A DNA stretch of 64,000 nucleotides from Candidatus Omnitrophota bacterium. GTDB lineage: Bacteria > Omnitrophota > Gorgyraeia > Gygaellales > Profunditerraquicolaceae. The stretch is from positions 5,413 through 69,412 of the forward strand of contig JAPLLZ010000020.1 in assembly GCA_026387265.1 (NCBI GenBank), written 5' to 3'. A model generated the notes under the pieces. The model did not search any database. It had not been told where the DNA came from and worked only from the letters and a program-made list of their open reading frames with translations. Of this stretch, positions 1-64,000 are shown one piece after another (positions within the stretch are counted from its first letter, which is position 1; each line of letters begins with the position of its first letter). A program made the position numbers and the translations under genes.

Positions 1-12
1 TCTGTCTTACCG

Positions 13-1032
13 ATGTTTATGAGCAGAGGGTGTCCGAATAAATGCATCTTTTGCAATGAGAAGCCTTATTGGAGAAGTTTTAGACATAGAAGCGCCGAAA
101 ATATCTTTGTTGAGATAAAAGAGCGTTTCCGCAAAAGTATGCATATAGAACACATAGATTTTCATGATTCTTTAGTTAATGGTAATGTCCGGGAGTTAGA
201 AAAATTATGTGATTTGATTAAATCGTCGGGCATGAAATTCCGCTGGAGCGGTCAGGCAGCAATAACTAAAGAGATGACTTATCATTTATTGCTTAAAATG
301 AGACTAGCCGGTTGCGTTTGTTTGAATTATGGGTTGGAAACAGGTTCACCTGGCCTGATGCAAAGAATAGGCAAACTTCTGGCTAAAGATGCCGATTTAG
401 ATAAGATTGTCCGGGATACCCATAATGTAGGGATAGAGGGTATTTATAACTTTATGTTCGGTTTTCCAGGAGAGACAGAAGAAGAATTTCAGGAAACACT
501 GGATTTTTTATCCCGGAATAAAAATTATATCGATGTGGTTAACCCCAGCCCGGGATTTTGTGCTTTTGATAAGGGCAGTTATGGTTATGATCATCCTGAT
601 GAATTTGATATTATTGTGGGCATAACCGGCTCCTTATGGGAATCAAAAGATGGAGTAAATAATTATGCCGCCAGGATAGAAAAGTTTGAGAGGTTTTTGG
701 AAGAAACCCGCAAGTTAGGTATTAAGAGCTTTTATCCCTATGACCGCGTGATTAACCGGGATACTATCCTAGGTTATTATTATTTCATGAAAAAAGAATG
801 GAATAGGGCGATCTTATATTTAAATGAAGCAGTAAAGCAGCAGCCTAGCAATGAGTCAAATTGGGCCTATCTTGCTAAGAGCTTGGCTTTTCTGGGGGAA
901 AAAGAAAGAGCCGGCAGAGGCTTTGATGAGATAATAAAAATCAGATTAGCCAAAAATGATTTGCCGGGAGCCAAGGAGATTGCCGCGGAGGCCCAGGGTA
1001 TGGGGCTTATTGTTTCATCTTATCCTGCATAG
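13..1032 (+). CDS. Radical SAM enzyme, probably the C-terminal part of a B12-binding radical SAM protein, with a C-terminal TPR-like region. Likely 5'-partial, because the frame is open back to position 1.
   Basis: CxxxCxxC motif SRGCPNKCIFCNE at the start. Aligns by eye to the C-terminal half of the 464-aa B12-rSAM at 5903..7297. TPR-like helices occur near the C-terminus. No stop lies upstream in frame. Confidence 0.6.
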   Translation: MFMSRGCPNKCIFCNEKPYWRSFRHRSAENIFVEIKERFRKSMHIEHIDFHDSLVNGNVRELEKLCDLIKSSGMKFRWSGQAAITKEMTYHLLLKMRLAGCVCLNYGLETGSPGLMQRIGKLLAKDADLDKIVRDTHNVGIEGIYNFMFGFPGETEEEFQETLDFLSRNKNYIDVVNPSPGFCAFDKGSYGYDHPDEFDIIVGITGSLWESKDGVNNYAARIEKFERFLEETRKLGIKSFYPYDRVINRDTILGYYYFMKKEWNRAILYLNEAVKQQPSNESNWAYLAKSLAFLGEKERAGRGFDEIIKIRLAKNDLPGAKEIAAEAQGMGLIVSSYPA

Positions 1033-1058
1033 TAGGCTGGATTTACTAACGATTAATT

Positions 1059-2915
1059 ATGAAAATAGCTAAATTAATATTATTTGGAGTTTTAGTATTA
1101 GTCGCGCTTCTTCTGGTTCTATCGGTTGGCCCCAGTGGATTATATTATGATGATGCTGGTTGCTTACACGCCGGGAAATTCTTTTTATCTCATCCAGGTT
1201 CTCTCCTGAGTTTCAAGATTCCGGAAGTTCTAAAACATGCCCCGCAATTTGAACGAATTCCCTGGATTTATTACCGGCCTATAGAGCGGATTATCTGGGC
1301 ATTTTGTTTTTTTGTTTTTGGTCCCAATACGATAATGATCGGTTTATTACAAAAGCTGCTTTTCTTGTTAAGCTTGCTGATGCTTTATAAGCTTGGGCGG
1401 TTATTTTTAGGGCAAAGTTGTGGGGTAATTGCAGTAATTATTTTTATGTCCATACTTGTGCCTTATGGTTTGTTGGTTTTTCATACCTGGCTGGCTACTC
1501 AATTTGGCTTATTATTTTTATTAGCCGGCATATATTTTACGGCTAAAGGTTTTGTAGATGGGAAGATGCCATTACTACTCCAGGGGACACTATTTATCTT
1601 CCTTTCTTGGTTAACCAGAGAGTCGAATATATATATCAGCTTACCGGTAATTTTTGTTTACATCGGGAACTATCTATGCTCCCGGGGGAAGACAGAATTA
1701 AGAAATAAGAACATTAGGTTTGTTTGTATTGCGTTACTTTTAGGGATTGTTGTATACGCGTTCATACTGTTTGTTACATCAATCTCCGGTTTTGTGGGGA
1801 TGGGTTTTCATAAGTTTGCTATTAAAAATTTTGTTCCGAACTTAAATTTTTATGCCGGGGAGATATTTAGTAACCTTAACAGCCTGTTTATTGTGATTTG
1901 CTTGGGATTAGCGGTTATTTTTAAAGACCGGTTGCAGTGGATCGGGTTAATTTGGGCACTGGCCAGCCTAATTCCGCTCCTTTTTTCCATAAATGTTTCC
2001 AAAACTTATCTTTTTGATTTCTTTGTGGGCTGTGCTTTATTCTGCGGTAGTGGAGTAAGTTTATTGATCAAAGAGTGCTTTAAACGAAATAGGCTAGGGA
2101 ATAATTATTGGCATAAATCATTAGATGGAGGAGATGATAAAGTAGTGCGGTTATATTTTTTGCTAATTATTATTTTAGCTACTTTGTTTTTTTCTTCAGC
2201 GGTTAAAAACTTTAAGGAATTACAAAAAACTAAATTTTATGCACATACCAAACTAGTGTCACGGGAAGAAAGGCTTAAATATTTGAAAAACCTGCCAAAG
2301 CAGGAGAGCGTTTTTGTTCCTAATTTAAAAGCAAAAGAGTTCTATGGCGCGCTGGCCGATGTTATTAACCGGGAGGATATTAAAATTAGATTAGTTGTTT
2401 CTTGGAATGATTTGCAAGAGCTAATTACGGGGGACAATCTGCTTAAAAATGCAGGTTTTGAGGATGGTTTTGGGCGGTGGGAATTTAAAGGAAAAAACCC
2501 GGGGTTAGTGAAGATAGTGGATAAATATGGTTTCGACGGCGAGCGTTCACTTTTGGTCGATGCCTCTTTTTTGCCAGGCGGGGATTATGACTTGATTGAT
2601 TGCGGGCAATTATTTTCAGTGACCGCCGGCCAGGCCTATGTTTTTGGTGGAATTGTAAAGTTATTGGATTTTAGAGAAGGAATAAGATTTGAGATATCTG
2701 CTCCGGCAGGTTCTCAGGAAGGATACTGGCAGACGGATATTAAATCCGGGACCAATAGCTGGCAGGTGTTGTTTAATTCTTTTACTCCGCTTGATAAAAC
2801 TCAAGAAAAACTTTTTTTCTATGCTGTGCGCAGCGCTAATTTAATCCGAGGTAAAGCTTCTATTGACGGAGTTTTTGTTTATAAAACCAAAAAGCCCATT
2901 TTAGCATACGATTAG
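1059..2915 (+). CDS. Polytopic membrane protein, putatively a GT-C/ArnT/PMT-like glycosyltransferase, with a C-terminal CBM-like beta-sandwich domain
   Basis: At least 10 hydrophobic helices lie in the first ~400 aa. The C-terminal ~200 aa, starting NAGFEDGFGRWEF, resemble a CBM4/9-type carbohydrate-binding module. A strong RBS-like AT context precedes the start. Confidence 0.4.
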   Translation: MKIAKLILFGVLVLVALLLVLSVGPSGLYYDDAGCLHAGKFFLSHPGSLLSFKIPEVLKHAPQFERIPWIYYRPIERIIWAFCFFVFGPNTIMIGLLQKLLFLLSLLMLYKLGRLFLGQSCGVIAVIIFMSILVPYGLLVFHTWLATQFGLLFLLAGIYFTAKGFVDGKMPLLLQGTLFIFLSWLTRESNIYISLPVIFVYIGNYLCSRGKTELRNKNIRFVCIALLLGIVVYAFILFVTSISGFVGMGFHKFAIKNFVPNLNFYAGEIFSNLNSLFIVICLGLAVIFKDRLQWIGLIWALASLIPLLFSINVSKTYLFDFFVGCALFCGSGVSLLIKECFKRNRLGNNYWHKSLDGGDDKVVRLYFLLIIILATLFFSSAVKNFKELQKTKFYAHTKLVSREERLKYLKNLPKQESVFVPNLKAKEFYGALADVINREDIKIRLVVSWNDLQELITGDNLLKNAGFEDGFGRWEFKGKNPGLVKIVDKYGFDGERSLLVDASFLPGGDYDLIDCGQLFSVTAGQAYVFGGIVKLLDFREGIRFEISAPAGSQEGYWQTDIKSGTNSWQVLFNSFTPLDKTQEKLFFYAVRSANLIRGKASIDGVFVYKTKKPILAYD

Positions 2916-2987
2916 ATTGTATTAACACGATTGTATGAATGATTTTACGGGTAATATTTTTTAGATTATCATTTACGGAGAAGAACA

Positions 2988-4436
2988 ATGTCTTTGCGGC
3001 GCGTAGATAAACTGTTGGCTATTTTTATAGTGTTACTTATTCTTTTTGCGGTAATATTTTTTTCCTGGTTTGCGTTGCGTGAATTCAATCATGGCATAAG
3101 TGATGGTTTTGATCATACGATTTACCGTCAATTGGTTTGGTCAACGCTTCATGGCAGGTTACTTTGGTGTAGTTTGATTGGAGCCGATGGGGCAACCGAC
3201 TTGATGATGCATACAAACCTAACTTTACTTTTTCTGCTGCCTGTTACTAAATTTTTTAATTTTCCCGAAGTCTTTTTGGTTATTCATGCCTTTTTCCTAG
3301 CGATAGCGGCTTGGCCGGTTTATTTAATTGCCAAAGAAAAAATTAATCGGCGTGCCGGGATTTTGTTTGCGATTTTTTATTTAACAAACACATTTACTAT
3401 CCAGGCTTTGATTGAAGGGTTTCAAACACGTTCTTTAAGTGTGCCGATTTTTTTTCTGGCGTTTTATTTATTGATTAAAAAAAGATATTTTTGGTTTAAC
3501 CTGGCATTAGTTATACTATGCTTTACACATGAAATTAATTGCCTGGTAGTGTTTATGTTGGGTATCTATGTTATTTTCTCTCAGCGTAGGCTTAAGCATG
3601 GTTTGTTGATTTCGTTTTTGAGTTTAGGCTGGTTTATTCTGGTTATTAAAGTCATATTTTCTCATTTCGGAAATTCGGTTCCCCTGGAAACGTTAGGTTT
3701 TATCGGGCATAGGCGGGTGTTATCTAGTGCAAGTGAAATCGTAAGTTTCTGTTTTTTACATCCTATTGCCGTGCTGCGGGGATGTTTGTCTACGGCAAAA
3801 CTTGATTATTTCTTAAGATTATTCTTGCCATTGGGTTTTTTATCTTTGGCTAGCCCCGGGGAATTGGCGATCGGCCTACCGATTTTTCTGCAGAATTTTT
3901 TATTAAGCCAGCGTCTTCTCGGTGTGCAAACACCCCGCTATACGATGACTTTATTGCCTTTTATTTTTATCTCGGCTATTTATGCTAACGCATATTTATC
4001 TGGAAAGCTTAAATCGCGCTGGGGGTATATTCTGGTTTTAGTTATTGTTTGCTGGTCATTATCCGTGCAAAGATTCATCCGCGATCCTGAATATAACCCC
4101 CGGTTTATGCAAATTTCAGCTCCGATATCTAAAAATGAGTTAATCCACCGTCAGGCGTTAAAGATGGCCATCCGATTGGTGCCTAAAAGTGTCAGTGTCA
4201 GTGCGGATTTAAGGGCGCTTCCTTTTTTGGTTAATCGGTTTGAGCTTTATGATATTCCTGTACATATCTTTGACACCGAGTACATTCTTATTGACCAAAA
4301 AGAACCAAGTATTTCGCCTAGGGTGGGGATGCCAGAAAAAGAATATTTAAGAATGGTGGATCAATTGTTAATATCTCCTGATTATACGGTGGTTGAAAAT
4401 CTAGATGGAATTATTTTGCTAAAGAAAGGCAAATAA
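2988..4436 (+). CDS. Integral membrane protein (DUF2079-like) with a C-terminal extracytoplasmic domain
   Basis: It has multiple TM helices followed by a soluble C-terminal region. Its position in the glycan cluster is consistent with this call. The family assignment is from memory only. Confidence 0.35.
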   Translation: MSLRRVDKLLAIFIVLLILFAVIFFSWFALREFNHGISDGFDHTIYRQLVWSTLHGRLLWCSLIGADGATDLMMHTNLTLLFLLPVTKFFNFPEVFLVIHAFFLAIAAWPVYLIAKEKINRRAGILFAIFYLTNTFTIQALIEGFQTRSLSVPIFFLAFYLLIKKRYFWFNLALVILCFTHEINCLVVFMLGIYVIFSQRRLKHGLLISFLSLGWFILVIKVIFSHFGNSVPLETLGFIGHRRVLSSASEIVSFCFLHPIAVLRGCLSTAKLDYFLRLFLPLGFLSLASPGELAIGLPIFLQNFLLSQRLLGVQTPRYTMTLLPFIFISAIYANAYLSGKLKSRWGYILVLVIVCWSLSVQRFIRDPEYNPRFMQISAPISKNELIHRQALKMAIRLVPKSVSVSADLRALPFLVNRFELYDIPVHIFDTEYILIDQKEPSISPRVGMPEKEYLRMVDQLLISPDYTVVENLDGIILLKKGK

Positions 4437-5903
4437 ATGAATCAAAAGCTCATTGGCGTAATTCCCGCAGCGGGAAAAGGGATTAGGATGTTGCCTAATA
4501 CTGATAGGATACAGAAGGCGCTTTTGCAGGTTGATGGTATATCCATTCTAGAACGTAATGTAAGTATAATGCATGATCAGCTTGGTATAAGTTTGATTTA
4601 TGTGTTGGTCGGCTATAGAAAACAGCAGGTTATGGAACAACTAGGTGATGGCCAAAGATTTGGCGTAGAGATTAAATATGTAGAGGTAGATAATATTAAC
4701 CAGGGTTTAGCGTATGGAATTCTCCATCTGGCGCCTTATCTTGAATCTGTTTTCTGTGTAATTTTAGGAGATGAGGTATATTTTGATTCTAATCATCGGG
4801 AGATGTTGAATTTATCCGCTAATGATTTTGATGTCGTTTGTGCGGTTAAAGAAGTCCAGCATCCTGCAAGCATAAAGAAAAATTATTCTGTGCAATTAAA
4901 TAACGGATTTATTACTTCTTTAGTTGAGAAGCCGGAAATAGTCCAGAATAATTATATGGGATGTGGAACATATTTATTTAAACCCCAAATTTTTGATTAT
5001 ATTAAAAAGACCCCCGTTTCTTCCAGGACGGGCAGGGTGGAGTTAACTGAAGTTATAAATTTAGTCGCCGTAGGCTCCGGTGGACGTGTTTATCCGTTTA
5101 TGCTTAAAGGTAATTATATTAATGTTAATAATGTAGGTGATTATAGTGCGGCTAAATATATGGTTAGGTCAGCGGGTTTTAGTAAAAAATCCGTGAGCCT
5201 GATAGTCCCTGCCTATAACGAAGAAGCCTCGATTGGATATTTGTTAGATGATTTTAAAGGTAAGGTTGATGAAATGTTGGTAGTGAACAATAATTCTAAG
5301 GACAGGACCGAAGAAATTGCCAGGGCTAAAGGAGCCAGGGTTTTGTCGGGGAAATTTAAGGGTTATGGGGAGGCGTTAAAATTTGGCATGGATAATGCTA
5401 GTGGCGATATCCTGGTTTTAACCGAGGCCGACGGTTCTTTTGTTTCCCGGGATCTGGGTAAAATTTTGGAATATCTTAAGGATGCCGATATGGTTTTAGG
5501 CACACGCACCACTAAGCAAATGATTGAGCAGGCGGCAAATATGAACTTTTTATTGCGCTGGGGAAATATTTGTATGGCCAAGATTATTGAATTATTATGG
5601 CTTTATAAAAATGAACCGCGCTTGACGGATGTAGGGTGTACTTACCGGGGGATATGGAAATCAGATTATAAGGTTATTAGGAATTCGCTGCATTGCGATG
5701 GGGCGGCGTTTTCTCCAGAAATGATCATTGAAGCAATGCGCCATAATAAACGTATAATTGAAATACCGGTGACTTATTCCGGCAGAATCGGAGGAGAATC
5801 CAAGTTTTCAAAAAATATTTTTGCCAATACTCAGACTGCATTCCGAATGTTCCGGTTAATTGTTATTAAAAAACTTTTTGATCTTTTGGGGAGGTATGAA
5901 TAA
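4437..5903 (+). CDS. Bifunctional sugar-1-phosphate nucleotidyltransferase (N-terminus) fused to a family 2 glycosyltransferase (C-terminus)
   Basis: The N-terminus carries GVIPAAGKGIRMLP, an NTP_transferase G-rich loop. From about aa 240, SLIVPAYNEEASIG and later DGSF and GYGEALK are typical of a Dpm1-like GT2. Confidence 0.65.
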   Translation: MNQKLIGVIPAAGKGIRMLPNTDRIQKALLQVDGISILERNVSIMHDQLGISLIYVLVGYRKQQVMEQLGDGQRFGVEIKYVEVDNINQGLAYGILHLAPYLESVFCVILGDEVYFDSNHREMLNLSANDFDVVCAVKEVQHPASIKKNYSVQLNNGFITSLVEKPEIVQNNYMGCGTYLFKPQIFDYIKKTPVSSRTGRVELTEVINLVAVGSGGRVYPFMLKGNYINVNNVGDYSAAKYMVRSAGFSKKSVSLIVPAYNEEASIGYLLDDFKGKVDEMLVVNNNSKDRTEEIARAKGARVLSGKFKGYGEALKFGMDNASGDILVLTEADGSFVSRDLGKILEYLKDADMVLGTRTTKQMIEQAANMNFLLRWGNICMAKIIELLWLYKNEPRLTDVGCTYRGIWKSDYKVIRNSLHCDGAAFSPEMIIEAMRHNKRIIEIPVTYSGRIGGESKFSKNIFANTQTAFRMFRLIVIKKLFDLLGRYE

Positions 5904-7297
5904 TGAGGGTTGCCCTCATCCGCAGCCGTGATAAAGTAAATATTAATACCCGTCTGCCGGAAAGCTTAAATATGGTAAGGGGGGAATTACCCCCGTTGGG
6001 ATTGGCTTATATTGCTAGCGTACTGGAAAATGCCGGGCACCAGGTAAGGATCTTTGATATTAGTGCTGCTAATCTAACGCAGGATGAATTTAGGAAACAG
6101 CTGTTTGAATTCTCTCCGGCACTGGCGGGAATTACTGTGATGACTCCAACATTATTTGGTGCTTTGGAGTCAGCCAGGATTGCTAAAGAAGTTGGCGCAG
6201 TTACAGTTTTGGGAGGGCCGCAACTTTCGATTTACCCGGAAGAAACAGTTGCTTATGCGCAAGTGGATTATGGAATTCATGGCGAGGGTGAATATGCCAT
6301 GTTGGCATTGGTAGATGTTTTGGAGAAAAGGGTCCAGCCGGATACCGTTGGAGGCCTGATTTATAAATATAACGGAAAAGTGTTTATTAATGCGCCGGCG
6401 ATAGTCCAGGATTTGGATACTTTGCCTTTTCCGGCATATCATTTATTGCCGATGACAAAATATAATTCTATAATCGGCGATTATCCTACCAGCACGATGA
6501 TTTCTTCCCGGGGGTGCCCGTACCAGTGTCATTTTTGTTTTAAACAGCCAAGTGATGAAAAAATACGCTTACGTTCGGCAAAAAAAGTTGTTGAAGAGAT
6601 GAAATATCTGGTAGAAAACTTTAAAGTTAAAGAGATTATGTTTTATGATGATGTATTAACTTTTTCGCGCCAGCATGTTTTCGAGATTTGCCAGGAGATA
6701 TTATCCAGCGGCTTAAAGATTAAATGGGAATCTCCTGCCCGGGTTGATAATGCAGATAAAGAATTGTTAGAATTAATGTATAAGGCAGGATGTGTGCGTT
6801 TAAGGTATGGTGTTGAATCAGCAGATGAGAGAATATTAGAGTTGATGAATAAGAGAATTAATCTGTCTCAGGTTGAAACGACATTTAAGCTAACGAAAAA
6901 AATCGGCATGGAAACTTTTGCTTATTTTATGGTCGGTTATGCTCATGAAACTATAGATACCATTAAGAAAACAATTTCATTTGCCCGTAAGCTAAACCCT
7001 GATTGGGCAATGTTTACGATCGCTACTCCATATCCTGGTACTCCTCTTTATAAATTGGCGTTGCAGGAAGGGGTATTAAAAAATGACTACTGGCGTGAGT
7101 TTACTTTAGGGACCCAAAAAGATAAAAGGATACCGTATTTTATCGCGGATGCGCCTTTTTGGGTGAAAAAAGCTTACCTACGTTTTTATTTCAGGCTGGG
7201 TTTTATAATCAAAAGAGCCAGCCGTATTCGTTGCCTGCAGGATTGGCAAAAATGCTGGCAGGGAATTCAAGGTATTTTGAGCATGGGGAAGGATTAA
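5903..7297 (+). CDS. B12-binding radical SAM protein
   Basis: The N-terminus is cobalamin-binding-like (VRIFDIS ... GGPQLS). The radical SAM motif SSRGCPYQCHFC follows. The ATGA start overlaps the stop of the upstream gene. Confidence 0.75.
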   Translation: MRVALIRSRDKVNINTRLPESLNMVRGELPPLGLAYIASVLENAGHQVRIFDISAANLTQDEFRKQLFEFSPALAGITVMTPTLFGALESARIAKEVGAVTVLGGPQLSIYPEETVAYAQVDYGIHGEGEYAMLALVDVLEKRVQPDTVGGLIYKYNGKVFINAPAIVQDLDTLPFPAYHLLPMTKYNSIIGDYPTSTMISSRGCPYQCHFCFKQPSDEKIRLRSAKKVVEEMKYLVENFKVKEIMFYDDVLTFSRQHVFEICQEILSSGLKIKWESPARVDNADKELLELMYKAGCVRLRYGVESADERILELMNKRINLSQVETTFKLTKKIGMETFAYFMVGYAHETIDTIKKTISFARKLNPDWAMFTIATPYPGTPLYKLALQEGVLKNDYWREFTLGTQKDKRIPYFIADAPFWVKKAYLRFYFRLGFIIKRASRIRCLQDWQKCWQGIQGILSMGKD

Positions 7298-7300
7298 TTA

Positions 7301-8023
7301 ATGGGGTTAAAATCGCTTTCGGTTTTTGTACCGGTTTATAATGAAGAAAGCATCATTGATAAAAATTTAGGGATTATTTTAAGTATTCTGGAAAAAATAG
7401 TCGATGATTTTGAAATTTTGATTATTAATGATGGGAGTACAGATTGTTCTGGTGAAAAAATCCGAGAATGGTCCAAAAAATCTCAAAGGATACGTTTTTT
7501 GGAACATAAAACCCGTTTGGGTTATGGAGCGGCCTTAAGAAGCGGATTTTTGAATGCAGGTAAAGAGCTAATATTTTACACCGATATGGATTTACCTGCG
7601 GATTTAAACAATCTTAAGGAAGTTATGCCGCTGATGGATAGCTATGATTTGGTGATTGGTTATCGGACAGACCGTCAAGATACGCTAAGGAGGATGATTT
7701 ATTCTAAGGTTTATAAATTTCTGCTGAAGTTGTTATTCGGCCTAAAGATAAAAGATATCAATTTTTCTTTTAAATGCGTTAGGAGAAAAGTAATCGAAAA
7801 AGTTAAACTTACCGCTAAAACCGGATTTATCGACGGTGAATTATTGATTGAGTCTTTGTCTGGCGGTTTTGTCGTTAAAGAAGTTCCGATTATCTACCGG
7901 CCACGAAAATTCGGGAATTCACATTTTGATAGTTTAGGGGTAGCAATAAATACGGCTGGGGAGATTTTGCTTTATTGGTTGGCTAAAATTGTGCATAAAA
8001 AGAGGTTAAGGCCATGCAGATAG
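7301..8023 (+). CDS. Family 2 glycosyltransferase (polyprenyl-phosphate sugar synthase-like)
   Basis: SVFVPVYNEESII is followed by INDGSTD and DMDLPAD, the DxD-type motifs of a GT2. Confidence 0.7.
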   Translation: MGLKSLSVFVPVYNEESIIDKNLGIILSILEKIVDDFEILIINDGSTDCSGEKIREWSKKSQRIRFLEHKTRLGYGAALRSGFLNAGKELIFYTDMDLPADLNNLKEVMPLMDSYDLVIGYRTDRQDTLRRMIYSKVYKFLLKLLFGLKIKDINFSFKCVRRKVIEKVKLTAKTGFIDGELLIESLSGGFVVKEVPIIYRPRKFGNSHFDSLGVAINTAGEILLYWLAKIVHKKRLRPCR

Positions 8024-8751
8024 AGCAATACCGGCGCTTTTATGAATTGGAAGATAAACATTGGTGGTTTGTGGGGATGCGGGATATTTTCTGCCGGCTG
8101 ATAAGTAATATTTATAAAGGAAATAAAAAGCTTTTGGTTCTGGATGTGGGTTGTGGTGCGGGAATGATTATGAAAGACCTGGAAAAGTTTGGCAAAGTGG
8201 TGGGGGTAGATGTTGAAGATGCGGCTTTAAAGTTTTGTCAGAAGAGGGACGTCGGGGATCTTTGCCTTGGTAGCGGAGTAAACCTTCCCTTTAAAGATGC
8301 TACCTTTGATTTAGTAACTGCTTTTAGCGTAGTTGAACATGTGCAGGATGATATTTCTTTTATCGGTGAATTAAACAGAGTATGTAAAATTGGCGGCAGG
8401 ATTATTCTTTCTACCTCTGCTTTTAATTTTCTCTGGAGCCAGCATGACCTGATTAATGGGCATAAGAAAAGATATGAAAAAAACAGCTTAAAAGAAATAT
8501 TCCTGAAACACCGCTTGGTTATTGAAAAGATTACTTATACAAATTTTATATTGTTTCCAGTTATCCTACTGGCTATCATTCTGAATAATTTATTAAAACG
8601 TTCTTGCAAAGGGACGGTTGATGTGTTTTATACTATGCCTAAATTACTAAATGGTTTTCTGACCTTTATATTAAAAACAGAGTCAATAATTTTAACTAAA
8701 TTTAATTTTTCTTTCGGTGTTTCTCTACTATGCGTCGGCAGGAAGATATAA
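8014..8751 (+). CDS. Class I SAM-dependent methyltransferase
   Basis: Motif I VLDVGCGAGMI and an acidic loop DV are present. It overlaps the upstream gene by 10 nt. Confidence 0.7.
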   Translation: MQIEQYRRFYELEDKHWWFVGMRDIFCRLISNIYKGNKKLLVLDVGCGAGMIMKDLEKFGKVVGVDVEDAALKFCQKRDVGDLCLGSGVNLPFKDATFDLVTAFSVVEHVQDDISFIGELNRVCKIGGRIILSTSAFNFLWSQHDLINGHKKRYEKNSLKEIFLKHRLVIEKITYTNFILFPVILLAIILNNLLKRSCKGTVDVFYTMPKLLNGFLTFILKTESIILTKFNFSFGVSLLCVGRKI

Positions 8752-9557
8752 AAAGGCTGGTTGTTAATGCTGATGATTTCGGCTTAGATTGCGCGATTAA
8801 TCAAGGGATTATTCAGGCGTATGAAAGCGGAATTGTCCGAAGTGTTTCTTTAATGAGTTGCGGGGTGGCTTTTGAAGAAGCAGTGCAGTTGGCCAGGAGG
8901 TATCCAGGTTTAGGGGTAGGTGTGCATCTGTCGCTGAATGAGGGAGATCCAGTTGCCGCCTCTTTGTTAGGTAAAGATGAAAGGCATTTTTTATTTTTTT
9001 TTAGATTTTTGTTAAAATTTTTCTCGCGCGAGATTAATTCAGCCCAGATATATTTAGAATTTGAAGCACAAATCAATAAATTTATCGAAGCGGGTTTGCG
9101 CCCTACGCATTTGGATGGGCATAAGCATATTCATATGCTTCCAGGCATACTGGATGTCGTGTTGGAGTTAGCGAGAAAATTTAAAATACCCAGTATAAGG
9201 CTGTCGCGGGAGCCCTGGTTGGTTAGCTTAAAAACTAGTCATCGTGCACTAAAGTTTTTAATATTATCAATGATAGCTAATATTCATTTATCTAAAATTA
9301 GAAAACATTTAATTAAAATCCCTGATTATTGTTATGGTTTAACCCAGAGTTGTCGCCTGAATGAGGAATATCTGGCCTGGATATTAAAATCTTTACCCGT
9401 CGGGACCAATGAATTGATTTGTCATCCTGGATTATCGACACTGGATTTACCTAACAAGAATAAAGAGGTCGAGTTGATTGCTTTAAAAAGCCCGTTAATT
9501 AAGGAATTGATAGAAGATCTAGGCATACAGTTGATACGCTATGATGAGATTAGATAA
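8730..9557 (+). CDS. YdjC/ChbG/HpnK-family carbohydrate deacetylase
   Basis: N-terminal LVVNADDFGLDCAINQGIIQAYESGIVRSVSLM and GVHLSL match the YdjC family signature. Confidence 0.75.
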   Translation: MRRQEDIKRLVVNADDFGLDCAINQGIIQAYESGIVRSVSLMSCGVAFEEAVQLARRYPGLGVGVHLSLNEGDPVAASLLGKDERHFLFFFRFLLKFFSREINSAQIYLEFEAQINKFIEAGLRPTHLDGHKHIHMLPGILDVVLELARKFKIPSIRLSREPWLVSLKTSHRALKFLILSMIANIHLSKIRKHLIKIPDYCYGLTQSCRLNEEYLAWILKSLPVGTNELICHPGLSTLDLPNKNKEVELIALKSPLIKELIEDLGIQLIRYDEIR

Positions 9558-10182
9558 AGAATTAATCAATCTTTATAGAGAAACTTCCTGGTTACAGAGG
9601 GCGCATGTGATCTTGCGTTATCTTTTGTGCCCATTCAGCGCAGTAGAAAAGTTTATTCCTCGAGAGGGGAAGATCCTGGATTTAGGATGCGGCCATGGAA
9701 TATTTGCCAACGTTTTGGCAATGAAAAGCAGCAGTCGTTATGTAATAGGAGTAGATAAAGATTCCGGCAGGATTGCAGTGGCGAATTCAACCCTGTCGGG
9801 GAAAAAGAATCTTGAGTTTAGGCAGCTAGATATTTTAGGTTATAGTTTAGATAGCGATGTGAATTGTGCGGTACTAATTGATTTACCATTAGAAACAAAT
9901 CAGGGTTTATTGACTAAGCTTTATGCCAAATTGCCCTCTAAAGGAATTTTAGTCATAAAATCAATGAGCAGCCGGCGCCCCGGATGGAAACACTGTTTGA
10001 ATATTCTGCATATGGCTACCGTAGATAAATTATTGCGGGTCAGCTTAAGGAAAAATGCCTATTTTCTAAAGGAAGAAGATTTTGTGCTCCTTTTGGAAGA
10101 AATCGGCTTCCGGGTAAAGTTTTTAAATATTGATAAAGGTTATCCTTGTCCGCATTGCTTGTATATTTGTAATAAGGATTAG
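9541..10182 (+). CDS. SAM-dependent methyltransferase
   Basis: ILDLGCGHGIFA is a methyltransferase motif I. It overlaps the upstream gene. Confidence 0.6.
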   Translation: MMRLDKELINLYRETSWLQRAHVILRYLLCPFSAVEKFIPREGKILDLGCGHGIFANVLAMKSSSRYVIGVDKDSGRIAVANSTLSGKKNLEFRQLDILGYSLDSDVNCAVLIDLPLETNQGLLTKLYAKLPSKGILVIKSMSSRRPGWKHCLNILHMATVDKLLRVSLRKNAYFLKEEDFVLLLEEIGFRVKFLNIDKGYPCPHCLYICNKD

Positions 10183-10191
10183 CAAATTAAT

Positions 10192-11073
10192 ATGATAGAA
10201 AAAAAGAAACAAATATGTATTATCAAGTTAGATGGGTTGGGGGATGTTTTGCGGACCACTTCGATCTTGTGGTGTTTTAAAAATGATGATGTTACCTGGG
10301 TTACTGAGGAGGCCGCCCTTTCTTTGTTAACGGGTATTCCTTTTTTAAAAAAAATTACTTCTATTTCCGGAGTTTTAGTTATGCAGGATTTTGTGTTTGA
10401 TGAACTCTATAATTTTGATGAGGACATACGGGCTTGTGAGTTGGCGCATAATCTTAAGGCTAAAAAGAAAAAGGGTTTTAAGGTTAAAGATGGCCACCAT
10501 TTTCCGTTTGATGCGGATTCTGAATATGCATATGCTTTGTCCAGAAATGATGAATTAAAATTCAAGTTGAACAAGAAAACATATCAGCAAATTATTTTTG
10601 AGATGGCCGGCTACTGTTGGGAAGGGCAAGATTACATTTTGGGCTATCAGCCTAAAGGGGCAGTTAAGTATGAGGTAGGCATAAATTACCTTGTGGGAAA
10701 GAAGTTCCCAAATAAGGCCTGGCCGCACTGGGGCAGGTTATCTAAGATGCTGGATTCCGTATGCTTACAGAATCAGTTTAAAACATTAAAAGAGTATATA
10801 GACTGGGTAAATAGCTGCCGGATTTTAGTTACCGGCGATTCCCTGGGAATGCATATTGCGCTGGCCTTGAAGAAAAAGGTAATTATCCTTATGGGGTCTA
10901 CTAGCTGGAATGAAATCGAAACTTATGGGCGGGGTGTTGTTCTCAGGGCAAAGCTACCTTGTTCGCCTTGTTATAAAAAAGATAATTGTAATAGTGTTTC
11001 TTTTTGTATGGATTTAATTACTCCCGAAATGGTACTTTCTGAGATAAAAAAACTTAAGCAGGCTGGTGATTAA
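10192..11073 (+). CDS. GT9-family (heptosyltransferase-like) glycosyltransferase
   Basis: N-terminal ICIIKLDGLGDVLRTTSIL and C-terminal ILVTGDSLGMHIALALKKKVIILMGST match the two halves of the ADP-heptose:LPS heptosyltransferase fold. Confidence 0.65.
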   Translation: MIEKKKQICIIKLDGLGDVLRTTSILWCFKNDDVTWVTEEAALSLLTGIPFLKKITSISGVLVMQDFVFDELYNFDEDIRACELAHNLKAKKKKGFKVKDGHHFPFDADSEYAYALSRNDELKFKLNKKTYQQIIFEMAGYCWEGQDYILGYQPKGAVKYEVGINYLVGKKFPNKAWPHWGRLSKMLDSVCLQNQFKTLKEYIDWVNSCRILVTGDSLGMHIALALKKKVIILMGSTSWNEIETYGRGVVLRAKLPCSPCYKKDNCNSVSFCMDLITPEMVLSEIKKLKQAGD

Positions 11074-11082
11074 GGAGAAGTT

Positions 11083-11988
11083 GTGGATGCCTCGGTAGTT
11101 ATTCTTACTAAGAATGAAGAAGGATGTATTGGCGCAGTTCTAGAAATGGTCTTCCGCCAGGAATTTGACGGAGATTATGAAGTAATCGCCATAGATTCTG
11201 GTTCACACGATGCAACACTGGAAATAGCCGGGCGTTATCCAGTCAGGGTGATTGAGATTAAACCGGAAGAATTCGGGCATGGCCAGACGAGGAATTTAGG
11301 CGTAAAATTATCAAAAGGTAAGTATGTGGTTTTTTTAACTGCCGATGCAGTGCCGGTTAATAATGTATGGTTAGGGAATCTTATCCGGCCGCTTAAAGAG
11401 AATATTAATATTGTCGGAGTCTATGGCCGGCAGATTCCTAAAAAAGAATGCTATCCAACTGAGGCCAGGGATATTTTGGCGGGTACCGGATTAGTTGCTA
11501 AGATCAAATTTATCAACCCCGCGGATCAGAAACAAATTGACCATTTTAATAAGCATGTTTGGAAATATATCACCTTTTCTAATGTTAGTTCTGCCTATCG
11601 CAGAGATTTGCTAGAGCAGCATCCCTTTGCAGAAGATCTTTTAGCCGTTGAAGACCAAGAATGGGCTTATCGTTTAATCAAAAACGGTAGAATGATTTGT
11701 TATGAGCCAACATCAAGCGTGTACCATTCGCATAATGATGGATTAAAAAAGTTATATGGCCGATATTACCGGTACGGCCGTTCTTTTAAGAAATTTATAC
11801 CGGATAGAAGTCGGGGGACAATTTACTACTTCATTAAAATCACGCTTTATGAAACAGCCCTAGATTACATTTTTTTGTGTACTTATACAATAGGAGTAAT
11901 CAGAAAGATTTTTTGGCTGTTTAAATTACCCCTATTTAGAATTATAAAAAATTTTGCATTTTACCAAGGATTTAAAAATACGGTTTAA
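11083..11988 (+). CDS. Family 2 glycosyltransferase
   Basis: VVILTKNEEGCI, IDSGSHD and a later DxD/ED region are present. Confidence 0.65.
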   Translation: MDASVVILTKNEEGCIGAVLEMVFRQEFDGDYEVIAIDSGSHDATLEIAGRYPVRVIEIKPEEFGHGQTRNLGVKLSKGKYVVFLTADAVPVNNVWLGNLIRPLKENINIVGVYGRQIPKKECYPTEARDILAGTGLVAKIKFINPADQKQIDHFNKHVWKYITFSNVSSAYRRDLLEQHPFAEDLLAVEDQEWAYRLIKNGRMICYEPTSSVYHSHNDGLKKLYGRYYRYGRSFKKFIPDRSRGTIYYFIKITLYETALDYIFLCTYTIGVIRKIFWLFKLPLFRIIKNFAFYQGFKNTV

Positions 11989-11991
11989 AGT

Positions 11992-12870
11992 ATGGATATT
12001 TCTATAGTCATCCGCACCAAAAATGAAGAAAGTAGTATTGTCAGAACATTGGAGCAGGTATCTGCTCAAGCTTACCGCGGCAGTTATGAAATAATTATAG
12101 TTGATTCTGGTTCCAGTGATAGAACAGCACAGATTGCTTCAGGTTTTACGCCGCGTTTCTATACTATAAATAAAGAGCCTTTTTCTTACGGATATGCATT
12201 AAATTATGGGCAAAAAATATCGATGGGTAAAATAGTTGTTTTTTTATCAGCGCATTGTATACCTGCTGATACTCAATGGCTGGCAAATTTAGTTATCCCG
12301 CTAGATAAAGATAAACAAATCGGGGCTGTTTATGGCCGGCAGTTGCCCGTCGCAGGTATAAATCCGATTGAGGAATTCGAGCTGGGTATTTTTTTTCCAG
12401 AAGGGAATACAGAACCAAAAGCAGTATTTTCAAATGCCAGTTGCGCGATAAGAAAAGAAATTTTAGAAAAATATCCATTTAATGAAGAGATCGCTTACGG
12501 TGAAGATTTTCTATGGCGGCATAAATTGCCCGCAGATATTGGTGTAGTTTATGCCCGAGATGCCCGGGTTTACCACAGCCATCGCAGTAATTTAAGTTAC
12601 TGGGCGTGCCATCATCAAAAAGTCGGGATGGCTGTAGAATATTTGCGTAAAGTTGAAGGTATCCAAGATTTCTACGGCCGAAAAGGCACTTGGCTAAGGA
12701 AAATCTTAACCCGCCTGCCGTATTTACTTTTTTTTATCCGGAAAGGATATGTTAAAGCCTGCCTTACTTTTGTACCCATAGAGATAATCCGGAATATTTT
12801 TTATATCCGGGGATTAAGCATCAGTAGAAAAAAATACCGGAGATATCAAGATTTAACATGCCCAAAATAA
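11992..12870 (+). CDS. Family 2 glycosyltransferase (paralog of 11083..11988)
   Basis: ISIVIRTKNEESSI and VDSGSSD are present, with the same architecture as the preceding gene. Confidence 0.65.
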   Translation: MDISIVIRTKNEESSIVRTLEQVSAQAYRGSYEIIIVDSGSSDRTAQIASGFTPRFYTINKEPFSYGYALNYGQKISMGKIVVFLSAHCIPADTQWLANLVIPLDKDKQIGAVYGRQLPVAGINPIEEFELGIFFPEGNTEPKAVFSNASCAIRKEILEKYPFNEEIAYGEDFLWRHKLPADIGVVYARDARVYHSHRSNLSYWACHHQKVGMAVEYLRKVEGIQDFYGRKGTWLRKILTRLPYLLFFIRKGYVKACLTFVPIEIIRNIFYIRGLSISRKKYRRYQDLTCPK

Positions 12871-14018
12871 ACCTTCTTTATATTATTACTAAGTTGGAAT
12901 TAGGTGGTGCCCAAAAACAATTATTAAGTTTGATCAGAGGCTTAAATAAACAAACCTATAATGTTTTTCTCCTTACAGCTAAAGATGGTTTATTGGTGAA
13001 CGAGGCACTTGCTTTGGATGGTTTAATTTTGAAGAGGTCAAGTTTCCTGGAACGCAGAATAAACCCTTTAAAGGACTTCCTAGCTTTAATAGAAATCTAC
13101 AGTTTTATTAAGGCAAATAAAATTCAAATAGTACATACGCACAGTTCAAAGGCTGGAATTTTAGGCCGTCTTGCTGCCGCATTAGCAAAAACAAAAATTG
13201 TTATTCATACTGTGCATGGCTGGAGTTTTCATGGCTACCAATCTTTGATTATTAATCGTCTTTATTTGTTCCTGGAAAAAGTTTGTGCTATTTTTACCAG
13301 TAAAATAATCGTAGTTTCCCGCTGGGATAAAAATAAGGGTTTAAATAATCATGTGGGAAGACAAGAGCAGTATGTTATAATTAGGTACGGTATAGATTGT
13401 GCTGATTTTCAGAATAGAGAAAAATCTGCTGCCGTTAAAAAATCCCTGGGGTTTTCCGCTGGGGAGCTGGTTATTGGCATGGTTGCTTGTTTCAAGCCGC
13501 AGAAATCTCCTCTAGATTTTATAAAATTAGCCTCTGCCGTGAAAAAAGATTGCCCCAATGCAAAATTTATTTTAGTAGGGGATGGGGTTTTATTTAAACA
13601 AGTGCTTTGTTTAATTAAAAAATTGCATTTAGATGGCCAAGTAGTTTTAGCTGGCTGGCGCCGGGATATACCGGCAATCCTCTCTTGCCTGGATGTCTTT
13701 GTGTTAACTTCATTATGGGAGGGATTGCCGATTGTGGTACTGGAGGCAATGGCTTCAGGTGTACCGTTAGCGGCTACAGATACCGGCGGCATTAAGGAGG
13801 TTATTGTTGATCAAGAAACAGGCTATTTGGTTAGAGCGCATGATATAGATTCTTTAAGTAACCGGGTAGTTAAACTATTAAAAGACAATCAAAAAAGGGA
13901 TGAATTCATAAAATCATCCAAAGCCGTTGTGGAAGCTAAGGAGTTTTCATTGAGCAATATGATTCAAAGAACAGAAGAGCTGTATTTAAACTTAACCGAG
14001 AAATACAAAAATGCTTAA
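12858..14018 (+). CDS. GT4-family glycosyltransferase (GT-B fold)
   Basis: The C-terminal EGLPIVVLEAMASGVPLAATDTGGIKEVI carries the E-x7-E motif region of GT4. Confidence 0.75.
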   Translation: MPKINLLYIITKLELGGAQKQLLSLIRGLNKQTYNVFLLTAKDGLLVNEALALDGLILKRSSFLERRINPLKDFLALIEIYSFIKANKIQIVHTHSSKAGILGRLAAALAKTKIVIHTVHGWSFHGYQSLIINRLYLFLEKVCAIFTSKIIVVSRWDKNKGLNNHVGRQEQYVIIRYGIDCADFQNREKSAAVKKSLGFSAGELVIGMVACFKPQKSPLDFIKLASAVKKDCPNAKFILVGDGVLFKQVLCLIKKLHLDGQVVLAGWRRDIPAILSCLDVFVLTSLWEGLPIVVLEAMASGVPLAATDTGGIKEVIVDQETGYLVRAHDIDSLSNRVVKLLKDNQKRDEFIKSSKAVVEAKEFSLSNMIQRTEELYLNLTEKYKNA

Positions 14019-14994
14019 ATATTTAATTATTTTTACTTCCGCTTTAATTTTTAGCATGTTGTCCACTTCTTTATTAGCAAAGCTTTCTTTGAAGGGAAAG
14101 ATACTTAAAACAAATGATATTCCTTTAGTTGGGGGATTGGGAATAGGGCTAGCTTTTATTTTTACTTTATGTTTAGCTGCTTTTGTTATGCATTTGCCGC
14201 TGACGAAGATTTTGGCGGTTACGATTGCTTCTTTGGCCATGTTATTTTTTGGCGTAATTGACGATTTGAGGGAATTATCCGTAGTGCATAAATTTTTAGC
14301 ACAATCAATTTGCGCGGTTTACTTAATTGCCTGCGGGGTAAAAACAGACATTATGTATCTGGGGTTCTGGGGCAATGCTGCAATTACCTTTTTTTGGTTA
14401 TTAGGGGTGACCAATGCTTTTAATCTACTGGATATTCTGGATGGTTTGACTACAGGTTTAGTTTTAATTATCAGCAGTGCATTTTTGCTGGTAGGATTTT
14501 TAAATGCAGACCTGAATGTGCAGGTGCTCAGCCTGATTTTATGCGCGGGAAGTATCGGGTTTTTATTTTTTAATTTTCCTCCAGCTAAGGTATATTTAGG
14601 GAATTCTGGCAGCCATTTTTTCGGTTTGCTTTTAGCCGCGATAGCCTTGGTTGCACATTATGCTTCTGAGGATAACGTATTTGCTTTGATCAGTCCGTTA
14701 ATGATCTTGGGTTTGCCGATTATGGATACTGTATTGTTGATTATTTTTAGGGTAACTAAAAAAAAGCTTCCTTTCCATAAGAGCAAGGATCATGTTGCAT
14801 TTAAAATTAAGGCCATGGGTTTTTCTCCGCTGAGGATACTTTTAATTATGTATTTATTATGTTTTATTTTTTCCGTTTGTGGTGTTGTTTTGATCAAGGT
14901 TAATAATTTGGCGGCGGTAAGTATAATTATGGCCGTCTGTTTGTTCAGTATATATGTATTGTCAAGATTGATTAAAATAGAGGTAGGCGATTAA
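14011..14994 (+). CDS. MraY/WecA-family polyprenyl-phosphate N-acetylhexosamine-1-phosphate transferase, the initiating enzyme
   Basis: It has about 10 TM helices. NAFNLLDILDGL and FNFPPAKVYLGNSGSHFFG match conserved MraY/WecA loops. Confidence 0.7.
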   Translation: MLKYLIIFTSALIFSMLSTSLLAKLSLKGKILKTNDIPLVGGLGIGLAFIFTLCLAAFVMHLPLTKILAVTIASLAMLFFGVIDDLRELSVVHKFLAQSICAVYLIACGVKTDIMYLGFWGNAAITFFWLLGVTNAFNLLDILDGLTTGLVLIISSAFLLVGFLNADLNVQVLSLILCAGSIGFLFFNFPPAKVYLGNSGSHFFGLLLAAIALVAHYASEDNVFALISPLMILGLPIMDTVLLIIFRVTKKKLPFHKSKDHVAFKIKAMGFSPLRILLIMYLLCFIFSVCGVVLIKVNNLAAVSIIMAVCLFSIYVLSRLIKIEVGD

Positions 14995-15035
14995 TTGTCG
15001 AATATTTTTAAGGCAAAAGACGAAATAATTTATAG

Positions 15036-15974
15036 ATGAATGTAAGCGTAATTATTGTCAGCATAGGGGCTAAAGATTACCTTAAGCTTTGCTTGAACTC
15101 TCTTCTAAAACAAAGCCACCAACCTTTAGAAATTATTATTATTGATAATTCTTCCCAGCCTGATTTTGCCCGGAATATTAGCAAGGCCTATCCGTCGGTC
15201 AAGCTTTATTCCAGCCCAAAAAACTTATTCTATGCCGCTGCTTTGAATAAAGGGATTAGTTCAAGCAGCGGCGATTTTGTACTTTGTCTTAATGATGATG
15301 TGGTTTTAGGAAAAGAATTTATCCGGGAAGCATTAAAGGGTTTTTTGGTAGATAACAGAATTGGTTCGGTAAGCGGGAAAATTTTACGCAGTGATGGGAA
15401 AGTTTTAGATAGCGCGGGTTTATACTTAAGCGTTTGGCGCACGGCCAAAGAAAAAGGCTATGGGCAAAAGGATTCCGGGCAGTTTGAAAAAAACAATTAT
15501 ATTTTCGGCGCCAGCGGTGCAGCGGCTTTTTATCGCAGAGAAATGCTAGAGTCGATTAAAGAATGCGGTGACTATTTTGATTCAGATTTTGGCATGTTTT
15601 ATGAGGATCTGGATATTTCCTGGCGGGCACATCGGTATGGTTGGTTGGCTTACTATATACCGGCGGCTTTAGTTTATCATGTGCGCGGGGGGTCATTCCG
15701 TCCGGATTGCGGAATAGGTAAGCCTGTCGCACGCAAATATTTGAATGATCAACTGCACTGCGCTTTAATTAAAAACCGCTATCTTACAATACTGAAAAAT
15801 GAAACATTCTGTGGTTTCATCGCGCATCTTATTCCGATATTAATTTATGATTTGTGTGTTTGGGGTTATGTTGTTTTTTTTCGCCCCAGAGTTTTTAAAT
15901 TGTTCTTTAACGCATCTTTGCGCCAAATTAATGAAAAAAGGCAAAAGATGCGTTGTTGCAAGAAAAGATTTTGA
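15036..15974 (+). CDS. Family 2 glycosyltransferase (rhamnosyltransferase-like)
   Basis: VSVIIVSIGAKDYLKLCLNSL, IDNSS, a LNDD DxD-like motif and a YEDLD motif are present. Confidence 0.65.
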   Translation: MNVSVIIVSIGAKDYLKLCLNSLLKQSHQPLEIIIIDNSSQPDFARNISKAYPSVKLYSSPKNLFYAAALNKGISSSSGDFVLCLNDDVVLGKEFIREALKGFLVDNRIGSVSGKILRSDGKVLDSAGLYLSVWRTAKEKGYGQKDSGQFEKNNYIFGASGAAAFYRREMLESIKECGDYFDSDFGMFYEDLDISWRAHRYGWLAYYIPAALVYHVRGGSFRPDCGIGKPVARKYLNDQLHCALIKNRYLTILKNETFCGFIAHLIPILIYDLCVWGYVVFFRPRVFKLFFNASLRQINEKRQKMRCCKKRF

Positions 15975-16014
15975 CAATTTGAGGTTATGCTTTAGAATAG
16001 CAGATACAATTTAT

Positions 16015-16095
16015 GCGCGGGTGGTGAAATGGCAGACACGCAAGCATGAGGGGCTTGTGCCGCAAGGCTTGGGGGTTCAACTCCCCCCTCGCGCA
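16015..16095 (+). tRNA. tRNA-Leu(GAG), class II with a long variable arm
   Basis: Acceptor stem is GCGCGGG/CTCGCGC with discriminator A. D-arm is GTG..CAC. Anticodon stem CAAGC/GCTTG encloses loop AUGAGGG, giving anticodon GAG. Variable arm is TGCCGCAAGGCTT. T-arm is GGGGG TTCAACT CCCCC. CCA is not encoded. Confidence 0.8.
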
Positions 16096-17031
16096 TTAAA
16101 TTCTATTCTGCCGTTTATCTTTAACGAAGTTGCTTTTTTCCATACTCTTGGCTAATTTCTTTAATTCTGCACCGATCTCGCCAATTTGCGCCACATGCGT
16201 GATATCGCGCATTTCGTTAGTTACCACTCCGATAGAGACAGAAAGCAGTAGGATTTTATGAATTTGACTTTGACGGTCATATCCGATAATATAACCGTTA
16301 TCCCGGTCCTCTTGATTATAAAATGTAGGAGAAATTTTATCAAAGTCATAGATTATTTTTTCACAGATTTTATCTGATCGGTCAGGGGTGGTGACGATTA
16401 CAAAATCATCTCCTCCGATATGCCCGACAAAATCTGCCGGATTACCGTATTCTTTAGCAGCGGCAATTAAGATGCGCGCAGTCTCGCGGATTACGTCATC
16501 TCCGTGTTCAAATCCGTATTTATCATTGTAGGCTTTAAATTTATCCAGATCAACATAGCAAACCGCATAAGGAACCTTATTTTCAATGCAATTAGAGAGT
16601 TCATTTAGGATTGCTAAATTGCCGGGAAGGCGGGTGAGGGGGTTGGCTTCCAGGTCTCTTTTTGTGCGCCTTAATACCATGCGGATTCTGGCTAAAAGTT
16701 CTTTAGGCTCAAAAGGTTTAACGATATAATCATCCGCTCCGGCATCAATTCCGCCGATCCTATCGCTAACTTCTCCTTTACCGGTGACCATAATGGTTGG
16801 TAAATGCTGCAATAATAAATCTTTTTTAATTAAATTGCACACTTGCCTGCCATCCATTTTAGGCATATTATGATCCAGAAGCACTAAATCTAACGGTTTG
16901 GAACGGATGATTTTTAGAGCTTCTTCGCCATCTGCGGCTTCCGTAATTTCATAATCTTCTTCTTCCAGAGTAAGTTTGAGGATATCTCTTATATCCGGGT
17001 CATCATCGGCAATCAATATTTTTATACCCAT
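16096..17031 (-). CDS. Response regulator with REC and GGDEF domains, where the GGDEF signature reads GGDDF
   Basis: N-terminal IKILIADDDPDIRDIL ... LDHNMP is a receiver domain. The C-terminal VDLDKFKAYNDKYGFEHGDDVIRE ... HIGGDDFVIV is a diguanylate-cyclase-like domain. Confidence 0.75.
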   Translation of the reverse strand: MGIKILIADDDPDIRDILKLTLEEEDYEITEAADGEEALKIIRSKPLDLVLLDHNMPKMDGRQVCNLIKKDLLLQHLPTIMVTGKGEVSDRIGGIDAGADDYIVKPFEPKELLARIRMVLRRTKRDLEANPLTRLPGNLAILNELSNCIENKVPYAVCYVDLDKFKAYNDKYGFEHGDDVIRETARILIAAAKEYGNPADFVGHIGGDDFVIVTTPDRSDKICEKIIYDFDKISPTFYNQEDRDNGYIIGYDRQSQIHKILLLSVSIGVVTNEMRDITHVAQIGEIGAELKKLAKSMEKSNFVKDKRQNRI

Positions 17032-17035
17032 AGTT

Positions 17036-18517
17036 TTATTTGGCAGCGTTAAGAGTAAAACTGAAAGTTGAGCCTTCGCCTAACTTGCTTTTTACCCATA
17101 TTCTTCCCTGGTGCGCCTGGACAATTTGTTTAACTAAAGCCAGGCCCAAGCCGGTGCCTTTTACCCCCTGGTTGATAGTATTGTCTACGCGATAAAATTC
17201 TTCGAATATTTTTTCCTGCGCGTCTTCAGGAATTCCAAACCCGGTATCCTTAATGTCGATTTGAACATGGTTATTAGAGTGGCTGGCATTAAGACTAATC
17301 TTGCCATTTTCCGGGGTAAATTTAAATGCGTTGCCTACTAAATTAATAAAAACTCGCTCAATTTGACTGCGGTCAGCCAGAATTTCCTGGCAATCATCTG
17401 GTATATTGTTGCTAAAGGTGATATTTTTAGATTTAAATTGTTCCGAGAACAAATCGGCGATTTTGTCATAGATAGTTTTTAAACTCAAAGCCTCTTTTTT
17501 AATTTCGACTTTACCGCTTTCAATGCGCGAGATATCCAATAGGTCGTTAACCATATGTACTAATTCATCGCTGTGGCGGTTTATCTTTTCCAGCCGGCTG
17601 CGGATTTCTTCCGGCAAGGCTCCTAATTTACTGGTGAGCAGAATAGCGGCATATCCTTTGATCGAGGTAAGTGGGGTTCTTATTTCATGGGATACGCTGG
17701 AAATGAAATCGCTTTTACGTTTGCTTATTTTGTTTACTTCTTCCAAAGCTTGAGTTAGCTGGCGGGTTCTTTCCTCGACTTTTAATTCCAGTTCTTGTTG
17801 GCTGCGCCATGTTTTTTCAAATAGCCGGGCGTTATCTAAAGTCTGGGCGATTTGATTGGCCAGGATGCTGATAAATTCCTGGTCGCCTTTGGTGATTGCG
17901 GTCTCGGCATTTTGCGTGCCGACAAAAATAAAACCCTGGTTGCCTTCCTGAGCTAGCACCGGACAAATAATAAATGAGCGTACTAGAAACAGGTGGTTAA
18001 ATGTATTTATTGATAGATTACCTCCTTCAGGTATAAATTCGGAGGAGACGGTGGAGCCCTTATTAATCAGGTCTAAAAAATAATCTTTATTAGCGTTAAT
18101 GGCAGTTTTAATCTTGGCGGATTCATCCTGGTTGTATCCTATGCACAGGTATAATTGAAACTCTCTTTCCAGGGCTTTCCAAAGGAAGGCCAGGGATTTT
18201 TCAAATCCTAAGTCCTCTACATGCTGGTTACTTATTTTTTTAAAAATTTGTTTTTCTTCCAGGGTTGTGCTTATTTCATGCGATAGTTTTTGCAGAGTAT
18301 CTAAGCCGGAAATTTTTTTGTCCAGTTCTTCCTGAGCTTTGTTTAATTCCATATCTGTGCGCATGATTAGCTTGGCTTGTTCATCCATTTCTCCCAAAGA
18401 AAAGTTTAAGGCGGATACCTTGTCGTTTATTTCTTTTAAGCGCTGATTTTTATAAAGCAAAGAAATGCCCAAGATAGCAAAGAGTGCGCAGATACCTACA
18501 AAGACAAAAGGGGTCAT
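17036..18517 (-). CDS. Sensor histidine kinase with N-terminal TM, coiled coil, GAF-like, HisKA and HATPase_c domains
   Basis: The H-box is SHEIRTPLTSIKGYAAIL. N, G1 and G2 boxes are present (NLVGNAFKFT, DTGFGIP, GTGLGLAL). Confidence 0.8.
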   Translation of the reverse strand: MTPFVFVGICALFAILGISLLYKNQRLKEINDKVSALNFSLGEMDEQAKLIMRTDMELNKAQEELDKKISGLDTLQKLSHEISTTLEEKQIFKKISNQHVEDLGFEKSLAFLWKALEREFQLYLCIGYNQDESAKIKTAINANKDYFLDLINKGSTVSSEFIPEGGNLSINTFNHLFLVRSFIICPVLAQEGNQGFIFVGTQNAETAITKGDQEFISILANQIAQTLDNARLFEKTWRSQQELELKVEERTRQLTQALEEVNKISKRKSDFISSVSHEIRTPLTSIKGYAAILLTSKLGALPEEIRSRLEKINRHSDELVHMVNDLLDISRIESGKVEIKKEALSLKTIYDKIADLFSEQFKSKNITFSNNIPDDCQEILADRSQIERVFINLVGNAFKFTPENGKISLNASHSNNHVQIDIKDTGFGIPEDAQEKIFEEFYRVDNTINQGVKGTGLGLALVKQIVQAHQGRIWVKSKLGEGSTFSFTLNAAK

Positions 18518-19741
18518 TTATTGTTCTCCTATAGCTAAAATACCAATGCTTTGATTATGGAAATAAGTCCGGCCCAGATAGTTAATAGATTTAAGCGGTG
18601 CTTGTTCGCCATTAGTATAAATGCCGATTAAGGGGGTGTCATGGCCAAAGATGTCTTTGATTACGTGGAGTTCAATATCATCCTGTCTGCCGAAAATGGA
18701 TAATCTTGCGGCGGAATCAAAAACGATCAAAAATTTAATTTTTTGAGTACTCAGGTTACTTTTTGCTTCTTCACAGGCGGCAACGGCTGCCGCTAGCCGT
18801 GAATCTTCAGTACTAATCATTAATCTGATTTTGCTGTTGGGAGGAATATCTCCTTGGGTTACTAAAGAACCGTCATCTTCGATAGAGATGACATTGCGCA
18901 ATAAGTATTCTTTTTCTCCGGGAAGATAAATTCCTAAGGGGTAATAAATAGATATTCGTTGCAATTCTTTAGCTAAGTCTTTTCTGTTTTTAGCAAAATA
19001 TTCTTCATATAGTTTTACGGCAGGCAGCTCATCAATTTCTTTAATTATATTGTTACTGGAAGAAGTGATATAGCGTATCTTTCCTAAGGATTTCCATCCG
19101 TGCTTAATGCCGAATCCGAAGCTGAATTTACCTCCGAAAAGAATTCCGCTGCAGGATTCAGAAAGTATCTCTTGGTTTAGGTATTGATAGGTTTTACGAT
19201 TTCCGAAACTATCAGAGGCCGAAGCACCAATGAGCGGGAAGCTTTTACCTAGGCTTTCCTGGAGGCCGTTAATTAAATGTGTTCCTTCAGTAATCAGTTT
19301 GTCTGAAAAAATTATGCTTAAGCTCCGGGGTACATTTTTGAAGCCAAACAGCAACTTTCCGCCTAATTCGCTGCCGGCTACAAACGGGTTTTTTTTATCG
19401 ATATCCTTGACCGCAGCGACATTGAAAAACGTTTGTTCGTTTAAACTGATAAGTAAAATGGCAAAACCGTGCTTGAATACTCCGTGGGTGGTCATTATTC
19501 CTAAGCTGCTGCAACCCAAAATAGGCATTTCTCTTAACAAGTTGTTAGTTATTTTTAATACTAAGGGATGTGCGAATTCTGTAGAGGTAAAAATAAAAGC
19601 CAGGCTTGCTGGAGAGTTTTTTAATCCTACCGTAGCTTGTCCAATTGCTTCGTTAGCGGCTAGTATAGGATCTTTGAGCTGACTAAAACCGATACTTACA
19701 TTCATGGAATTCAGTATATAGCGCAAATATAAGAGGGTCAA
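18518..19741 (-). CDS. FIST-domain sensor protein (FIST_N plus FIST_C)
   Basis: GCSSLGIM in the N-terminal half and GIYTNGEQ...FHNQSIGILAI in the C-terminal half match FIST signatures. It lies immediately upstream of the kinase in the same operon. Confidence 0.65.
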   Translation of the reverse strand: MTLLYLRYILNSMNVSIGFSQLKDPILAANEAIGQATVGLKNSPASLAFIFTSTEFAHPLVLKITNNLLREMPILGCSSLGIMTTHGVFKHGFAILLISLNEQTFFNVAAVKDIDKKNPFVAGSELGGKLLFGFKNVPRSLSIIFSDKLITEGTHLINGLQESLGKSFPLIGASASDSFGNRKTYQYLNQEILSESCSGILFGGKFSFGFGIKHGWKSLGKIRYITSSSNNIIKEIDELPAVKLYEEYFAKNRKDLAKELQRISIYYPLGIYLPGEKEYLLRNVISIEDDGSLVTQGDIPPNSKIRLMISTEDSRLAAAVAACEEAKSNLSTQKIKFLIVFDSAARLSIFGRQDDIELHVIKDIFGHDTPLIGIYTNGEQAPLKSINYLGRTYFHNQSIGILAIGEQ

Positions 19742-19968
19742 TAAAATTCTTAATCACCGGCACCCGCTTTATATTAAACTTATTGACTAAAAAAACGATT
19801 ATAGTAAAATATCATTCAATCATTTGGCCCCATCGTCTTCCCGCCAGATTATCTTATGGTGGGCGGGACCCCGCATTAAGCAGAACTCATGGCGGGGAGC
19901 CTGGTCTGGCAAGCGTATTATCGGGCCATATTAATGTTCTTAGATTTTCTTTAATCAAGATTATTTAT

Positions 19969-20043
19969 GGCCCCATCGTCTAGCCTGGTCTAGGACGTCA
20001 GGTTCTCAGCCTGTAAACACGAGTTCAAATCTCGTTGGGGCTA
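19969..20043 (+). tRNA. tRNA-Glu(CUC)
   Basis: Acceptor stem is GGCCCCA/TGGGGCT with discriminator A. The start GGCCCCATCGTCTAG is typical of tRNA-Glu. The anticodon loop is UUCUCAG, giving anticodon CUC. The T-arm is ACGAG TTCAAAT CTCGT. Confidence 0.8.
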
Positions 20044-20191
20044 ATAGTCTCCCGGTTCTCCACCCCACATAAGAATAATTGGGTGGGATCCCACCTAGGT
20101 TAATATGTGGGCGGGAAAATCCGGTTGGGGCTACCAGTTATATAACCATTTATATTTTCTTCAGTTACGCAATTTCAGAAAGGAGCGTTGA

Positions 20192-20632
20192 ATGAAGAAA
20201 GTTCTTATTGGTCTGGGAATTACCTTTTTAGTAATAATAGTTCTGTTTGCCGTCTTTGGTGGTTTTGCTTTTTTAAATGCAAATAAACTAACGCCTTCTA
20301 TTGAAAAGTTCATAACCGACTTCTACGGACAATACAGACAGAAAAATTTCTCTTATATTTATAGTTCAATGGCTGATGAAAAATTCAGAAGCACTGGTTC
20401 TTTGGCGGATTTTGAAAAACTTATGAACGGAATACACCAAAGATTAGGGTTTGTCAAAGAACGTAAAAAAGGAGCGTGGAGGATTAATTATGCTCCAGAT
20501 GGCACATACTTTAGCATTCAATATGTCGTAACTTACGAAAAAGGTGACGCCACAGACTCATTCGTATTAAAGAAACACGGCGATTCTTGGCTACTGATAA
20601 GTTATAACGTAAATTCAAGAGCACTGTTTTAG
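20192..20632 (+). CDS. Small N-terminally membrane-anchored hypothetical protein
   Basis: An AGGAG RBS precedes it. It has an N-terminal TM helix and a globular C-terminal region. It lies inside the tRNA-Glu direct-repeat islet. Confidence 0.4.
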   Translation: MKKVLIGLGITFLVIIVLFAVFGGFAFLNANKLTPSIEKFITDFYGQYRQKNFSYIYSSMADEKFRSTGSLADFEKLMNGIHQRLGFVKERKKGAWRINYAPDGTYFSIQYVVTYEKGDATDSFVLKKHGDSWLLISYNVNSRALF

Positions 20633-20800
20633 TTTGACACAGATAAATTCCTTTAAGTTGTAGGTATTCTTTATTTCTGGTAGAATTTGATTCCAATTAA
20701 ATTCTATTGGGGCTAATAATTCCGGCATCTCTATTGTAATAACCAAAAATGGTGACCGGTGGTATATAATTCCACTTAGCATAACTGCTATTCCTTAAGT

Positions 20801-22621
20801 ATGAAAATAAAAACTAAAGATTGGTTTATTTTTATTCTTTTGGCGATCCTTAGTTTTGGTTTTTGGTATAGCTTAGAATACCCTCGTTTTGCCTTCCTGA
20901 ATCTTCCATTTGATAAACAACAGGCTTTAGCAGAATCAGATAATTATTTAAGAGCCAAGGGTATAAACACCAAAGACTATACTAAAGCGGTTATTTTTGA
21001 TTCAGATGAAAGTTTTAACCGGTATTTTCAGCACGCCGCTGGTTTTAAAGCTGAGGAAAAATTTATTCTTCAGCAGGATTATGATTTATTCCGTTGGTTA
21101 GTTCGGTTTTTTAAGGAATCTCAGAAAGAAGAGTATTTAGTTTATTTAAGCCCACGCTCTGGAAAAGTTATTAAATTTATACATATAATCGAAGATATCG
21201 AGCCAAGAGTCGATTTGGGAAAAGATATTGCCAAACAAAAAGCAGAAATATTTTTGCAAAGCAATTTTGACATAGATTTGAATGGCTATGATTTTCATGA
21301 AGAGAAGACCAAACGTTTTGAAAAACGTATTGAGTATGTTTTCTCTTGGGAAAAGAAAAACATCTATGTTCCTTGGAAACAAGACCAGGGAGGGGCTAAG
21401 CTGCTGACAGAAGTTACGGTAGCTGGCGATGAAATACAGCAGTTTTGCAAAAATAAATTTGACCTGCCTGATAAATTCCTAAGATATGTCCAAGAGCAGT
21501 TTCTTCTGGGAGAGTATCTCTATAATATTTTTTACGTTATCCTCTTGGTTTTGTTGGCATGTTCAATTAGCGTAGTTTTAAAAAAGAGACAGGAGATTAT
21601 TCCGCGGCTGAGTAAACGCTGGTTTTATTATGCTGCCGGATTTCTGATGATTATTAATACTGCTGATTTTTTTAATAATTTTCAGCACATCCTGATGAAT
21701 TACCCGACGAGCGTACCTTTGAGCTCTTTTTTTGGTTTGTCTATTACGAAGTGGTTATTTAATACAGGTTTTTTGGTAATCGGCTTTATTTTGCCTGGTA
21801 TCGCCGGGGAATCTCTCTGTAGCGAGGAATTCCCGGGAAATAAATTTACTTCATTTTTCTCCTATATTCGATCCGGTTTTTTTAACCGCGGGCTTACCGG
21901 GGCGATTCTATTGGGTTACCTGGTTTGGATAATTATGCTGGGGCTGCAGTCAGTTATATTTTATAACGGGCAAAAATTCTTGGGTATTTGGCGGGAATGG
22001 CATACCATGGTTTATTTTTCCTCTTCTTATATTCCTTTACTTAGTGCGTTTGCTATCGCCGCTAGTGCCAGTTTTGGCGAAGAAATTATCTTTAGGCTTT
22101 TTGGGTTAAGTTTAGCTAAGAAATATTTACGTAGTTTGATTTTGGCGGTTTTAGTAACTTCAATAATCTGGGGTATGGGGCATACCATGTATGCTATTTT
22201 CCCGGTGTGGTTCCGTATAATTGAAATTGCGCTAATCGGGATTTTCTATGGATTTATATTTATTCATTTTGGGATTGTTCCTTTAATCGTGGCGCATTAT
22301 TTATTTGATGTGTTTTGGTGCAGTGCCGCATACTTATTAGGGCAGGGCAGCGGGTATCTTTTTTTTACTTCGATAGGCTTGTTAAGTATTCCATTGGTTT
22401 TTGCATCCACTGCTTATTTCTTAAACCGGCCGCAGCAAGATCAGCCAGTTCGGGAAATACTTGATAAAATTCAAGAATATAACCTGGGTGTTTTAATCGC
22501 ATTTGTGTCTGCCAGAAAATCCCAAGGATGTTCTGCAGAATCGATAAAAGTTGAATTGCTTGCCAATAATTGGGATTATTTATTGGTAAAACTGGCAATG
22601 GATAAAGCGTTCCATGAATAG
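20801..22621 (+). CDS. CPBP-family (CAAX protease/Abi-type) intramembrane metalloprotease with a ~330-aa N-terminal extracytoplasmic domain
   Basis: The C-terminal half carries FGEEIIFRLFGL (EExxxR), GMGHTMYA (FxxxH-like) and HYLFDVFW (HxxxD/N), arranged on multiple TM helices. Confidence 0.6.
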   Translation: MKIKTKDWFIFILLAILSFGFWYSLEYPRFAFLNLPFDKQQALAESDNYLRAKGINTKDYTKAVIFDSDESFNRYFQHAAGFKAEEKFILQQDYDLFRWLVRFFKESQKEEYLVYLSPRSGKVIKFIHIIEDIEPRVDLGKDIAKQKAEIFLQSNFDIDLNGYDFHEEKTKRFEKRIEYVFSWEKKNIYVPWKQDQGGAKLLTEVTVAGDEIQQFCKNKFDLPDKFLRYVQEQFLLGEYLYNIFYVILLVLLACSISVVLKKRQEIIPRLSKRWFYYAAGFLMIINTADFFNNFQHILMNYPTSVPLSSFFGLSITKWLFNTGFLVIGFILPGIAGESLCSEEFPGNKFTSFFSYIRSGFFNRGLTGAILLGYLVWIIMLGLQSVIFYNGQKFLGIWREWHTMVYFSSSYIPLLSAFAIAASASFGEEIIFRLFGLSLAKKYLRSLILAVLVTSIIWGMGHTMYAIFPVWFRIIEIALIGIFYGFIFIHFGIVPLIVAHYLFDVFWCSAAYLLGQGSGYLFFTSIGLLSIPLVFASTAYFLNRPQQDQPVREILDKIQEYNLGVLIAFVSARKSQGCSAESIKVELLANNWDYLLVKLAMDKAFHE

Positions 22622-22742
22622 AAGCACCAATGGTTAACAAAGAGGCTCTGTAGCCTAAAACTAAAATTTTCCTTGCATTTTTAAAGGCTTTATAATATTA
22701 TTAAAAAATAAGCCTGCTTATCGGCAGGCAGTGAGGAGGATA

Positions 22743-22985
22743 ATGCAGAAGTATTTATTTTTCTTAAAATGTTCCAGTGTAGTGATTAAGGTCGCTGCCT
22801 GGATTTTTTTATTTTTCGGAGCTATGGGTTCGGTTCCCTTATTTTTAGGGAAATTTCCTGATAGTCCGCGCTGGATGGGATTGGTAATTCTGGCAGTTTA
22901 TCTGTTTATTTTTTTCGTTTTTTTTCTTATAGCTAAAATGGCGGATATTTTGGTTGAGATTATCGATACAACAGGGAAAGATTAA
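22743..22985 (+). CDS. Small membrane protein with two TM helices, hypothetical
   Basis: The ATG at 22743 is preferred over the track start at 22731 because a GAGGAGG RBS sits 5 nt upstream. Confidence 0.35.
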   Translation: MQKYLFFLKCSSVVIKVAAWIFLFFGAMGSVPLFLGKFPDSPRWMGLVILAVYLFIFFVFFLIAKMADILVEIIDTTGKD

Positions 22986-23011
22986 TTTTTAATGTAACCA
23001 AGGAGGCGGTA

Positions 23012-23929
23012 GTGAAGAAAAAAATAATTATATTTACGATAGTAAGTTTGATTTTTGGAGGTTTTTTGGGATGTGATAAATTTAATCCCGCGGCAAAGAA
23101 AAAGGTAGAAGTAAAAGCGGTTATTGCCCAGCCAGCCACAATAGAAGCTAAGGGGCCGGTAGTGGGTAAGGTGAATAATATTTCCATTGGGCTGGATGAT
23201 TTAAATGAAGAAATTAAGGTTTATAATGCTAACGTTCCTGCTGATCGTCCGGAATTGAAAATTGTTACTAGAGAACAAAAGGTAAACTACCTTAAGAATG
23301 AAATGGTCCGTCGGACCCTAATTTATCAACATGCTTTAGATCAGGGGTTAGATCGTAATGAAGAGGTAAGGCAGGCAGTTGAGAAGAATAAGCGGGATCT
23401 TATGGTTTTGCAAGATATTAAGGATATCACCAAGAATATTACTGCAACTTCTAAGGAAGTAGAGGATTATTATAATACCTATAAAGAGCAGCTTAAGGAG
23501 CCGGAGGAAAGAGAAATTTCAGAGATTGTGGTGGGTAGCGAACAAGATGCCCGGGATATTTTAATTCAGCTTCTGCAAGGAGCGGATTTTGCTACTTTAG
23601 CTAGAAGTAATTCGAAAGCTCCCAGTGCTAAAGATGGCGGAAGCCTGGGGTTCATTAAAAAAGGCATAAAATCTGCGCAATTTGATGCGGCGGCTTTCTC
23701 CGATTCTTTAGATGCTGGTAAGATTAGTAGTATATTTAAAACTACCGATGGTTATAATATTGTTAAGTTAGAATCCAAACGCGGAGGTAAACAAAAACCT
23801 TTATCCGAGATGTGGGATGATATTAATCGCGGACTGGTTTTTTTAAAGCAGCAACAGGCGCTTGAAGAATTGATTGGTAAGCTTTCCCGTGATGCTAAGA
23901 TTGAAATATCCGATGGGGAGATAAAATAA
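23012..23929 (+). CDS. Lipoprotein peptidyl-prolyl cis-trans isomerase, parvulin type (PrsA/SurA-like)
   Basis: A signal peptide with lipobox FLGC is present. The parvulin core is GSLGFIKKGIKSAQFDAAAFS ... GYNIVKLE. Confidence 0.7.
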   Translation: MKKKIIIFTIVSLIFGGFLGCDKFNPAAKKKVEVKAVIAQPATIEAKGPVVGKVNNISIGLDDLNEEIKVYNANVPADRPELKIVTREQKVNYLKNEMVRRTLIYQHALDQGLDRNEEVRQAVEKNKRDLMVLQDIKDITKNITATSKEVEDYYNTYKEQLKEPEEREISEIVVGSEQDARDILIQLLQGADFATLARSNSKAPSAKDGGSLGFIKKGIKSAQFDAAAFSDSLDAGKISSIFKTTDGYNIVKLESKRGGKQKPLSEMWDDINRGLVFLKQQQALEELIGKLSRDAKIEISDGEIK

Positions 23930-24834
23930 TGGCTATCGAAAAACAGAAACTTATTTTAATAACCGGAGTTGTTTTAGGGATAATGGCAATTGCAATGACT
24001 AAAGTATACCTGGATCAACAGCAGCAGGTTGTTCAGGAGAAGGCTAAGGCTGCGATTGCTAATATACAGTCTAATCAAACAGCTGTTTTAGTGGCCAAAA
24101 AGGATATTCAGCAGGGAGCAGTGGTTGAGGGGGAGATGTTTGAATCGTCAATTGTCCCCAATAAGTTTGTTCAGCCGCAGGCAGTTACTTCTTTGGATAG
24201 AATTTCTGGAATGGTTACTGTTGCACCTATTTCTAAAGGTGAACAGATAAGTCTTTCCAAACTTACCAGTGTCAAACAAGCCGGAGGCGGAAATTTGGCC
24301 GGTTTAACTCCTGTAGGTAAAAGAGCGATTTCCATTGCAGTTGATAATATGGCTACTCTAGCCGGGATGGTTAATCCCGGAGATTACGTTGATGTATTGG
24401 CTATAGTCCAAATCTCTGTGCCAGACCGGGAGGGTAGAGTAATTAGCCAGATAGCAGTAGTGCCGTTATTCCAGAATATTTTAGTTTTGGCTGTAGGGCA
24501 AAATACCGGTACATCTGGTCCAACAAGTAGATATGCAGAAAACGCGCCCGCTTCTTCTGGTGGCAGCAACGGAAGTACTTTAATTACTTTGGCTTTGGGG
24601 CCTCAGGAAGCAAATTTGGTAGCGTTTGTCCAGGAGCAGGGTAAATTACGTTTAGCCATGCGTTCTCCGGCTGATGCTAAGATTGAGCCGATAACACCAG
24701 CTAGCTGGGAGAGTTTTTTCCAATATATTATGCCGCCGCAACCGGAACAAGTTCAGCCGGTGGTAGTGGATACTAATGAATATATTGAAGTTGTGCGTGG
24801 ATTATCTAAGGAAAGAGTGGCTTTATCAAAATAA
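23929..24834 (+). CDS. cpaB: Flp pilus assembly protein CpaB/RcpC
   Basis: It has an N-terminal TM anchor and a SAF-like domain. It sits immediately upstream of the secretin and ATPase genes, as in tad loci. Confidence 0.65.
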   Translation: MAIEKQKLILITGVVLGIMAIAMTKVYLDQQQQVVQEKAKAAIANIQSNQTAVLVAKKDIQQGAVVEGEMFESSIVPNKFVQPQAVTSLDRISGMVTVAPISKGEQISLSKLTSVKQAGGGNLAGLTPVGKRAISIAVDNMATLAGMVNPGDYVDVLAIVQISVPDREGRVISQIAVVPLFQNILVLAVGQNTGTSGPTSRYAENAPASSGGSNGSTLITLALGPQEANLVAFVQEQGKLRLAMRSPADAKIEPITPASWESFFQYIMPPQPEQVQPVVVDTNEYIEVVRGLSKERVALSK

Positions 24835-24937
24835 AGCTTAATGGAATATTAACATCCGTTATTTTTGTTTTTACTTTAAGCCTATAGAACAAAATCCCGC
24901 CTAATTTTAGGGATAGGTGCGGGATAAAAGGAGAAAA

Positions 24938-26539
24938 ATGAGAAAGTTATTTGGCCTATTATGTATAGTTATTTTTATAACTGCCTCGCCTTTTAAAGGT
25001 TATTCTGCTAGCGTTGTTGATGATGAAATAAAATTTTATATAGGACAAGCGCAGACCATTGCGGTCAGCTCGCCTAAGCGGGTGGCGATTGGTAATCCTG
25101 CGATTGCTGATGTTGCTGATGTCAGTAAAAGTCAACTGACCATTAATCCCAAGGCAGCTGGTAGTACTACGTTGGTTATTTGGGATAATTTCGGAGAGCA
25201 GTCTTATCGTTTAAAAGTGTTTATTGAAGATACCAGTGAGATTAAACGGCGGATTGATAGTATCCTTTCGTCATTAAATGTTCCGGATGTATATACTAAG
25301 GCTGAAGATGAAGAAGATAGGGTAGTGCTTTTAGGTAATGTAAAGTTTGCTAAAGATAAGGAAAGGATTTCTCTTGCTTTGGCTCCGTTAAAAAACAAGA
25401 TCGTGGATTTAATTGCAGTGAAAGAAGAAGAGGCAGTTATTGAAATTGATGTTCAGGTAATTGAGCTAAATAGAGGATCTCAGGATCAGTTAGGATTTAG
25501 CTGGCCGGGATCTATTAATTTAACGGAAGTAGGATCTCCTGGTATGGCTGCTGCAGGGACAACCTGGGGCAAGCTGTTTAAAGTAGCAGCTGAAACCCGG
25601 GCAGCTTTTACTTTAAAATTGGATGCCTTGATTCAAGAAGGAAAGGCGCGTATTCTTTCCCGTCCGCGGCTTTCGTGCCAGAGTGGTAAAGAAGCTAAAT
25701 TAGTTGTGGGAGGAGAAGTGCCGGTATTAAGCGGTACAGTTACACCTAGTACTACTTCTTCTACGGGAGTTGGAGCTACTACCAGTGGTTCAGTAGAATA
25801 TAAAGAGTACGGCGTAATTATGAATATTAAACCCAGGCTGGAAGAGTCCGGCCGCATACATCTTAACCTAGAGGTAGATGTCAGCGAGGTAGGGGATACG
25901 GTGAGTACCACTTATGCTTTAGCTTATACGATGACCAAGCGTACTGCGACTACCGAACTTTTTCTTGATGACGGACAGACTATGGCTTTAGGTGGTTTAA
26001 TTAAGAAAAAATCCTCTGAAGATTTAAGAAGGATGCCTTGGCTTTCCGATATTCCGGTTTTAGGCCTGTTTTTTAGGCAAAAAACTACCAAAGAAGGTTG
26101 GAAATCCGATACCGATAAAATTAATGATACAGAATTATTTATTATGCTGACTCCGCGTTTAGTCAGCCAGAAAGAGAAACCACAGGTTGAATTAAAAACA
26201 CCGCGCGCCAACATTGATGTCCCGTCAATTAATGATGACAAGATTAAGGATCCAGTTTTGAAATACTCAAAACTGGTGCAGAAAAGAATTTTAGAAAATC
26301 TTGTTTATCCTGCTGAGGCAAAAAAAGCTGGATTCCAGGGTACGGTGAAATTAACCCTTAAGCTTTCGCCTCAAGGCGATTTGTTGGAGGCAAAAGTAAA
26401 AGAAGCATCCAGTTACCGGGCGCTAGATGATGCTGCGGTTAAAATCGCTCAAGAAACCTCACCTTATCCGCCGTTCCCTCTTGAAATTAAGGATAAAGAA
26501 ATCTGGGTGGATATTCCTATAGTTTATCAATTAGAATAA
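24938..26539 (+). CDS. cpaC: Tad pilus secretin CpaC/RcpA with a C-terminal TonB_C-like domain
   Basis: The secretin C-domain is LDDGQTMALGGLI...RMPWLSDIPVLGLFFR. The last ~85 aa, ENLVYPAEAKKAGFQGTVKLTLKLSPQGDLLEAKV...LDDAAVKIAQETSPYPPFP, match a TonB C-terminal fold. The ATG at 24938 is preferred because an AAAGGAG RBS precedes it. Confidence 0.75.
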   Translation: MRKLFGLLCIVIFITASPFKGYSASVVDDEIKFYIGQAQTIAVSSPKRVAIGNPAIADVADVSKSQLTINPKAAGSTTLVIWDNFGEQSYRLKVFIEDTSEIKRRIDSILSSLNVPDVYTKAEDEEDRVVLLGNVKFAKDKERISLALAPLKNKIVDLIAVKEEEAVIEIDVQVIELNRGSQDQLGFSWPGSINLTEVGSPGMAAAGTTWGKLFKVAAETRAAFTLKLDALIQEGKARILSRPRLSCQSGKEAKLVVGGEVPVLSGTVTPSTTSSTGVGATTSGSVEYKEYGVIMNIKPRLEESGRIHLNLEVDVSEVGDTVSTTYALAYTMTKRTATTELFLDDGQTMALGGLIKKKSSEDLRRMPWLSDIPVLGLFFRQKTTKEGWKSDTDKINDTELFIMLTPRLVSQKEKPQVELKTPRANIDVPSINDDKIKDPVLKYSKLVQKRILENLVYPAEAKKAGFQGTVKLTLKLSPQGDLLEAKVKEASSYRALDDAAVKIAQETSPYPPFPLEIKDKEIWVDIPIVYQLE

Positions 26540-26540
26540 A

Positions 26541-28700
26541 ATGGCAAGAATAATCGTAATATTCAGCACTAAGGGCGGTGTAGGTAAGACGCTGATTGCT
26601 GCAAATTTAGCCGCCTCTTTAGCTAAAGAGGGCAAACGTGTTTGCGCGGTAGATTTAGATACTCAGGTCGTAGGCGATATGGCGCATGTGCTTGGTGTGA
26701 ATCCGCAAAATTGCATGGCCGACCTGATGAGTTTTCTTAAGAAACAACCGCAGACAACTAAGAAGCAGGATTTTGTAGTTAGGTCTAAATTTAATGACCT
26801 GGATTTTCTTGCCGGGGTCCTTAAACCGCAACAATCCGGATATTTATATCCGGAAAAGATACCCGATGTTTTTTCATTCCTGGATAAAGATTATGATTAT
26901 ATTGTTGTGGATGCCGGGAAAAGTTTTAGTGATGTATTCCTTTCGGCGTTAAACCAAGCAAACCTCATCCTTCTCATTGTCACTCCGGATGCCCTTTCTA
27001 TATACCAGACTAAATGGGCATTGGATACTCTGCAGTTTTTGCATTTTCCTCTAAGCATGGTTAAGCTTTTACTTAATAGGTCTGAATCCTTGTCTAGTAT
27101 AAGCTGGCAGGAGATTCGCGTGCATCTGCCCGTCGATATAATTGCAAGGATTCCGTCGGAAGGCAGATTGGTTAACCAGGCGGTTAATCAAGGAATGCCT
27201 GTAGTTATTGATTCGCCTCGTTCTAAAATTGCCTCAGCTTTTGCCGAGCTTACCAGCACCCTAATTTCTAACAAAGCAATATTTGTAGAGCGTAGGAATC
27301 TTGACCAGATTAAGATGAAAGAAGCAGTAATGGAAAAATCTGGACAATTCTGGGAAACTCAAGGGTTAAAGGAATCAGTTCTTGACCCGGATGCCAGTGA
27401 AGACAGAGATGAAATTTTAATCCTTAAACGCAGGATTCATAGCCGTCTCTTGGAAAGTATGAATATCAAGAAGCTGGATCTTAAGGTATTCAGCGACCAT
27501 AAAAAAGGCGAAGAATTAAAGGGTAAAGCCGAAGCAGTGGTAAGTAATCTTTTAGTGGAAGAGGCAGGTAGTTTTATTCCTTCTCAAGATGTAAGAAAAA
27601 AACTGATTAAGGAAATTTTGGATGAAGCTTTAGGGCTGGGCCCCTTAGAAGATCTTTTGGCTGATTCGGATATTACGGATATTATGGTGAATAATAAGGA
27701 TGAGGTCTATGTCGAGCGTTTTGGCAAAATTGAATTGACCAGCAAGAAATTTATCTCTAATGATCAGGTAAGAACAATTATCGAGCGTATTATTGCTCCG
27801 ATCGGCAGGCGTATTGATGAATCTGTGCCGATGGTTGATGCCCGCCTTACTGATGGGTCGCGAGTTAATGCGATTATTTCTCCGCTGTCTTTAACCGGCC
27901 CGACATTAACGATTAGAAAATTCCGCAAAGAAAGATTTAAGACTAGCGATCTGCTTAATTTTGGGGCGCTTACTCTGCCAATGGCAGACTTTATTAAAGC
28001 CTGTGTATTATGCCGGAAGAATTTAATTGTTTCCGGCGGTACGGGTTCAGGAAAGACGACAGTGTTAAATGCGCTTTCTGAATATATCCCAGAGGGAGAA
28101 CGGATTATAACCTTGGAAGATGCCGCAGAGTTAAAATTAAATCAGCGGCATTGGATAAGGTTGGAATCCCGACCGCCGAACATTGAGGGTAAAGGTGCTT
28201 TAACTATTAGGGATCTTTTCCGCAATACTCTGCGTATGCGCCCGGATAGAATTATTGTAGGTGAATGCCGGGGGACCGAATCTTTAGACATGCTTCAGGC
28301 GATGAATACCGGACATGATGGTTCAATGACTACGATTCATGCTAATTCTACTGCGGATGTCTTGAGCCGTTTGGATTCGATGATTCTTATGTCCGGGATT
28401 GAACTGCCTGCCCGGGCAATCCGCGAAATGGTTTCTTCGGCAGTAGATGTGATTGTGCATACTGCCAGGCTTTCGGATGGCTCAAGAAAAGTTTTGGGTA
28501 TTGCGGAAGTCGCAGGAATGAAAGATGAAATGCATATAAATTTAAATGACATATTTATTTTTAAGCAGGTTGGGGTAGATGCTCAAGGTAAAGTCCTGGG
28601 TTATTTTACCGCTACGGGTTATAAGCCTTCGTTTTTGGATGAGATTCGTGTACGGGGAGTGGCTATTTCGGATAAGATCTTTGAGCCTACCAAGCCGTAA
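26541..28700 (+). CDS. Fused CpaE/TadZ-like ParA/MinD ATPase (N-terminus) and CpaF/TadA secretion ATPase (C-terminus)
   Basis: The N-terminus [21 protein letters not shown] is a deviant Walker A of the ParA/MinD type. The C-terminal T2SSE domain has Walker [12 protein letters not shown], an Asp box and a His box (TIHANS). Both halves lie in a single ORF. Confidence 0.8.
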
Positions 28701-28709
28701 GCAATATTC

Positions 28710-29054
28710 ATGCGCCTGATCAATCAAACTAAAAATGTTGTTTTGGCGGAAAACGTTTTGTTCGCCAACACCCCTTTTAAAAGAATTAAAGGTTTATTAG
28801 GGCAAAAATCCTTTTTGCCTAACCAGGCAGTAATTCTATATCCTTGTAATTCTGTGCATACTTTTTTCATGTGTTTTGCCATAGATATACTTTTTGTGAA
28901 CAAGGATTATAAGGTAATTAAGATTCTTCCCAAGCTTGCTCCCAATAGAATTACCGGTATATGCTGGCGTTCTAGCAGAGTTATTGAGTTACCTGGTGGA
29001 ATGCTGGATCTTACCAATACTCAATCTAAAGATCAGCTTCAACTTTTAGATTGA
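28710..29054 (+). CDS. DUF192 (COG1430)-family small protein
   Basis: It is ~114 aa, with KRIKGLLGQ ... ELPGGM typical of DUF192. It directly follows the ATPase gene. Confidence 0.5.
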   Translation: MRLINQTKNVVLAENVLFANTPFKRIKGLLGQKSFLPNQAVILYPCNSVHTFFMCFAIDILFVNKDYKVIKILPKLAPNRITGICWRSSRVIELPGGMLDLTNTQSKDQLQLLD

Positions 29055-29137
29055 CCCCCTAAAGAAATATAAAAGATATTTAGTAGATCATTATCGCCCG
29101 TGGTCTTTTTATTAGCTTTATTTTCGTCCAATCTGAC

Positions 29138-29166
29138 TTGACAGATAAGAGAAATAGGGGTATAGT
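29138..29166 (+). promoter_or_regulatory. Sigma70-like promoter TTGACA-17-TATAGT upstream of 29196
   Basis: The -35 is TTGACA at 29138-29143. The spacer is exactly 17 nt. The -10 is TATAGT at 29161-29166. A GGAGG RBS at 29186-29190 precedes the ATG at 29196. Confidence 0.55.
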
Positions 29167-29195
29167 TTATTAGGAATGTCCAATCTGGAGGATGT

Positions 29196-31466
29196 ATGGG
29201 AGTAACGCATAAGCTTAAACCTGAGGTTTTAAGCTTTATTATCGAAAATAAGCAGAATAATCCTACGTTAAGTTGCCGCCATTTAACTTCGTTGGTTCTT
29301 GAGCAGCTGCATATCAAAGTCTCCAAATCCAGCATAAATGCTGTTTTTAAAGAAAAGAACTTAAGCATGCCTATTGGCAGGAGGCCTAAGCCGAAGAAAA
29401 GAAAATTTAATATGCCTGTTTTGCCGGTTATAGAAGACGCTAAAATTTCCAGATTAGGCGATTTACCGCAAGAGATTCTTCAGGATCAAGAAAAAGAAAA
29501 ACTTGAAAAAGAAAAAGCCGCTCAAGAAGCTGCTAAGATTAAGGTTCTTGAAGAAGCTAAACTGCGAGAGTCAGAAAGAATTGCTAAGGAGGCTGAAGAA
29601 AAAAGAAAGCGCGATGAAGAAATACGCAGGCTTGCTGAAGAAAAAGTTGCTCAAGAAGCAGAAGAAAACAGAAAGCAGGAAGAAGCCCAAAAGCTTGCTG
29701 AGGAAAAAGCCGCCGAGGAATTGGCCCGGATCAAAGCCTTGGAAGAATCCAGGTTGCGCGAGATAGAAAAATTAGCTCAGCAAGCTGAAGAAAAAAGAAA
29801 GCGCGATGAAGAAATACGCAGGCTTGCTGAGGAAAAAGCCGCTCAAGAAGCAGTCAGGATCAAAGCTCTTGAAGAAGCTAAGTTGCGTGAGTTAGAAAGA
29901 ATCGCTCAAGAGGCAGAAGAAAAAGCTGCTCAAGAATTGTCTCGTCTCAAAGCCCTGGAAGAAGCCAGGTTGCGTGAGATAGAAAGATCGGCTAAAGATG
30001 CTGAGGAAAAGGCTGCTCAGGAAGCTGAAGAAAGAAAGAAACGTGATGAAGAAGTGCGCAGGCTTGCTGAAGAAAAAGTTGCTCAAGAATTGTCCCGTCT
30101 CAAAGCCTTGGAAGAAGCCAGGTTGCGCGAGATAGAAAAATTAGCTCAGGAAGCTGAAGAAAGAAGGAAACGCGATGAAGAAATACACAGGCTTGCTGAG
30201 GAAAAAGCCGCCGAAGAATTGGCCCGGATCAAAGCCCTGGAAGAATCCAGGTTGCGCGAGATAGAAAAATTAGCTCAGGAAGCTGAAGAAAATGAGCGTA
30301 AACAAGAAGGAGCGCGTAAGCTAGAAGCAGAAAAGGTAAAACAAGAATCAGGATTGCAGGCGGAGAGAGAAAGGTGGGCCAGGTTAGCAGAAGAAGAGAA
30401 AAAGTCTAAACAAGAAGCCAGCAAACCTAAAATAGTTAATGAAGAACCTGTTCCGGTAAAAGCTGAGTCTACAGTTGTGGAAGTTTTTCCTGAAGATAGG
30501 GTATGCTCAGGGGCCATAATACTTAAAGCCTTGGATGCTTTAATTGGCGGAAGTAAAGAGATTAATGCTGTTATTAGCACGGCAATCGGAGGCAAGCCAG
30601 AAGATTCAATAAATCTTACCGAAACATTATTGTTTAAGTCTTTATTCGTCAAAGATAAATTTTCTACGCTCGGGGATTTAGTTGGTGTGCGCTATCCCCA
30701 AGAGCAGCTAAATAATTATCATGTGCAAATCAAGCAGGTTACCGGAATAGGTTTAGATGTTACTAAAGCTATCTCGGATGTTTTTATCCAGTCCAAAGGA
30801 GTAAAAGTCAATTTTATCGATAAGAGCGTTATTCACTTGGATGGCCAGTTACATTCAAGTTGGCCGGCCACACGTTTCCCTTACGATTTTGCTAATACTA
30901 TTTCCGACCTGAAAACCAATTTAAATAAATGTTTCTTTCAGGGGCAGCCCTTAGTTTTATTTTCTCCTCCCGGTTACGATATTCTCCCCAAAGATTTTTT
31001 TAATCTTATCTTAAATTTTAGATCAAAAGATAACTATCCGGTTAGCTTAACTTTATTCGGAAATCAATTAGAAGATTTAGATAATATTCCCTTAGGTCCG
31101 GAAAATAAATGTAATTTAATCTTTGGACTTTGGCCTTGGCAATTTACTTCCAGCCGCAAGGTTAAAAAAATCGGCGAGTTTTCTTTAAAGTACATTAAAG
31201 AATTAGACCGTGATTTATATTTAGGGGATGTGGAAATTGATTTATTCCGGGCAGCCCTGAATCAGAGTGTATCTTTAAAAGGCTGCGCAGTAAAAACTGA
31301 CCTTAAGGGTAAAATCCGCCTGGTTATTCTCAATAGTAGTGAACAGGCGATGGATTTGGATGCGTTGGCAGGCACCTATTTAAGCCATTGGCGCTTTTTG
31401 GTTATGCCGGCGATGAGCAAAAGTTTTTTTCCAAGGATAGTTTTGGTATGGACACAGCAGGATTGA
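29196..31466 (+). CDS. HTH-like N-terminus, ~270-aa KE-rich tandem-repeat coiled coil, and a ~350-aa C-terminal domain of unknown function
   Basis: The N-terminus LSCRHLTSLVLEQLHIKVSKSSINAVF has a helix-turn-helix pattern, followed by a basic patch RRPKPKKRK. Residues ~100-390 are imperfect repeats of EEKAAQEA/RIKALEEARLREIEKLAQEAEEKRKRDEEIRRLA, with DNA repeats spanning ~29480-30300. Confidence 0.6.
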   Translation: MGVTHKLKPEVLSFIIENKQNNPTLSCRHLTSLVLEQLHIKVSKSSINAVFKEKNLSMPIGRRPKPKKRKFNMPVLPVIEDAKISRLGDLPQEILQDQEKEKLEKEKAAQEAAKIKVLEEAKLRESERIAKEAEEKRKRDEEIRRLAEEKVAQEAEENRKQEEAQKLAEEKAAEELARIKALEESRLREIEKLAQQAEEKRKRDEEIRRLAEEKAAQEAVRIKALEEAKLRELERIAQEAEEKAAQELSRLKALEEARLREIERSAKDAEEKAAQEAEERKKRDEEVRRLAEEKVAQELSRLKALEEARLREIEKLAQEAEERRKRDEEIHRLAEEKAAEELARIKALEESRLREIEKLAQEAEENERKQEGARKLEAEKVKQESGLQAERERWARLAEEEKKSKQEASKPKIVNEEPVPVKAESTVVEVFPEDRVCSGAIILKALDALIGGSKEINAVISTAIGGKPEDSINLTETLLFKSLFVKDKFSTLGDLVGVRYPQEQLNNYHVQIKQVTGIGLDVTKAISDVFIQSKGVKVNFIDKSVIHLDGQLHSSWPATRFPYDFANTISDLKTNLNKCFFQGQPLVLFSPPGYDILPKDFFNLILNFRSKDNYPVSLTLFGNQLEDLDNIPLGPENKCNLIFGLWPWQFTSSRKVKKIGEFSLKYIKELDRDLYLGDVEIDLFRAALNQSVSLKGCAVKTDLKGKIRLVILNSSEQAMDLDALAGTYLSHWRFLVMPAMSKSFFPRIVLVWTQQD

Positions 31467-31469
31467 CTA

Positions 31470-31759
31470 TGGAGTTAACGGAAATTTTTGCAAATTATGT
31501 TAAAATGCTGGATGCTTATTTGCGTTGGCATTTTTTGCCAGTAGAATACGCAGTAAAAGACCTTTCTTCTACCAGCGATTGTTTTTACAAGATTCCGGCT
31601 AAACTCACGGCCAGTCAGAACAGGATGAGGGTTAAAACATTGGTTAGCCAGGATTATCAATTCCTGAAAGACTTAGAATATCTTAACTGCCGGTTAAATG
31701 AGCGGCAGATTAAAACAGCCAATGGTAAGATATTTTGGTTCGAAAGCGCTTTCAAATAG
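31470..31759 (+). CDS. Hypothetical small protein. The upstream extension to 31388 is in the -1 frame relative to the preceding gene.
   Basis: The ORF 31388..31759 overlaps the end of 29196..31466 by 79 nt. The first ATG after that gene's stop is at 31470. No recognisable motif is present. Confidence 0.3.
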
Positions 31760-31772
31760 CGCTGAATAAATC

Positions 31773-31801
31773 TTGATTGTTATATTTTCAAGTGGTATAT
31801 T
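31773..31801 (+). promoter_or_regulatory. Sigma70-like promoter TTGATT-17-TATATT upstream of the flp pilin array
   Basis: The -35 is TTGATT at 31773-31778. The spacer is 17 nt. The -10 is TATATT at 31796-31801. It lies 76 nt upstream of the first flp ATG at 31877. Confidence 0.5.
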
Positions 31802-31876
31802 TAATTAGTTGTAGTATGTGTAGTTGAAACTAAACTTAAGAATTTTGGCAACTAGTTTGAATAAAATAGGTGTGAA

Positions 31877-32017
31877 ATGGTTTTAAGAAAAAAGAATGGC
31901 CAGAGTACGCTTGAGTATGTAATTATTTTGGCGATTGTCGTCGGAGCGATCTTAGCTGGGGGGGTGATTTTGAAGCCATTCATAGCGAAGACTTATGATG
32001 CGGCATATTCTGAATAG
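31877..32017 (+). CDS. flp: Flp-family pilin (46 aa)
   Basis: MVLRKKNGQSTLEYVIILAIVVGAILAGG carries the G/QSTLEY Flp prepilin motif followed by a hydrophobic helix. Confidence 0.7.
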   Translation: MVLRKKNGQSTLEYVIILAIVVGAILAGGVILKPFIAKTYDAAYSE

Positions 32018-32065
32018 GGGTATAGCGGTAGAGGTTAGGCGAAAGACTAAAATAGGATTTTGCAG

Positions 32066-32191
32066 ATGGTTTTAGGAATCAGGCGAGGACAAAGTTTAAT
32101 AGAATACACGATGCTGATTATCATTATTGGTTCAGCATTGATTGCGATGACTACTTATATAGTGCGAGCACTGAATGCGCGGCTTGGGTAG
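32066..32191 (+). CDS. flp: Flp-family pilin (41 aa)
   Basis: MVLGIRRGQSLIEYTMLIIIIGSALIAMTTY is present. It is not in the ORF track because it is under 60 aa. Coordinates come from manual translation. Confidence 0.65.
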   Translation: MVLGIRRGQSLIEYTMLIIIIGSALIAMTTYIVRALNARLG

Positions 32192-32217
32192 TAAATGCTA
32201 TTTTAATATAAAAATAG

Positions 32218-32406
32218 ATGAATTTAACCAGGGCGAAACAGAAAATAAGGCTGGGGAGCAAAAACGGGCAGGGTTTCATAGAGTATGTGATGCTTATTAT
32301 CATTGTTAGCGCAGCGTTAATTGCGATGACTATATATTTAATGCGTTCCACAAATGCCCGCATTAAACAAGAGCAACAGGAATTAAATTATCATAGTGCA
32401 GAATAA
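32218..32406 (+). CDS. flp: Flp-family pilin (62 aa)
   Basis: KNGQGFIEYVMLIIIVSAALIAMTIYLM is present. Confidence 0.6.
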   Translation: MNLTRAKQKIRLGSKNGQGFIEYVMLIIIVSAALIAMTIYLMRSTNARIKQEQQELNYHSAE

Positions 32407-32425
32407 CATTATAAGGAGGGGGGAA

Positions 32426-32599
32426 ATGAATAAGCTAAGGAGTGGGCAAAGTACATTGGAGTACGTAATTATCTTGGCGGCGGTTGTGGGTGCGATTATT
32501 GCGGTAGGGATATTGATTAAGGGTAACTTAAATACTTCATATACTAAGTTAGGGGATAAGATGCAAAGTAAAGTAATAGAGTTAGGGGATAAGATATAA
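32426..32599 (+). CDS. flp: Flp-family pilin (57 aa)
   Basis: An AAGGAGGGGGG RBS precedes the start. MNKLRSGQSTLEYVIILAAVVGAIIAVGIL is present. Confidence 0.7.
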   Translation: MNKLRSGQSTLEYVIILAAVVGAIIAVGILIKGNLNTSYTKLGDKMQSKVIELGDKI

Positions 32600-32635
32600 G
32601 ATAGATAGGAGAAGTAAATTTTTAAGGAGGTGAAA

Positions 32636-32977
32636 ATGTTAAGGCAATTGAAGAAAGGGCAGAGTACGGCAGAATATGCAATTGTGATTGGGTTAGTTAT
32701 TGCTGCAGCGGTAGCCATGCAGGTTTATGTTAAACGCGGTATTCAAGGTAAAATGAAGAATGCAGTAGACTACAATGATCCAGAGGCTGCTAAAATTGGA
32801 ATTGGGGCAGATACGCAGTATGAACCAAATTATCAAACTACAACCAATATGAAAGCTACCCGTGAGTCAAAAGAAGATACAGAGGCTAAACTAGGTGGGG
32901 GTGTAGTTAGAACAATTACAGGTGAAGATGTGAGCACTAGGACAGGTAAGAGTACAATTTTAGGGGTCAACGAATAA
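32636..32977 (+). CDS. flp: Flp-family pilin, long form (113 aa)
   Basis: An AAGGAGG RBS precedes the start. MLRQLKKGQSTAEYAIVIGLVIAAAVAMQVYVKRGIQGK is followed by a polar C-terminal extension. Confidence 0.7.
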   Translation: MLRQLKKGQSTAEYAIVIGLVIAAAVAMQVYVKRGIQGKMKNAVDYNDPEAAKIGIGADTQYEPNYQTTTNMKATRESKEDTEAKLGGGVVRTITGEDVSTRTGKSTILGVNE

Positions 32978-33018
32978 TTATTACCATAATTAAAGTTGTT
33001 TTTAAAGCAGGAGGAAAT

Positions 33019-33327
33019 ATGTTTGGAGTAAAGACCAAAGGGCAAACTACCCTGGAAGTAGTTATTTTGATTGGTTTTGTGGTTGCTGCGTTAATTGCTA
33101 TGGGTGTATATATTAAAAGAGGTATGCAAGGCCGGCTTAGAGATTCAGCGGATCAGATTGGTGAACAATATTCAGCCGGGAATACTACCGGAAAATACAC
33201 AACTACAATTAGTATGGAGCAGAATGAAAGTATGCAGAAAGGTGGTCATGTTGACACGACCATTGTAAAAAATGAGCAGAGAAAGTCGGGATCCGAGACG
33301 GTGAGTGATTTTTCGCTGGGATATTAA
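33019..33327 (+). CDS. flp: Flp-family pilin, long form (102 aa)
   Basis: A GCAGGAGG RBS precedes the start. GQTTLEVVILIGFVVAALIAMGVYIKRGMQGR is present. Confidence 0.65.
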   Translation: MFGVKTKGQTTLEVVILIGFVVAALIAMGVYIKRGMQGRLRDSADQIGEQYSAGNTTGKYTTTISMEQNESMQKGGHVDTTIVKNEQRKSGSETVSDFSLGY

Positions 33328-33941
33328 TGAGAAGAGGGCAATCGACCCTAGAGTATGTTTTTTTAGTTGGTGTCGGAGCAGTTGCGCTTATTGCTATGCT
33401 TGTTTACATCGGCCGCAGCCTGCAGGGGAATATACGTAATCAGGCTGAACAATTAGGCGCTTGGCAGTATGCCCCGGGAAATACGATGATAAATAATAGC
33501 GAAACTAAAACAACCAAAGCTACCAAGAGATCGACGAGTACTACTACGGTTACATATGGTAATTTAAATGCACCGCATCCGGAGTTAGATAAGGCTATTG
33601 CTGATTTTCAAGCTAGTTTAGCTTTAATAGAACAATATAAGAAAGAATGGGATGTAGCGGTAGATGATGAAGCTAAAGCGCAGGCCGCGAAAGAATTAAA
33701 TGCCCCAGGAAGAGATCTTCTTTCCTGGATACCTCCTCCTACTGGGGTTGCAGCCATTGATCAAAAGATTGCCGCTGAAATAGCGAATGGTAAAAAACTT
33801 TATGAAACCTTCCTTGCCCTTAAAAAGGCCTGGGATGAACGTAAGATAACGGGAGATACTACTTCTTCCACCAGCTCTGGTAGTGCAGAAAGTAGCATAG
33901 ATGATGTTAAGCGTACAGAGGAAACTTTGGGTAATTTGTGA
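33327..33941 (+). CDS. flp: Flp-family pilin with a ~150-aa C-terminal extension (204 aa)
   Basis: MRRGQSTLEYVFLVGVGAVALIAMLVYIGRSLQGN is followed by a Thr-rich linker and a helical C-terminal domain. Its ATGA start overlaps the previous stop. Confidence 0.65.
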   Translation: MRRGQSTLEYVFLVGVGAVALIAMLVYIGRSLQGNIRNQAEQLGAWQYAPGNTMINNSETKTTKATKRSTSTTTVTYGNLNAPHPELDKAIADFQASLALIEQYKKEWDVAVDDEAKAQAAKELNAPGRDLLSWIPPPTGVAAIDQKIAAEIANGKKLYETFLALKKAWDERKITGDTTSSTSSGSAESSIDDVKRTEETLGNL

Positions 33942-34228
33942 AAACAAAGACTTTTTATAGAGGACAAAATTTAGTTGAGCTTGCTTTACTTATTGGCATA
34001 GTAGGGCTTGTGTTTATTGGAATGGGGGCATATATTAGGAGAGGAGTGCAGGGTAAGGTAAAAGACTGGACAAATTATGTTGTGTCTGATCAACAGGCGC
34101 CGGATGCAGACGCGGAAGACACCCAGAGTTCAACATCTTTTGGTTCAACGATGACTTCTGAAGAACTTAAGGATGGAGGGATGAAGTTGACGGGCCAGGA
34201 GAAAACTCATGTAGATTCCAGTCAGTAG
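33938..34228 (+). CDS. flp: Flp-family pilin, long form (96 aa)
   Basis: A GTG start overlaps the previous stop. YRGQNLVELALLIGIVGLVFIGMGAYIRRGVQGK is present. Confidence 0.6.
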   Translation: MKTKTFYRGQNLVELALLIGIVGLVFIGMGAYIRRGVQGKVKDWTNYVVSDQQAPDADAEDTQSSTSFGSTMTSEELKDGGMKLTGQEKTHVDSSQ

Positions 34229-34292
34229 ATTATCATGCGATTCTTGTGGTGAGAATTTTTGGAGATGGAGTAGATTTTGAAGGAGTTAGAAA

Positions 34293-34898
34293 ATGTTAAG
34301 ATGCCAGAAAGCCCAAGCTATTCTGGAATTAGCTATTTTAGGTTCAATAATTATCCTGGCTTTTTCTTTTGCTATTAAGTATAGCGAACGAGGAAACCGC
34401 GAACAGTCTTATATGCAGCAGACATTCCGCGCACTTTTAAAAAAAGCAAAATTAAATAATAGCACTGCTTCTTGGCAAACAATGGATTTTCGCAGAATGC
34501 CTAATGTTGTCAATCCTATGGAGTTAGGGGAATTGGAACAATTTTCCAGTTCCAATAGTATTATTTGGTCGGACGATTTAGAGGAGATAGAGACTAAATC
34601 TAAATCATATTTTCAGCTTAACCGGGGTCCGGAACAGGAAATTGCTAGCGGTAGTGCTGGCCTGCCGGGTACAGGTGAAAGTATGACCACTAGTTTTACA
34701 AGTAATGCCGCTGGCACTACTACCTCTCAAAAGAATGAGCAGGGTGGCCGGATTGTTACAAATAAGTCTCTTAATGCTACGGACAGCATATCGGGAAGCG
34801 CTGATTTAGGAGGGACAACAGTTAGCCTTGGAGGAAGCCTGGGTGAGGGTGGTAAATATACAGGCGGAGGTATAAATCGCTCCAGGAGTATGCAATGA
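34293..34898 (+). CDS. TadE-like pseudopilin / minor pilin
   Basis: N-terminal CQKAQAILELAILGSIIILAFSFAI is a TadE-like N-terminal helix. The C-terminus is Ser/Thr/Gly-rich. Confidence 0.5.
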   Translation: MLRCQKAQAILELAILGSIIILAFSFAIKYSERGNREQSYMQQTFRALLKKAKLNNSTASWQTMDFRRMPNVVNPMELGELEQFSSSNSIIWSDDLEEIETKSKSYFQLNRGPEQEIASGSAGLPGTGESMTTSFTSNAAGTTTSQKNEQGGRIVTNKSLNATDSISGSADLGGTTVSLGGSLGEGGKYTGGGINRSRSMQ

Positions 34899-35131
34899 TA
34901 AGAAAAGGCCAGGCAACCTTGGAATTTACGCTGGCTTTTATTATAATGGTTGCTTTGATCGCAGGTCTTTTAAATTTATGGTCATGGTCAAATAGCCAGA
35001 TTGGTGGCCGCCAAGGCAGTTTTGAAGGCAGCCGGGTTGCGGCAGGGTCGAAAGATTCTCCGGGAGAGCCCGCTGTGCCTTATGGCGCCGGACAGATTAC
35101 CGATAGCCAGACGTACATGTTTAAGAAATAA
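34895..35131 (+). CDS. TadE/Flp-like small pilin (78 aa)
   Basis: MIRKGQATLEFTLAFIIMVALIAGLLNLW is present. It overlaps the upstream gene by 4 nt. Confidence 0.55.
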   Translation: MIRKGQATLEFTLAFIIMVALIAGLLNLWSWSNSQIGGRQGSFEGSRVAAGSKDSPGEPAVPYGAGQITDSQTYMFKK

Positions 35132-35146
35132 ATAGAGGGAGGTAAT

Positions 35147-36763
35147 TTGTTCTTTTTTGGATTTACCAAAAATAAGTATTTTAAAAAAAAGGAAGGCTTG
35201 GCAGGGCAAGTTTTTCCTTTTTTGCTTATTTGTATAGTAGCATTAGCTGTTGCCGTCGGTATGTCTAGATCAGCTCGTAATAGTGCAATATCTAAAACCA
35301 ATGTTTCTAATGCCGCGGATGCCTGTTCAATAACCGCTGGATCTTACTGGGCCGGAGGTTTCAATGATTTGGTAGAAAAAAATCTGGAGATGAATGCTTA
35401 TTATGATCAATACGCCGGTTATTATAAAGCCTTGCACACATTAGCGTATGGCGTTGATGGAAATGGAGGTTACCTGGATAAAGCGTATTTAAATACTTTG
35501 GATGCGCATCTCAGTACGCAATGGGCCAGTAATGCACTTACTGATGGAGGTAGCGATTGCGCAAATTTGGTATCAGATAAGTCCAATGCTGAATCGCACT
35601 ATTATTGGGCCAAGTATTATGCTCTTGAGTCAGCTAGATACTTCGGGGCTATCTGGGTCCTTGCTCGATATATGCAGAATCTTACTGATAATTTTAAATA
35701 TAATCAAGCACAAGCTTATTGTAACGCCAGGTCTTCTATGGAAGATTCCATAGAAAATGCTAAATTAAAAGGGACACACTATGCCTTTGTTAATAGCGGG
35801 ACAGCGTCGCGATCTCCTAGCGGGGATGCTTTTAATTTGTTTTTAGGCACTAATAAATATAATGAAAGTCCATCTTTCGGAAATACAACTAGTGAGCTAA
35901 CCTATGATTGGCAATGGCCGTCTAAATGCGGAACAAGTAAAGGGGGTACCACGGTTACCTTTACCCAGCCAAAAATAAAAGCTCAGAAGGTTCAGCATAC
36001 TATAAGCCCGTATCCGGTTCTAACAGATTTTGACGTTGACGAAAATGTGCAAAATTTCGCGGGTGTAGGAGAAAACGGAGAAGGCCGACTTTTGGTAGTT
36101 AATGATGATATCTTTAATCTTTATTCATCTCGGGCATTAGCAACTGCTATGGTAAATATCTATTTTAATTTGGGCGACTTTGATAATCGACTTTCAGGGA
36201 ATGATTCAATAGAGTTTTGTATTAATAATGGTTGTTGTCCGGATGCCACGGTTACTGATTGTGTTACAGCATTTGCAACGTGTCTTTCGAATACTAGAAG
36301 AGCTCCACCAAGTGGAGTTAATTTGTTTACTTTAATTAAAGCGTTAAATGCCATACACAATAGCAGCAGTAAAAATTCATTATCCGTATATGGACTAAGA
36401 ATGGCCGCCAAAGATATTTTAGATAATGTTTGGACGATCGATACAGGGAATTTTTCTCTAAGCGATAGTTGTAATGATGTTCAGGGTTTGGCCGATAACG
36501 CTCCTGCAGATAGCCAAGTGGATATCACGAAATCCTTGATTATCGTTGGTTTGGGTGATGAGCCTGAGTTAGATCCAAGCCTTTGGCAGACGGAGTGTAC
36601 GGTAACAGCATTTTATACTAATATATATAATAAACGCAAAGATACCTGTGGTAGTTCTTCTGCCACAAGCAGCAGTACATCAGAGTTTCATGGTGACGGG
36701 GATATTGGTTACGGGACGAATAACAAGGCTGAGTATGAAACAACTATGATTAAGGCCAGTTAA
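35147..36763 (+). CDS. Putative TadG-like pilus-associated protein (538 aa) with an N-terminal TM anchor
   Basis: GQVFPFLLICIVALAVAVGMS is an N-terminal helix resembling the TadE/G N-terminal domain. It has a large Cys-containing extracellular domain. The call rests mainly on position within the locus. Confidence 0.35.
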   Translation: MFFFGFTKNKYFKKKEGLAGQVFPFLLICIVALAVAVGMSRSARNSAISKTNVSNAADACSITAGSYWAGGFNDLVEKNLEMNAYYDQYAGYYKALHTLAYGVDGNGGYLDKAYLNTLDAHLSTQWASNALTDGGSDCANLVSDKSNAESHYYWAKYYALESARYFGAIWVLARYMQNLTDNFKYNQAQAYCNARSSMEDSIENAKLKGTHYAFVNSGTASRSPSGDAFNLFLGTNKYNESPSFGNTTSELTYDWQWPSKCGTSKGGTTVTFTQPKIKAQKVQHTISPYPVLTDFDVDENVQNFAGVGENGEGRLLVVNDDIFNLYSSRALATAMVNIYFNLGDFDNRLSGNDSIEFCINNGCCPDATVTDCVTAFATCLSNTRRAPPSGVNLFTLIKALNAIHNSSSKNSLSVYGLRMAAKDILDNVWTIDTGNFSLSDSCNDVQGLADNAPADSQVDITKSLIIVGLGDEPELDPSLWQTECTVTAFYTNIYNKRKDTCGSSSATSSSTSEFHGDGDIGYGTNNKAEYETTMIKAS

Positions 36764-36857
36764 GCTATATAATTTAAGTGTATGTTTAGATAATAACCAG
36801 GTCTTTGATTTATGCAATCGTAAAAATTTATTTTAGCTTTTAGCCATTAACAGAATA

Positions 36858-37619
36858 ATGATAAATTTTAAACCTAAGAAAATTCTCGTTGTGTTTTTTT
36901 TAGCCATGTTTTCTATTTCTGTGTTATGGGCTGCAGAGTTAAACTTTCCTTTGCCGGCCACAACTGTAAAAATCCGGGAGGAAAAAGCCAGGTTTGGGCC
37001 AATAAAAACTATTACTAAAACTTATAAATCTGCTTTGAACCGGGACCAGATAAATTCATTTTACGAGAAAGAGATGGTTCTGGCCGGTTGGAGCCAACAA
37101 GAAAAAAGGGTTTTTACAAAAAACAAGTATTTAGTGATAATTTCATCTTATTCCTCAGGAAGTAAGAGTAATGAAAATAGATTTACAATGACTATTTGCA
37201 ATATTCCTACAAAAGAGGAAGTCCTGGCCTCGTATAATACTAAACCGGAAAAATTAAACTATATGCCGATTTACCCCGGAAGCACACAGTCTATATTCTT
37301 AAAGCTTTCCGGTAGCACCACAAGTTCTTATGAAACAGATGATAGCATAAAAGAAGTGGTTTTTTTCTACGAATCTGGTATGGTAAAATATGGTTGGGGT
37401 TTGGTTAATCGGATTCCAGCCACAGGTATTGCAGATAAGGTAGTTTTATTATTCGGCAGGCAAAATGGGGAAACTTGTCAGATCCAGGTATCAAGTGTTT
37501 CCAGCAGCTTAAATGATTTGTTTAATAAAGATAAACCGATTAATAAGATAAATGTAAGGCGAGCGGAAAAAACCGGCATTTTAGTTAACTATAATACTTA
37601 TGGGAAAAATAAGCCGTAA
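36858..37619 (+). CDS. Secreted hypothetical protein with a signal peptide
   Basis: The N-terminus KKILVVFFLAMFSISVLWAAE is a signal peptide. No motif is recognised. Confidence 0.4.
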   Translation: MINFKPKKILVVFFLAMFSISVLWAAELNFPLPATTVKIREEKARFGPIKTITKTYKSALNRDQINSFYEKEMVLAGWSQQEKRVFTKNKYLVIISSYSSGSKSNENRFTMTICNIPTKEEVLASYNTKPEKLNYMPIYPGSTQSIFLKLSGSTTSSYETDDSIKEVVFFYESGMVKYGWGLVNRIPATGIADKVVLLFGRQNGETCQIQVSSVSSSLNDLFNKDKPINKINVRRAEKTGILVNYNTYGKNKP

Positions 37620-37767
37620 GGCCCAATCAACTGTGGAATACTTGGGGATGATTATTGTGATTATCGCCATATTTATCATTGCGGGGGTGTATTATCAGCG
37701 TAGCCTGCAGGGTAAATACCGGCAGGCAGGGGATTCTTTGGGTGGTGGTGAACAATACGCTCCTTAA
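37600..37767 (+). CDS. flp: Flp-family pilin (55 aa)
   Basis: MGKISRKAQSTVEYLGMIIVIIAIFIIAGVYYQRSLQGK is present. It is not in the ORF track and its coordinates come from manual translation. Its first 20 nt overlap the upstream gene. Confidence 0.6.
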   Translation: MGKISRKAQSTVEYLGMIIVIIAIFIIAGVYYQRSLQGKYRQAGDSLGGGEQYAP

Positions 37768-37791
37768 TCAGAAATACAATAATGGAGAAAC

Positions 37792-38637
37792 ATGATCGTA
37801 TTACTTCTTATCTTAATTTTGTGTTCCGTTGTTTTAATTTCTTTTAGCCTTTTGCCTGCTGTTGTGCAAAAAATACAAACTTGGCAGCAACAGAAGGAGG
37901 TGGTGTTAGCTAAAGAGATGGATAAGATGTTCTATGACAAAAGCCCCAAGAACATCGTTATGCTTTATTATATCCTTCCGCTGATTTTTGGAGTAGGAGG
38001 ATATGTCCTTCTGCGGTCACAGATTTTTATGATTTTTGGCGTACTTATCGGCGTAGCTATTCCTAATTTCATTTTGAAAGCGCGCTATAAGATGAGAATC
38101 CGGAAATTTAATGATCAGCTTCTTGATGCGATTAATATGCTTTCAAGCTGCATAAAGGGCGGCTTAAGCCTTTTACAGGGGCTGGAGGTATTGGTTGAAG
38201 AGATGCCTGCTCCAATCAGCCAGGAGTTAGGTTTGGTAGTGAGAGAAAATAAAATGGGCATTCCTCTAGAGGAGTGCCTTAGCCGCCTGAATAAAAGGAT
38301 GAATATTGATGAACTCGGGTTAGTAGTTAATGCGCTTTTAGTTGCGCGTGAAACAGGCGGTGAATTACCCAAGGTTTTTAGCCGCTTAACGGTAACCATC
38401 CGTGATAATCGTAAATTAAGGGAGAGTATTAAAACACTTACCATGCAAGGAAGAATGCAGGGGGCAATCATGTCTTTTTTGCCTTTCGTGTTTGTGGTTT
38501 GGGTGCTTTCGGTGAATAACCACCATTTTGATATTATGCTAAATAGTGATATAGGCAGAATGCTGATTATTGTGGCAGCAATATTGCAAGTAGTCGGTAT
38601 GTTTTTAATTAAGATGTTTAGCACAATCAATATTTAA
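37792..38637 (+). CDS. tadB: TadB (T2SSF/GspF-domain inner-membrane platform protein)
   Basis: It has an N-terminal TM helix, a cytoplasmic GspF-like helical domain (LSSCIKGGLSLLQGLEVL) and C-terminal TM helices. It is paired with a paralog immediately downstream. Confidence 0.7.
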   Translation: MIVLLLILILCSVVLISFSLLPAVVQKIQTWQQQKEVVLAKEMDKMFYDKSPKNIVMLYYILPLIFGVGGYVLLRSQIFMIFGVLIGVAIPNFILKARYKMRIRKFNDQLLDAINMLSSCIKGGLSLLQGLEVLVEEMPAPISQELGLVVRENKMGIPLEECLSRLNKRMNIDELGLVVNALLVARETGGELPKVFSRLTVTIRDNRKLRESIKTLTMQGRMQGAIMSFLPFVFVVWVLSVNNHHFDIMLNSDIGRMLIIVAAILQVVGMFLIKMFSTINI

Positions 38638-38638
38638 T

Positions 38639-39496
38639 ATGGAAATAGCCATATTTCTTCTTATTTTAGGTTCAATAGGCCTGGTAGTTTGGAGCTTGAT
38701 TTCTTCCTCCCAATCCAGCTCGCTTTTGCGTATGCCTCAGGATGGATCAATCGTTAATGTGCCAAAGCCCAAGTTCGATTTTGCGGGTATTTTACCTACC
38801 GGATCATTTTTGCAGAACACTGGAATGGCGGTGAGCATAAAAAAGTCTCTGGATACCGCGCATATCAGCATTTCTCCGGGTGCATTCTTTAATTTAAAGA
38901 TACTTTTGTGTATTCTTTTAGCGGCATTAACGGTAGCGTTTACCGAAAAGGTTGATCCGCTTCTACTAGTAATCTTTATTGCTATTGGTTATGTTATTCC
39001 CGATTTTTATTTAAAACGCAAAATCGCTCAGCGTAAAAATCTGATTGCCCGTAGGCTTCCGGAAACAGTGGATCTTCTGGGTCTGTGTATTGAAGCAGGA
39101 TTGGATTTTGTGAATGCGGTAAAATGGGTTATCGAAAGGACTCCGCATACCCCAATGACTGAAGAGTTAGCTTTTGTGGTTGATGAAATAAAGTGGGGTA
39201 AACCGCGTATCCAGGCTTTAAAAGATATGGCGCGCAGGCTGGAAATATCTGAAATGAGCTCCTTTGTACAGACAATTATCCAGGCTGAGCGTATGGGTAC
39301 GCCGGTGGCTGAAGCATTTGCCATACTTTCGGAAGATGCCCGCGCGCAAAGATTCCACCGCGGGGAAAGAATTGCCCTGCAAGCCCCGATTAAGATACTT
39401 CTGCCGCTTATCTTTTTCATTATGCCGGTAATTGGTATTGTCGTTGGAGGCCCAATCTTGCTTACATTTATGCAAGGTGGCCTTACTGGGTTTTAA
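38639..39496 (+). CDS. tadC: TadC (T2SSF-domain platform protein)
   Basis: It has the same architecture, with LGLCIEAGLDFVNAVKWV. Confidence 0.7.
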   Translation: MEIAIFLLILGSIGLVVWSLISSSQSSSLLRMPQDGSIVNVPKPKFDFAGILPTGSFLQNTGMAVSIKKSLDTAHISISPGAFFNLKILLCILLAALTVAFTEKVDPLLLVIFIAIGYVIPDFYLKRKIAQRKNLIARRLPETVDLLGLCIEAGLDFVNAVKWVIERTPHTPMTEELAFVVDEIKWGKPRIQALKDMARRLEISEMSSFVQTIIQAERMGTPVAEAFAILSEDARAQRFHRGERIALQAPIKILLPLIFFIMPVIGIVVGGPILLTFMQGGLTGF

Positions 39497-39928
39497 ATAA
39501 CCTCTCCTTTAGCCTATCCGTTTTAGTGTTCTCAACCCAGATTAGTTATAAGTTTTAAGCTGTAAGCTAAAATAATAAACTTAATATTAACGTGACGCAA
39601 TTTTTTAGCAGATGAGGTTGGCAAAAAATCTGATAAAAACTGTTTTTTCTATTTGCCAGCCTTCTTATTTTACAAAGTATCTCCTCTTCGATTATAAAAT
39701 AGACCTAACCTGCCAGTTAATTCATAAATCCAAAAGATCAAAAAATGCTTTTAGAGGCTGGATTTCACCTTTCTGTTATACTTCAAAGTAATGCGGTAGG
39801 CGGCAACTAAAAGGCGCTTGTTTTCATTTTCTCGTACTTGTGTTTGCTTGGAAAAAACAAAGGCTGAAATAAGATTAAGCTTAGAACTTACAGCTTATAA
39901 CTAAAAAAAGTTTTTTAGGTTAACATGT

Positions 39929-40100
39929 TAGGTTTCCCTTCTCCTTTACACTCGTGTAAAGGACTGAGCTAAATAAGAACTATAAGGTGCTTATCCCCGT
40001 TCGTTAACACTCGCGGGGACTGCGGTAGATAAAAGATTTAAGGTGTTTGTTTTTGTTAGACTTACCCTTCTTTTACGTCAATTAGAGTAGAAAGGAGGGA
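39929..40100 (+). repeat. Three tandem ~56-nt units, each containing a stable GC-rich hairpin
   Basis: Unit starts TTAGGTT at 39929, AAGGTG at 39984 and AAGGTG at 40040 set the spacing. Hairpin 1 is CCTTTACAC-tcg-GTGTAAAGG at 39943-39962. Hairpin 2 is CCCCG...GCGGGG at 39995-40018. Hairpin 3 is CCCTTCTTTTAC...GTAGAAAGGAGGG at 40065-40100, and its 3' arm doubles as the RBS of the next gene. Confidence 0.5.
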
Positions 40101-40106
40101 TTTTTA

Positions 40107-40511
40107 TTGATAAACCCTAAACTCGAAACTCTAAATCCTAAACAAACCAAAATTAACCAAACTCAAAACTCAAAGCCGTATGATTTAGGGGATAGAACCC
40201 TGGTTTTTAGTAAAAAGGTATTTAACTATGTAAAACAACTAGTAAAGGTAATAACTAATCTGGAAGTCGCCAAGCAGTTAGTTAGATCAGCTGGTTCTGT
40301 AGGAGCTAATTATCTTGAAGCTGAAGAATCTCTAAGTAGAAAAGATTTCTTAATGAGGATAAAGATAGCCAGAAAAGAAGCCAAGGAGAGTAGATATTGG
40401 CTGGTTCTAAGTGAGCCCCTAAAGGAACAGGAAAAAGTAAGGGAAGAATTAATAGATGAGTCTACTCAGTTGATGAAGATATTCGGTTCTATTGTAAGTA
40501 ATTCTGGGTAA
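40107..40511 (+). CDS. Four-helix-bundle protein (23S rRNA intervening-sequence protein family)
   Basis: LVRSAGSVGANYLEAEE and KESRYWL are characteristic of the TIGR02436/PF05635 family. It uses a TTG start 7 nt after AGGAGGG. Confidence 0.65.
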   Translation: MINPKLETLNPKQTKINQTQNSKPYDLGDRTLVFSKKVFNYVKQLVKVITNLEVAKQLVRSAGSVGANYLEAEESLSRKDFLMRIKIARKEAKESRYWLVLSEPLKEQEKVREELIDESTQLMKIFGSIVSNSG

Positions 40512-40881
40512 TTTTTAGTTTTGAGTTTAGAATTTTGTGTTTGTTTAGAGTTTAGCGTTTAGGATTTAGAGTTTAAAGTAACGTTTTTTCATCTTTAAAA
40601 TTGTCCATTCTATCCGCCCACATACACATTATTGTCCACTCTGAATGCTGATTTGTCCAAACTGATAAAATAGACCTTAGAGAGCGGAGATTTGGGAATA
40701 ATTTTCTCCAAAGCTGGTTAGATACGGCCTTTTTATGTTTTTATCTTGTCTTGCGATAGCCGTAGCAGGAAGTTTTTCTTGACCATTCTATTCTAATTCT
40801 CGGGATCAACAATGTTTCAACTGTTCAAAAGGCAGGGTTATCTAAAGAAAGAAAGCGTTACCAAAATTTCCGATTTTTTAC

Positions 40882-40910
40882 TTGACAGCGTCTATCTGTG
40901 GTGTTATATT
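40882..40910 (+). promoter_or_regulatory. Near-consensus sigma70 promoter TTGACA-17-TATATT with an A/T-rich UP-like tract, 265 nt upstream of the giant ORF
   Basis: The -35 is TTGACA at 40882-40887. The spacer is 17 nt. The -10 is TATATT at 40905-40910. It is preceded by cgattttttac. Confidence 0.55.
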
Positions 40911-41175
40911 TGAGTGTAAGTTGAAAAGGTAAACTTAGAGTAATCTAAGGACACAAAGCCACGGGTCCTTAAGTCAAAGAAGTTCAAGGATAGCCGGGTT
41001 GCCAGGACCGACGGGAGTTGGAGTTGACAACTCGATTTTATTTGAGAACTTAATAAGAGATTTTAAAAACGATTTACAATCTGGTGACCTTATGAAAAGA
41101 AGCTTCATTAAAAAAATGAAAAGTCTTGGGGTAAGGGGAAATATTAATTTTTATTTTTTACTATTTAAGTAAAAG

Positions 41176-44100
41176 ATGAATATAAATCCGCAACAGACAG
41201 AAAACAGTATTAAGCAGCCAAAGAAAGAATTCAAGTCAAATTTCAAGGCTTGGATTCGCATGGTTGCTTTTATTCTTGTTGCTGTCTTTTTGCCAGAGCA
41301 GGTTGCTCAGGCTGTGGAATATGACTGGCGGGTAATCTGGAATAAGCCTACTGTTGGTACTATTGCACCAGCATACCTCAAGGATCTCAGTAATATTGAT
41401 TCTGCTTTAGCCATCCGCAACATACTTAAAGATATAGCGAATAAACCAATAAATTCAATCAGGGTTTCGTCCAATCTGACTATTAATCTGGATAAACCCT
41501 TAGAAATGTCCAATCAGAAAATAGATGAGATTACTGAGTGGCTGAAGGGAAAGCCGTGTGGCTCAAAAGCTCTTTATGACTATTTAAATTATGTTGGTAT
41601 TAAGGCCAGTGAGAGCGACATTGCGATTATCGCGCTTGCGGTTGATATACTCAATGATGTAGTTAAGCCGGAAGGCAGGCCGAAAGTTATCAAAAACTCT
41701 CTTTACGCTCTTGAGCAGGCAGCTAAATTTTTCGGAGCAAATCTATATCCGGTAGAGATTAATGCTAATACAGAGTTAAGCAATATCACTCCTTTTGTTG
41801 CTCATTTTAAATATGAGCATTATGTTTTGGTTACTCGTGTAACTGAGGATAAGGTTTATTATACCAAAGAACACAGGGAAGAGTTTTTGCCGAAAGCCAC
41901 ATTTTTGAGCAAGTTCAGCGGTTATGCTTTGACAAATGTATTGCCTCTGGAATCGAAAATATTGAGCCCTGTGGAAAGCAAGCAGATTCTAGGCGCTCGG
42001 GATCCTGATGAACCTACTCCTAATACTACTATGCCAAAACTTCCTGTAGTAACTCTACCATCTTCTAAACACTTTAATTCAACATCAATGCCAACATTGG
42101 GCGATAATATATATTACTCCACGAGTTTTGTGAGGGGGTTGAATGCTGCCACTGCGCCACAAACTCAAGATACACTTTATAAAATGGACGGAGTTAGTTA
42201 TCGCAGGCAAACTATTTTTAATACCCAAAATGGTAGTGTGGCAGGTTATACTTGGCTTCCGATTAACGTAGCAGCCAATACTTCTTATAAGCAGTTAGCT
42301 ATTACTTCCAGTAAATATAATAATGTTCTAATTGTTGTACGAACTCCGGATGTTAAAAATAACGCCGCTCCGTACCTTATTGGAGGTTCATTATTATCTT
42401 CGTTACATGAATATACCGGGACCTCGTATACATCCTCTGAGGGGCTGAGCCAATATGGAACACATATAAGGATTAGTTTGGATAAAGCCTCAGACAATTA
42501 TGGTTTTACCACGGTTTTGAAGCAGGATCCTGCAACGCTTGAATATAACTATGAGGCAGAGGCAGCTGGGCTTAAAGTTAAATATCCTTATGCCAATTCA
42601 GGAGAGATAGGTTCAGATCCGTATGATAGAACGGTTAAAGTTTATGCAAAATATTCTAATACTCCGGGCGGCGGTAGCTATGATTATGATGGGTATGTGA
42701 CCGCTGTATATGCAACTCCTAATCTTGGCCCAGGCGGCATGTTTGCTAATAATATGGATGTGAATTTAGTGGAAAAAAGAAATAATCTTACCTATGCTTT
42801 CTGTGGTAATCTAAGCAACTCCGCGATAGCTGCGCCGATAACCTTTACTTCATCTGGGCAGGATTATGCTTTTGCCGCTTGGGTGAATATGAAACCGCTT
42901 CATCTGCAGGTAGATACGAAGAACTTATTTAACGGTAATTATACTAATGTGGCGATGTGGGATTATCAGAGAATAACCGCCGCAACTAGAATTCAATTTG
43001 GAAAGGAAGTTTTTGATAGCTTGGCAAGCAATAATCCCGGCTCTTCTACGGAAGAAGGGAATCTTGTTTTTCAGGGGTGGAATCCAGGTCGGTCATCCAA
43101 AATTAAAGATATTTACGTAGAAGCGTTTAATGAACATTTTCATACAGCCACTATTTCTACCATCTTAGAAAAAGATGGTTGGATCGTGGGTGTAGATAAA
43201 ATGTATGCTGGTTATGGCGGCAGTATCGGCGATACCTCAAAAACTTACTTTTTCCCCATTCAAGCGTTGAAAACGCAGAGTTTTAATAACTATACGCTTG
43301 CTTCTCTTTGGACGCAAACACCTACTAGCCTAACGATAGAAGCTTTTAATAACGACTATAGGGCCTTTGATAGCTCTAACCCGATTTTATACCCAGGTTA
43401 TAGATCCTACTATGATATAGGTAAAGATGGCAGCTTGAAGTTATGGGGTACGTTTAATGATAAAAATGATGTTGTGTTAGCTTTAAATCATAATGGTACC
43501 TGGGATAATCCGGATGATGATTTTTATGTTTATATTCCTGATTCTTCAAAGATTCTCAATTCTTCAAATAGCAATGGAAGCTATTATGATTTTAACGTAG
43601 GCAGTGGGCTTGTTTTAATAGAGCCGGGGAATAGATATACTGGCACTTCACCAAGGATCGGAGGGACGTTAGGTTCCACAGTTATAGAAAAACCGGCTTC
43701 AGGTTCAGTCTCACCGGAACAGTACAGCTTTTATTCTATAGATTTAGGGATTGATAAGGCAACGGGTAATTTTAATGGGCTTGCTATTAGCCCATATGAT
43801 GCGGATCAAAATGGCAAGATCAGTATTAAAGAATTAAATCAAGCTTATGATATCGTAGTGGGAGATACTCAGAAGCAAGTGGATACAATTAGTAATCTTA
43901 AGGAGACTGATTTCGAGCAGTGGCTTAAGGATACGGGTCACTATGATGAGTATTGTGGTACTATAAACGGTGTTTATGTTGACTATGGACTCGGCGGGGG
44001 GTATAGCAATTTTTATATCCAGATGGAGATAATGGATGAATATGATCAGGCTCAGTTAGATGCTAAAAATAAAGGTTCGCTTTTAGATAATTTTACATAT

Positions 44101-47100
44101 GTAGATCCAACAACTGGTGATAAGGTTACTTTGCAGGATATATCCACTTCGACTAAAACAATGCTTGATAATCCAGATAAAGTGGATCTTCTTGATTTTT
44201 CAAGTAATTTAGTTATGGCATCAATTATTGATCAAAATGCTTTCCCTAAAGCAGAGGGTGTTGCCCAGAATAAAAATGAAGAGGCAATGGGCGTAAATTT
44301 TAAGGCTACGGTTAAAACAGGCATACAGTGGAATGAGAAAGCAAACCGTTATTTATATACTACAGCAGAAGTAGAGTTAAATACTGATCAAGCCAATATA
44401 GCTAAAGGCCCAGACTTTGCGGTTATCAAGGATGGGTGGAAAGGAACATTTAATCTTACTCCCGAAACTCTTTCTTCTCTTCGTGCTGAATATTATGAAA
44501 AGGGATATCGGGATTTGGCAGTTAGTCTGGTAGGTATAAATGCATATGGTACTACTTGGGGCGATATAGGAATTGGTGCTGTAGTTGTGCTTACTACGGT
44601 CGCCGCCGCTGCAGCGACTTTTTATATAGGTGGCGCTGGTGGCGCAGTAGTTGCCGGTGGATGGGCTACCGCAGGAGCCATCGCGGGCATTTTAACAATA
44701 AATGTTGGAGTATCAGTCTTTAATGCTGCTTTAATAAAGAACCATCTAACCGGAGAGAAACTTACTGATGGTGAATTGTTTGTTTCCATAGGTCTAGGGC
44801 TTATTCCAGCGGCTGGTGGGATAGCCGGTAGATTTATAGGCACCGCTGCCATGGCAGGAACATTGGCTAGTGTTGCTAGTAAGACTCTTGTTGTTGGTAG
44901 CAGGATGGCTTTTATTTCTGGGCAGATAACCCAGGCTAGTTCTTATATCTGTAATATGACGCTTGACCCAACAACAAAAAAATTTACAACTCATGGTCCG
45001 AGCGTTCTTGAGGCGGGATTTTCCTTAGCTAGTGGTTATCTTTATGGCGGTGTTGCGGCTTTAGCGCCGGTTACTTCAGTTTCAAGTTTCTTCTTAAGGA
45101 CGGGTTTAAATTTCGCTTTAAACGAAGCTGTTTTACAAGGATCTAGCCTGATTACTACGGGTAATTTTGTCGGATTCAACAGCTGGGATGAAGTAGGCAT
45201 GCACATGCTTATGCTGGGATCTGCCGGGCTTTCCTCAGGAGCTTCCTGGTTATCTGGTTATACAAAACATGTCGGAGAATTAAATAAGCTTGTTGTCTCC
45301 GGGTATGCTATGGCGGAAGGACCGGGGGCGAAGATTATCAATAGTACTTTATTGACAACAATGTTTGGTGGCAGTACTAAAATTTTAACTAACGCTATTG
45401 CTGGCGGCAGGACCTTCCTTCTGATCGGCATGCTTACTGATCCGCTTTTTACCGGAAAAGAAGGCAATCCTACTTGGGAATCAACTTTTGGGCATTATAA
45501 AACCGGTTTGATTTATGGAGGGATATTTGGCATGGCTGAAGCTATACCGGCGTTTAGCAAGATTGGCGCTCAGTCTGCGTTAGCTCAAGGTATAAAATGG
45601 GGTATTGTCGGAGGCGCTACTAATGTCACAAGAGGAGCGATAGATAGCGTTTTATTTACGAAAACTCCGTATACTTGGAGCCAGGCGGGGATTGATTTTG
45701 GGGTAGGATTTATAGAGGGCGGATTATCAGGCTTCGGCGCCACTAAAGCGTTTCCTAAAGCTTTCTTAACCAAGGGGATTGCCCGGTTGGGACTTAACAT
45801 TGCATTAACTTCTCTAGTTTCAGTATCCGGAGGCCTTATAAGCAGCGCTATTACGGGTAATTCATATAGCTGGAAACAACTAGGAGTTGATACGGGAATT
45901 GGTGTTTTAGCCGGATTAACCGCAACAGCCTTACCTAAATATGTATCCTGGGTTAGCAAGTTAGGTAACGCTAAATTTTTTGTAGAACATCCTAAGCTCC
46001 TTCCTTTAACTAAGTTTGGCTTAAATTTAGGAGCAAGCCAGTCTGCGACATTCTTAGCCTATATGGGTACAGGAGCAGTTTTTGAATTAAAAAACAATGG
46101 AGTAAGCGGCATTGATATGGGTAAAGTGGGGGCTGAGGCTGCCAACTATTGGAAGATCTGGGCTCCTTGGGCAAATCCTGCTGAGGATAGTTGGGCCAAT
46201 ACTATAAAATTTGATATCTTTGGTGAAAAAGACGTAAAATTAAAATATTTGACCATCGGAGCTGGATTGTCCAGCTTATTATTTTTAAGTGTGGTTTCGT
46301 CTTCTGCCTTTGCTACTGCTAAAATAAACTCACTTGAAGATCTGCCGAAATTAATTAAGGATAACTACCAGGAGAAGATAGCGTCAAAGACATTGGGTGA
46401 AAAAGTTAAAGCAATAGCAATCTCAAGCGGCAAGATGTTTTTATTTGGTATGGGGCTTGATAGTATAGGCAGGACTTATAACGAAGCCCATAAATACTCC
46501 AAGATTACAAATGAAGCTGAAGATGCTTTGATGGGGGCGATTTTCAATAATTGGGGAGTAGGAGGCTGGACACAAGTTTATAAAGATGAAAATGGCAATC
46601 TTAATCGTAAATTTAATTGGGATGGTATTTTGAATGACCAGAATGGTAATCCTATTAAAAATGAAAATGGCGATTTCCAAAGAACAGGCCTTCTTTCCGG
46701 TATAGAAAATTCTGCCATATCGGGAGTAATATTTGGCCCGCTATTTTATTTCTCTATGCCTTTATTCGAAGTACTTGCTCCTAATCTGCCATTTGGCATA
46801 GGAAAAACCGTTCAATCAATTCAGTCATTTAACTTTGGCATCACCGCCGGGAAAACCGCCAATATGACTTTGTCCACATTACGCGCAGATAGAGTAAAAT
46901 TAGCGTTATCTACCGTGGCAAAGTTCGGCCTGGTAACTATTGTCGGCGGTGTTATTGATGAAGGTATTAGCGAACCGATAGCCGGGGCGATAATGTATGC
47001 GGGGTTAATGCCGCTTGTCGGTGGAAAAATTTCCGGCGCTCAACTAAACTTCTTTACCAGCATGCTTGCCGAAGGAGTATCTCCTTCGCCATTTGAAACG

Positions 47101-50100
47101 ATTGATATAGGCTTACCTGCAGAAAGCAGCCTTCTGCAGAGTATTATTCATTCCAATGGCGAAAATGTTATAAGTATAATTACCCATTTGGAGAATAATC
47201 CGCAATTGTTATCCAGAGAAGCAATAATTGCAGACCTGATGTCTAATAATACGTTTACCTTTAATAAGGATAAAGAAGTAGTAGGTTCTTTTGTAGATGT
47301 GGCGTTAAGCGTTAAGCAGCGTCAGGAAAGCGCCAAGGCAACAGGAGAGAAATGGGATGTTGAAGCAAAACAACTTGGTATGGGCGTTTTACTGCTAAAT
47401 TTAGCAGAAAAGCAGCTTACAAGCCAGTCGTCTAGCGCTATATTGCGCTCTGTGGTCGGAGCTAATTTTGCCGCTGGAAAAACAACCATGGCTCTTATGA
47501 TACAAGATGTGTTGACTAGTAAGTATGGAGATAAGAAAATCCTGTTTGTTACTACTCAGAATCCAGGCGAAATTAGAAAAAATGCTGCTTTTAAGATGAG
47601 AGGCGATAACGAGGTTAATGTTATAGGTGAAAATGCAGAAGGTAAGGTTACTGCGGATGTTAAGGCCGGGCAGATAAACATAACTAGCATTGCTGGTTTT
47701 GAGGCGTTAAAGGAAGAGAAAAAATTAAGCGATGTTTTTGTGATTGGTGATGAACCTCAGGCAGGTATGGCCGCTCCAGCCAGGGTCCATGGAATTATGG
47801 AGATTGTTTGGAAAAACTTGACTCCTGAGGAGCAAATCAAATTTAGCGCTTATAAAAATATTCATGAAACAATCTTTACGTTAGCAAAAGATCAGGCTGA
47901 GCTAGCGAAACAGGCCTCTGTTGAAAATGGTTATTGGCGGCAAATTATTAAACATCAGTTGAATCCTAATGGCGTATTTTCAAGAGATAGGTTTGAATTT
48001 GAACAGGCAACAGAAACAAAGCTTATTACTGCGTTTGAGAATAGGGATAAAAAAGAACTTACGCCTGCCGAAACAGAATTTTTAAAAGGTTTTGGTGATG
48101 ATAAAAAAGGGGATCTTTATCGTGATCACGAAACTCTTTATCGTGAGGCCAAGCAGAAATATGCGCAAAGCCTGCTTAGGGATAATGCTGCGCAATTGAA
48201 GGAATATTTTAATGGGGCAGCGTATGGCTTGGTTACTGGTGAAGAAGGTATGGAGTTTTATGGAATTAAAAAAGATGCCGATGGAAAGATGATACAATAT
48301 TTTACACGTAATACCGAAAACGGAAATGCTTTAGATAGGACTATCTTTAGCGATGGTGAGGTTGATGGGGAAAGGTTAAATGCCCGCGCGGTTATGGTAT
48401 CGGTAAAGCATAATGCTTCTCCTGAGGTGTGGTTAAACTCTTTAATGAGTAAAGCTGAGAATTCTGTCAGCTACTCCGATGCTCTGGGTGCTTCCAAAGG
48501 ATACATCTTGTTAACTGCCAGCCCGGATGGTTTTAAACCCACCTTTGATGCTATTGGTGCAAGGCTTTATAAGTTAGATAGAGATCCAACTTCCTTAATA
48601 TTATCCCAAATGCAGGTTGATGTTAATTCTTCTCCTCGTGCTGATGCTATGGCTAATGAAGCTATCGCCAGAATAAGCGACTCAGAGGGCAAGAGAGTAG
48701 TTGTTCTTACCGGAAATGATCCTGAAAGCTTAAAATTGTCTACAATTATGGTTGAAATTCAGCAGGGAGTTAGAGCTGAGCTTGGCGAACTTACACTTAA
48801 CAAAGAGAATATTACGCAGGCTTGGGAGAAGTTCAAAAAGGGTAAGAATGGCGCAGGAAAGATTAAGGAATGGGGAAAATTAGGTTATTCTATCGATAAG
48901 GTTGAAGGGGTATTTAGCCATCTGCAGCAAGAAGAAGGATCTTTCAGTAAAGATTTATCTGCTGCTAAAATTATGTTTGTTGATGAGGGAGGGGAAGGCG
49001 CATTTACGTTGAATGATATTGGAAATTACATAACGGCTATGCAGAAAGGTGAGGGTATCTCCGAGAGTGATAAATTATTAGTTTTTGTGCGCGGTTTATA
49101 TGATGCTTCAAATGTAGGTAAAAAAGTTGAGGGGGCTGTTACTAATCTTGAGGGGTTAATGATTGTTAGCAATGTTGCGTTAACTACCGATATTGTGCAG
49201 GCCGGTGGAAGATTTAGTATTAAAGGTGTGTCTAAAGAATTGGAGGCAAGAAGGATCGCCGGAGAGCTTAAAGAGTCAATTTCTCTGGATGATCCACGTA
49301 TAACCAATGCTGAAGTCGCTGAGATAGTTAAACAGCAGGGAGAAAGTAAGCGGCAGGCAGCTCTGAGGGTGAATAACAGGCTGTTACTTGAGGCCAATGC
49401 TGAGAATGTAGTGCGTATCGCCGGCACAAATAGTGTTGCTGATAGGTTAGAGACAGCAAGGATTTTAGGGGAGTTTGAGGAGAAGATGGATTGGGTGATT
49501 AAGCCGGTGGTAAATAGCCCTGAAGAAGCAGAGAATATGGCTTTGGTTAATCCGGTGGTAAATAGCCTCGATGAAGTATCCAGAAGTACATTAAATCAGG
49601 ATGAAGATTTAGCGTACGACAATGATAAAGATAATCCGGCATTAACCCCGGAAGGCAAAAAATTTGTTACTGTGGTTAATGAAGTCAATAGTTTTTCAGA
49701 TGACAAACTTAAACAAATCGCTTCGCTTGCTGAGCAGGTAGTAGCCGCCAAAAATAAATTAACGGGAAGACTTGAAGAAATAGCGGCTAACAAAGATATG
49801 CCTGTTCAGGAGCAAGAACAAGGAAGATCTCGGCTGGCTTTTGATATAATCTATAATCTTAAGACTAGCGGGATTCCAATAGACGATTCATTGTTGAAAA
49901 CTTTATTAGAAGTTGCAAATTTGAACTCAGGCATAAACCATATTGGTGACATTAAGATAACTTTACAGGATTTAGTAAGCGGGGTGGTTATAAAGGAACA
50001 ATTCCCAAGAGATTGGGATAATGTTTCCAGCGCCTTGGTCGAAAACGGCTGGGCCACGAAAATAAGCGACGAAATGATCCGTTTAACCATCGATCCTAAG

Positions 50101-52983
50101 AAAGTAAGAAAGCCGATTTTGGAACAATTTATTAGCCGGGGCATAGATCCAGCGAAGGCTTTCCCTGTTTTACAGCAGTCTATAAAGCAGGCTGTAACTT
50201 TAACCCCAATTATTGACGCTAGCTCTAGGGTTGCTGAAGCAAAGCAGGCCTTGGAAAAAGCAAGGAAAGATTTCGCAAAAGTAAGTAAGAAACAAATTAT
50301 ATTTACGAAATCAGATGAAATTAAAGTTACTTCTGTTGCTGTCGAAAAAGCAGCTTTGGCTATAGCGGAATTAATGATGGATGAAGCCTGGAGGGATTTA
50401 GCTATTGCCATTGCCAGCCCGACAGTTTCTCCAGTTGCTATATTATTAAAGAAAGCTGAAAAAGCGGATGCTAAAGTCTATAAACAATTAAAGGCAATGT
50501 ATGGTCCGTTAGTTGATAGCTTGCAAGCCTGTAAGAGCGCTTTGACCATTCCAAGCAAAATAGTGAATTTTAGATTTAGATCGGCATTTAATCAGTTATA
50601 CAAGAGCCTCTTCTCTACCCCGGTGTCTTTATTTAATAAATCATCAGATCCATACAGCTTAACTATTCCTTTTGAATTAGGCCTAGAAACTCCCGGTAGT
50701 ATCGAAGAATTTAACAGGTTAATGCTGCTTAATGAATCCAAGAAAAAGACGATCCAGGCGGTAGCGAAAGAGGCATTTATTAATGATATTAAGAATCAGG
50801 CCGGGCAATTCTTCACAGAAGATGAGGTAAAAACAGAGAATATAGACACAATAAGCAAGGCTTGGGCTGTTTTAAGGATGATTAATCAGCTTCAATTCCT
50901 ATCCGAACCAGATTCTAATAAGGATGAAGCCCAGCTGAAAAAAGCTAGACAAAGTATTGTTGACTATCTTAACGGGCAGATTAATCCCGAAGAGGAAGCG
51001 GCAGATCAAGTTAAAGAAGAGCAGCCAGTTGATGTGAAGGCTCAGAATGTTCAGCAGCAGCCGGCTGGAACAGTTAAAATTACCACTGAAGGTCCAAAGG
51101 AAGAGTTATTAGCGGATGATAAACTAGAAGCAGAAGCGCAAACACCAGCCAGACAAGCTGTAATTGATGCAGTGAAGTCGGTAAAGTCAAATGAGTCAGG
51201 TAAAGCTAGTATTGGGATGGTTTTTGCGATGGCGGCAACGGGAATTGCAGCTATATCTTTACCTATAATACATGGGATTGGTGGAGTAAATGGGTTGATT
51301 GTGACAGCAGCAGCTATTTCCGGTGTGGGTGCAGTTGGTGTATGGTTAATTAAGAAGTTTAGGCATAACAGATCAACAAATGCTACTCAGGAGGCTTCAG
51401 ATAAGCAGCCTTCTAAAGCAGTACCACCAGTTCAGCAGCAGAATAATACTATCTCTACTAGTATAGGTGTAGGTTCAGTTGTAGCAGGGTCTTTAGTAGA
51501 TGTTGAATATCAAAATCCCGGCAATACTAGTGGTCGTTCACTAGGGCCTAACATTTTTGGAAGAATTAATAGTGTCTTTGGTCGTGTTGCTAGTGGTTTA
51601 GCCCCGCCCATAGCCCTTGCCAAAACCTTTTTCTCAAAGGTTTATGGTTTATTGAATACGAGAAGCAATGTAGGTGCATTAGTTGCAGGTGAATTAAAGA
51701 GTGATGAAGCAAAGAAAGATGAAGTTGCAGGTGCCCGGAGTCTACCCTCCAGAAATGGAGAAGAGGGGCAGGATGTAGAAGGTGCGTCTAGTAATAGAAG
51801 TAAAACGTCCATAGGGGACGTAAGAGTTAATGATTCCAGGGTTATACCTGACAATAGTATTAGTAGTAAGATTGTCAGATTAATCAGCAGAATCACAGGT
51901 TCCATAGGTGCAAGCGTTAAAGAAGCAGGTAAAATAGCAGTAAAAGTATTAGAAGTATTAGGATCAAGGATTAAGGCATTTGTAGCAGGCAGCAAGGCAG
52001 CAGCTGCCCAAAATAGAGCTGCAGTAGTAAATAATGGAATCGTTGGTGAGGCAGTAGATGTGGTAAAAGATGCCGAAACCCAAGATTCTATTCGTGCGTA
52101 TGGCATCCGCAGCTGGATTAATAATGTTTTTAAGAAGATTGTTGTAATTCCGACCGTCCATAAAGATGGCAGACCAGTAGATTTGGTCATTCCCGCATTA
52201 AATAAATATAAAGGAAACGATAAAACTGTTGTTGGCAGCTTATTAATGTTCATATTCAATGGGCTTTCCCATGATGCGGAAGGTAATATGAGCAAGCTTG
52301 GTGTAATTTCCAGAAGAATATTCAGCGGCAACCCTGAAAAAGGCTCTGTAGTTAAGTCAGAAGAGGAAGATGCATTGCCTAAAGCCAGTGTTGAGATTGG
52401 TGTTAGTAATGTTGTAGAAGATTTTAGAAAGTTGACGAGAAGTATCTCTGACGTTGTAACCAGGTTACGCGGTAATCAGCCGGTTATGCCGGATCCGGAT
52501 GACGTAGCGTTGCTTAGTGCCATAAGTGCTAAGAAAGAAGCATTAATAGATGCAGCTAGAACAAAGGCAGAGATTGACGGAGTTGAATTTGATGCTGCAG
52601 TTAATTATTATGCTCAGGCAAAAGAATATATTTGTGATCATGATAAGGCAAAGAAATTAGCGTATAAGATTGTCTGGGGTTATTTATCAAATAATAATAT
52701 TGATGTGAGGGATACTCTTTTAGCCAACGATAAGAATTTGTATTATTCTTTAATTGATATAGCCAAAACTATTAATTTAATGTCAATTCAAGAGTTAGAG
52801 AATTTGGCTAATAATCCCGAATCAAATACATTAAGCAGGATTGCTCAAACATTGTATGCTAGAGAAACTAATGCAAAGGCAGGGGAAGCAATAGGAGTTA
52901 GTGAAAAAGCAATAGGAGTTAGTGAAAAAGCAATAGGAGTTAGTGAAAAAGCAATAGGAGTTAGTAGTGGGTATTGCAGATAA
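41176..52983 (+). CDS. Giant protein 1 (3935 aa)
   Basis: It is a single uninterrupted ORF. The N-terminal TM or signal anchor is MVAFILVAVFLPEQVAQAV, followed by a C39/papain-like Cys-His peptidase-like segment. A very long Asn/Tyr/Gly/Thr-rich beta-rich region contains an EF-hand-like loop. A ~580-aa block of glycine-zipper TM segments follows, then Walker A/B and SF2-like NTPase motifs and a coiled-coil-rich C-terminus ending in a 4x AIGVSEK repeat. Its codon usage matches its neighbours. Confidence 0.75.
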   Translation: MNINPQQTENSIKQPKKEFKSNFKAWIRMVAFILVAVFLPEQVAQAVEYDWRVIWNKPTVGTIAPAYLKDLSNIDSALAIRNILKDIANKPINSIRVSSNLTINLDKPLEMSNQKIDEITEWLKGKPCGSKALYDYLNYVGIKASESDIAIIALAVDILNDVVKPEGRPKVIKNSLYALEQAAKFFGANLYPVEINANTELSNITPFVAHFKYEHYVLVTRVTEDKVYYTKEHREEFLPKATFLSKFSGYALTNVLPLESKILSPVESKQILGARDPDEPTPNTTMPKLPVVTLPSSKHFNSTSMPTLGDNIYYSTSFVRGLNAATAPQTQDTLYKMDGVSYRRQTIFNTQNGSVAGYTWLPINVAANTSYKQLAITSSKYNNVLIVVRTPDVKNNAAPYLIGGSLLSSLHEYTGTSYTSSEGLSQYGTHIRISLDKASDNYGFTTVLKQDPATLEYNYEAEAAGLKVKYPYANSGEIGSDPYDRTVKVYAKYSNTPGGGSYDYDGYVTAVYATPNLGPGGMFANNMDVNLVEKRNNLTYAFCGNLSNSAIAAPITFTSSGQDYAFAAWVNMKPLHLQVDTKNLFNGNYTNVAMWDYQRITAATRIQFGKEVFDSLASNNPGSSTEEGNLVFQGWNPGRSSKIKDIYVEAFNEHFHTATISTILEKDGWIVGVDKMYAGYGGSIGDTSKTYFFPIQALKTQSFNNYTLASLWTQTPTSLTIEAFNNDYRAFDSSNPILYPGYRSYYDIGKDGSLKLWGTFNDKNDVVLALNHNGTWDNPDDDFYVYIPDSSKILNSSNSNGSYYDFNVGSGLVLIEPGNRYTGTSPRIGGTLGSTVIEKPASGSVSPEQYSFYSIDLGIDKATGNFNGLAISPYDADQNGKISIKELNQAYDIVVGDTQKQVDTISNLKETDFEQWLKDTGHYDEYCGTINGVYVDYGLGGGYSNFYIQMEIMDEYDQAQLDAKNKGSLLDNFTYVDPTTGDKVTLQDISTSTKTMLDNPDKVDLLDFSSNLVMASIIDQNAFPKAEGVAQNKNEEAMGVNFKATVKTGIQWNEKANRYLYTTAEVELNTDQANIAKGPDFAVIKDGWKGTFNLTPETLSSLRAEYYEKGYRDLAVSLVGINAYGTTWGDIGIGAVVVLTTVAAAAATFYIGGAGGAVVAGGWATAGAIAGILTINVGVSVFNAALIKNHLTGEKLTDGELFVSIGLGLIPAAGGIAGRFIGTAAMAGTLASVASKTLVVGSRMAFISGQITQASSYICNMTLDPTTKKFTTHGPSVLEAGFSLASGYLYGGVAALAPVTSVSSFFLRTGLNFALNEAVLQGSSLITTGNFVGFNSWDEVGMHMLMLGSAGLSSGASWLSGYTKHVGELNKLVVSGYAMAEGPGAKIINSTLLTTMFGGSTKILTNAIAGGRTFLLIGMLTDPLFTGKEGNPTWESTFGHYKTGLIYGGIFGMAEAIPAFSKIGAQSALAQGIKWGIVGGATNVTRGAIDSVLFTKTPYTWSQAGIDFGVGFIEGGLSGFGATKAFPKAFLTKGIARLGLNIALTSLVSVSGGLISSAITGNSYSWKQLGVDTGIGVLAGLTATALPKYVSWVSKLGNAKFFVEHPKLLPLTKFGLNLGASQSATFLAYMGTGAVFELKNNGVSGIDMGKVGAEAANYWKIWAPWANPAEDSWANTIKFDIFGEKDVKLKYLTIGAGLSSLLFLSVVSSSAFATAKINSLEDLPKLIKDNYQEKIASKTLGEKVKAIAISSGKMFLFGMGLDSIGRTYNEAHKYSKITNEAEDALMGAIFNNWGVGGWTQVYKDENGNLNRKFNWDGILNDQNGNPIKNENGDFQRTGLLSGIENSAISGVIFGPLFYFSMPLFEVLAPNLPFGIGKTVQSIQSFNFGITAGKTANMTLSTLRADRVKLALSTVAKFGLVTIVGGVIDEGISEPIAGAIMYAGLMPLVGGKISGAQLNFFTSMLAEGVSPSPFETIDIGLPAESSLLQSIIHSNGENVISIITHLENNPQLLSREAIIADLMSNNTFTFNKDKEVVGSFVDVALSVKQRQESAKATGEKWDVEAKQLGMGVLLLNLAEKQLTSQSSSAILRSVVGANFAAGKTTMALMIQDVLTSKYGDKKILFVTTQNPGEIRKNAAFKMRGDNEVNVIGENAEGKVTADVKAGQINITSIAGFEALKEEKKLSDVFVIGDEPQAGMAAPARVHGIMEIVWKNLTPEEQIKFSAYKNIHETIFTLAKDQAELAKQASVENGYWRQIIKHQLNPNGVFSRDRFEFEQATETKLITAFENRDKKELTPAETEFLKGFGDDKKGDLYRDHETLYREAKQKYAQSLLRDNAAQLKEYFNGAAYGLVTGEEGMEFYGIKKDADGKMIQYFTRNTENGNALDRTIFSDGEVDGERLNARAVMVSVKHNASPEVWLNSLMSKAENSVSYSDALGASKGYILLTASPDGFKPTFDAIGARLYKLDRDPTSLILSQMQVDVNSSPRADAMANEAIARISDSEGKRVVVLTGNDPESLKLSTIMVEIQQGVRAELGELTLNKENITQAWEKFKKGKNGAGKIKEWGKLGYSIDKVEGVFSHLQQEEGSFSKDLSAAKIMFVDEGGEGAFTLNDIGNYITAMQKGEGISESDKLLVFVRGLYDASNVGKKVEGAVTNLEGLMIVSNVALTTDIVQAGGRFSIKGVSKELEARRIAGELKESISLDDPRITNAEVAEIVKQQGESKRQAALRVNNRLLLEANAENVVRIAGTNSVADRLETARILGEFEEKMDWVIKPVVNSPEEAENMALVNPVVNSLDEVSRSTLNQDEDLAYDNDKDNPALTPEGKKFVTVVNEVNSFSDDKLKQIASLAEQVVAAKNKLTGRLEEIAANKDMPVQEQEQGRSRLAFDIIYNLKTSGIPIDDSLLKTLLEVANLNSGINHIGDIKITLQDLVSGVVIKEQFPRDWDNVSSALVENGWATKISDEMIRLTIDPKKVRKPILEQFISRGIDPAKAFPVLQQSIKQAVTLTPIIDASSRVAEAKQALEKARKDFAKVSKKQIIFTKSDEIKVTSVAVEKAALAIAELMMDEAWRDLAIAIASPTVSPVAILLKKAEKADAKVYKQLKAMYGPLVDSLQACKSALTIPSKIVNFRFRSAFNQLYKSLFSTPVSLFNKSSDPYSLTIPFELGLETPGSIEEFNRLMLLNESKKKTIQAVAKEAFINDIKNQAGQFFTEDEVKTENIDTISKAWAVLRMINQLQFLSEPDSNKDEAQLKKARQSIVDYLNGQINPEEEAADQVKEEQPVDVKAQNVQQQPAGTVKITTEGPKEELLADDKLEAEAQTPARQAVIDAVKSVKSNESGKASIGMVFAMAATGIAAISLPIIHGIGGVNGLIVTAAAISGVGAVGVWLIKKFRHNRSTNATQEASDKQPSKAVPPVQQQNNTISTSIGVGSVVAGSLVDVEYQNPGNTSGRSLGPNIFGRINSVFGRVASGLAPPIALAKTFFSKVYGLLNTRSNVGALVAGELKSDEAKKDEVAGARSLPSRNGEEGQDVEGASSNRSKTSIGDVRVNDSRVIPDNSISSKIVRLISRITGSIGASVKEAGKIAVKVLEVLGSRIKAFVAGSKAAAAQNRAAVVNNGIVGEAVDVVKDAETQDSIRAYGIRSWINNVFKKIVVIPTVHKDGRPVDLVIPALNKYKGNDKTVVGSLLMFIFNGLSHDAEGNMSKLGVISRRIFSGNPEKGSVVKSEEEDALPKASVEIGVSNVVEDFRKLTRSISDVVTRLRGNQPVMPDPDDVALLSAISAKKEALIDAARTKAEIDGVEFDAAVNYYAQAKEYICDHDKAKKLAYKIVWGYLSNNNIDVRDTLLANDKNLYYSLIDIAKTINLMSIQELENLANNPESNTLSRIAQTLYARETNAKAGEAIGVSEKAIGVSEKAIGVSEKAIGVSSGYCR

Positions 52984-55900
52984 ATCATTAGGTATTAATG
53001 AAAAGAATTTTAATTGGATGAATGGTAAGAATTGCTTTATTACTATTGCGCCTTTGGCGATAAGAGCTGCATTGGAAGCAGCAAAGAACAAGATTGAGGC
53101 TTCTGGAAAGCTTTGGACGTTAAGAGTAGCGGTGCAGACTTACAATGATTTGGTTGATGAATACAATGCCAGCCATCAGGATAAGTTGGAGCGTTTATTT
53201 GTGGCTAAGGTTGCCCAAAGCAGGATCAAAGAATTGATAGACCAGGAAGTTAGCTTTGAAATAACGGAAAATTTAGGCGATAGTTTCCATGCGATACTTC
53301 CTTTCGGTTATGTAGAAAATGAAAGCAGCCTATCTATTACTGCGATGAATGGTAATGTTGCCGATCATAGAAGAACTGTTAATGTAGCTGACCTGGATTT
53401 CTCCGGAACCGGAGTCATTGTTATGGTGGCTGAAAGTGCGAAAAATTTGATTACCAAAGAAGAGTCTGATGCCGCAGAAGATGGCTATAGAAGTACAGAT
53501 GATAAACCGATTACCGGTGATACCAATGTTAATACTGATACAGCAAGTAAAGATACGCATAATGATAATAATGATATAAATAATAACAATAATAATGGCG
53601 GAGAAGGTAAAGGTAACGGCGGGAATGATGGCGGTAATACTGGCAAGGATCACGCAAATAAAGCTAACAATGTTAATAATAATGATGGTAAGGATGGTGA
53701 TAGTGATCTGGCAGGAGAAAAGATATCTCAAGACTTACCTGAAACAGGTAAAGTAGCCATAGAAGATGCAATAGTTGATTCTTTTAATCGGATTACAGCT
53801 AATAACCTTTCTCCTCCGGAAGCCATATTTGCTAACCTCGCTAATACCCTGCGTATTGTAGTTAACCAGTTGAAAGAGGAATTATCTGATCTTACTCGTG
53901 CCAATACCGCCAGTCTTCGTAACGCTATAGATGTTTTTAATGAGCTTATCGCTATTTTAGATAATTTAGCAAATAATCCGATAGTATCCTTAAAATATTT
54001 TCTTATGTTAGCCCGCCGCGAAGAAGAGGATATTGTTACTCCCCTTCTGAAGACGCTTATCGGAGCGATTAAGGACCGCGGCTTGAATAATCTGCATGGG
54101 CGTTATTTCCGCGCTGCCCGCTTAATTGCACATAGATATGGCCTGCCTTATTCTTCGATGGTTGAGCTTGCCAATACCTTTATATTACTCAATGAGACAA
54201 ATGATTTCATTAACGCGTTAAAAGAAGAAGATTTTGTAAGAGCCGAATTGGAAGCAAGGGCTAAAGAAACAGAGATTGCTTCGCTGGCTACGTTCGCGCA
54301 CAATGGCGGATTTGTAGTAATGAATAATGCAGCAGCTTATGACAGATTAAATAACGTATTAAATATTTTAAACAATTCTGTGGGTAGATATACATCAGGC
54401 GTAGGGGTAGCGGTAAATGTGGTAAAGATTAAGTTCGGGGAAACTCGGGCAGGCTTAAACAGCATAATTGGTGCATTATCAGCAAGCGTATCCGGCATAT
54501 TTAGCAGGTTAGGTTCACTTTTCGTAATCACGCCGGCATTAGCAGGGCAGGTAGAATCAGACGAAACGGCCAGTACATTATTATCAAGTTTAACCAGAGC
54601 TTCTGACGAGTTATCTCAATTCCCGGCAAACTTACCAACAGCTAAAACAGTGGTCAATACTGTTGAAACAGCTAAATCTACCAACAGCCAGTCAATAACA
54701 GCAGAGAATAAGACTATAGCTTCTGATATATTAAATAACGTATTAAATATCTTAAACAATTCTGTAGCGAAATACGTATCTAACATAAAGGTAACAATAA
54801 ATGCGATAAAGGTTGGGGTTACCGGGGCAGCTAGAGTTGGCTTAAGCAGCATAGCCAATACGTTATCATCGAGCTTAACTAACGTTTCTAACAAGTTATC
54901 CTCATCCCCGATCAGCTCGCTATTGACTAGACTTGCAACAGTAAACGAAAGTGGCATTGTTAATGTGGGATTGAGTATTGTTTTAGCTCCTGCTGCTACT
55001 GTTTCCCTTGGTATTGTGGCACCGATAGCAGTTCATTTATTCGGGTTAGTCTTAGGCGGCGTAGCTGCGTTAGTAACAGGCTTTGTTTTAGTAGCAGGTT
55101 TATCTAAGGTAATTAATAACTCAGTTTCAACTCACTTAGCAGCTTCAACCGCTTCTTTATCAGCTTCTCAGGATGTCGATGTCAATAATGCCGATTTAAC
55201 TAGCGCAACAGCTAAAACAGCAACAGGCACTGTTGAAACAGCCAAATCTATCAACAGCCAGTCAGTCACAGTAGAGAGCAAGGTTACAGTCTCCGGTATA
55301 TTAAATAACGTATTAAATATCTTAAGCAATTCTGTAGCGAAATACGTATCTAATATAAAGGTAACAATAAACGCGATAAAGGTTGGGGTTACCGGGGCAG
55401 CTTCACCAGTTGCCGGATCCACAACAGTTCCTGCAGCTTCATCTACTTCTTTACCAGCTTCTCAGGCAGTAAATACGAACAATGCTAATTTAACTAAATT
55501 AGCAGCAAAGGTATTGAATTTGGTTCATAGCCTTATCGCTTCTATAAGGAATATCTTAAACAATCTTTCTTCTAAGTCTGAAATCAAGGGTGAAACTTCT
55601 ACTAAGGTTCAAGCCAATATTTTGGGTAACTCAATTTCTTCCTTAGCTCCTCCAGTTAATGGTTTAATTGCGCGTTTTGTAAAGAATGCAATTAACCAGT
55701 TAATCAACGCAATCAAAGGAGAGGAGAATGGACATGAAAAGAATAATAGAAATGAGAGAGGAAATAGCAGCAATAGATACACAGTACAGAATAAGACGGC
55801 TCCAGGAAATGAGACAGGCAGCGGTATTAGAAATGCTAAATTTAAGGAGTATATCAATAGAAAAGCTGGTCAATTAATTAATTGGCTTCGTACAATTTTA

Positions 55901-61400: not shown

Positions 61401-64000
61401 CGCTAATGGCGGAGTAAGCGGTAATGTAGGCGCTAGCTTCTTATCTACGGAACAAAACATCGATGCTTATGTGTTTTTCAACATGTTAAACAATAAGACT
61501 GATAAGCAAGAATATAAGAAGATAAGCGATAATATCGCCGGCTGGATTAAAACTATGTATAATTCTGAGACCGGAATATTTAACCGCGGGCAGACGATCG
61601 GGGCCGATGGAAATGGTTCTTCTGATACCACTTTTGCTACCGATGTCCAGAGCATGGCAGTGATGGCTTTCGGCAGAACCGGGTTGCAGGAAATGGGAGT
61701 AAACATAGATAATCTTTTATCGGCAACAGAAAAGAATGCAAAGGTTACCGTAGATTATGTGCTGCCGGATGGAGCTAAAGTTTCTGTCACTGGATTTGAT
61801 TTTGATAGCAGTAAAGACATGGTTTCTCCGGAGTGGACTGCGCAGATGATTGTTGCTTATGAGATTGCAGGCGAAGAAGAGAACGAAAAACAAGCTGTTT
61901 ATTACCGCGCTGAAATGGAAAAAATGGTTTATAAGGGCACTTTACCTTATGCTACCGAAGAGGGCGCAGTTACTGGCCATGGTTGGTATACTCCTTATGG
62001 AAAGATTTCTTTAGCTGGTACCGCATATCTTCCTTTTGCTAATTGCTGGGATAATCCGTTTACTGTAAATATAGAAGGAGTTAAAGGTTATGGTTTAGAG
62101 GGTATTTTAGCAGAACAGTCTAGATTATTGCTACAAGACTATCCAGTTGTAGTTAAAGGTTTACAATCTACTAATGCACAGGATGATTTAAATGGTGCTC
62201 AAGACACCCTAAAAGTTATTGAGGATGCCATTAAATCTGCCGAAGCTAATCTGGAAGCACTCAAGGAAGTTTCTAAAGACTCAGATGCATATTTCGCAAA
62301 ATTAAGCAAGATAGTAAATATAACCTTTAAACAGCTTTTAGCGCCTGATAATAGCTCAAGGCCGCAAGGGGTAGGTAAATATATAGGCGCAAGAGTTACT
62401 TCGCCTAAGGGGACTGGTGATTGGGTTTGGGCGCAGCATTGGGTGTATTATAAAGCCTGGACTTATTATGGTTCTACTGATCCGACTGGCCCTGCGCCGA
62501 CTAGCACTCCTACGATTGGCGCCAGAATTCCTGCTGATGACGGAGATTGGGTAGGGACTGAACAATTAGTGCATTATGATGCTTGGGATTATTATGGCCC
62601 TACTGATCCGACTGGCCCTGCGCCGTCAGCTGATCCTGTTGATGGGGCAGTGGTTGATGCTGATGGCGGGCGCTGGGTGGGTAATGGTACGGAATGGATA
62701 TGGCAGCGTGATGAAGAGCATCATCCGGCTACAGACATTATGGAGGTTCAGTGGAAATGGGAGGGTTGGGTACAAGAACATCCAGCTACCAAGGTTCTTG
62801 AGCCATATTGGCAGTGGCAGGCTTATGTTAGGGATCCGAGCAATGGTACTGATAGCAGATGGCTAAAGATTTCTAAAATACCAGCCAAGGCAGAAGAATA
62901 TGGTGAATTTGATGAGGTAAAGTTTTATGCTCTTGAGTCAGTGAATGGTACAGTTTACTTTAAGGATAATGGTTCTTCTAAGTATGTTTGGCAGATAGGT
63001 AAAAATGAATTTACAAGTTATAAAGCGGTCATTAATTCTAATGATGCCGGCGCCTGGCTTCCTTTAATAGATGGTATGGAAAAACCGCTGGGTGCAGTTT
63101 CTATAGGTGTGGATGAAACGGCTGCTTATTATCTTTTTACAGATAAAGAAGGGAATAGCACATATTATAAAAAGGTTGACGAACAGACTTTTTATTGGCA
63201 GACAAGTTTAAAAGCGGCTAAGGCCTACAAAGAAGCATTGTCATCTGAGAATGGCGCTTGGTTATCTTGGATTCCAGGTGTTCCTGTTCCTAATGAGGGT
63301 GTAATTACACGTTATGCAACAGAGAATGATAAGCAGGTTCTTTATTACTGGCAGTCAAGCGTTCAAGCAACGAACAAATATGTAGAAGCGCTTAGAAACT
63401 ATGGTTTTTGGTCACCAGCCACTTCAGAAATAAATACATCTGAAGATGTAGTTACCTGGACGCCAGAAGAGATTAAGGCGAATGGCTATATCGTAAAGAT
63501 TGATGATTCTAATTCTCAACATGGCTGGCTTACTATAGGTGGACAGACGATTGAAGTGATCTTTACTTCTGGGTACAAGGGTGGACAGGAATATATTAAT
63601 GCTTTAAAAGGTGTTTATGAAGAAGGCGTTAGCAATAGTTTCGGTGGCTATATCGAATTTGGTGCTAATGGACAGAGAACTTGGATTAACAGTGTTGCTG
63701 CCAGCCGCGTAAATACTTATACATCAAAAACCACAAATATAGATCCTTCAACTGGGGCAGTTAATAAGGAAGTGCGTTATTTTGTTCCGGTTGTTACTCC
63801 TCAGGGTACAGTTTTTGTACCTCAATCGCTTAAGTCAGAAGTTAACACCTATATAGGTGGTCTGATACGCAAGCAAGAGGGTACTGGAACGGTTACTGAA
63901 TATACTTATGATGGTACTTTTGATACTTATGGTGTTGCCCATACAACTACCACTAAAGTAATTGAAACTGGAAGAATTATATCTAAAAGTGTTGTTACCT
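58459..64000 (+). CDS. Giant protein 3, 3'-partial (more than 1847 aa). Its N-terminus is a cellulose-synthase-like processive GT2 with C-terminal TM helices, followed by a long extracytoplasmic region.
   Basis: Its ATG overlaps the ORF2 stop as TGATG. No stop is found by manual translation in frame 1 to position 64000, so it is absent from the supplied ORF track. Motifs are KKGSNLNYTL, DKDS, GHNAYIRKALL, VSEDL and KQMTKY. TM helices lie around aa 300-480. W/Y-rich tandem motifs occur later. Confidence 0.65.
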   Translation, partial: MYFTANENVDSFMAKALSLPEETRTPEQKEVLARVAFYRANNITFVARPRPVKDNLATMRAGTFKKGSNLNYTLKLAERISEIMIDRGISLEEAQTIAIQEKEEYRLGCIEGNLWIGDVKLLLDKDSIIPTGISRLTIAEFDNDEKLAYIQCASVPNNENENYFTKIIGYATRIYYDFAFSHSALTGSVIPLVGHNAYIRKALLSQIGWWPENRVSEDLSAEFDFNIRGFHGKYADISGMRFEEAISNNIITEAKQMTKYVFGAAELIFNQPKDWKKEGIFTKQLSNILGSKEISVWKKIDLMIYIVNLFCSAMLLPPLLLSPLFPISIYGLVGPVLAYLFSGTLVAVLGYMRKNAVGFEKGKYGSFKQILSRHMKYMLPFGSMVVCFSIFSIKGLWAYFTGKKLEIGSSDTGKQLDKEITFSKALKNMASIIKEQAVLVGVYLVMLILSGRFAQPYLGIDVMGCSYWLFLGEVILLGIFNPSLIYGFKNSVIKPFSANLIIAEAHNLQPIGQIIGALRHPSVAGSFLKMFRLSYRIACFKLAEENGIRGSPKASIRALSYVLANSETGRKVSAEYISSKLSAKDAAFLNAQLDLHEAGKTERAGFKAQVKSFKNKKQSSVTQQLSQEEIITQVEDVMAKLQEAVAVKDSTKAFIAMDDLGRIVPLINGETERTKYIYQIAEVLDLQIDNNEDTLRILYKAIATVGELTLTIKDITKRQIPVHKIRSLRASSNEEIAQQARFILKEVVKPAIAKNRKSTTNKVSLTPAPAKEDSKQNKSKGSLSVFLQRATKGILTGLIIAIIFLGGIFQAGCSYKPASIPTSTTSSEQAAENTIDSKDVLDLSAILEKAGVEIVDNYMDGTLVQNTKTGLLASHSGNSTTADWGMTYDQALAVIDFAKSGKTEEAKRILDFYNTQYVQKGFFGFANAYDVTDGHITENVQQVGPNAWLGIAILQYAEATGDDSYIELAESIAGWIANLQTANGGVSGNVGASFLSTEQNIDAYVFFNMLNNKTDKQEYKKISDNIAGWIKTMYNSETGIFNRGQTIGADGNGSSDTTFATDVQSMAVMAFGRTGLQEMGVNIDNLLSATEKNAKVTVDYVLPDGAKVSVTGFDFDSSKDMVSPEWTAQMIVAYEIAGEEENEKQAVYYRAEMEKMVYKGTLPYATEEGAVTGHGWYTPYGKISLAGTAYLPFANCWDNPFTVNIEGVKGYGLEGILAEQSRLLLQDYPVVVKGLQSTNAQDDLNGAQDTLKVIEDAIKSAEANLEALKEVSKDSDAYFAKLSKIVNITFKQLLAPDNSSRPQGVGKYIGARVTSPKGTGDWVWAQHWVYYKAWTYYGSTDPTGPAPTSTPTIGARIPADDGDWVGTEQLVHYDAWDYYGPTDPTGPAPSADPVDGAVVDADGGRWVGNGTEWIWQRDEEHHPATDIMEVQWKWEGWVQEHPATKVLEPYWQWQAYVRDPSNGTDSRWLKISKIPAKAEEYGEFDEVKFYALESVNGTVYFKDNGSSKYVWQIGKNEFTSYKAVINSNDAGAWLPLIDGMEKPLGAVSIGVDETAAYYLFTDKEGNSTYYKKVDEQTFYWQTSLKAAKAYKEALSSENGAWLSWIPGVPVPNEGVITRYATENDKQVLYYWQSSVQATNKYVEALRNYGFWSPATSEINTSEDVVTWTPEEIKANGYIVKIDDSNSQHGWLTIGGQTIEVIFTSGYKGGQEYINALKGVYEEGVSNSFGGYIEFGANGQRTWINSVAASRVNTYTSKTTNIDPSTGAVNKEVRYFVPVVTPQGTVFVPQSLKSEVNTYIGGLIRKQEGTGTVTEYTYDGTFDTYGVAHTTTTKVIETGRIISKSVVT

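What the first reader, a model, noticed from the sequence alone, without database searches (positions are those of the whole stretch)
31877..37767. Nine or more Flp-type pilin paralogs in one array, split into short (41-62 aa) and long (96-204 aa) classes
Tad loci usually carry one to three flp genes. Here eight consecutive genes, 31877-34228, carry the G/QSTLEY-type prepilin motif followed by a hydrophobic helix. A ninth sits just before tadB, at 37600-37767. Several of these are under 60 aa and are therefore absent from the ORF track.

The long forms and the ninth gene share a conserved post-helix motif Y-[IV]-x-R-[GS]-x-Q-G-[KRN] (YVKRGIQGK, YIKRGMQGR, YIGRSLQGN, YIRRGVQGK, YYQRSLQGK). The short forms lack it.

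This multiplicity suggests antigenic or functional diversification of the fibre, or a heteropolymeric fibre.
Basis: partly seen in the sequence, partly recalled or inferred. Interest (0 to 1): 0.6.

Follow-up and report, generated by a model that had tools for sequence, protein, structure and literature searches.

The report
Expanded pilin gene set, Omnitrophota Tad locus
A candidate-phylum (Omnitrophota) bacterium carries eleven or twelve pilin-like genes in a row inside its Tad pilus operon; the set is old, ordered and conserved across the phylum, so it most likely encodes specialised parts of one filament rather than interchangeable surface variants.

Summary
The window (Candidatus Omnitrophota) has 11 genes with a class III (prepilin) signal, K/R-K/R-G/A|Q-S-T-L-E-Y plus a hydrophobic helix. 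All lie on the + strand between 31877 and 37767. A TadG-like 538-aa protein with the same G|Q site but no Glu5 makes twelve.

The genes sit inside a Tad (type IVc) operon: RcpC, secretin, TadZ-TadA fusion, TadB, TadC. Very large ORFs follow it.

In 42 of 44 related Omnitrophota loci the same array holds 7-14 such genes (median 10) in a conserved order of at least six old families.

- Only p1 and p4 are demonstrably Flp-like; their profile hits the solved Caulobacter Tad pilins at E = 0.002.
- p2, p3, p5-p8 and p11 share M20/Y23/R26, extended in p5-p8 and p11 to Q29-G30, always in the same register.
- p9, p10 and the 538-aa protein resemble a TadF/TadE/TadG tip set.

No window protein reaches a Pfam or NCBIfam cut-off, and no prepilin peptidase is linked.

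Paralogs are 5-44% identical, while orthologs are 45-86% identical in the nearest relative. The array has no long DNA repeats. This favours a heteropolymeric filament with minor pilins over antigenic variation.

West-Roberts et al. (2023) mentioned these small class III genes in passing.

The parts
31877..32017 (+). p1, 46-aa prepilin (KNG|QSTLEY), family D, Flp-type, no Y23/R26
   Evidence: ORF. SD AGGTG upstream. Weak PF04021 hit, E = 0.0051. Family D profile hits solved Tad pilins 8u2b and 8u1k. Ortholog in L001 is 67% identical, dN/dS 0.19.
32066..32191 (+). p2, 41-aa prepilin (RRG|QSLIEY), family C, with Y23-x-x-R26-x-x-N-A-R
   Evidence: Ortholog in L001 is 86% identical, dN/dS 0.07. Not called by an independent gene caller. 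Shares a 95-nt stretch at 73% DNA identity with p3.
32218..32406 (+). p3, 62-aa prepilin (KNG|QGFIEY), family C
   Evidence: Ortholog is 80% identical, dN/dS 0.08. Not called by an independent gene caller.
32426..32599 (+). p4, 57-aa prepilin (RSG|QSTLEY), family D, Flp-type; best candidate for the major fibre subunit
   Evidence: Strongest SD, AAGGAGGGGGG. Only window protein with a PF04964 hit, E = 0.011. Its only PDB hit is Caulobacter PilA 8u1k. Family profile hits 8u2b/8u1k at E = 0.002/0.004 over the full length. Database orthologs are named 'Flp pilus assembly pilin Flp' or 'class III signal peptide-containing protein'.
32636..32977 (+). p5, 113-aa prepilin, family B, Y23VKRGIQG30
   Evidence: AF2 model: helix 11-44 plus four strands 67-108, pLDDT 70, pTM 0.29. 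The profile of this family finds 4210 cluster representatives at E <= 1e-3.
33019..33327 (+). p6, 102-aa prepilin (G|QTTLEV), family A, YIKRGMQG
   Evidence: SD AGGAGG. Ortholog is 79% identical.
33327..33941 (+). p7, 204-aa prepilin, family B, YIGRSLQG; fast-evolving C-terminal part
   Evidence: Its start overlaps the p6 stop. dN to L001 is 0.51, against 0.03 for TadZ-TadA.
33938..34228 (+). p8, 96-aa prepilin (G|QNLVEL), family B, YIRRGVQG
   Evidence: GTG start overlaps the p7 stop. The L001 ortholog has Asp5 instead of Glu5. dN 0.42.
34293..34898 (+). p9, 201-aa prepilin-like protein (KA|QAILEL), family E; candidate TadF-like minor pilin
   Evidence: AF2 model pLDDT 82, pTM 0.69: helix 3-55 followed by a beta sheet. 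No fold match in PDB.
34895..35131 (+). p10, 78-aa prepilin-like protein (KG|QATLEF), family F; TadE-like
   Evidence: PF07811 TadE, E = 0.0015, 19.1 bits against a 22.9-bit cut-off. Eight of 73 sampled array proteins hit TadE weakly. Ortholog is 83% identical.
35147..36763 (+). 538-aa TadG-like protein with a G|Q(V/I)xP(F/L) site, no Glu5; candidate cap of the tip complex
   Evidence: PF13400 is the only Pfam hit, E = 0.17, at residues 25-64. The N-terminus and the NAADAGSLAAAS signature are conserved after the family F gene in 28 of 29 loci. dN 0.56.
36858..37619 (+). 253-aa protein with an N-terminal signal-like hydrophobic segment; role unknown
   Evidence: Evolves fast: 44% identity to L001.
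37600..37767 (+). p11, 55-aa prepilin (KA|QSTVEY), short but with the full YYQRSLQG motif; always directly upstream of tadB
   Evidence: A 46-62-residue pilin-like ORF lies just upstream of the tadB position in about 30 loci. Ortholog is 77% identical, dN/dS 0.12.
37792..39496 (+). tadB (37792-38637) and tadC (38639-39496), two half-size platform proteins
   Evidence: PF00482 T2SSF, E = 6e-19 and 2e-16.
23012..28700 (+). Upstream machinery: PPIase (23012-23929), RcpC/CpaB (23929-24834), secretin with TonB_C tail (24917-26539), TadZ-TadA fusion (26541-28700)
   Evidence: Pfam hits well above cut-off.
29196..31759 (+). Conserved gene between tadZA and the pilin array, split here by a frameshift (756-aa and 123-aa ORFs)
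   Evidence: Single 854-aa ORF in L001; both window pieces align to it. No Pfam hit.

Best explanation
The array is the full pilin complement of one Omnitrophota Tad-type (type IVc) filament machine.

Shown:
- Eleven proteins, plus a TadG-like twelfth, carry a class III signal: a short basic leader, cleavage expected after G/A, Gln+1, Glu+5 and a hydrophobic helix of about 22 residues.
- They lie between the tadZ-tadA and tadB-tadC genes of a locus that also encodes RcpC and a secretin.
- They fall into at least six old families kept in a fixed order across the phylum.

Inferred:
- A prepilin peptidase encoded elsewhere removes the leaders.
- TadA with TadB/TadC then extracts the mature subunits from the inner membrane and stacks them through their N-terminal helices into one filament that leaves through the secretin.
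- The Flp-type subunits (p4, perhaps p1) would build the shaft.
- The short helical p2, p3 and p11 would act as low-abundance adapter pilins.
- p9, p10 and the Glu5-less 538-aa protein would form the priming tip complex, as TadF/TadE/TadG and KilL/M/N do.
- The helix-plus-beta pilins p5-p8 would be additional minor pilins. Their variable C-terminal parts would be exposed and would mediate contact with prey or host cells, or with the very large proteins encoded downstream.
- The shared M20/Y23/R26(/Q29-G30) collar sits where the helix leaves the membrane. It probably serves assembly or subunit packing.
For: Class III signal:
- It occurs in 11 window ORFs, on the + strand only, all inside the locus.
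- Consensus over 489 proteins: position -1 is G (60%) or A (36%), positions -2/-3 are K/R, Q1 97%, E5 96%, Y6 76%.

Tad machinery flanks the array.

The organism and 80 related loci are Omnitrophota. The array is present in 42 of 44 loci with at least 9 kb downstream of tadZA, with 7-14 genes and a median of 10.

Conserved family order, DCCD-BABB-EF-...-A in the window, with positional orthologs.

Orthologs in the nearest relative are 45-86% identical with saturated synonymous sites and dN/dS of 0.06-0.26. Paralogs within the window are only 5-44% identical.

Family assignments:
- The family D profile hits solved Tad pilins 8u2b/8u1k over their whole length, E = 0.002/0.004, as the top two of 177,635 PDB sequences.
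- p10 and its relatives hit TadE weakly.
- The 538-aa protein hits only PF13400, and its G|Q site without Glu5 is conserved.
- The p9 model is a 55-residue helix plus a beta sheet, pLDDT 82. The p5 model is similar but weaker.

Y23 and R26 are 83-100% conserved in families A, B and C. The extended motif starts at residue 23 in 189 of 189 cases.

Precedents:
- The Kil Tad pilus has a major pilin, Flp-type adapter pilins and TadE/F/G-like tips (PMC12075869).
- Tip complexes of type IV filaments are capped by a subunit lacking Glu5 (PMC10191384).
- Methanococcus Epd pili use about ten pilins with Gln+1 and Glu+5 (PMC3875500).
Against: - No window protein reaches the curated cut-off of PF04964, PF04021, PF07811, PF13400 or any NCBIfam model.
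- No A24 prepilin peptidase motif occurs in the window, in 10 kb upstream of it, or in any of the 80 loci, so processing is assumed.
- The role given to each family (shaft, adapter, tip) rests on analogy, gene order and Shine-Dalgarno strength only. No expression, abundance or complex prediction was available.
- The p5 model is of low confidence in its beta part (pLDDT 60-70, pTM 0.29). Neither model matches a solved pilin by Foldseek.
- Four relatives of the tadZA gene (L019, L028, L067, L080) have no array downstream.
Confidence: 0.6

Rival explanations
1. The same genes build a short periplasmic pseudopilus that works as a piston, as in type II secretion. It would push the very large downstream proteins or other cargo through the secretin, rather than forming a long adhesive fibre. 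The many minor pilins would form the cargo-contacting tip.
For: - The locus sits directly upstream of three consecutive very large ORFs of 3935, 1830 and at least 1859 aa.
- One shaft subunit plus many minor subunits is also the type II secretion layout (PMC10191384).
Against: - Every identifiable component is of the Tad type: TadZ, a split TadB/TadC platform, RcpC and an RcpA-like secretin.
- Family D is homologous to fibre-forming Flp pilins.
- The downstream proteins are reported to have many transmembrane segments, which fits poorly with periplasmic type II cargo.
- The two readings are not mutually exclusive.
Confidence: 0.2
2. The paralogs are alternative major subunits used for antigenic or phase variation, or for phage evasion. 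One would be expressed at a time, or they would be reshuffled by recombination.
For: - Several members evolve fast: dN of p7 and p8 is 0.42-0.51, against 0.03 for TadZ-TadA.
- The copy number of the long forms varies between relatives, from 3 to 7.
Against: - There are no long identical DNA tracts and no inverted repeats. The only sizeable repeat is 95 nt at 73% identity, between p2 and p3.
- Paralogs are 5-44% identical and belong to different length and fold classes.
- Each has a positional ortholog in relatives, and the family order is fixed.
- The genes are tightly packed or overlapping on one strand, which points to co-transcription.
Confidence: 0.07
3. One machine assembles two or more different filaments. 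For example, a p1-based and a p4-based fibre could each have their own set of accessory pilins, for different targets or conditions.
For: - There are two Flp-type genes, p1 and p4, 44% identical and separated by p2 and p3.
- The family string contains repeated B-A units.
- Myxococcus uses interchangeable tips on one pilus.
Against: - Only one E-F-TadG-like tip set is present per locus.
- There is no internal promoter or terminator signal above background.
- Some relatives have a single family D gene (for example L022, L029 and L076).
Confidence: 0.1
4. The small ORFs are not pilins. They would be unrelated small membrane peptides, or bacteriocin-like precursors processed by the C39 peptidase-like region of the large downstream protein.
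For: - A weak Peptidase_C39 hit lies in the 3935-aa protein (E = 6e-5).
- None of the small proteins passes a curated pilin model.
Against: - The leaders are short and basic and end in a single G/A before Gln. They are not double-glycine leaders.
- Glu5 is 96% conserved.
- All sub-threshold Pfam hits point to pilin families: Class_IIIsignal 22, Flp_Fap 10 and TadE 8 of 73 proteins.
- Family D is homologous to solved Tad pilins.
- The genes lie inside a Tad operon.
Confidence: 0.03

Closest known systems
Tad / Flp (type IVc) pilus of Aggregatibacter, Caulobacter and Pseudomonas: Flp major pilin, TadE/TadF minor pilins, TadG
   Same: - The machinery set is the same: TadA, TadZ, TadB plus TadC, RcpC/CpaB and an RcpA/CpaC-type secretin.
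- The pilins have the G|xxxxEY signature.
- p1 and p4 are homologous to Caulobacter PilA.
- A TadE-like, a TadF-sized and a TadG-like gene follow the pilins.
   Different: - There are 11-12 pilin-like genes instead of about 3-5.
- Three extra families (A, B, C) carry an M20/Y23/R26 collar that the Flp-type family D of these loci lacks. Classical Flp, TadE and TadF sequences were not compared here.
- Gln+1 is nearly invariant.
- TadZ is fused to TadA, and the secretin carries a TonB_C tail.
- No tadV is linked.
- The curated Flp_Fap, TadE and Tad HMM cut-offs are not reached.
Myxococcus xanthus Kil system (Tad-like predation pilus; PMC12075869)
   Same: - A predation-associated Tad machine with a major Flp pilin.
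- Short all-helical Flp-type adapter minor pilins (KilK, KilO).
- TadE/F/G-like tip trimers whose largest member carries a variable distal domain.
- Omnitrophota are inferred predators or parasites (PMC10066038).
   Different: - Kil pilin genes are scattered over several clusters, with four alternative tips. Here all genes sit in one operon with a single tip-like set.
- Families A, B and C have no described Kil counterpart.
- No sequence homology to Kil proteins was tested here.
Archaeal Epd pili of Methanococcus maripaludis (EppA-processed DUF361 / PF04021 pilins; PMC3875500)
   Same: - A short leader ending in Gly, with conserved Gln+1 and Glu+5.
- About ten small and larger pilin-like proteins, several of them essential minor pilins.
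- PF04021 is the Pfam model hit most often by the Omnitrophota proteins. Some p4 orthologs carry it above threshold.
- Tad pili are thought to derive from Epd pili (PMC10191384).
   Different: - The Epd pilins lack Tyr+6. The Omnitrophota proteins mostly have it (76%).
- The host is a diderm bacterium with a secretin, RcpC and TadZ.
- The window proteins score below the PF04021 cut-off.
[quoted passage not shown] 2023, bioRxiv 10.1101/2023.11.21.568195)
   Same: This is the same locus type: gspD/E/F-like genes, rcpC and a Rotamase PPIase, followed by giant genes. [quoted passage not shown]
   Different: That paper gives one sentence. It does not report the number of genes, their families, their order or the Y23/R26 motif. 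It also does not separate Flp-type from helix-plus-beta forms or identify a TadE/F/G-like set.

Membership tests
Type IV pilin superfamily (class III signal peptide proteins) | Short, positively charged leader ending in Gly/Ala, followed by a hydrophobic helix of about 20 residues | tested here: met
   All 11 window proteins. Over 489 proteins, position -1 is G (60%) or A (36%) and positions -2/-3 are K/R. AF2 helices at residues 11-44 (p5) and 3-55 (p9).
Type IV pilin superfamily (class III signal peptide proteins) | Conserved Glu at mature position 5, absent only from the tip-capping subunit | tested here: met
   Glu5 is present in p1-p11 and in 96% of 489 relatives. The TadG-like protein consistently lacks it.
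Type IV pilin superfamily (class III signal peptide proteins) | Cleavage by a dedicated A24 aspartic prepilin peptidase | not testable with these tools
   No G-x-G/A-D-x-K motif in a hydrophobic context in the window, the 80 loci or the 10 kb upstream. The rest of the genome was not available.
Type IV pilin superfamily (class III signal peptide proteins) | Genetic linkage to an assembly ATPase, a platform protein and (in diderms) a secretin | tested here: met
   T2SSE E = 2e-62, T2SSF twice, Secretin E = 2e-40.
Flp/Fap pilin (Pfam PF04964) | Score above the gathering cut-off of the Flp_Fap HMM (32.2 bits) | tested here: not met
   Only p4 hits, at 16 bits and E = 0.011. Ten of 73 relatives hit, best E = 1e-3.
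Flp/Fap pilin (Pfam PF04964) | Mature subunit of about 40-60 residues, all helical, with no globular domain | tested here: inconclusive
   The size criterion is met by p1-p4 and p11 (33-50 mature residues). It is not met by p5-p9 (87-200 residues, with predicted beta domains). No short form was modelled.
Flp/Fap pilin (Pfam PF04964) | Detectable homology to experimentally established Flp pilins | tested here: met
   Met for family D only (p1, p4). The profile hits 8u2b 'Flp family type IVb pilin' and 8u1k PilA at E = 0.002 and 0.004 over the full length. The profile of the p5 family finds nothing in PDB.
Class_IIIsignal (Pfam PF04021, archaeal DUF361 / Epd-type pilins) | Score above the gathering cut-off (23.7 bits) | tested here: not met
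   The window proteins score 13.5-18.8 bits. Twenty-two of 73 relatives hit weakly. Some database orthologs of p4 carry PF04021 and are named 'class III signal peptide-containing protein'.
Class_IIIsignal (Pfam PF04021, archaeal DUF361 / Epd-type pilins) | Gln at +1 and Glu at +5 | tested here: met
   Q1 97%, E5 96%. The feature is described for Epd pilins in PMC3875500.
TadE/TadF pseudopilins (Pfam PF07811) | Score above the gathering cut-off (22.9 bits) | tested here: not met
   p10 scores 19.1 bits, E = 0.0015. p9 has no hit. Eight of 73 relatives hit weakly, best E = 1e-4.
TadG (Pfam PF13400 'Tad') | N-terminal TadE/G-like segment scoring above the cut-off (22.3 bits) | tested here: not met
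   12.7 bits, E = 0.17; it is the only Pfam hit and lies at the expected N-terminal position. The N-A-A-D-A-G-S-L-A-A signature is conserved in 28 of 29 loci.
Tad (type IVc) pilus system | TadA-type ATPase with a TadZ (ParA/MinD-like) partner | tested here: met
   One 719-aa protein with AAA_31/CbiA/ParA at the N-terminus and T2SSE at residues 364-644.
Tad (type IVc) pilus system | Two separate half-size platform proteins (TadB and TadC) | tested here: met
   281-aa and 285-aa proteins, each with one T2SSF domain.
Tad (type IVc) pilus system | RcpC/CpaB and an RcpA/CpaC secretin | tested here: met
   PF16976 E = 1e-21; Secretin plus T2SS-T3SS_pil_N.
Tad (type IVc) pilus system | TadV/CpaA prepilin peptidase in the locus | tested here: not met
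   Absent from the window and from all 80 related loci by motif scan.

The most novel reading that the evidence does not exclude
Families A, B and C (M20/Y23/R26, extended to Q29-G30) are a large, undescribed class of pilins. The profile of the p5 family alone finds at least 1,162 clusters (50% identity) at E <= 1e-10, and none of the window proteins has a curated family. In this reading the Omnitrophota filament is a multi-tiered heteropolymer. Its variable helix-plus-beta subunits would dock, display or export the giant proteins encoded downstream, and so couple a Tad pilus to giant-protein-based predation.
Probability: 0.2. Interest if true: 0.7.

Novelty: new variant of a known kind. Interest (0 to 1): 0.4.

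Why it matters
Omnitrophota are uncultured ultra-small bacteria inferred to be predators or parasites. Their Tad-like locus and the giant genes behind it are the main genomic clues to how they attack other cells.

Knowing that the locus encodes 7-14 pilins in at least six old, ordered families tells experimenters which proteins to look for at the contact site. Only one of these families is a classical Flp. The locus also holds a recognisable tip-like set and several fast-evolving exposed members.

The result also exposes an annotation gap. Two of the genes are missed by gene callers, and none of the window proteins is named by Pfam or NCBIfam. Surveys based on Flp (K02651 or PF04964) will therefore under-report pilins in this phylum.

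For the type IV filament field, this is a bacterial Tad system whose pilins keep the archaeal Epd-like Gln+1 and a large minor-pilin complement. That fits the proposed archaeal origin of Tad pili.

Tried and rejected
- **Curated models.** Pfam and NCBIfam scans of the nine pilins, p9 and p10 gave only sub-threshold hits. Raising the E-value limit to 10 for the neighbours added only PF13400 at E = 0.17.
- **Prepilin peptidase.** A motif scan of the window, 83 loci and the upstream 10 kb found nothing. A look-up of the 1830-aa protein, meant to extend the contig downstream, found no record.
- **Promoters and terminators.** The scan gave counts no higher than shuffled sequence, so it does not show which gene is the major pilin.
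- **Repeats.** The search for cassette-type variation found nothing relevant.
- **Taxonomy of distant relatives.** Cluster look-up for distant members of the p5 family returned no organism names. Whether families A and B occur outside Omnitrophota stays open.
- **Expression data.** The Velamenicoccus archaeovorus papers held in the library do not report pilin-level data.
- **Bacteriocin idea.** Double-glycine leader peptides processed by the C39-like region were considered and rejected because the leader sequence does not fit.
- **First regex.** It required Glu5 and therefore missed the L001 ortholog of p8, which has Asp5. A later N-terminal HMM scan recovered the corresponding p8 ortholog in L004, but it still returned only 10 hits for L001 and did not recover the Asp5 ortholog there.

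Full report
**What is there**

Between 31877 and 37767 the + strand carries a tight run of genes. Eleven of them start with the same kind of N-terminus: a short basic leader ending in Gly or Ala, then Q-S/A-T-L-E-Y/L/F and about 20 hydrophobic residues.

Using the Shine-Dalgarno sites seen in the sequence, the genes are:
- p1, 31877-32017, 46 aa
- p2, 32066-32191, 41 aa
- p3, 32218-32406, 62 aa
- p4, 32426-32599, 57 aa
- p5, 32636-32977, 113 aa
- p6, 33019-33327, 102 aa
- p7, 33327-33941, 204 aa
- p8, 33938-34228, 96 aa
- p9, 34293-34898, 201 aa
- p10, 34895-35131, 78 aa
- p11, 37600-37767, 55 aa

A 538-aa protein at 35147-36763 has a related N-terminus, K-K-K-E-G-L-A-G|Q-V-F-P-F, without Glu5.

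A regex for the motif finds nothing else in the six-frame translation of the 64-kb window. An HMM of the N-terminus finds 489 hits on the + strand and none on the - strand of 80 related loci plus the window.

**Context**

The array lies inside a Tad-type operon. The genes are a PPIase (23012), RcpC/CpaB (23929), a secretin with a TonB_C tail (24917), a TadZ-TadA fusion (26541), a conserved unknown gene (29196), the pilin array, tadB (37792) and tadC (38639).

Three very large ORFs follow, of 3935, 1830 and at least 1859 aa. GC content is about 39%.

The TadZ-TadA protein has relatives of 59-94% identity in 80 genome contigs. Most are labelled Candidatus Omnitrophota and some are mislabelled 'uncultured Planctomycetales'. 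p5, p4 and p9 match NCBI entries NT014_01300, NT014_01295 and NT014_01320 of an Omnitrophica MAG, all annotated 'hypothetical protein'.

**Are the small ORFs genes?**

Yes. Against the nearest relative (L001, TadZ-TadA 94% identical) each has an ortholog in the same position, 45-86% identical at the protein level. Synonymous sites are saturated (dS of about 1 or more) and dN/dS is 0.06-0.26 (p4 is taken, where it is 87% identical). Because dS is saturated the ratios are rough. The contrast between conserved protein sequence and randomised synonymous sites is clear all the same.

An independent gene caller called p1 and p4-p11. It missed p2 and p3 and called a 44-aa ORF in another frame instead.

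**Conservation of the array**

Of 44 related loci with at least 9 kb downstream of tadZA, 42 have the array, with 7-14 pilin-like genes and a median of 10. The window's 11 is ordinary for the clade. Four tadZA relatives (L019, L028, L067, L080) are followed by other genes.

Clustering gives at least six families:
- D: p1, p4
- C: p2, p3
- B: p5, p7, p8
- A: p6, p11
- E: p9
- F: p10

The order D-C-(C)-D, then alternating B and A, then E-F, then the TadG-like gene, and a final short family A-type gene before tadB recurs across the loci. The clustering of such short sequences is noisy, but the positional best-hit table agrees with it.

Paralogs within the window are 5-44% identical, far less than orthologs. 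The duplications therefore predate the divergence of these genomes.

**Sequence features**

Over 489 proteins:
- position -1 is G (60%) or A (36%)
- positions -2 and -3 are K or R
- Q1 97%, E5 96%, Y6 76%

By family:
- Y23 and R26 are 95-100% and 83-100% conserved in A, B and C.
- Q29 and G30 are added in A and B.
- Family C has N-A-R instead of Q-G.
- Family D lacks all of these.
- Family E keeps Y23 only.

**Which known families?**

No window protein reaches the cut-off of Flp_Fap, Class_IIIsignal, TadE or any NCBIfam model. The weak hits all point to pilin families. Among 73 sampled array proteins from related loci, 22 hit Class_IIIsignal, 10 Flp_Fap and 8 TadE.

- **Family D.** Its profile hits the two solved Caulobacter-type Tad pilins (8u2b, 8u1k) over their whole length at E = 0.002 and 0.004, as the top two of 177,635 PDB sequences. 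For p4 alone, PilA is the only PDB hit. Database orthologs of p4 are named 'Flp pilus assembly pilin Flp' by IMG, and some are named 'class III signal peptide-containing protein' with PF04021 by NCBI. p1 and p4 are therefore Flp homologs.
- **p5 family.** It has no PDB relative. Its profile finds 4210 cluster representatives at E <= 1e-3 and 1162 at E <= 1e-10. Of the top 148 retrieved, 140 have the class III N-terminus and 119 of those keep the motif.
- **Structure models.** p5 gives helix 11-44 plus four strands at modest confidence (pLDDT 70, pTM 0.29). p9 gives helix 3-55 plus a beta sheet at good confidence (pLDDT 82, pTM 0.69). Both have the 'lollipop' layout of pilins with a globular domain, unlike Flp. 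Neither matches a solved structure by Foldseek.
- **p10.** It hits TadE just below the cut-off.
- **The 538-aa protein.** Its only Pfam hit is PF13400 (TadE/G-like), at E = 0.17. In 28 of 29 loci its ortholog follows the family F gene and keeps G|Q-(I/V)-x-P-(F/L), with no Glu5, and an N-A-A-D-A-G-S-L-A-A signature.

**How it most likely works**

By established knowledge of type IV filaments (review PMC10191384), prepilins are cleaved by an A24 peptidase. They are then extracted from the membrane by the ATPase and platform and polymerised through their N-terminal helices. Assembly starts from a tip complex of minor pilins capped by a subunit without Glu5.

In the Myxococcus Kil Tad pilus there is a major Flp pilin. 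Short helical Flp-type adapter pilins and TadE/F/G-like tip trimers with a variable distal domain complete it (PMC12075869).

By analogy I assign these roles:
- p4, which has the strongest Shine-Dalgarno site and is Flp-like, and perhaps p1, form the shaft.
- p2, p3 and p11 are adapters.
- p9, p10 and the 538-aa protein form the tip.
- p5-p8 are extra minor pilins with exposed variable parts.

The fastest-evolving members are p7, p8, the 538-aa protein and the following 253-aa protein. Their dN is 0.41-0.56, against 0.03 for TadZ-TadA. This fits surface exposure.

These role assignments are inferences. No expression data or complex modelling could be obtained.

**Rivals**

- **Cassette-type antigenic variation** is unlikely. 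There are no long repeats or inverted repeats. The paralogs are old and dissimilar, and the family order is fixed.
- **A type II secretion-like piston** for the giant downstream proteins cannot be excluded and may coexist with the main model. West-Roberts et al. call the locus 'type II secretion system-like'.
- **Bacteriocin-like precursors** do not fit the leader sequence.

**The main gap**

No prepilin peptidase is linked. None was found in the window, in 10 kb upstream of it, or in the 80 loci.

**Comparison with the literature**

- The Tad complex of Omnitrophota is described (PMC10066038).
- A 2026 preprint again notes pilus or secretion genes next to giant genes.

None of these reports the number of genes, the families, the order, the Y23/R26 collar, the Flp-versus-beta-domain split or the TadE/F/G-like set.

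The Gln+1/Glu+5 signature matches archaeal Epd pilins, which also come in sets of about ten (PMC3875500). This is consistent with the proposed archaeal origin of Tad pili.

**Verdict**

This is a real, conserved and under-annotated feature. It is best read as an expanded minor-pilin complement of a known kind of machine. It is a new variant of a known kind, of moderate interest (0.4). The mere existence of the small class III genes was already noted in print.

Noticed in passing
window 29196-31759: The conserved gene between tadZA and the pilin array is split here into a 756-aa and a 123-aa ORF that overlap by 79 nt, near a run of seven T at about 31425. In L001 it is a single 854-aa ORF, and both pieces align to it. 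The protein has an HTH-like N-terminus and long Glu/Lys/Ala-rich repeats, and it has no Pfam family. The split could be an assembly error or a true frameshift.
   Followed up: partly
window 32066-32406: p2 and p3 are not called by the gene caller used for the Logan assemblies. It calls a 44-aa ORF in another frame instead (window 32175-32309). Conservation and dN/dS show that p2 and p3 are the real genes.
   Followed up: yes
window 24917-26539: The Tad secretin carries a C-terminal TonB_C domain (E = 2e-17) after the Secretin domain. This is an unusual fusion for RcpA/CpaC-type secretins.
   Followed up: no
window 26541-28700: TadZ (ParA/MinD-like) and TadA (T2SSE ATPase) are fused into one 719-aa protein. 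The fusion is kept at 59-94% identity in the 80 Omnitrophota loci retained of 213 tblastn-confirmed relatives.
   Followed up: partly
window 41176-64000: Three consecutive very large ORFs overlap or abut: 41176-52983 (3935 aa, weak Peptidase_C39 and ResIII hits), 52967-58459 (1830 aa) and 58423 to the window end (at least 1859 aa). They may be one giant gene broken by frameshifts, as reported for Omnitrophota giant genes downstream of this locus type.
   Followed up: no
window 35147-36763 and 28 related loci: The TadG-like protein has a conserved G|Q-(I/V)-x-P-(F/L) N-terminus that lacks Glu5, followed by an N-A-A-D-A-G-S-L-A-A signature. This fits a Glu5-less capping pilin.
   Followed up: partly
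L001 about 9841-10130: The ortholog of p8 in the closest relative has Asp instead of Glu at mature position 5 (GQNLVDLAL). This is a rare substitution at the most conserved pilin residue.
   Followed up: no
window 32547-32595: A perfect 16-nt direct repeat lies 33 nt apart inside the 3' end of p4 (AGTTAGGGGATAAGAT). It encodes a duplicated L-G-D-K in the C-terminal tail.
   Followed up: no
L019, L028, L067, L080: Four tadZA relatives are not followed by a pilin array. Instead they are followed by a small DUF192-like ORF, large secreted proteins and a gene on the opposite strand. Some Omnitrophota may therefore keep the pilins elsewhere, or have a second, pilin-less copy of the ATPase.
   Followed up: partly
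window 40107-40511: A 23S rRNA intervening-sequence protein homolog (PF05635, E = 6e-14) sits between tadC and the large ORFs.
   Followed up: no

Follow-up and report, generated by a model that had tools for sequence, protein, structure and literature searches.

The analyzed window, a 64,000-nt stretch of Candidatus Omnitrophota DNA, contains a Tad-type pilus/secretion cluster on the forward strand at positions 23012..39496, as judged from Pfam matches and ORF inspection. Its genes encode a PPIase, RcpC, a secretin-TonB_C fusion, a TadZ-TadA fusion, a DUF192 protein, pilin-like proteins, TadB, and TadC, along with unknown genes. Pfam matches in the cluster included PF16976, PF00263, PF13614 together with PF00437, and two instances of PF00482 (T2SSF), and 10 to 11 ORFs coded for Flp-like pilins, a GQST(L/A)EY motif being present in pilin-like ORFs. 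The component set of a Tad pilus (RcpC/CpaB, the secretin RcpA/CpaC, TadZ, TadA, TadB, TadC, and Flp-type pilins) was found, and the prepilin peptidase TadV was not identified in the cluster. The initial annotation of this DNA, which described a Tad locus with nine or more pilin paralogs, agrees with the RcpC, secretin, TadZ-TadA fusion, two T2SSF proteins, and 10 to 11 pilin ORFs observed here. The order of Tad genes followed by a giant gene is also shared by related genomes, with TadB, TadC, and pilins encoded upstream of the giant gene in 20 to 38 related loci. Farther upstream, on the reverse strand at 16096..19741, family matches revealed genes for a FIST sensor, a GAF histidine kinase, and a REC-GGDEF protein (motif GGDDF). 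These genes are a possible local source of c-di-GMP, and we can only infer a link between them and the leader RNA described below.

Downstream of the Tad cluster, the forward strand is occupied by three long, overlapping ORFs. ORF1 (41176..52983, ATG start) encodes 3935 aa and ORF2 (52967..58459, GTG start) encodes 1830 aa, whereas ORF3 (58459..64000, with its ATG at 58459) extends for at least 1847 codons and is still open at the end of the window. ORF1 and ORF2 overlap by 17 nt, and ORF2 and ORF3 overlap as TGATG; the three frames and both overlaps are present as originally annotated. Summed together, the three pieces exceed 22.8 kb and 7,612 codons, and the end of the gene lies outside the window.

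A sigma-70-type promoter, TTGACA-17-(TG)TATATT, precedes ORF1 at 40882..40910 (forward strand) and matches 11 of 12 consensus positions. The initial annotation had placed a promoter at 40882 and a leader of ∼265 nt before the ORF1 ATG, both of which are upheld by this near-consensus site with its TG extension; it had missed the riboswitch nature of the leader. The promoter region aligned from its first bases in close relatives when analyzed by nhmmer. Rfam model RF03167 identified a c-di-GMP-I class riboswitch aptamer at 40919..41007 on the same strand (62.5 bits versus a gathering score of 59, E 2e-12). Rfam riboswitch matches were also obtained for 16 of 18 related loci tested, two relatives scoring best with RF01051 (∼59 bits versus 35), and our own covariance model detected the aptamer in ∼50 related loci, including more distant copies. 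In ∼45 of 61 related species genomes the aptamer was situated 58 to 260 nt upstream of the start of the giant ORF. Across the ∼50 loci, 97.9% of the cells were paired and 129 cells exhibited compensatory changes, values that were reached in none of 500 shuffles. At the level of predicted structure, the 265-nt leader is thus a c-di-GMP-I riboswitch backed by covariation.

The minimum free energy fold of the leader revealed an expression platform with a terminator hairpin at 40995..41043 (forward strand; −18.7 kcal/mol in the window). The aptamer 3′ strand (GCCGGGTTGCC) doubles as the 5′ arm of this terminator and pairs with GACAACTCG, after which comes TTTTATTT. Pairing between the aptamer 3′ strand and the conserved terminator arm was recovered in 40 of the 43 leaders folded, and both arms co-vary. 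Because the terminator arm overlaps the aptamer 3′ strand, an ON switch is predicted. The leader resembles known c-di-GMP-I (GEMM-I) riboswitches (RF01051 of clan CL00126 and its variant RF03167) in reaching the gathering score, in its two-helix architecture with covariation, and in its terminator-type platform, and it differs from them in lying upstream of a >22-kb giant gene in an uncultured, ultra-small, and probably host-dependent phylum. Riboswitches of this class classically regulate genes for pili, adhesion, and the cell surface. The best-scoring model, RF03167, describes the GGC variant, with consensus GACGCGAAg and a conserved G, yet the window and 13 relatives possess an A at that position (ACAAAG or GCAAAG), which leaves the variant assignment and the ligand provisional. 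The position that defines c-di-GMP-I-GGC is a G where canonical aptamers have A47, and these sequences lack that G. Both c-di-GMP as the ligand and the ON direction are predictions drawn from the leader sequence.

The product encoded downstream of this leader is a multi-pass membrane protein with an N-terminal anchor and C39 module, large extracytoplasmic β-rich parts, a SecA-like ATPase, a GT2 domain, and an (α/α)6 domain; a crude Kyte-Doolittle scan detected ∼23 hydrophobic segments. A signal anchor (aa 21-45) is followed by a C39-like cysteine peptidase (aa ∼110-260; both at 41236..41955, forward strand), which was recognized by Pfam PF03412 at aa 175-253 (23.2 bits versus a cut-off of 22) and by alignment. 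Cys128 and His215 were invariant in the C39-module alignment (A2), and the anchor/C39 module was found in 61 species genomes, with the best relative being 82% identical in the N-terminal module. The annotated N-terminal anchor and C39-like segment are therefore sustained by the transmembrane (TM) helix, the above-threshold Pfam match, and the invariant Cys and His residues. With regard to the annotated "Ca-binding-like loops", one EF-hand-like loop, DADQNGKISIKE, was confirmed in the translation and the plural was not. A hydrophobic region rich in Gly and Ala (aa ∼1120-1990; 44533..47145, forward strand), in which several TM helices lie, was evident from the translation and a crude hydropathy scan, in keeping with the TM-helix array proposed earlier, and is conserved in relatives P0080, P0081, and P0091. 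A further pair of TM helices was revealed by the hydropathy scan at aa 3346-3389 (51211..51342, forward strand).

Between these TM blocks, HMMER, AF2, and Foldseek analyses identified a divergent SecA-like ATPase motor (aa 2046-2735; 47311..49380, forward strand) with Walker A (GANFAAGKT) and Walker B (DEPQ) motifs. The embedded P-loop NTPase previously noted is thereby accounted for. A word-index homology search using aa 1900-2750 of ORF1 returned nothing, whereas exhaustive HMMER recovered ten relatives of the SecA-like region, one of them 64% identical across the matching stretches. The AF2 model of the region had a pLDDT of 78, and the top 12 Foldseek matches in the PDB were all SecA or SecA2 (E 2e-9 to 7e-7, probability 1.0 for the top match), a likeness at the fold level only, with a TM score of 0.35 for this multi-domain model. 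At the sequence level, Pfam scans of all eight members gave no match to SecA_DEAD, neither phmmer nor an eight-sequence profile detected a SecA signal in PDB sequences, and hhalign comparison to Escherichia coli SecA produced no signal. Like SecA, the region has Walker A and B motifs and a motor of two RecA domains, the first of which carries an insertion, and its best fold matches are SecA and SecA2 structures. It differs in having ∼10% identity to SecA with no sequence-level signal, in being embedded in a membrane protein between TM blocks, and in that the helical scaffold, wing, and C-terminal domains of SecA are not evident.

ORF2 contains low-complexity and repeat regions, ∼7 TM helices, a HESVH motif (57065-57079, forward strand) corresponding to the HExxH segment reported earlier, and, at its end, the first strand of a GT2 domain. 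The GT2 catalytic core (PF13632, E 3e-24) lies at 58819..59478 on the forward strand and possesses DKD and SED motifs, with QxxKY (QMTKY) replacing QxxRW. Two copies of a 117-aa module flank the GT2 membrane domain, one upstream (57752..58102) and the other downstream (59968..60312), both on the forward strand; the copies are 79% identical (E 1e-66). As in the BcsA/PgaC-type GT2 synthases, a PF13632 core with DxD and (S/T)ED motifs is followed by TM helices, and the context is predicted to be c-di-GMP-controlled. In contrast to those enzymes, the window GT2 exhibits the QxxKY substitution, lacks a PilZ domain, is flanked by the duplicated module, and is truncated and split. The cellulose-synthase-like GT2 of the initial annotation therefore stands with respect to its core, but the domain is physically divided between ORF2 and ORF3. 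Farther downstream, homology, AF2, and Foldseek revealed an (α/α)6-barrel glycosidase-like domain after a TM/lipobox-like anchor (60982..62064, forward strand). This domain shares 37% identity (9e-72) with the one at the C-terminus of Omnitrophota PilZ proteins, its AF2 model had a pLDDT of 86 and a pTM of 0.87, and its Foldseek matches were MmpH and GH76 mannanases (TM ∼0.62). The C-terminal region, as judged from the translation, is Trp/Tyr-rich and of β type and continues to the window edge (62356..64000, forward strand); it had no family matches in Pfam or NCBIfam.

We compared the two ORF junctions to the corresponding sequences of relatives. ORF1 is 55% identical to the Omnitrophota protein P0080 over 2,745 aa and is collinear with P0091. 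The apparent ORF1/ORF2 overlap coincides with a +1 frameshift (52958..52983, forward strand) beside a perfect 21-nt tandem repeat (52886..52965, forward strand; 3.8 copies) that codes for (EKAIGVS)n. Three-frame translation indicated that degenerate heptads, VGIADK and SLGINEK, carry on in the ORF2 frame, and an (EDLRKQE)n heptad repeat occupies the equivalent place in P0091. Residues 6-166 of ORF2 matched residues 5141-5305 of P0091 with 44% identity, and P0091/L065 reads through the junction, presenting the ORF1-then-ORF2 order in one frame that is free of stops over 11,581 nt. At the second junction, comparison to homologues and three-frame translation revealed an out-of-frame deletion of ∼50-58 nt (58420..58461, forward strand) that removes GT2 helix α1. 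The conserved CDDGLM motif precedes the ORF3 ATG in the frame of ORF3, the domain is short of ∼17-19 residues, and no single chain contains an intact GT2. In the sequence as given, the first GT2 helix is therefore partly gone, and the DDG motif falls outside the reading frame. By comparison, VPxY(N/D)E...CDDGLM...KKGSNLN...DKD...SED all reside in one polypeptide in eight GT2 homologues, and both GT2 halves occur within a single gene in locus L001. The ORF extended past the fetched DNA in 57 of 61 related loci, which for fetched stretches of 10.8 kb corresponds to a minimum of 3,600 codons. Because relatives span the two junctions within one frame or one GT2 domain, the region from 41176 to beyond 64000 is very probably one Omnitrophota giant gene of >7,600 codons that has been broken by two frameshifting lesions, and these two frameshifts create the appearance of three coupled genes.

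Several other searches and candidates were considered for this region. A metagenome scan across junction 1 returned as its sole match the contig already known from P0091, and a genome scan queried with ORF3 alone found no relatives. The 1,783-aa neighbor of GT2 homologue P0002 was rejected as an ORF2 counterpart since it is unrelated to ORF2. Assembly chimerism was rejected because composition is uniform across the region, and programmed frameshifting was rejected because no canonical slippery heptamer is present. A T4 run at 58441-58444 is the sole candidate for low-level −1 slippage into the CDDGLM frame.

A third lesion was found within the Tad cluster, where an alignment gap in the DNA revealed a clean 43-nt deletion (31380..31400, forward strand) dividing a Tad-associated gene into ORFs of 756 and 123 aa; the counterparts of these ORFs form a single ORF in all seven relatives (7/7). 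Both the giant gene and the upstream Tad-associated gene thus carry frame-breaking lesions in the sequence as given, and the locus must therefore either be in an early stage of decay or be misrepresented in the assembly. The latter situation would mean an intact gene in the organism and three artefactual lesions introduced by assembly or consensus, possibly from a mixed-strain population; it is the less likely one but deserves weight, as one lesion sits at a perfect 21-nt tandem repeat that is hard for assemblers, every frame stays open downstream, and giant genes are hypervariable regions in such genomes (Nielsen & Lui 2026). Arguing for genuine lesions, the flanks of the 43-nt deletion are clean, well aligned, and non-repetitive, deletions of 43-58 nt seldom stem from short-read or long-read errors, and no such breaks are seen in TadB, TadC, the pilins, or the other genes across 40 kb.

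The initial annotation interpreted the three frames as translationally coupled genes, i.e., a true operon in which the splits are functional and selected and the polypeptides assemble after translation. Start codons are located exactly at both breaks, the ORF2 GTG is preceded by AGGAG at a distance of 6 nt, the second junction has the TGATG overlap, and the frames of ORF2 and ORF3 remain uninterrupted for 1830 and >1847 codons. The AGGAG is a mere component of each 21-nt repeat unit, however, and P0091/L065 is unbroken across junction 1. Moreover, the ORF2/ORF3 break severs a Rossmann-type GT2 fold after strand 1, leaving the DDG motif untranslated, and a neighboring gene carries the clearly disruptive 43-nt deletion. 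With both junctions falling inside sequence that relatives carry as one continuous frame, we regard a three-gene operon as improbable and do not retain that description. The open downstream frames (>5.5 kb each), the start codons at the breaks, and the AGGAG fit three functional polypeptides or very recent lesions as well as they fit decay. Even if a single gene has been broken, pieces 2 and 3 may still arise via re-initiation.

The architecture and gene order of this locus match those of published Omnitrophota giant genes, and the suggestion that it might represent an undescribed system is accordingly withdrawn. West-Roberts et al. (2023; bioRxiv 10.1101/2023.11.21.568195) described Omnitrophota giant genes (a set of >30,000 aa) whose products carry a C39 (or S8) peptidase at the N-terminus, close to a signal peptide, together with many TM helices, glycosyltransferase and glycoside hydrolase domains, and divergent versions of the SecA DEAD and preprotein-binding domains. 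These genes are preceded by a cluster of gspD/E/F, rcpC, a Rotamase_2 PPIase, and class-III-signal-peptide genes and are followed by small PilZ genes and carbohydrate uptake/hydrolase genes. The same kind of gene was reported by Seymour et al. (2023; PMC10066038), with a criterion of >20 kb per ORF, and by Nielsen & Lui (2026), whose catalogue includes proteins of ≥10k aa; the LiM protein of V. archaeovorus, an "archaeovorin"-type giant gene product, has 39,678 aa. The window gene has in common with this class its Omnitrophota lineage, the N-terminal anchor with C39, many TM helices, a divergent SecA-like motor lacking the scaffold and wing domains (here a fold-level match), glycosyltransferase and glycosidase-like domains, and mostly unannotatable sequence. 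It also lies directly after a Tad/T2SS-like cluster that has the published order (23012-39496) and encodes the Rotamase PPIase, RcpC, secretin, ATPase, GspF-like proteins, and class-III-signal-peptide pilins. All but one of the ten HMMER relatives and almost every one of the 61 loci carry the label Candidatus Omnitrophota/Omnitrophica; the relatives come from metagenome-assembled genomes. On this sequence evidence, the window gene is a described kind of Omnitrophota giant gene next to Tad-type genes. It is smaller (at least 7.6k aa) than the members of the 2023 set (>30k aa) or the 2026 catalogue (≥10k aa), exceeding the 20-kb giant size only if the pieces count as one gene and falling far below 30,000 aa. 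Unlike the published genes, it has no detected methyltransferase, NUDIX, GGDEF, or dockerin domains, its frame is broken twice, and its SecA_DEAD is undetectable by Pfam, whereas a leader riboswitch is absent from the published descriptions (West-Roberts, Seymour, Nielsen & Lui). Identity as an RTX/MARTX, Rhs, or other known toxin/adhesin type, or as a type I secretion substrate with a C39 processing domain, is highly implausible despite the C39 domain and the one EF-hand-like Ca loop, since no RTX, MARTX, Rhs/YD, haemagglutinin, or ABC-transporter families were detected (Pfam and NCBIfam, E ≤ 0.01), the C39 domain is fused N-terminally to a multi-pass membrane protein rather than to an ABC exporter, and the relatives are Omnitrophota giant proteins.

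The published proposals for this class of gene are a surface, contact-dependent, or attack apparatus, and the initial suggestion of such an apparatus tied to the Tad pilus agrees with them. The giant protein may act as a surface apparatus that attaches to a host or prey cell and remodels envelope glycans, probably working together with the adjacent Tad-type pilus, and its SecA-like motor may aid the export or insertion of the protein's own extracytoplasmic segments. As for control, transcription would begin at the near-consensus promoter and enter the c-di-GMP-I riboswitch. Without ligand, the aptamer 3′ strand and the downstream arm would form the intrinsic terminator, followed by the U-tract; with c-di-GMP bound, the aptamer would retain its 3′ strand and permit read-through, and high c-di-GMP would therefore turn the giant gene on. 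On balance, we lean toward an Omnitrophota-wide c-di-GMP-I ON-riboswitch that gates the giant surface gene, with the window representing a decay variant in which the genes are broken and the switch is kept. Our literature search found no paper linking a c-di-GMP riboswitch to Omnitrophota giant genes.

To our knowledge, Omnitrophota giant genes are among the least understood bacterial genes, and their control is wholly uncharted. For annotation, the three "giant genes" of this window become one frameshifted gene, and the same split-domain check applies to other giant-gene calls from metagenome-assembled genomes. A phylum-wide c-di-GMP riboswitch with its terminator platform provides a concrete, testable regulatory model; it accords with earlier notes of PilZ genes and GGDEF domains near giant-gene loci, and the short leader RNA can be tested in vitro although the organisms are uncultured. 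If this model is true, c-di-GMP would be the signal that commits ultra-small, host-dependent cells to a giant attachment/attack protein.

Three huge consecutive ORFs follow one another on the plus strand downstream of the Tad region: ORF1 (41176..52983, 3935 aa), ORF2 (52967..58459, 1830 aa, GTG start) and ORF3, an open frame of at least 1847 codons that runs from an ATG at 58459 to the last base of the window. The initial annotation described them as three translationally coupled genes, and its observations were largely right: the 17-nt overlap of ORF1 and ORF2, the TGATG overlap of ORF2 and ORF3, and a near-consensus promoter (TTGACA-17-TGnTATATT, 40882-40910) were all recovered. Base composition is uniform throughout the giant-ORF region. 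The reading as three coupled genes was wrong, because a GT2 domain that is split at the ORF2/ORF3 junction is whole in relatives, and a related protein, P0091, is continuous across the ORF1/ORF2 junction. Judged from these comparisons, ORF1, ORF2 and ORF3 are pieces of one gene.

The 3' end of ORF1 is a 21-nt tandem repeat, (EKAIGVS)n in translation, present in 3.8 perfect copies. Two heptads of degenerate sequence, VGIADK and SLGINEK, open ORF2 in the other frame. P0091 (5,667 aa) matches ORF1 collinearly and continues into ORF2 residues 6-166 (44% identity, 4e-31), has a heptad repeat of its own at the equivalent position, and is encoded on a contig (L065) with a single frame without a stop across 11,581 nt. 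An exhaustive HMMER search with the ATPase region as query returned ten relatives, P0091 among them; all of the seven looked up were flagged 'partial', and six of these were labelled Candidatus Omnitrophota. At the second junction, the end of ORF2 (...LTVTIQVPVYKETFEQTIK...) forms the first strand of the GT2 fold, and the remainder of the domain falls in ORF3 (Pfam PF13632, E 3e-24). The fused junction retrieved 79 homologues, the best eight of which carry VPxY(N/D)E...(27-34 residues)...CDDGLM...KKGSNLN...LLLDKDS...SED within a single polypeptide; at a related locus (L001), one gene carries both halves of the split region. In the window, CDDGLM lies in the ORF3 frame upstream of the ORF3 ATG (58423-58461), after the TGA at 58420, and ∼17-19 residues of helix α1 are absent. 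This junction is an out-of-frame deletion within the GT2 domain. For the sequence as given, the lesions could be true mutations, possibly reflecting recent decay of the giant gene, or they could be artefacts of assembly. The downstream frames at both breaks stay open, with start codons located at the breaks, and the gene may still be used as three polypeptides.

A search from the N-terminal module alignment yielded 61 related loci from species-representative genomes (27-82% identity), almost all Candidatus Omnitrophota, and the giant ORF reaches past the end of the fetched DNA in 57 of them. It ends early, after 216-2,158 codons, in L010, L022, L042 and L055, where the copies may likewise be frameshifted or the genes may truly be shorter. 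The giant protein has a C39 peptidase whose Cys128 and His215 are invariant in the alignment. The ATPase domain is SecA-like: it has Walker A/B motifs, and the top 12 Foldseek matches of its AF2 model (pLDDT 78) are SecA or SecA2. The similarity was seen in the fold search and in none of the sequence-level tests. A duplicated 117-aa module (57752-58102 and 59968-60312, 79% identity between copies) flanks the GT2 membrane domain. The closest folds to an (α/α)6 barrel (60982-62064, model pLDDT 86) are MmpH and GH76 mannanases, and ∼650-aa Omnitrophota PilZ proteins have a homologous C-terminal domain. Many such proteins (P0093-P0135), with an N-terminal PilZ and a C-terminal (α/α)6 glycosidase-like domain, occur in Omnitrophota, and the giant protein in the window contains the same C-terminal domain. 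At another locus (L064), one PilZ-(α/α)6 gene is found among GH2, MFS and PKD genes.

The Tad locus reported upstream of the giant ORFs is real. It includes PPIase (23012), RcpC (23929), a secretin fused to a C-terminal TonB_C domain (24917-26539), a 719-aa fusion of ParA-like TadZ with the TadA ATPase (26541-28700), TadB (37792), TadC (38639), and 10-11 Flp-type pilin-like ORFs. Overlapping ORFs of 756 and 123 aa (29196-31759), a single Tad-associated ORF in all seven relatives, are split in the window by a clean 43-nt deletion after 31391; comparison with relatives revealed no breaks in TadB, TadC or the pilins of the window. Between TadC and the giant-gene leader lies a gene (40107-40511) for a 23S-rRNA-intervening-sequence family protein (PF05635); none of the 61 related loci has a counterpart, which suggests a local insertion. 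Next to the Tad locus, the minus strand (16096-19741) encodes a FIST sensor, a GAF-HisKA-HATPase kinase and a REC-GGDEF response regulator with the motif GGDDF versus GG(D/E)EF. A tRNA gene (19969-20043; Rfam RF00005, 53.9 bits) lies between these signalling genes and the Tad region. The window also holds a glycan biosynthesis cluster (13-16155) that includes several GT2 genes along with GT4 and GT9, a WecA-like member of the GT4 family, radical SAM/B12 enzymes, methyltransferases, YdjC and DUF2079.

The leader of the giant gene is predicted to be a c-di-GMP-I class riboswitch. Rfam placed an aptamer of this class at 40919-41007 (62.5 bits versus 59) and in 16 of 18 related loci, and our own covariance model located it in about 50, usually 58-260 nt upstream of the giant ORF start. 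The alignment exhibited 97.9% pairing with 129 compensatory cells, compared to 28-50% pairing in slid controls. At a position that is a conserved G in the GGC-variant model, every aligned aptamer has an A, and the element was therefore filed as c-di-GMP-I class with the variant unsettled. In 40 of 43 loci, the aptamer 3' strand (GCCGGGYUGCC with flanking bases) pairs with UUGACARCYCGG, a conserved downstream arm directly followed by a U-tract; the two arms co-vary, and terminator folding energies are ∼ -9 to -32 kcal/mol. Because aptamer and terminator are mutually exclusive, ligand binding should favor the aptamer over the terminator and yield read-through, i.e., an ON switch, a direction suggested by the pairing. 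The ligand could come from the FIST/histidine kinase/REC-GGDEF set. A second c-di-GMP-I aptamer occurs 2.7-9.6 kb upstream of the giant gene in L031, L034, L037 and L039, and the sole aptamer is distant (3.5-9.8 kb upstream) in L035, L044 and L056; other pilus-cluster genes may thus also be riboswitch controlled.

The proposal of an undescribed system was not upheld, since the locus matches the architecture and gene neighbourhood of published Omnitrophota giant genes (West-Roberts et al. 2023, bioRxiv 10.1101/2023.11.21.568195; Seymour et al. 2023, PMC10066038; Nielsen & Lui 2026), and the window gene is a small, broken member of that described class. Those reports propose a role in attaching to a host or prey cell and in degrading envelope glycans, and by analogy the giant gene of the window may serve the same functions. 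The accessible Omnitrophota giant-gene papers make no mention of a riboswitch, and it is this conserved element that is the part of the locus worth pursuing.
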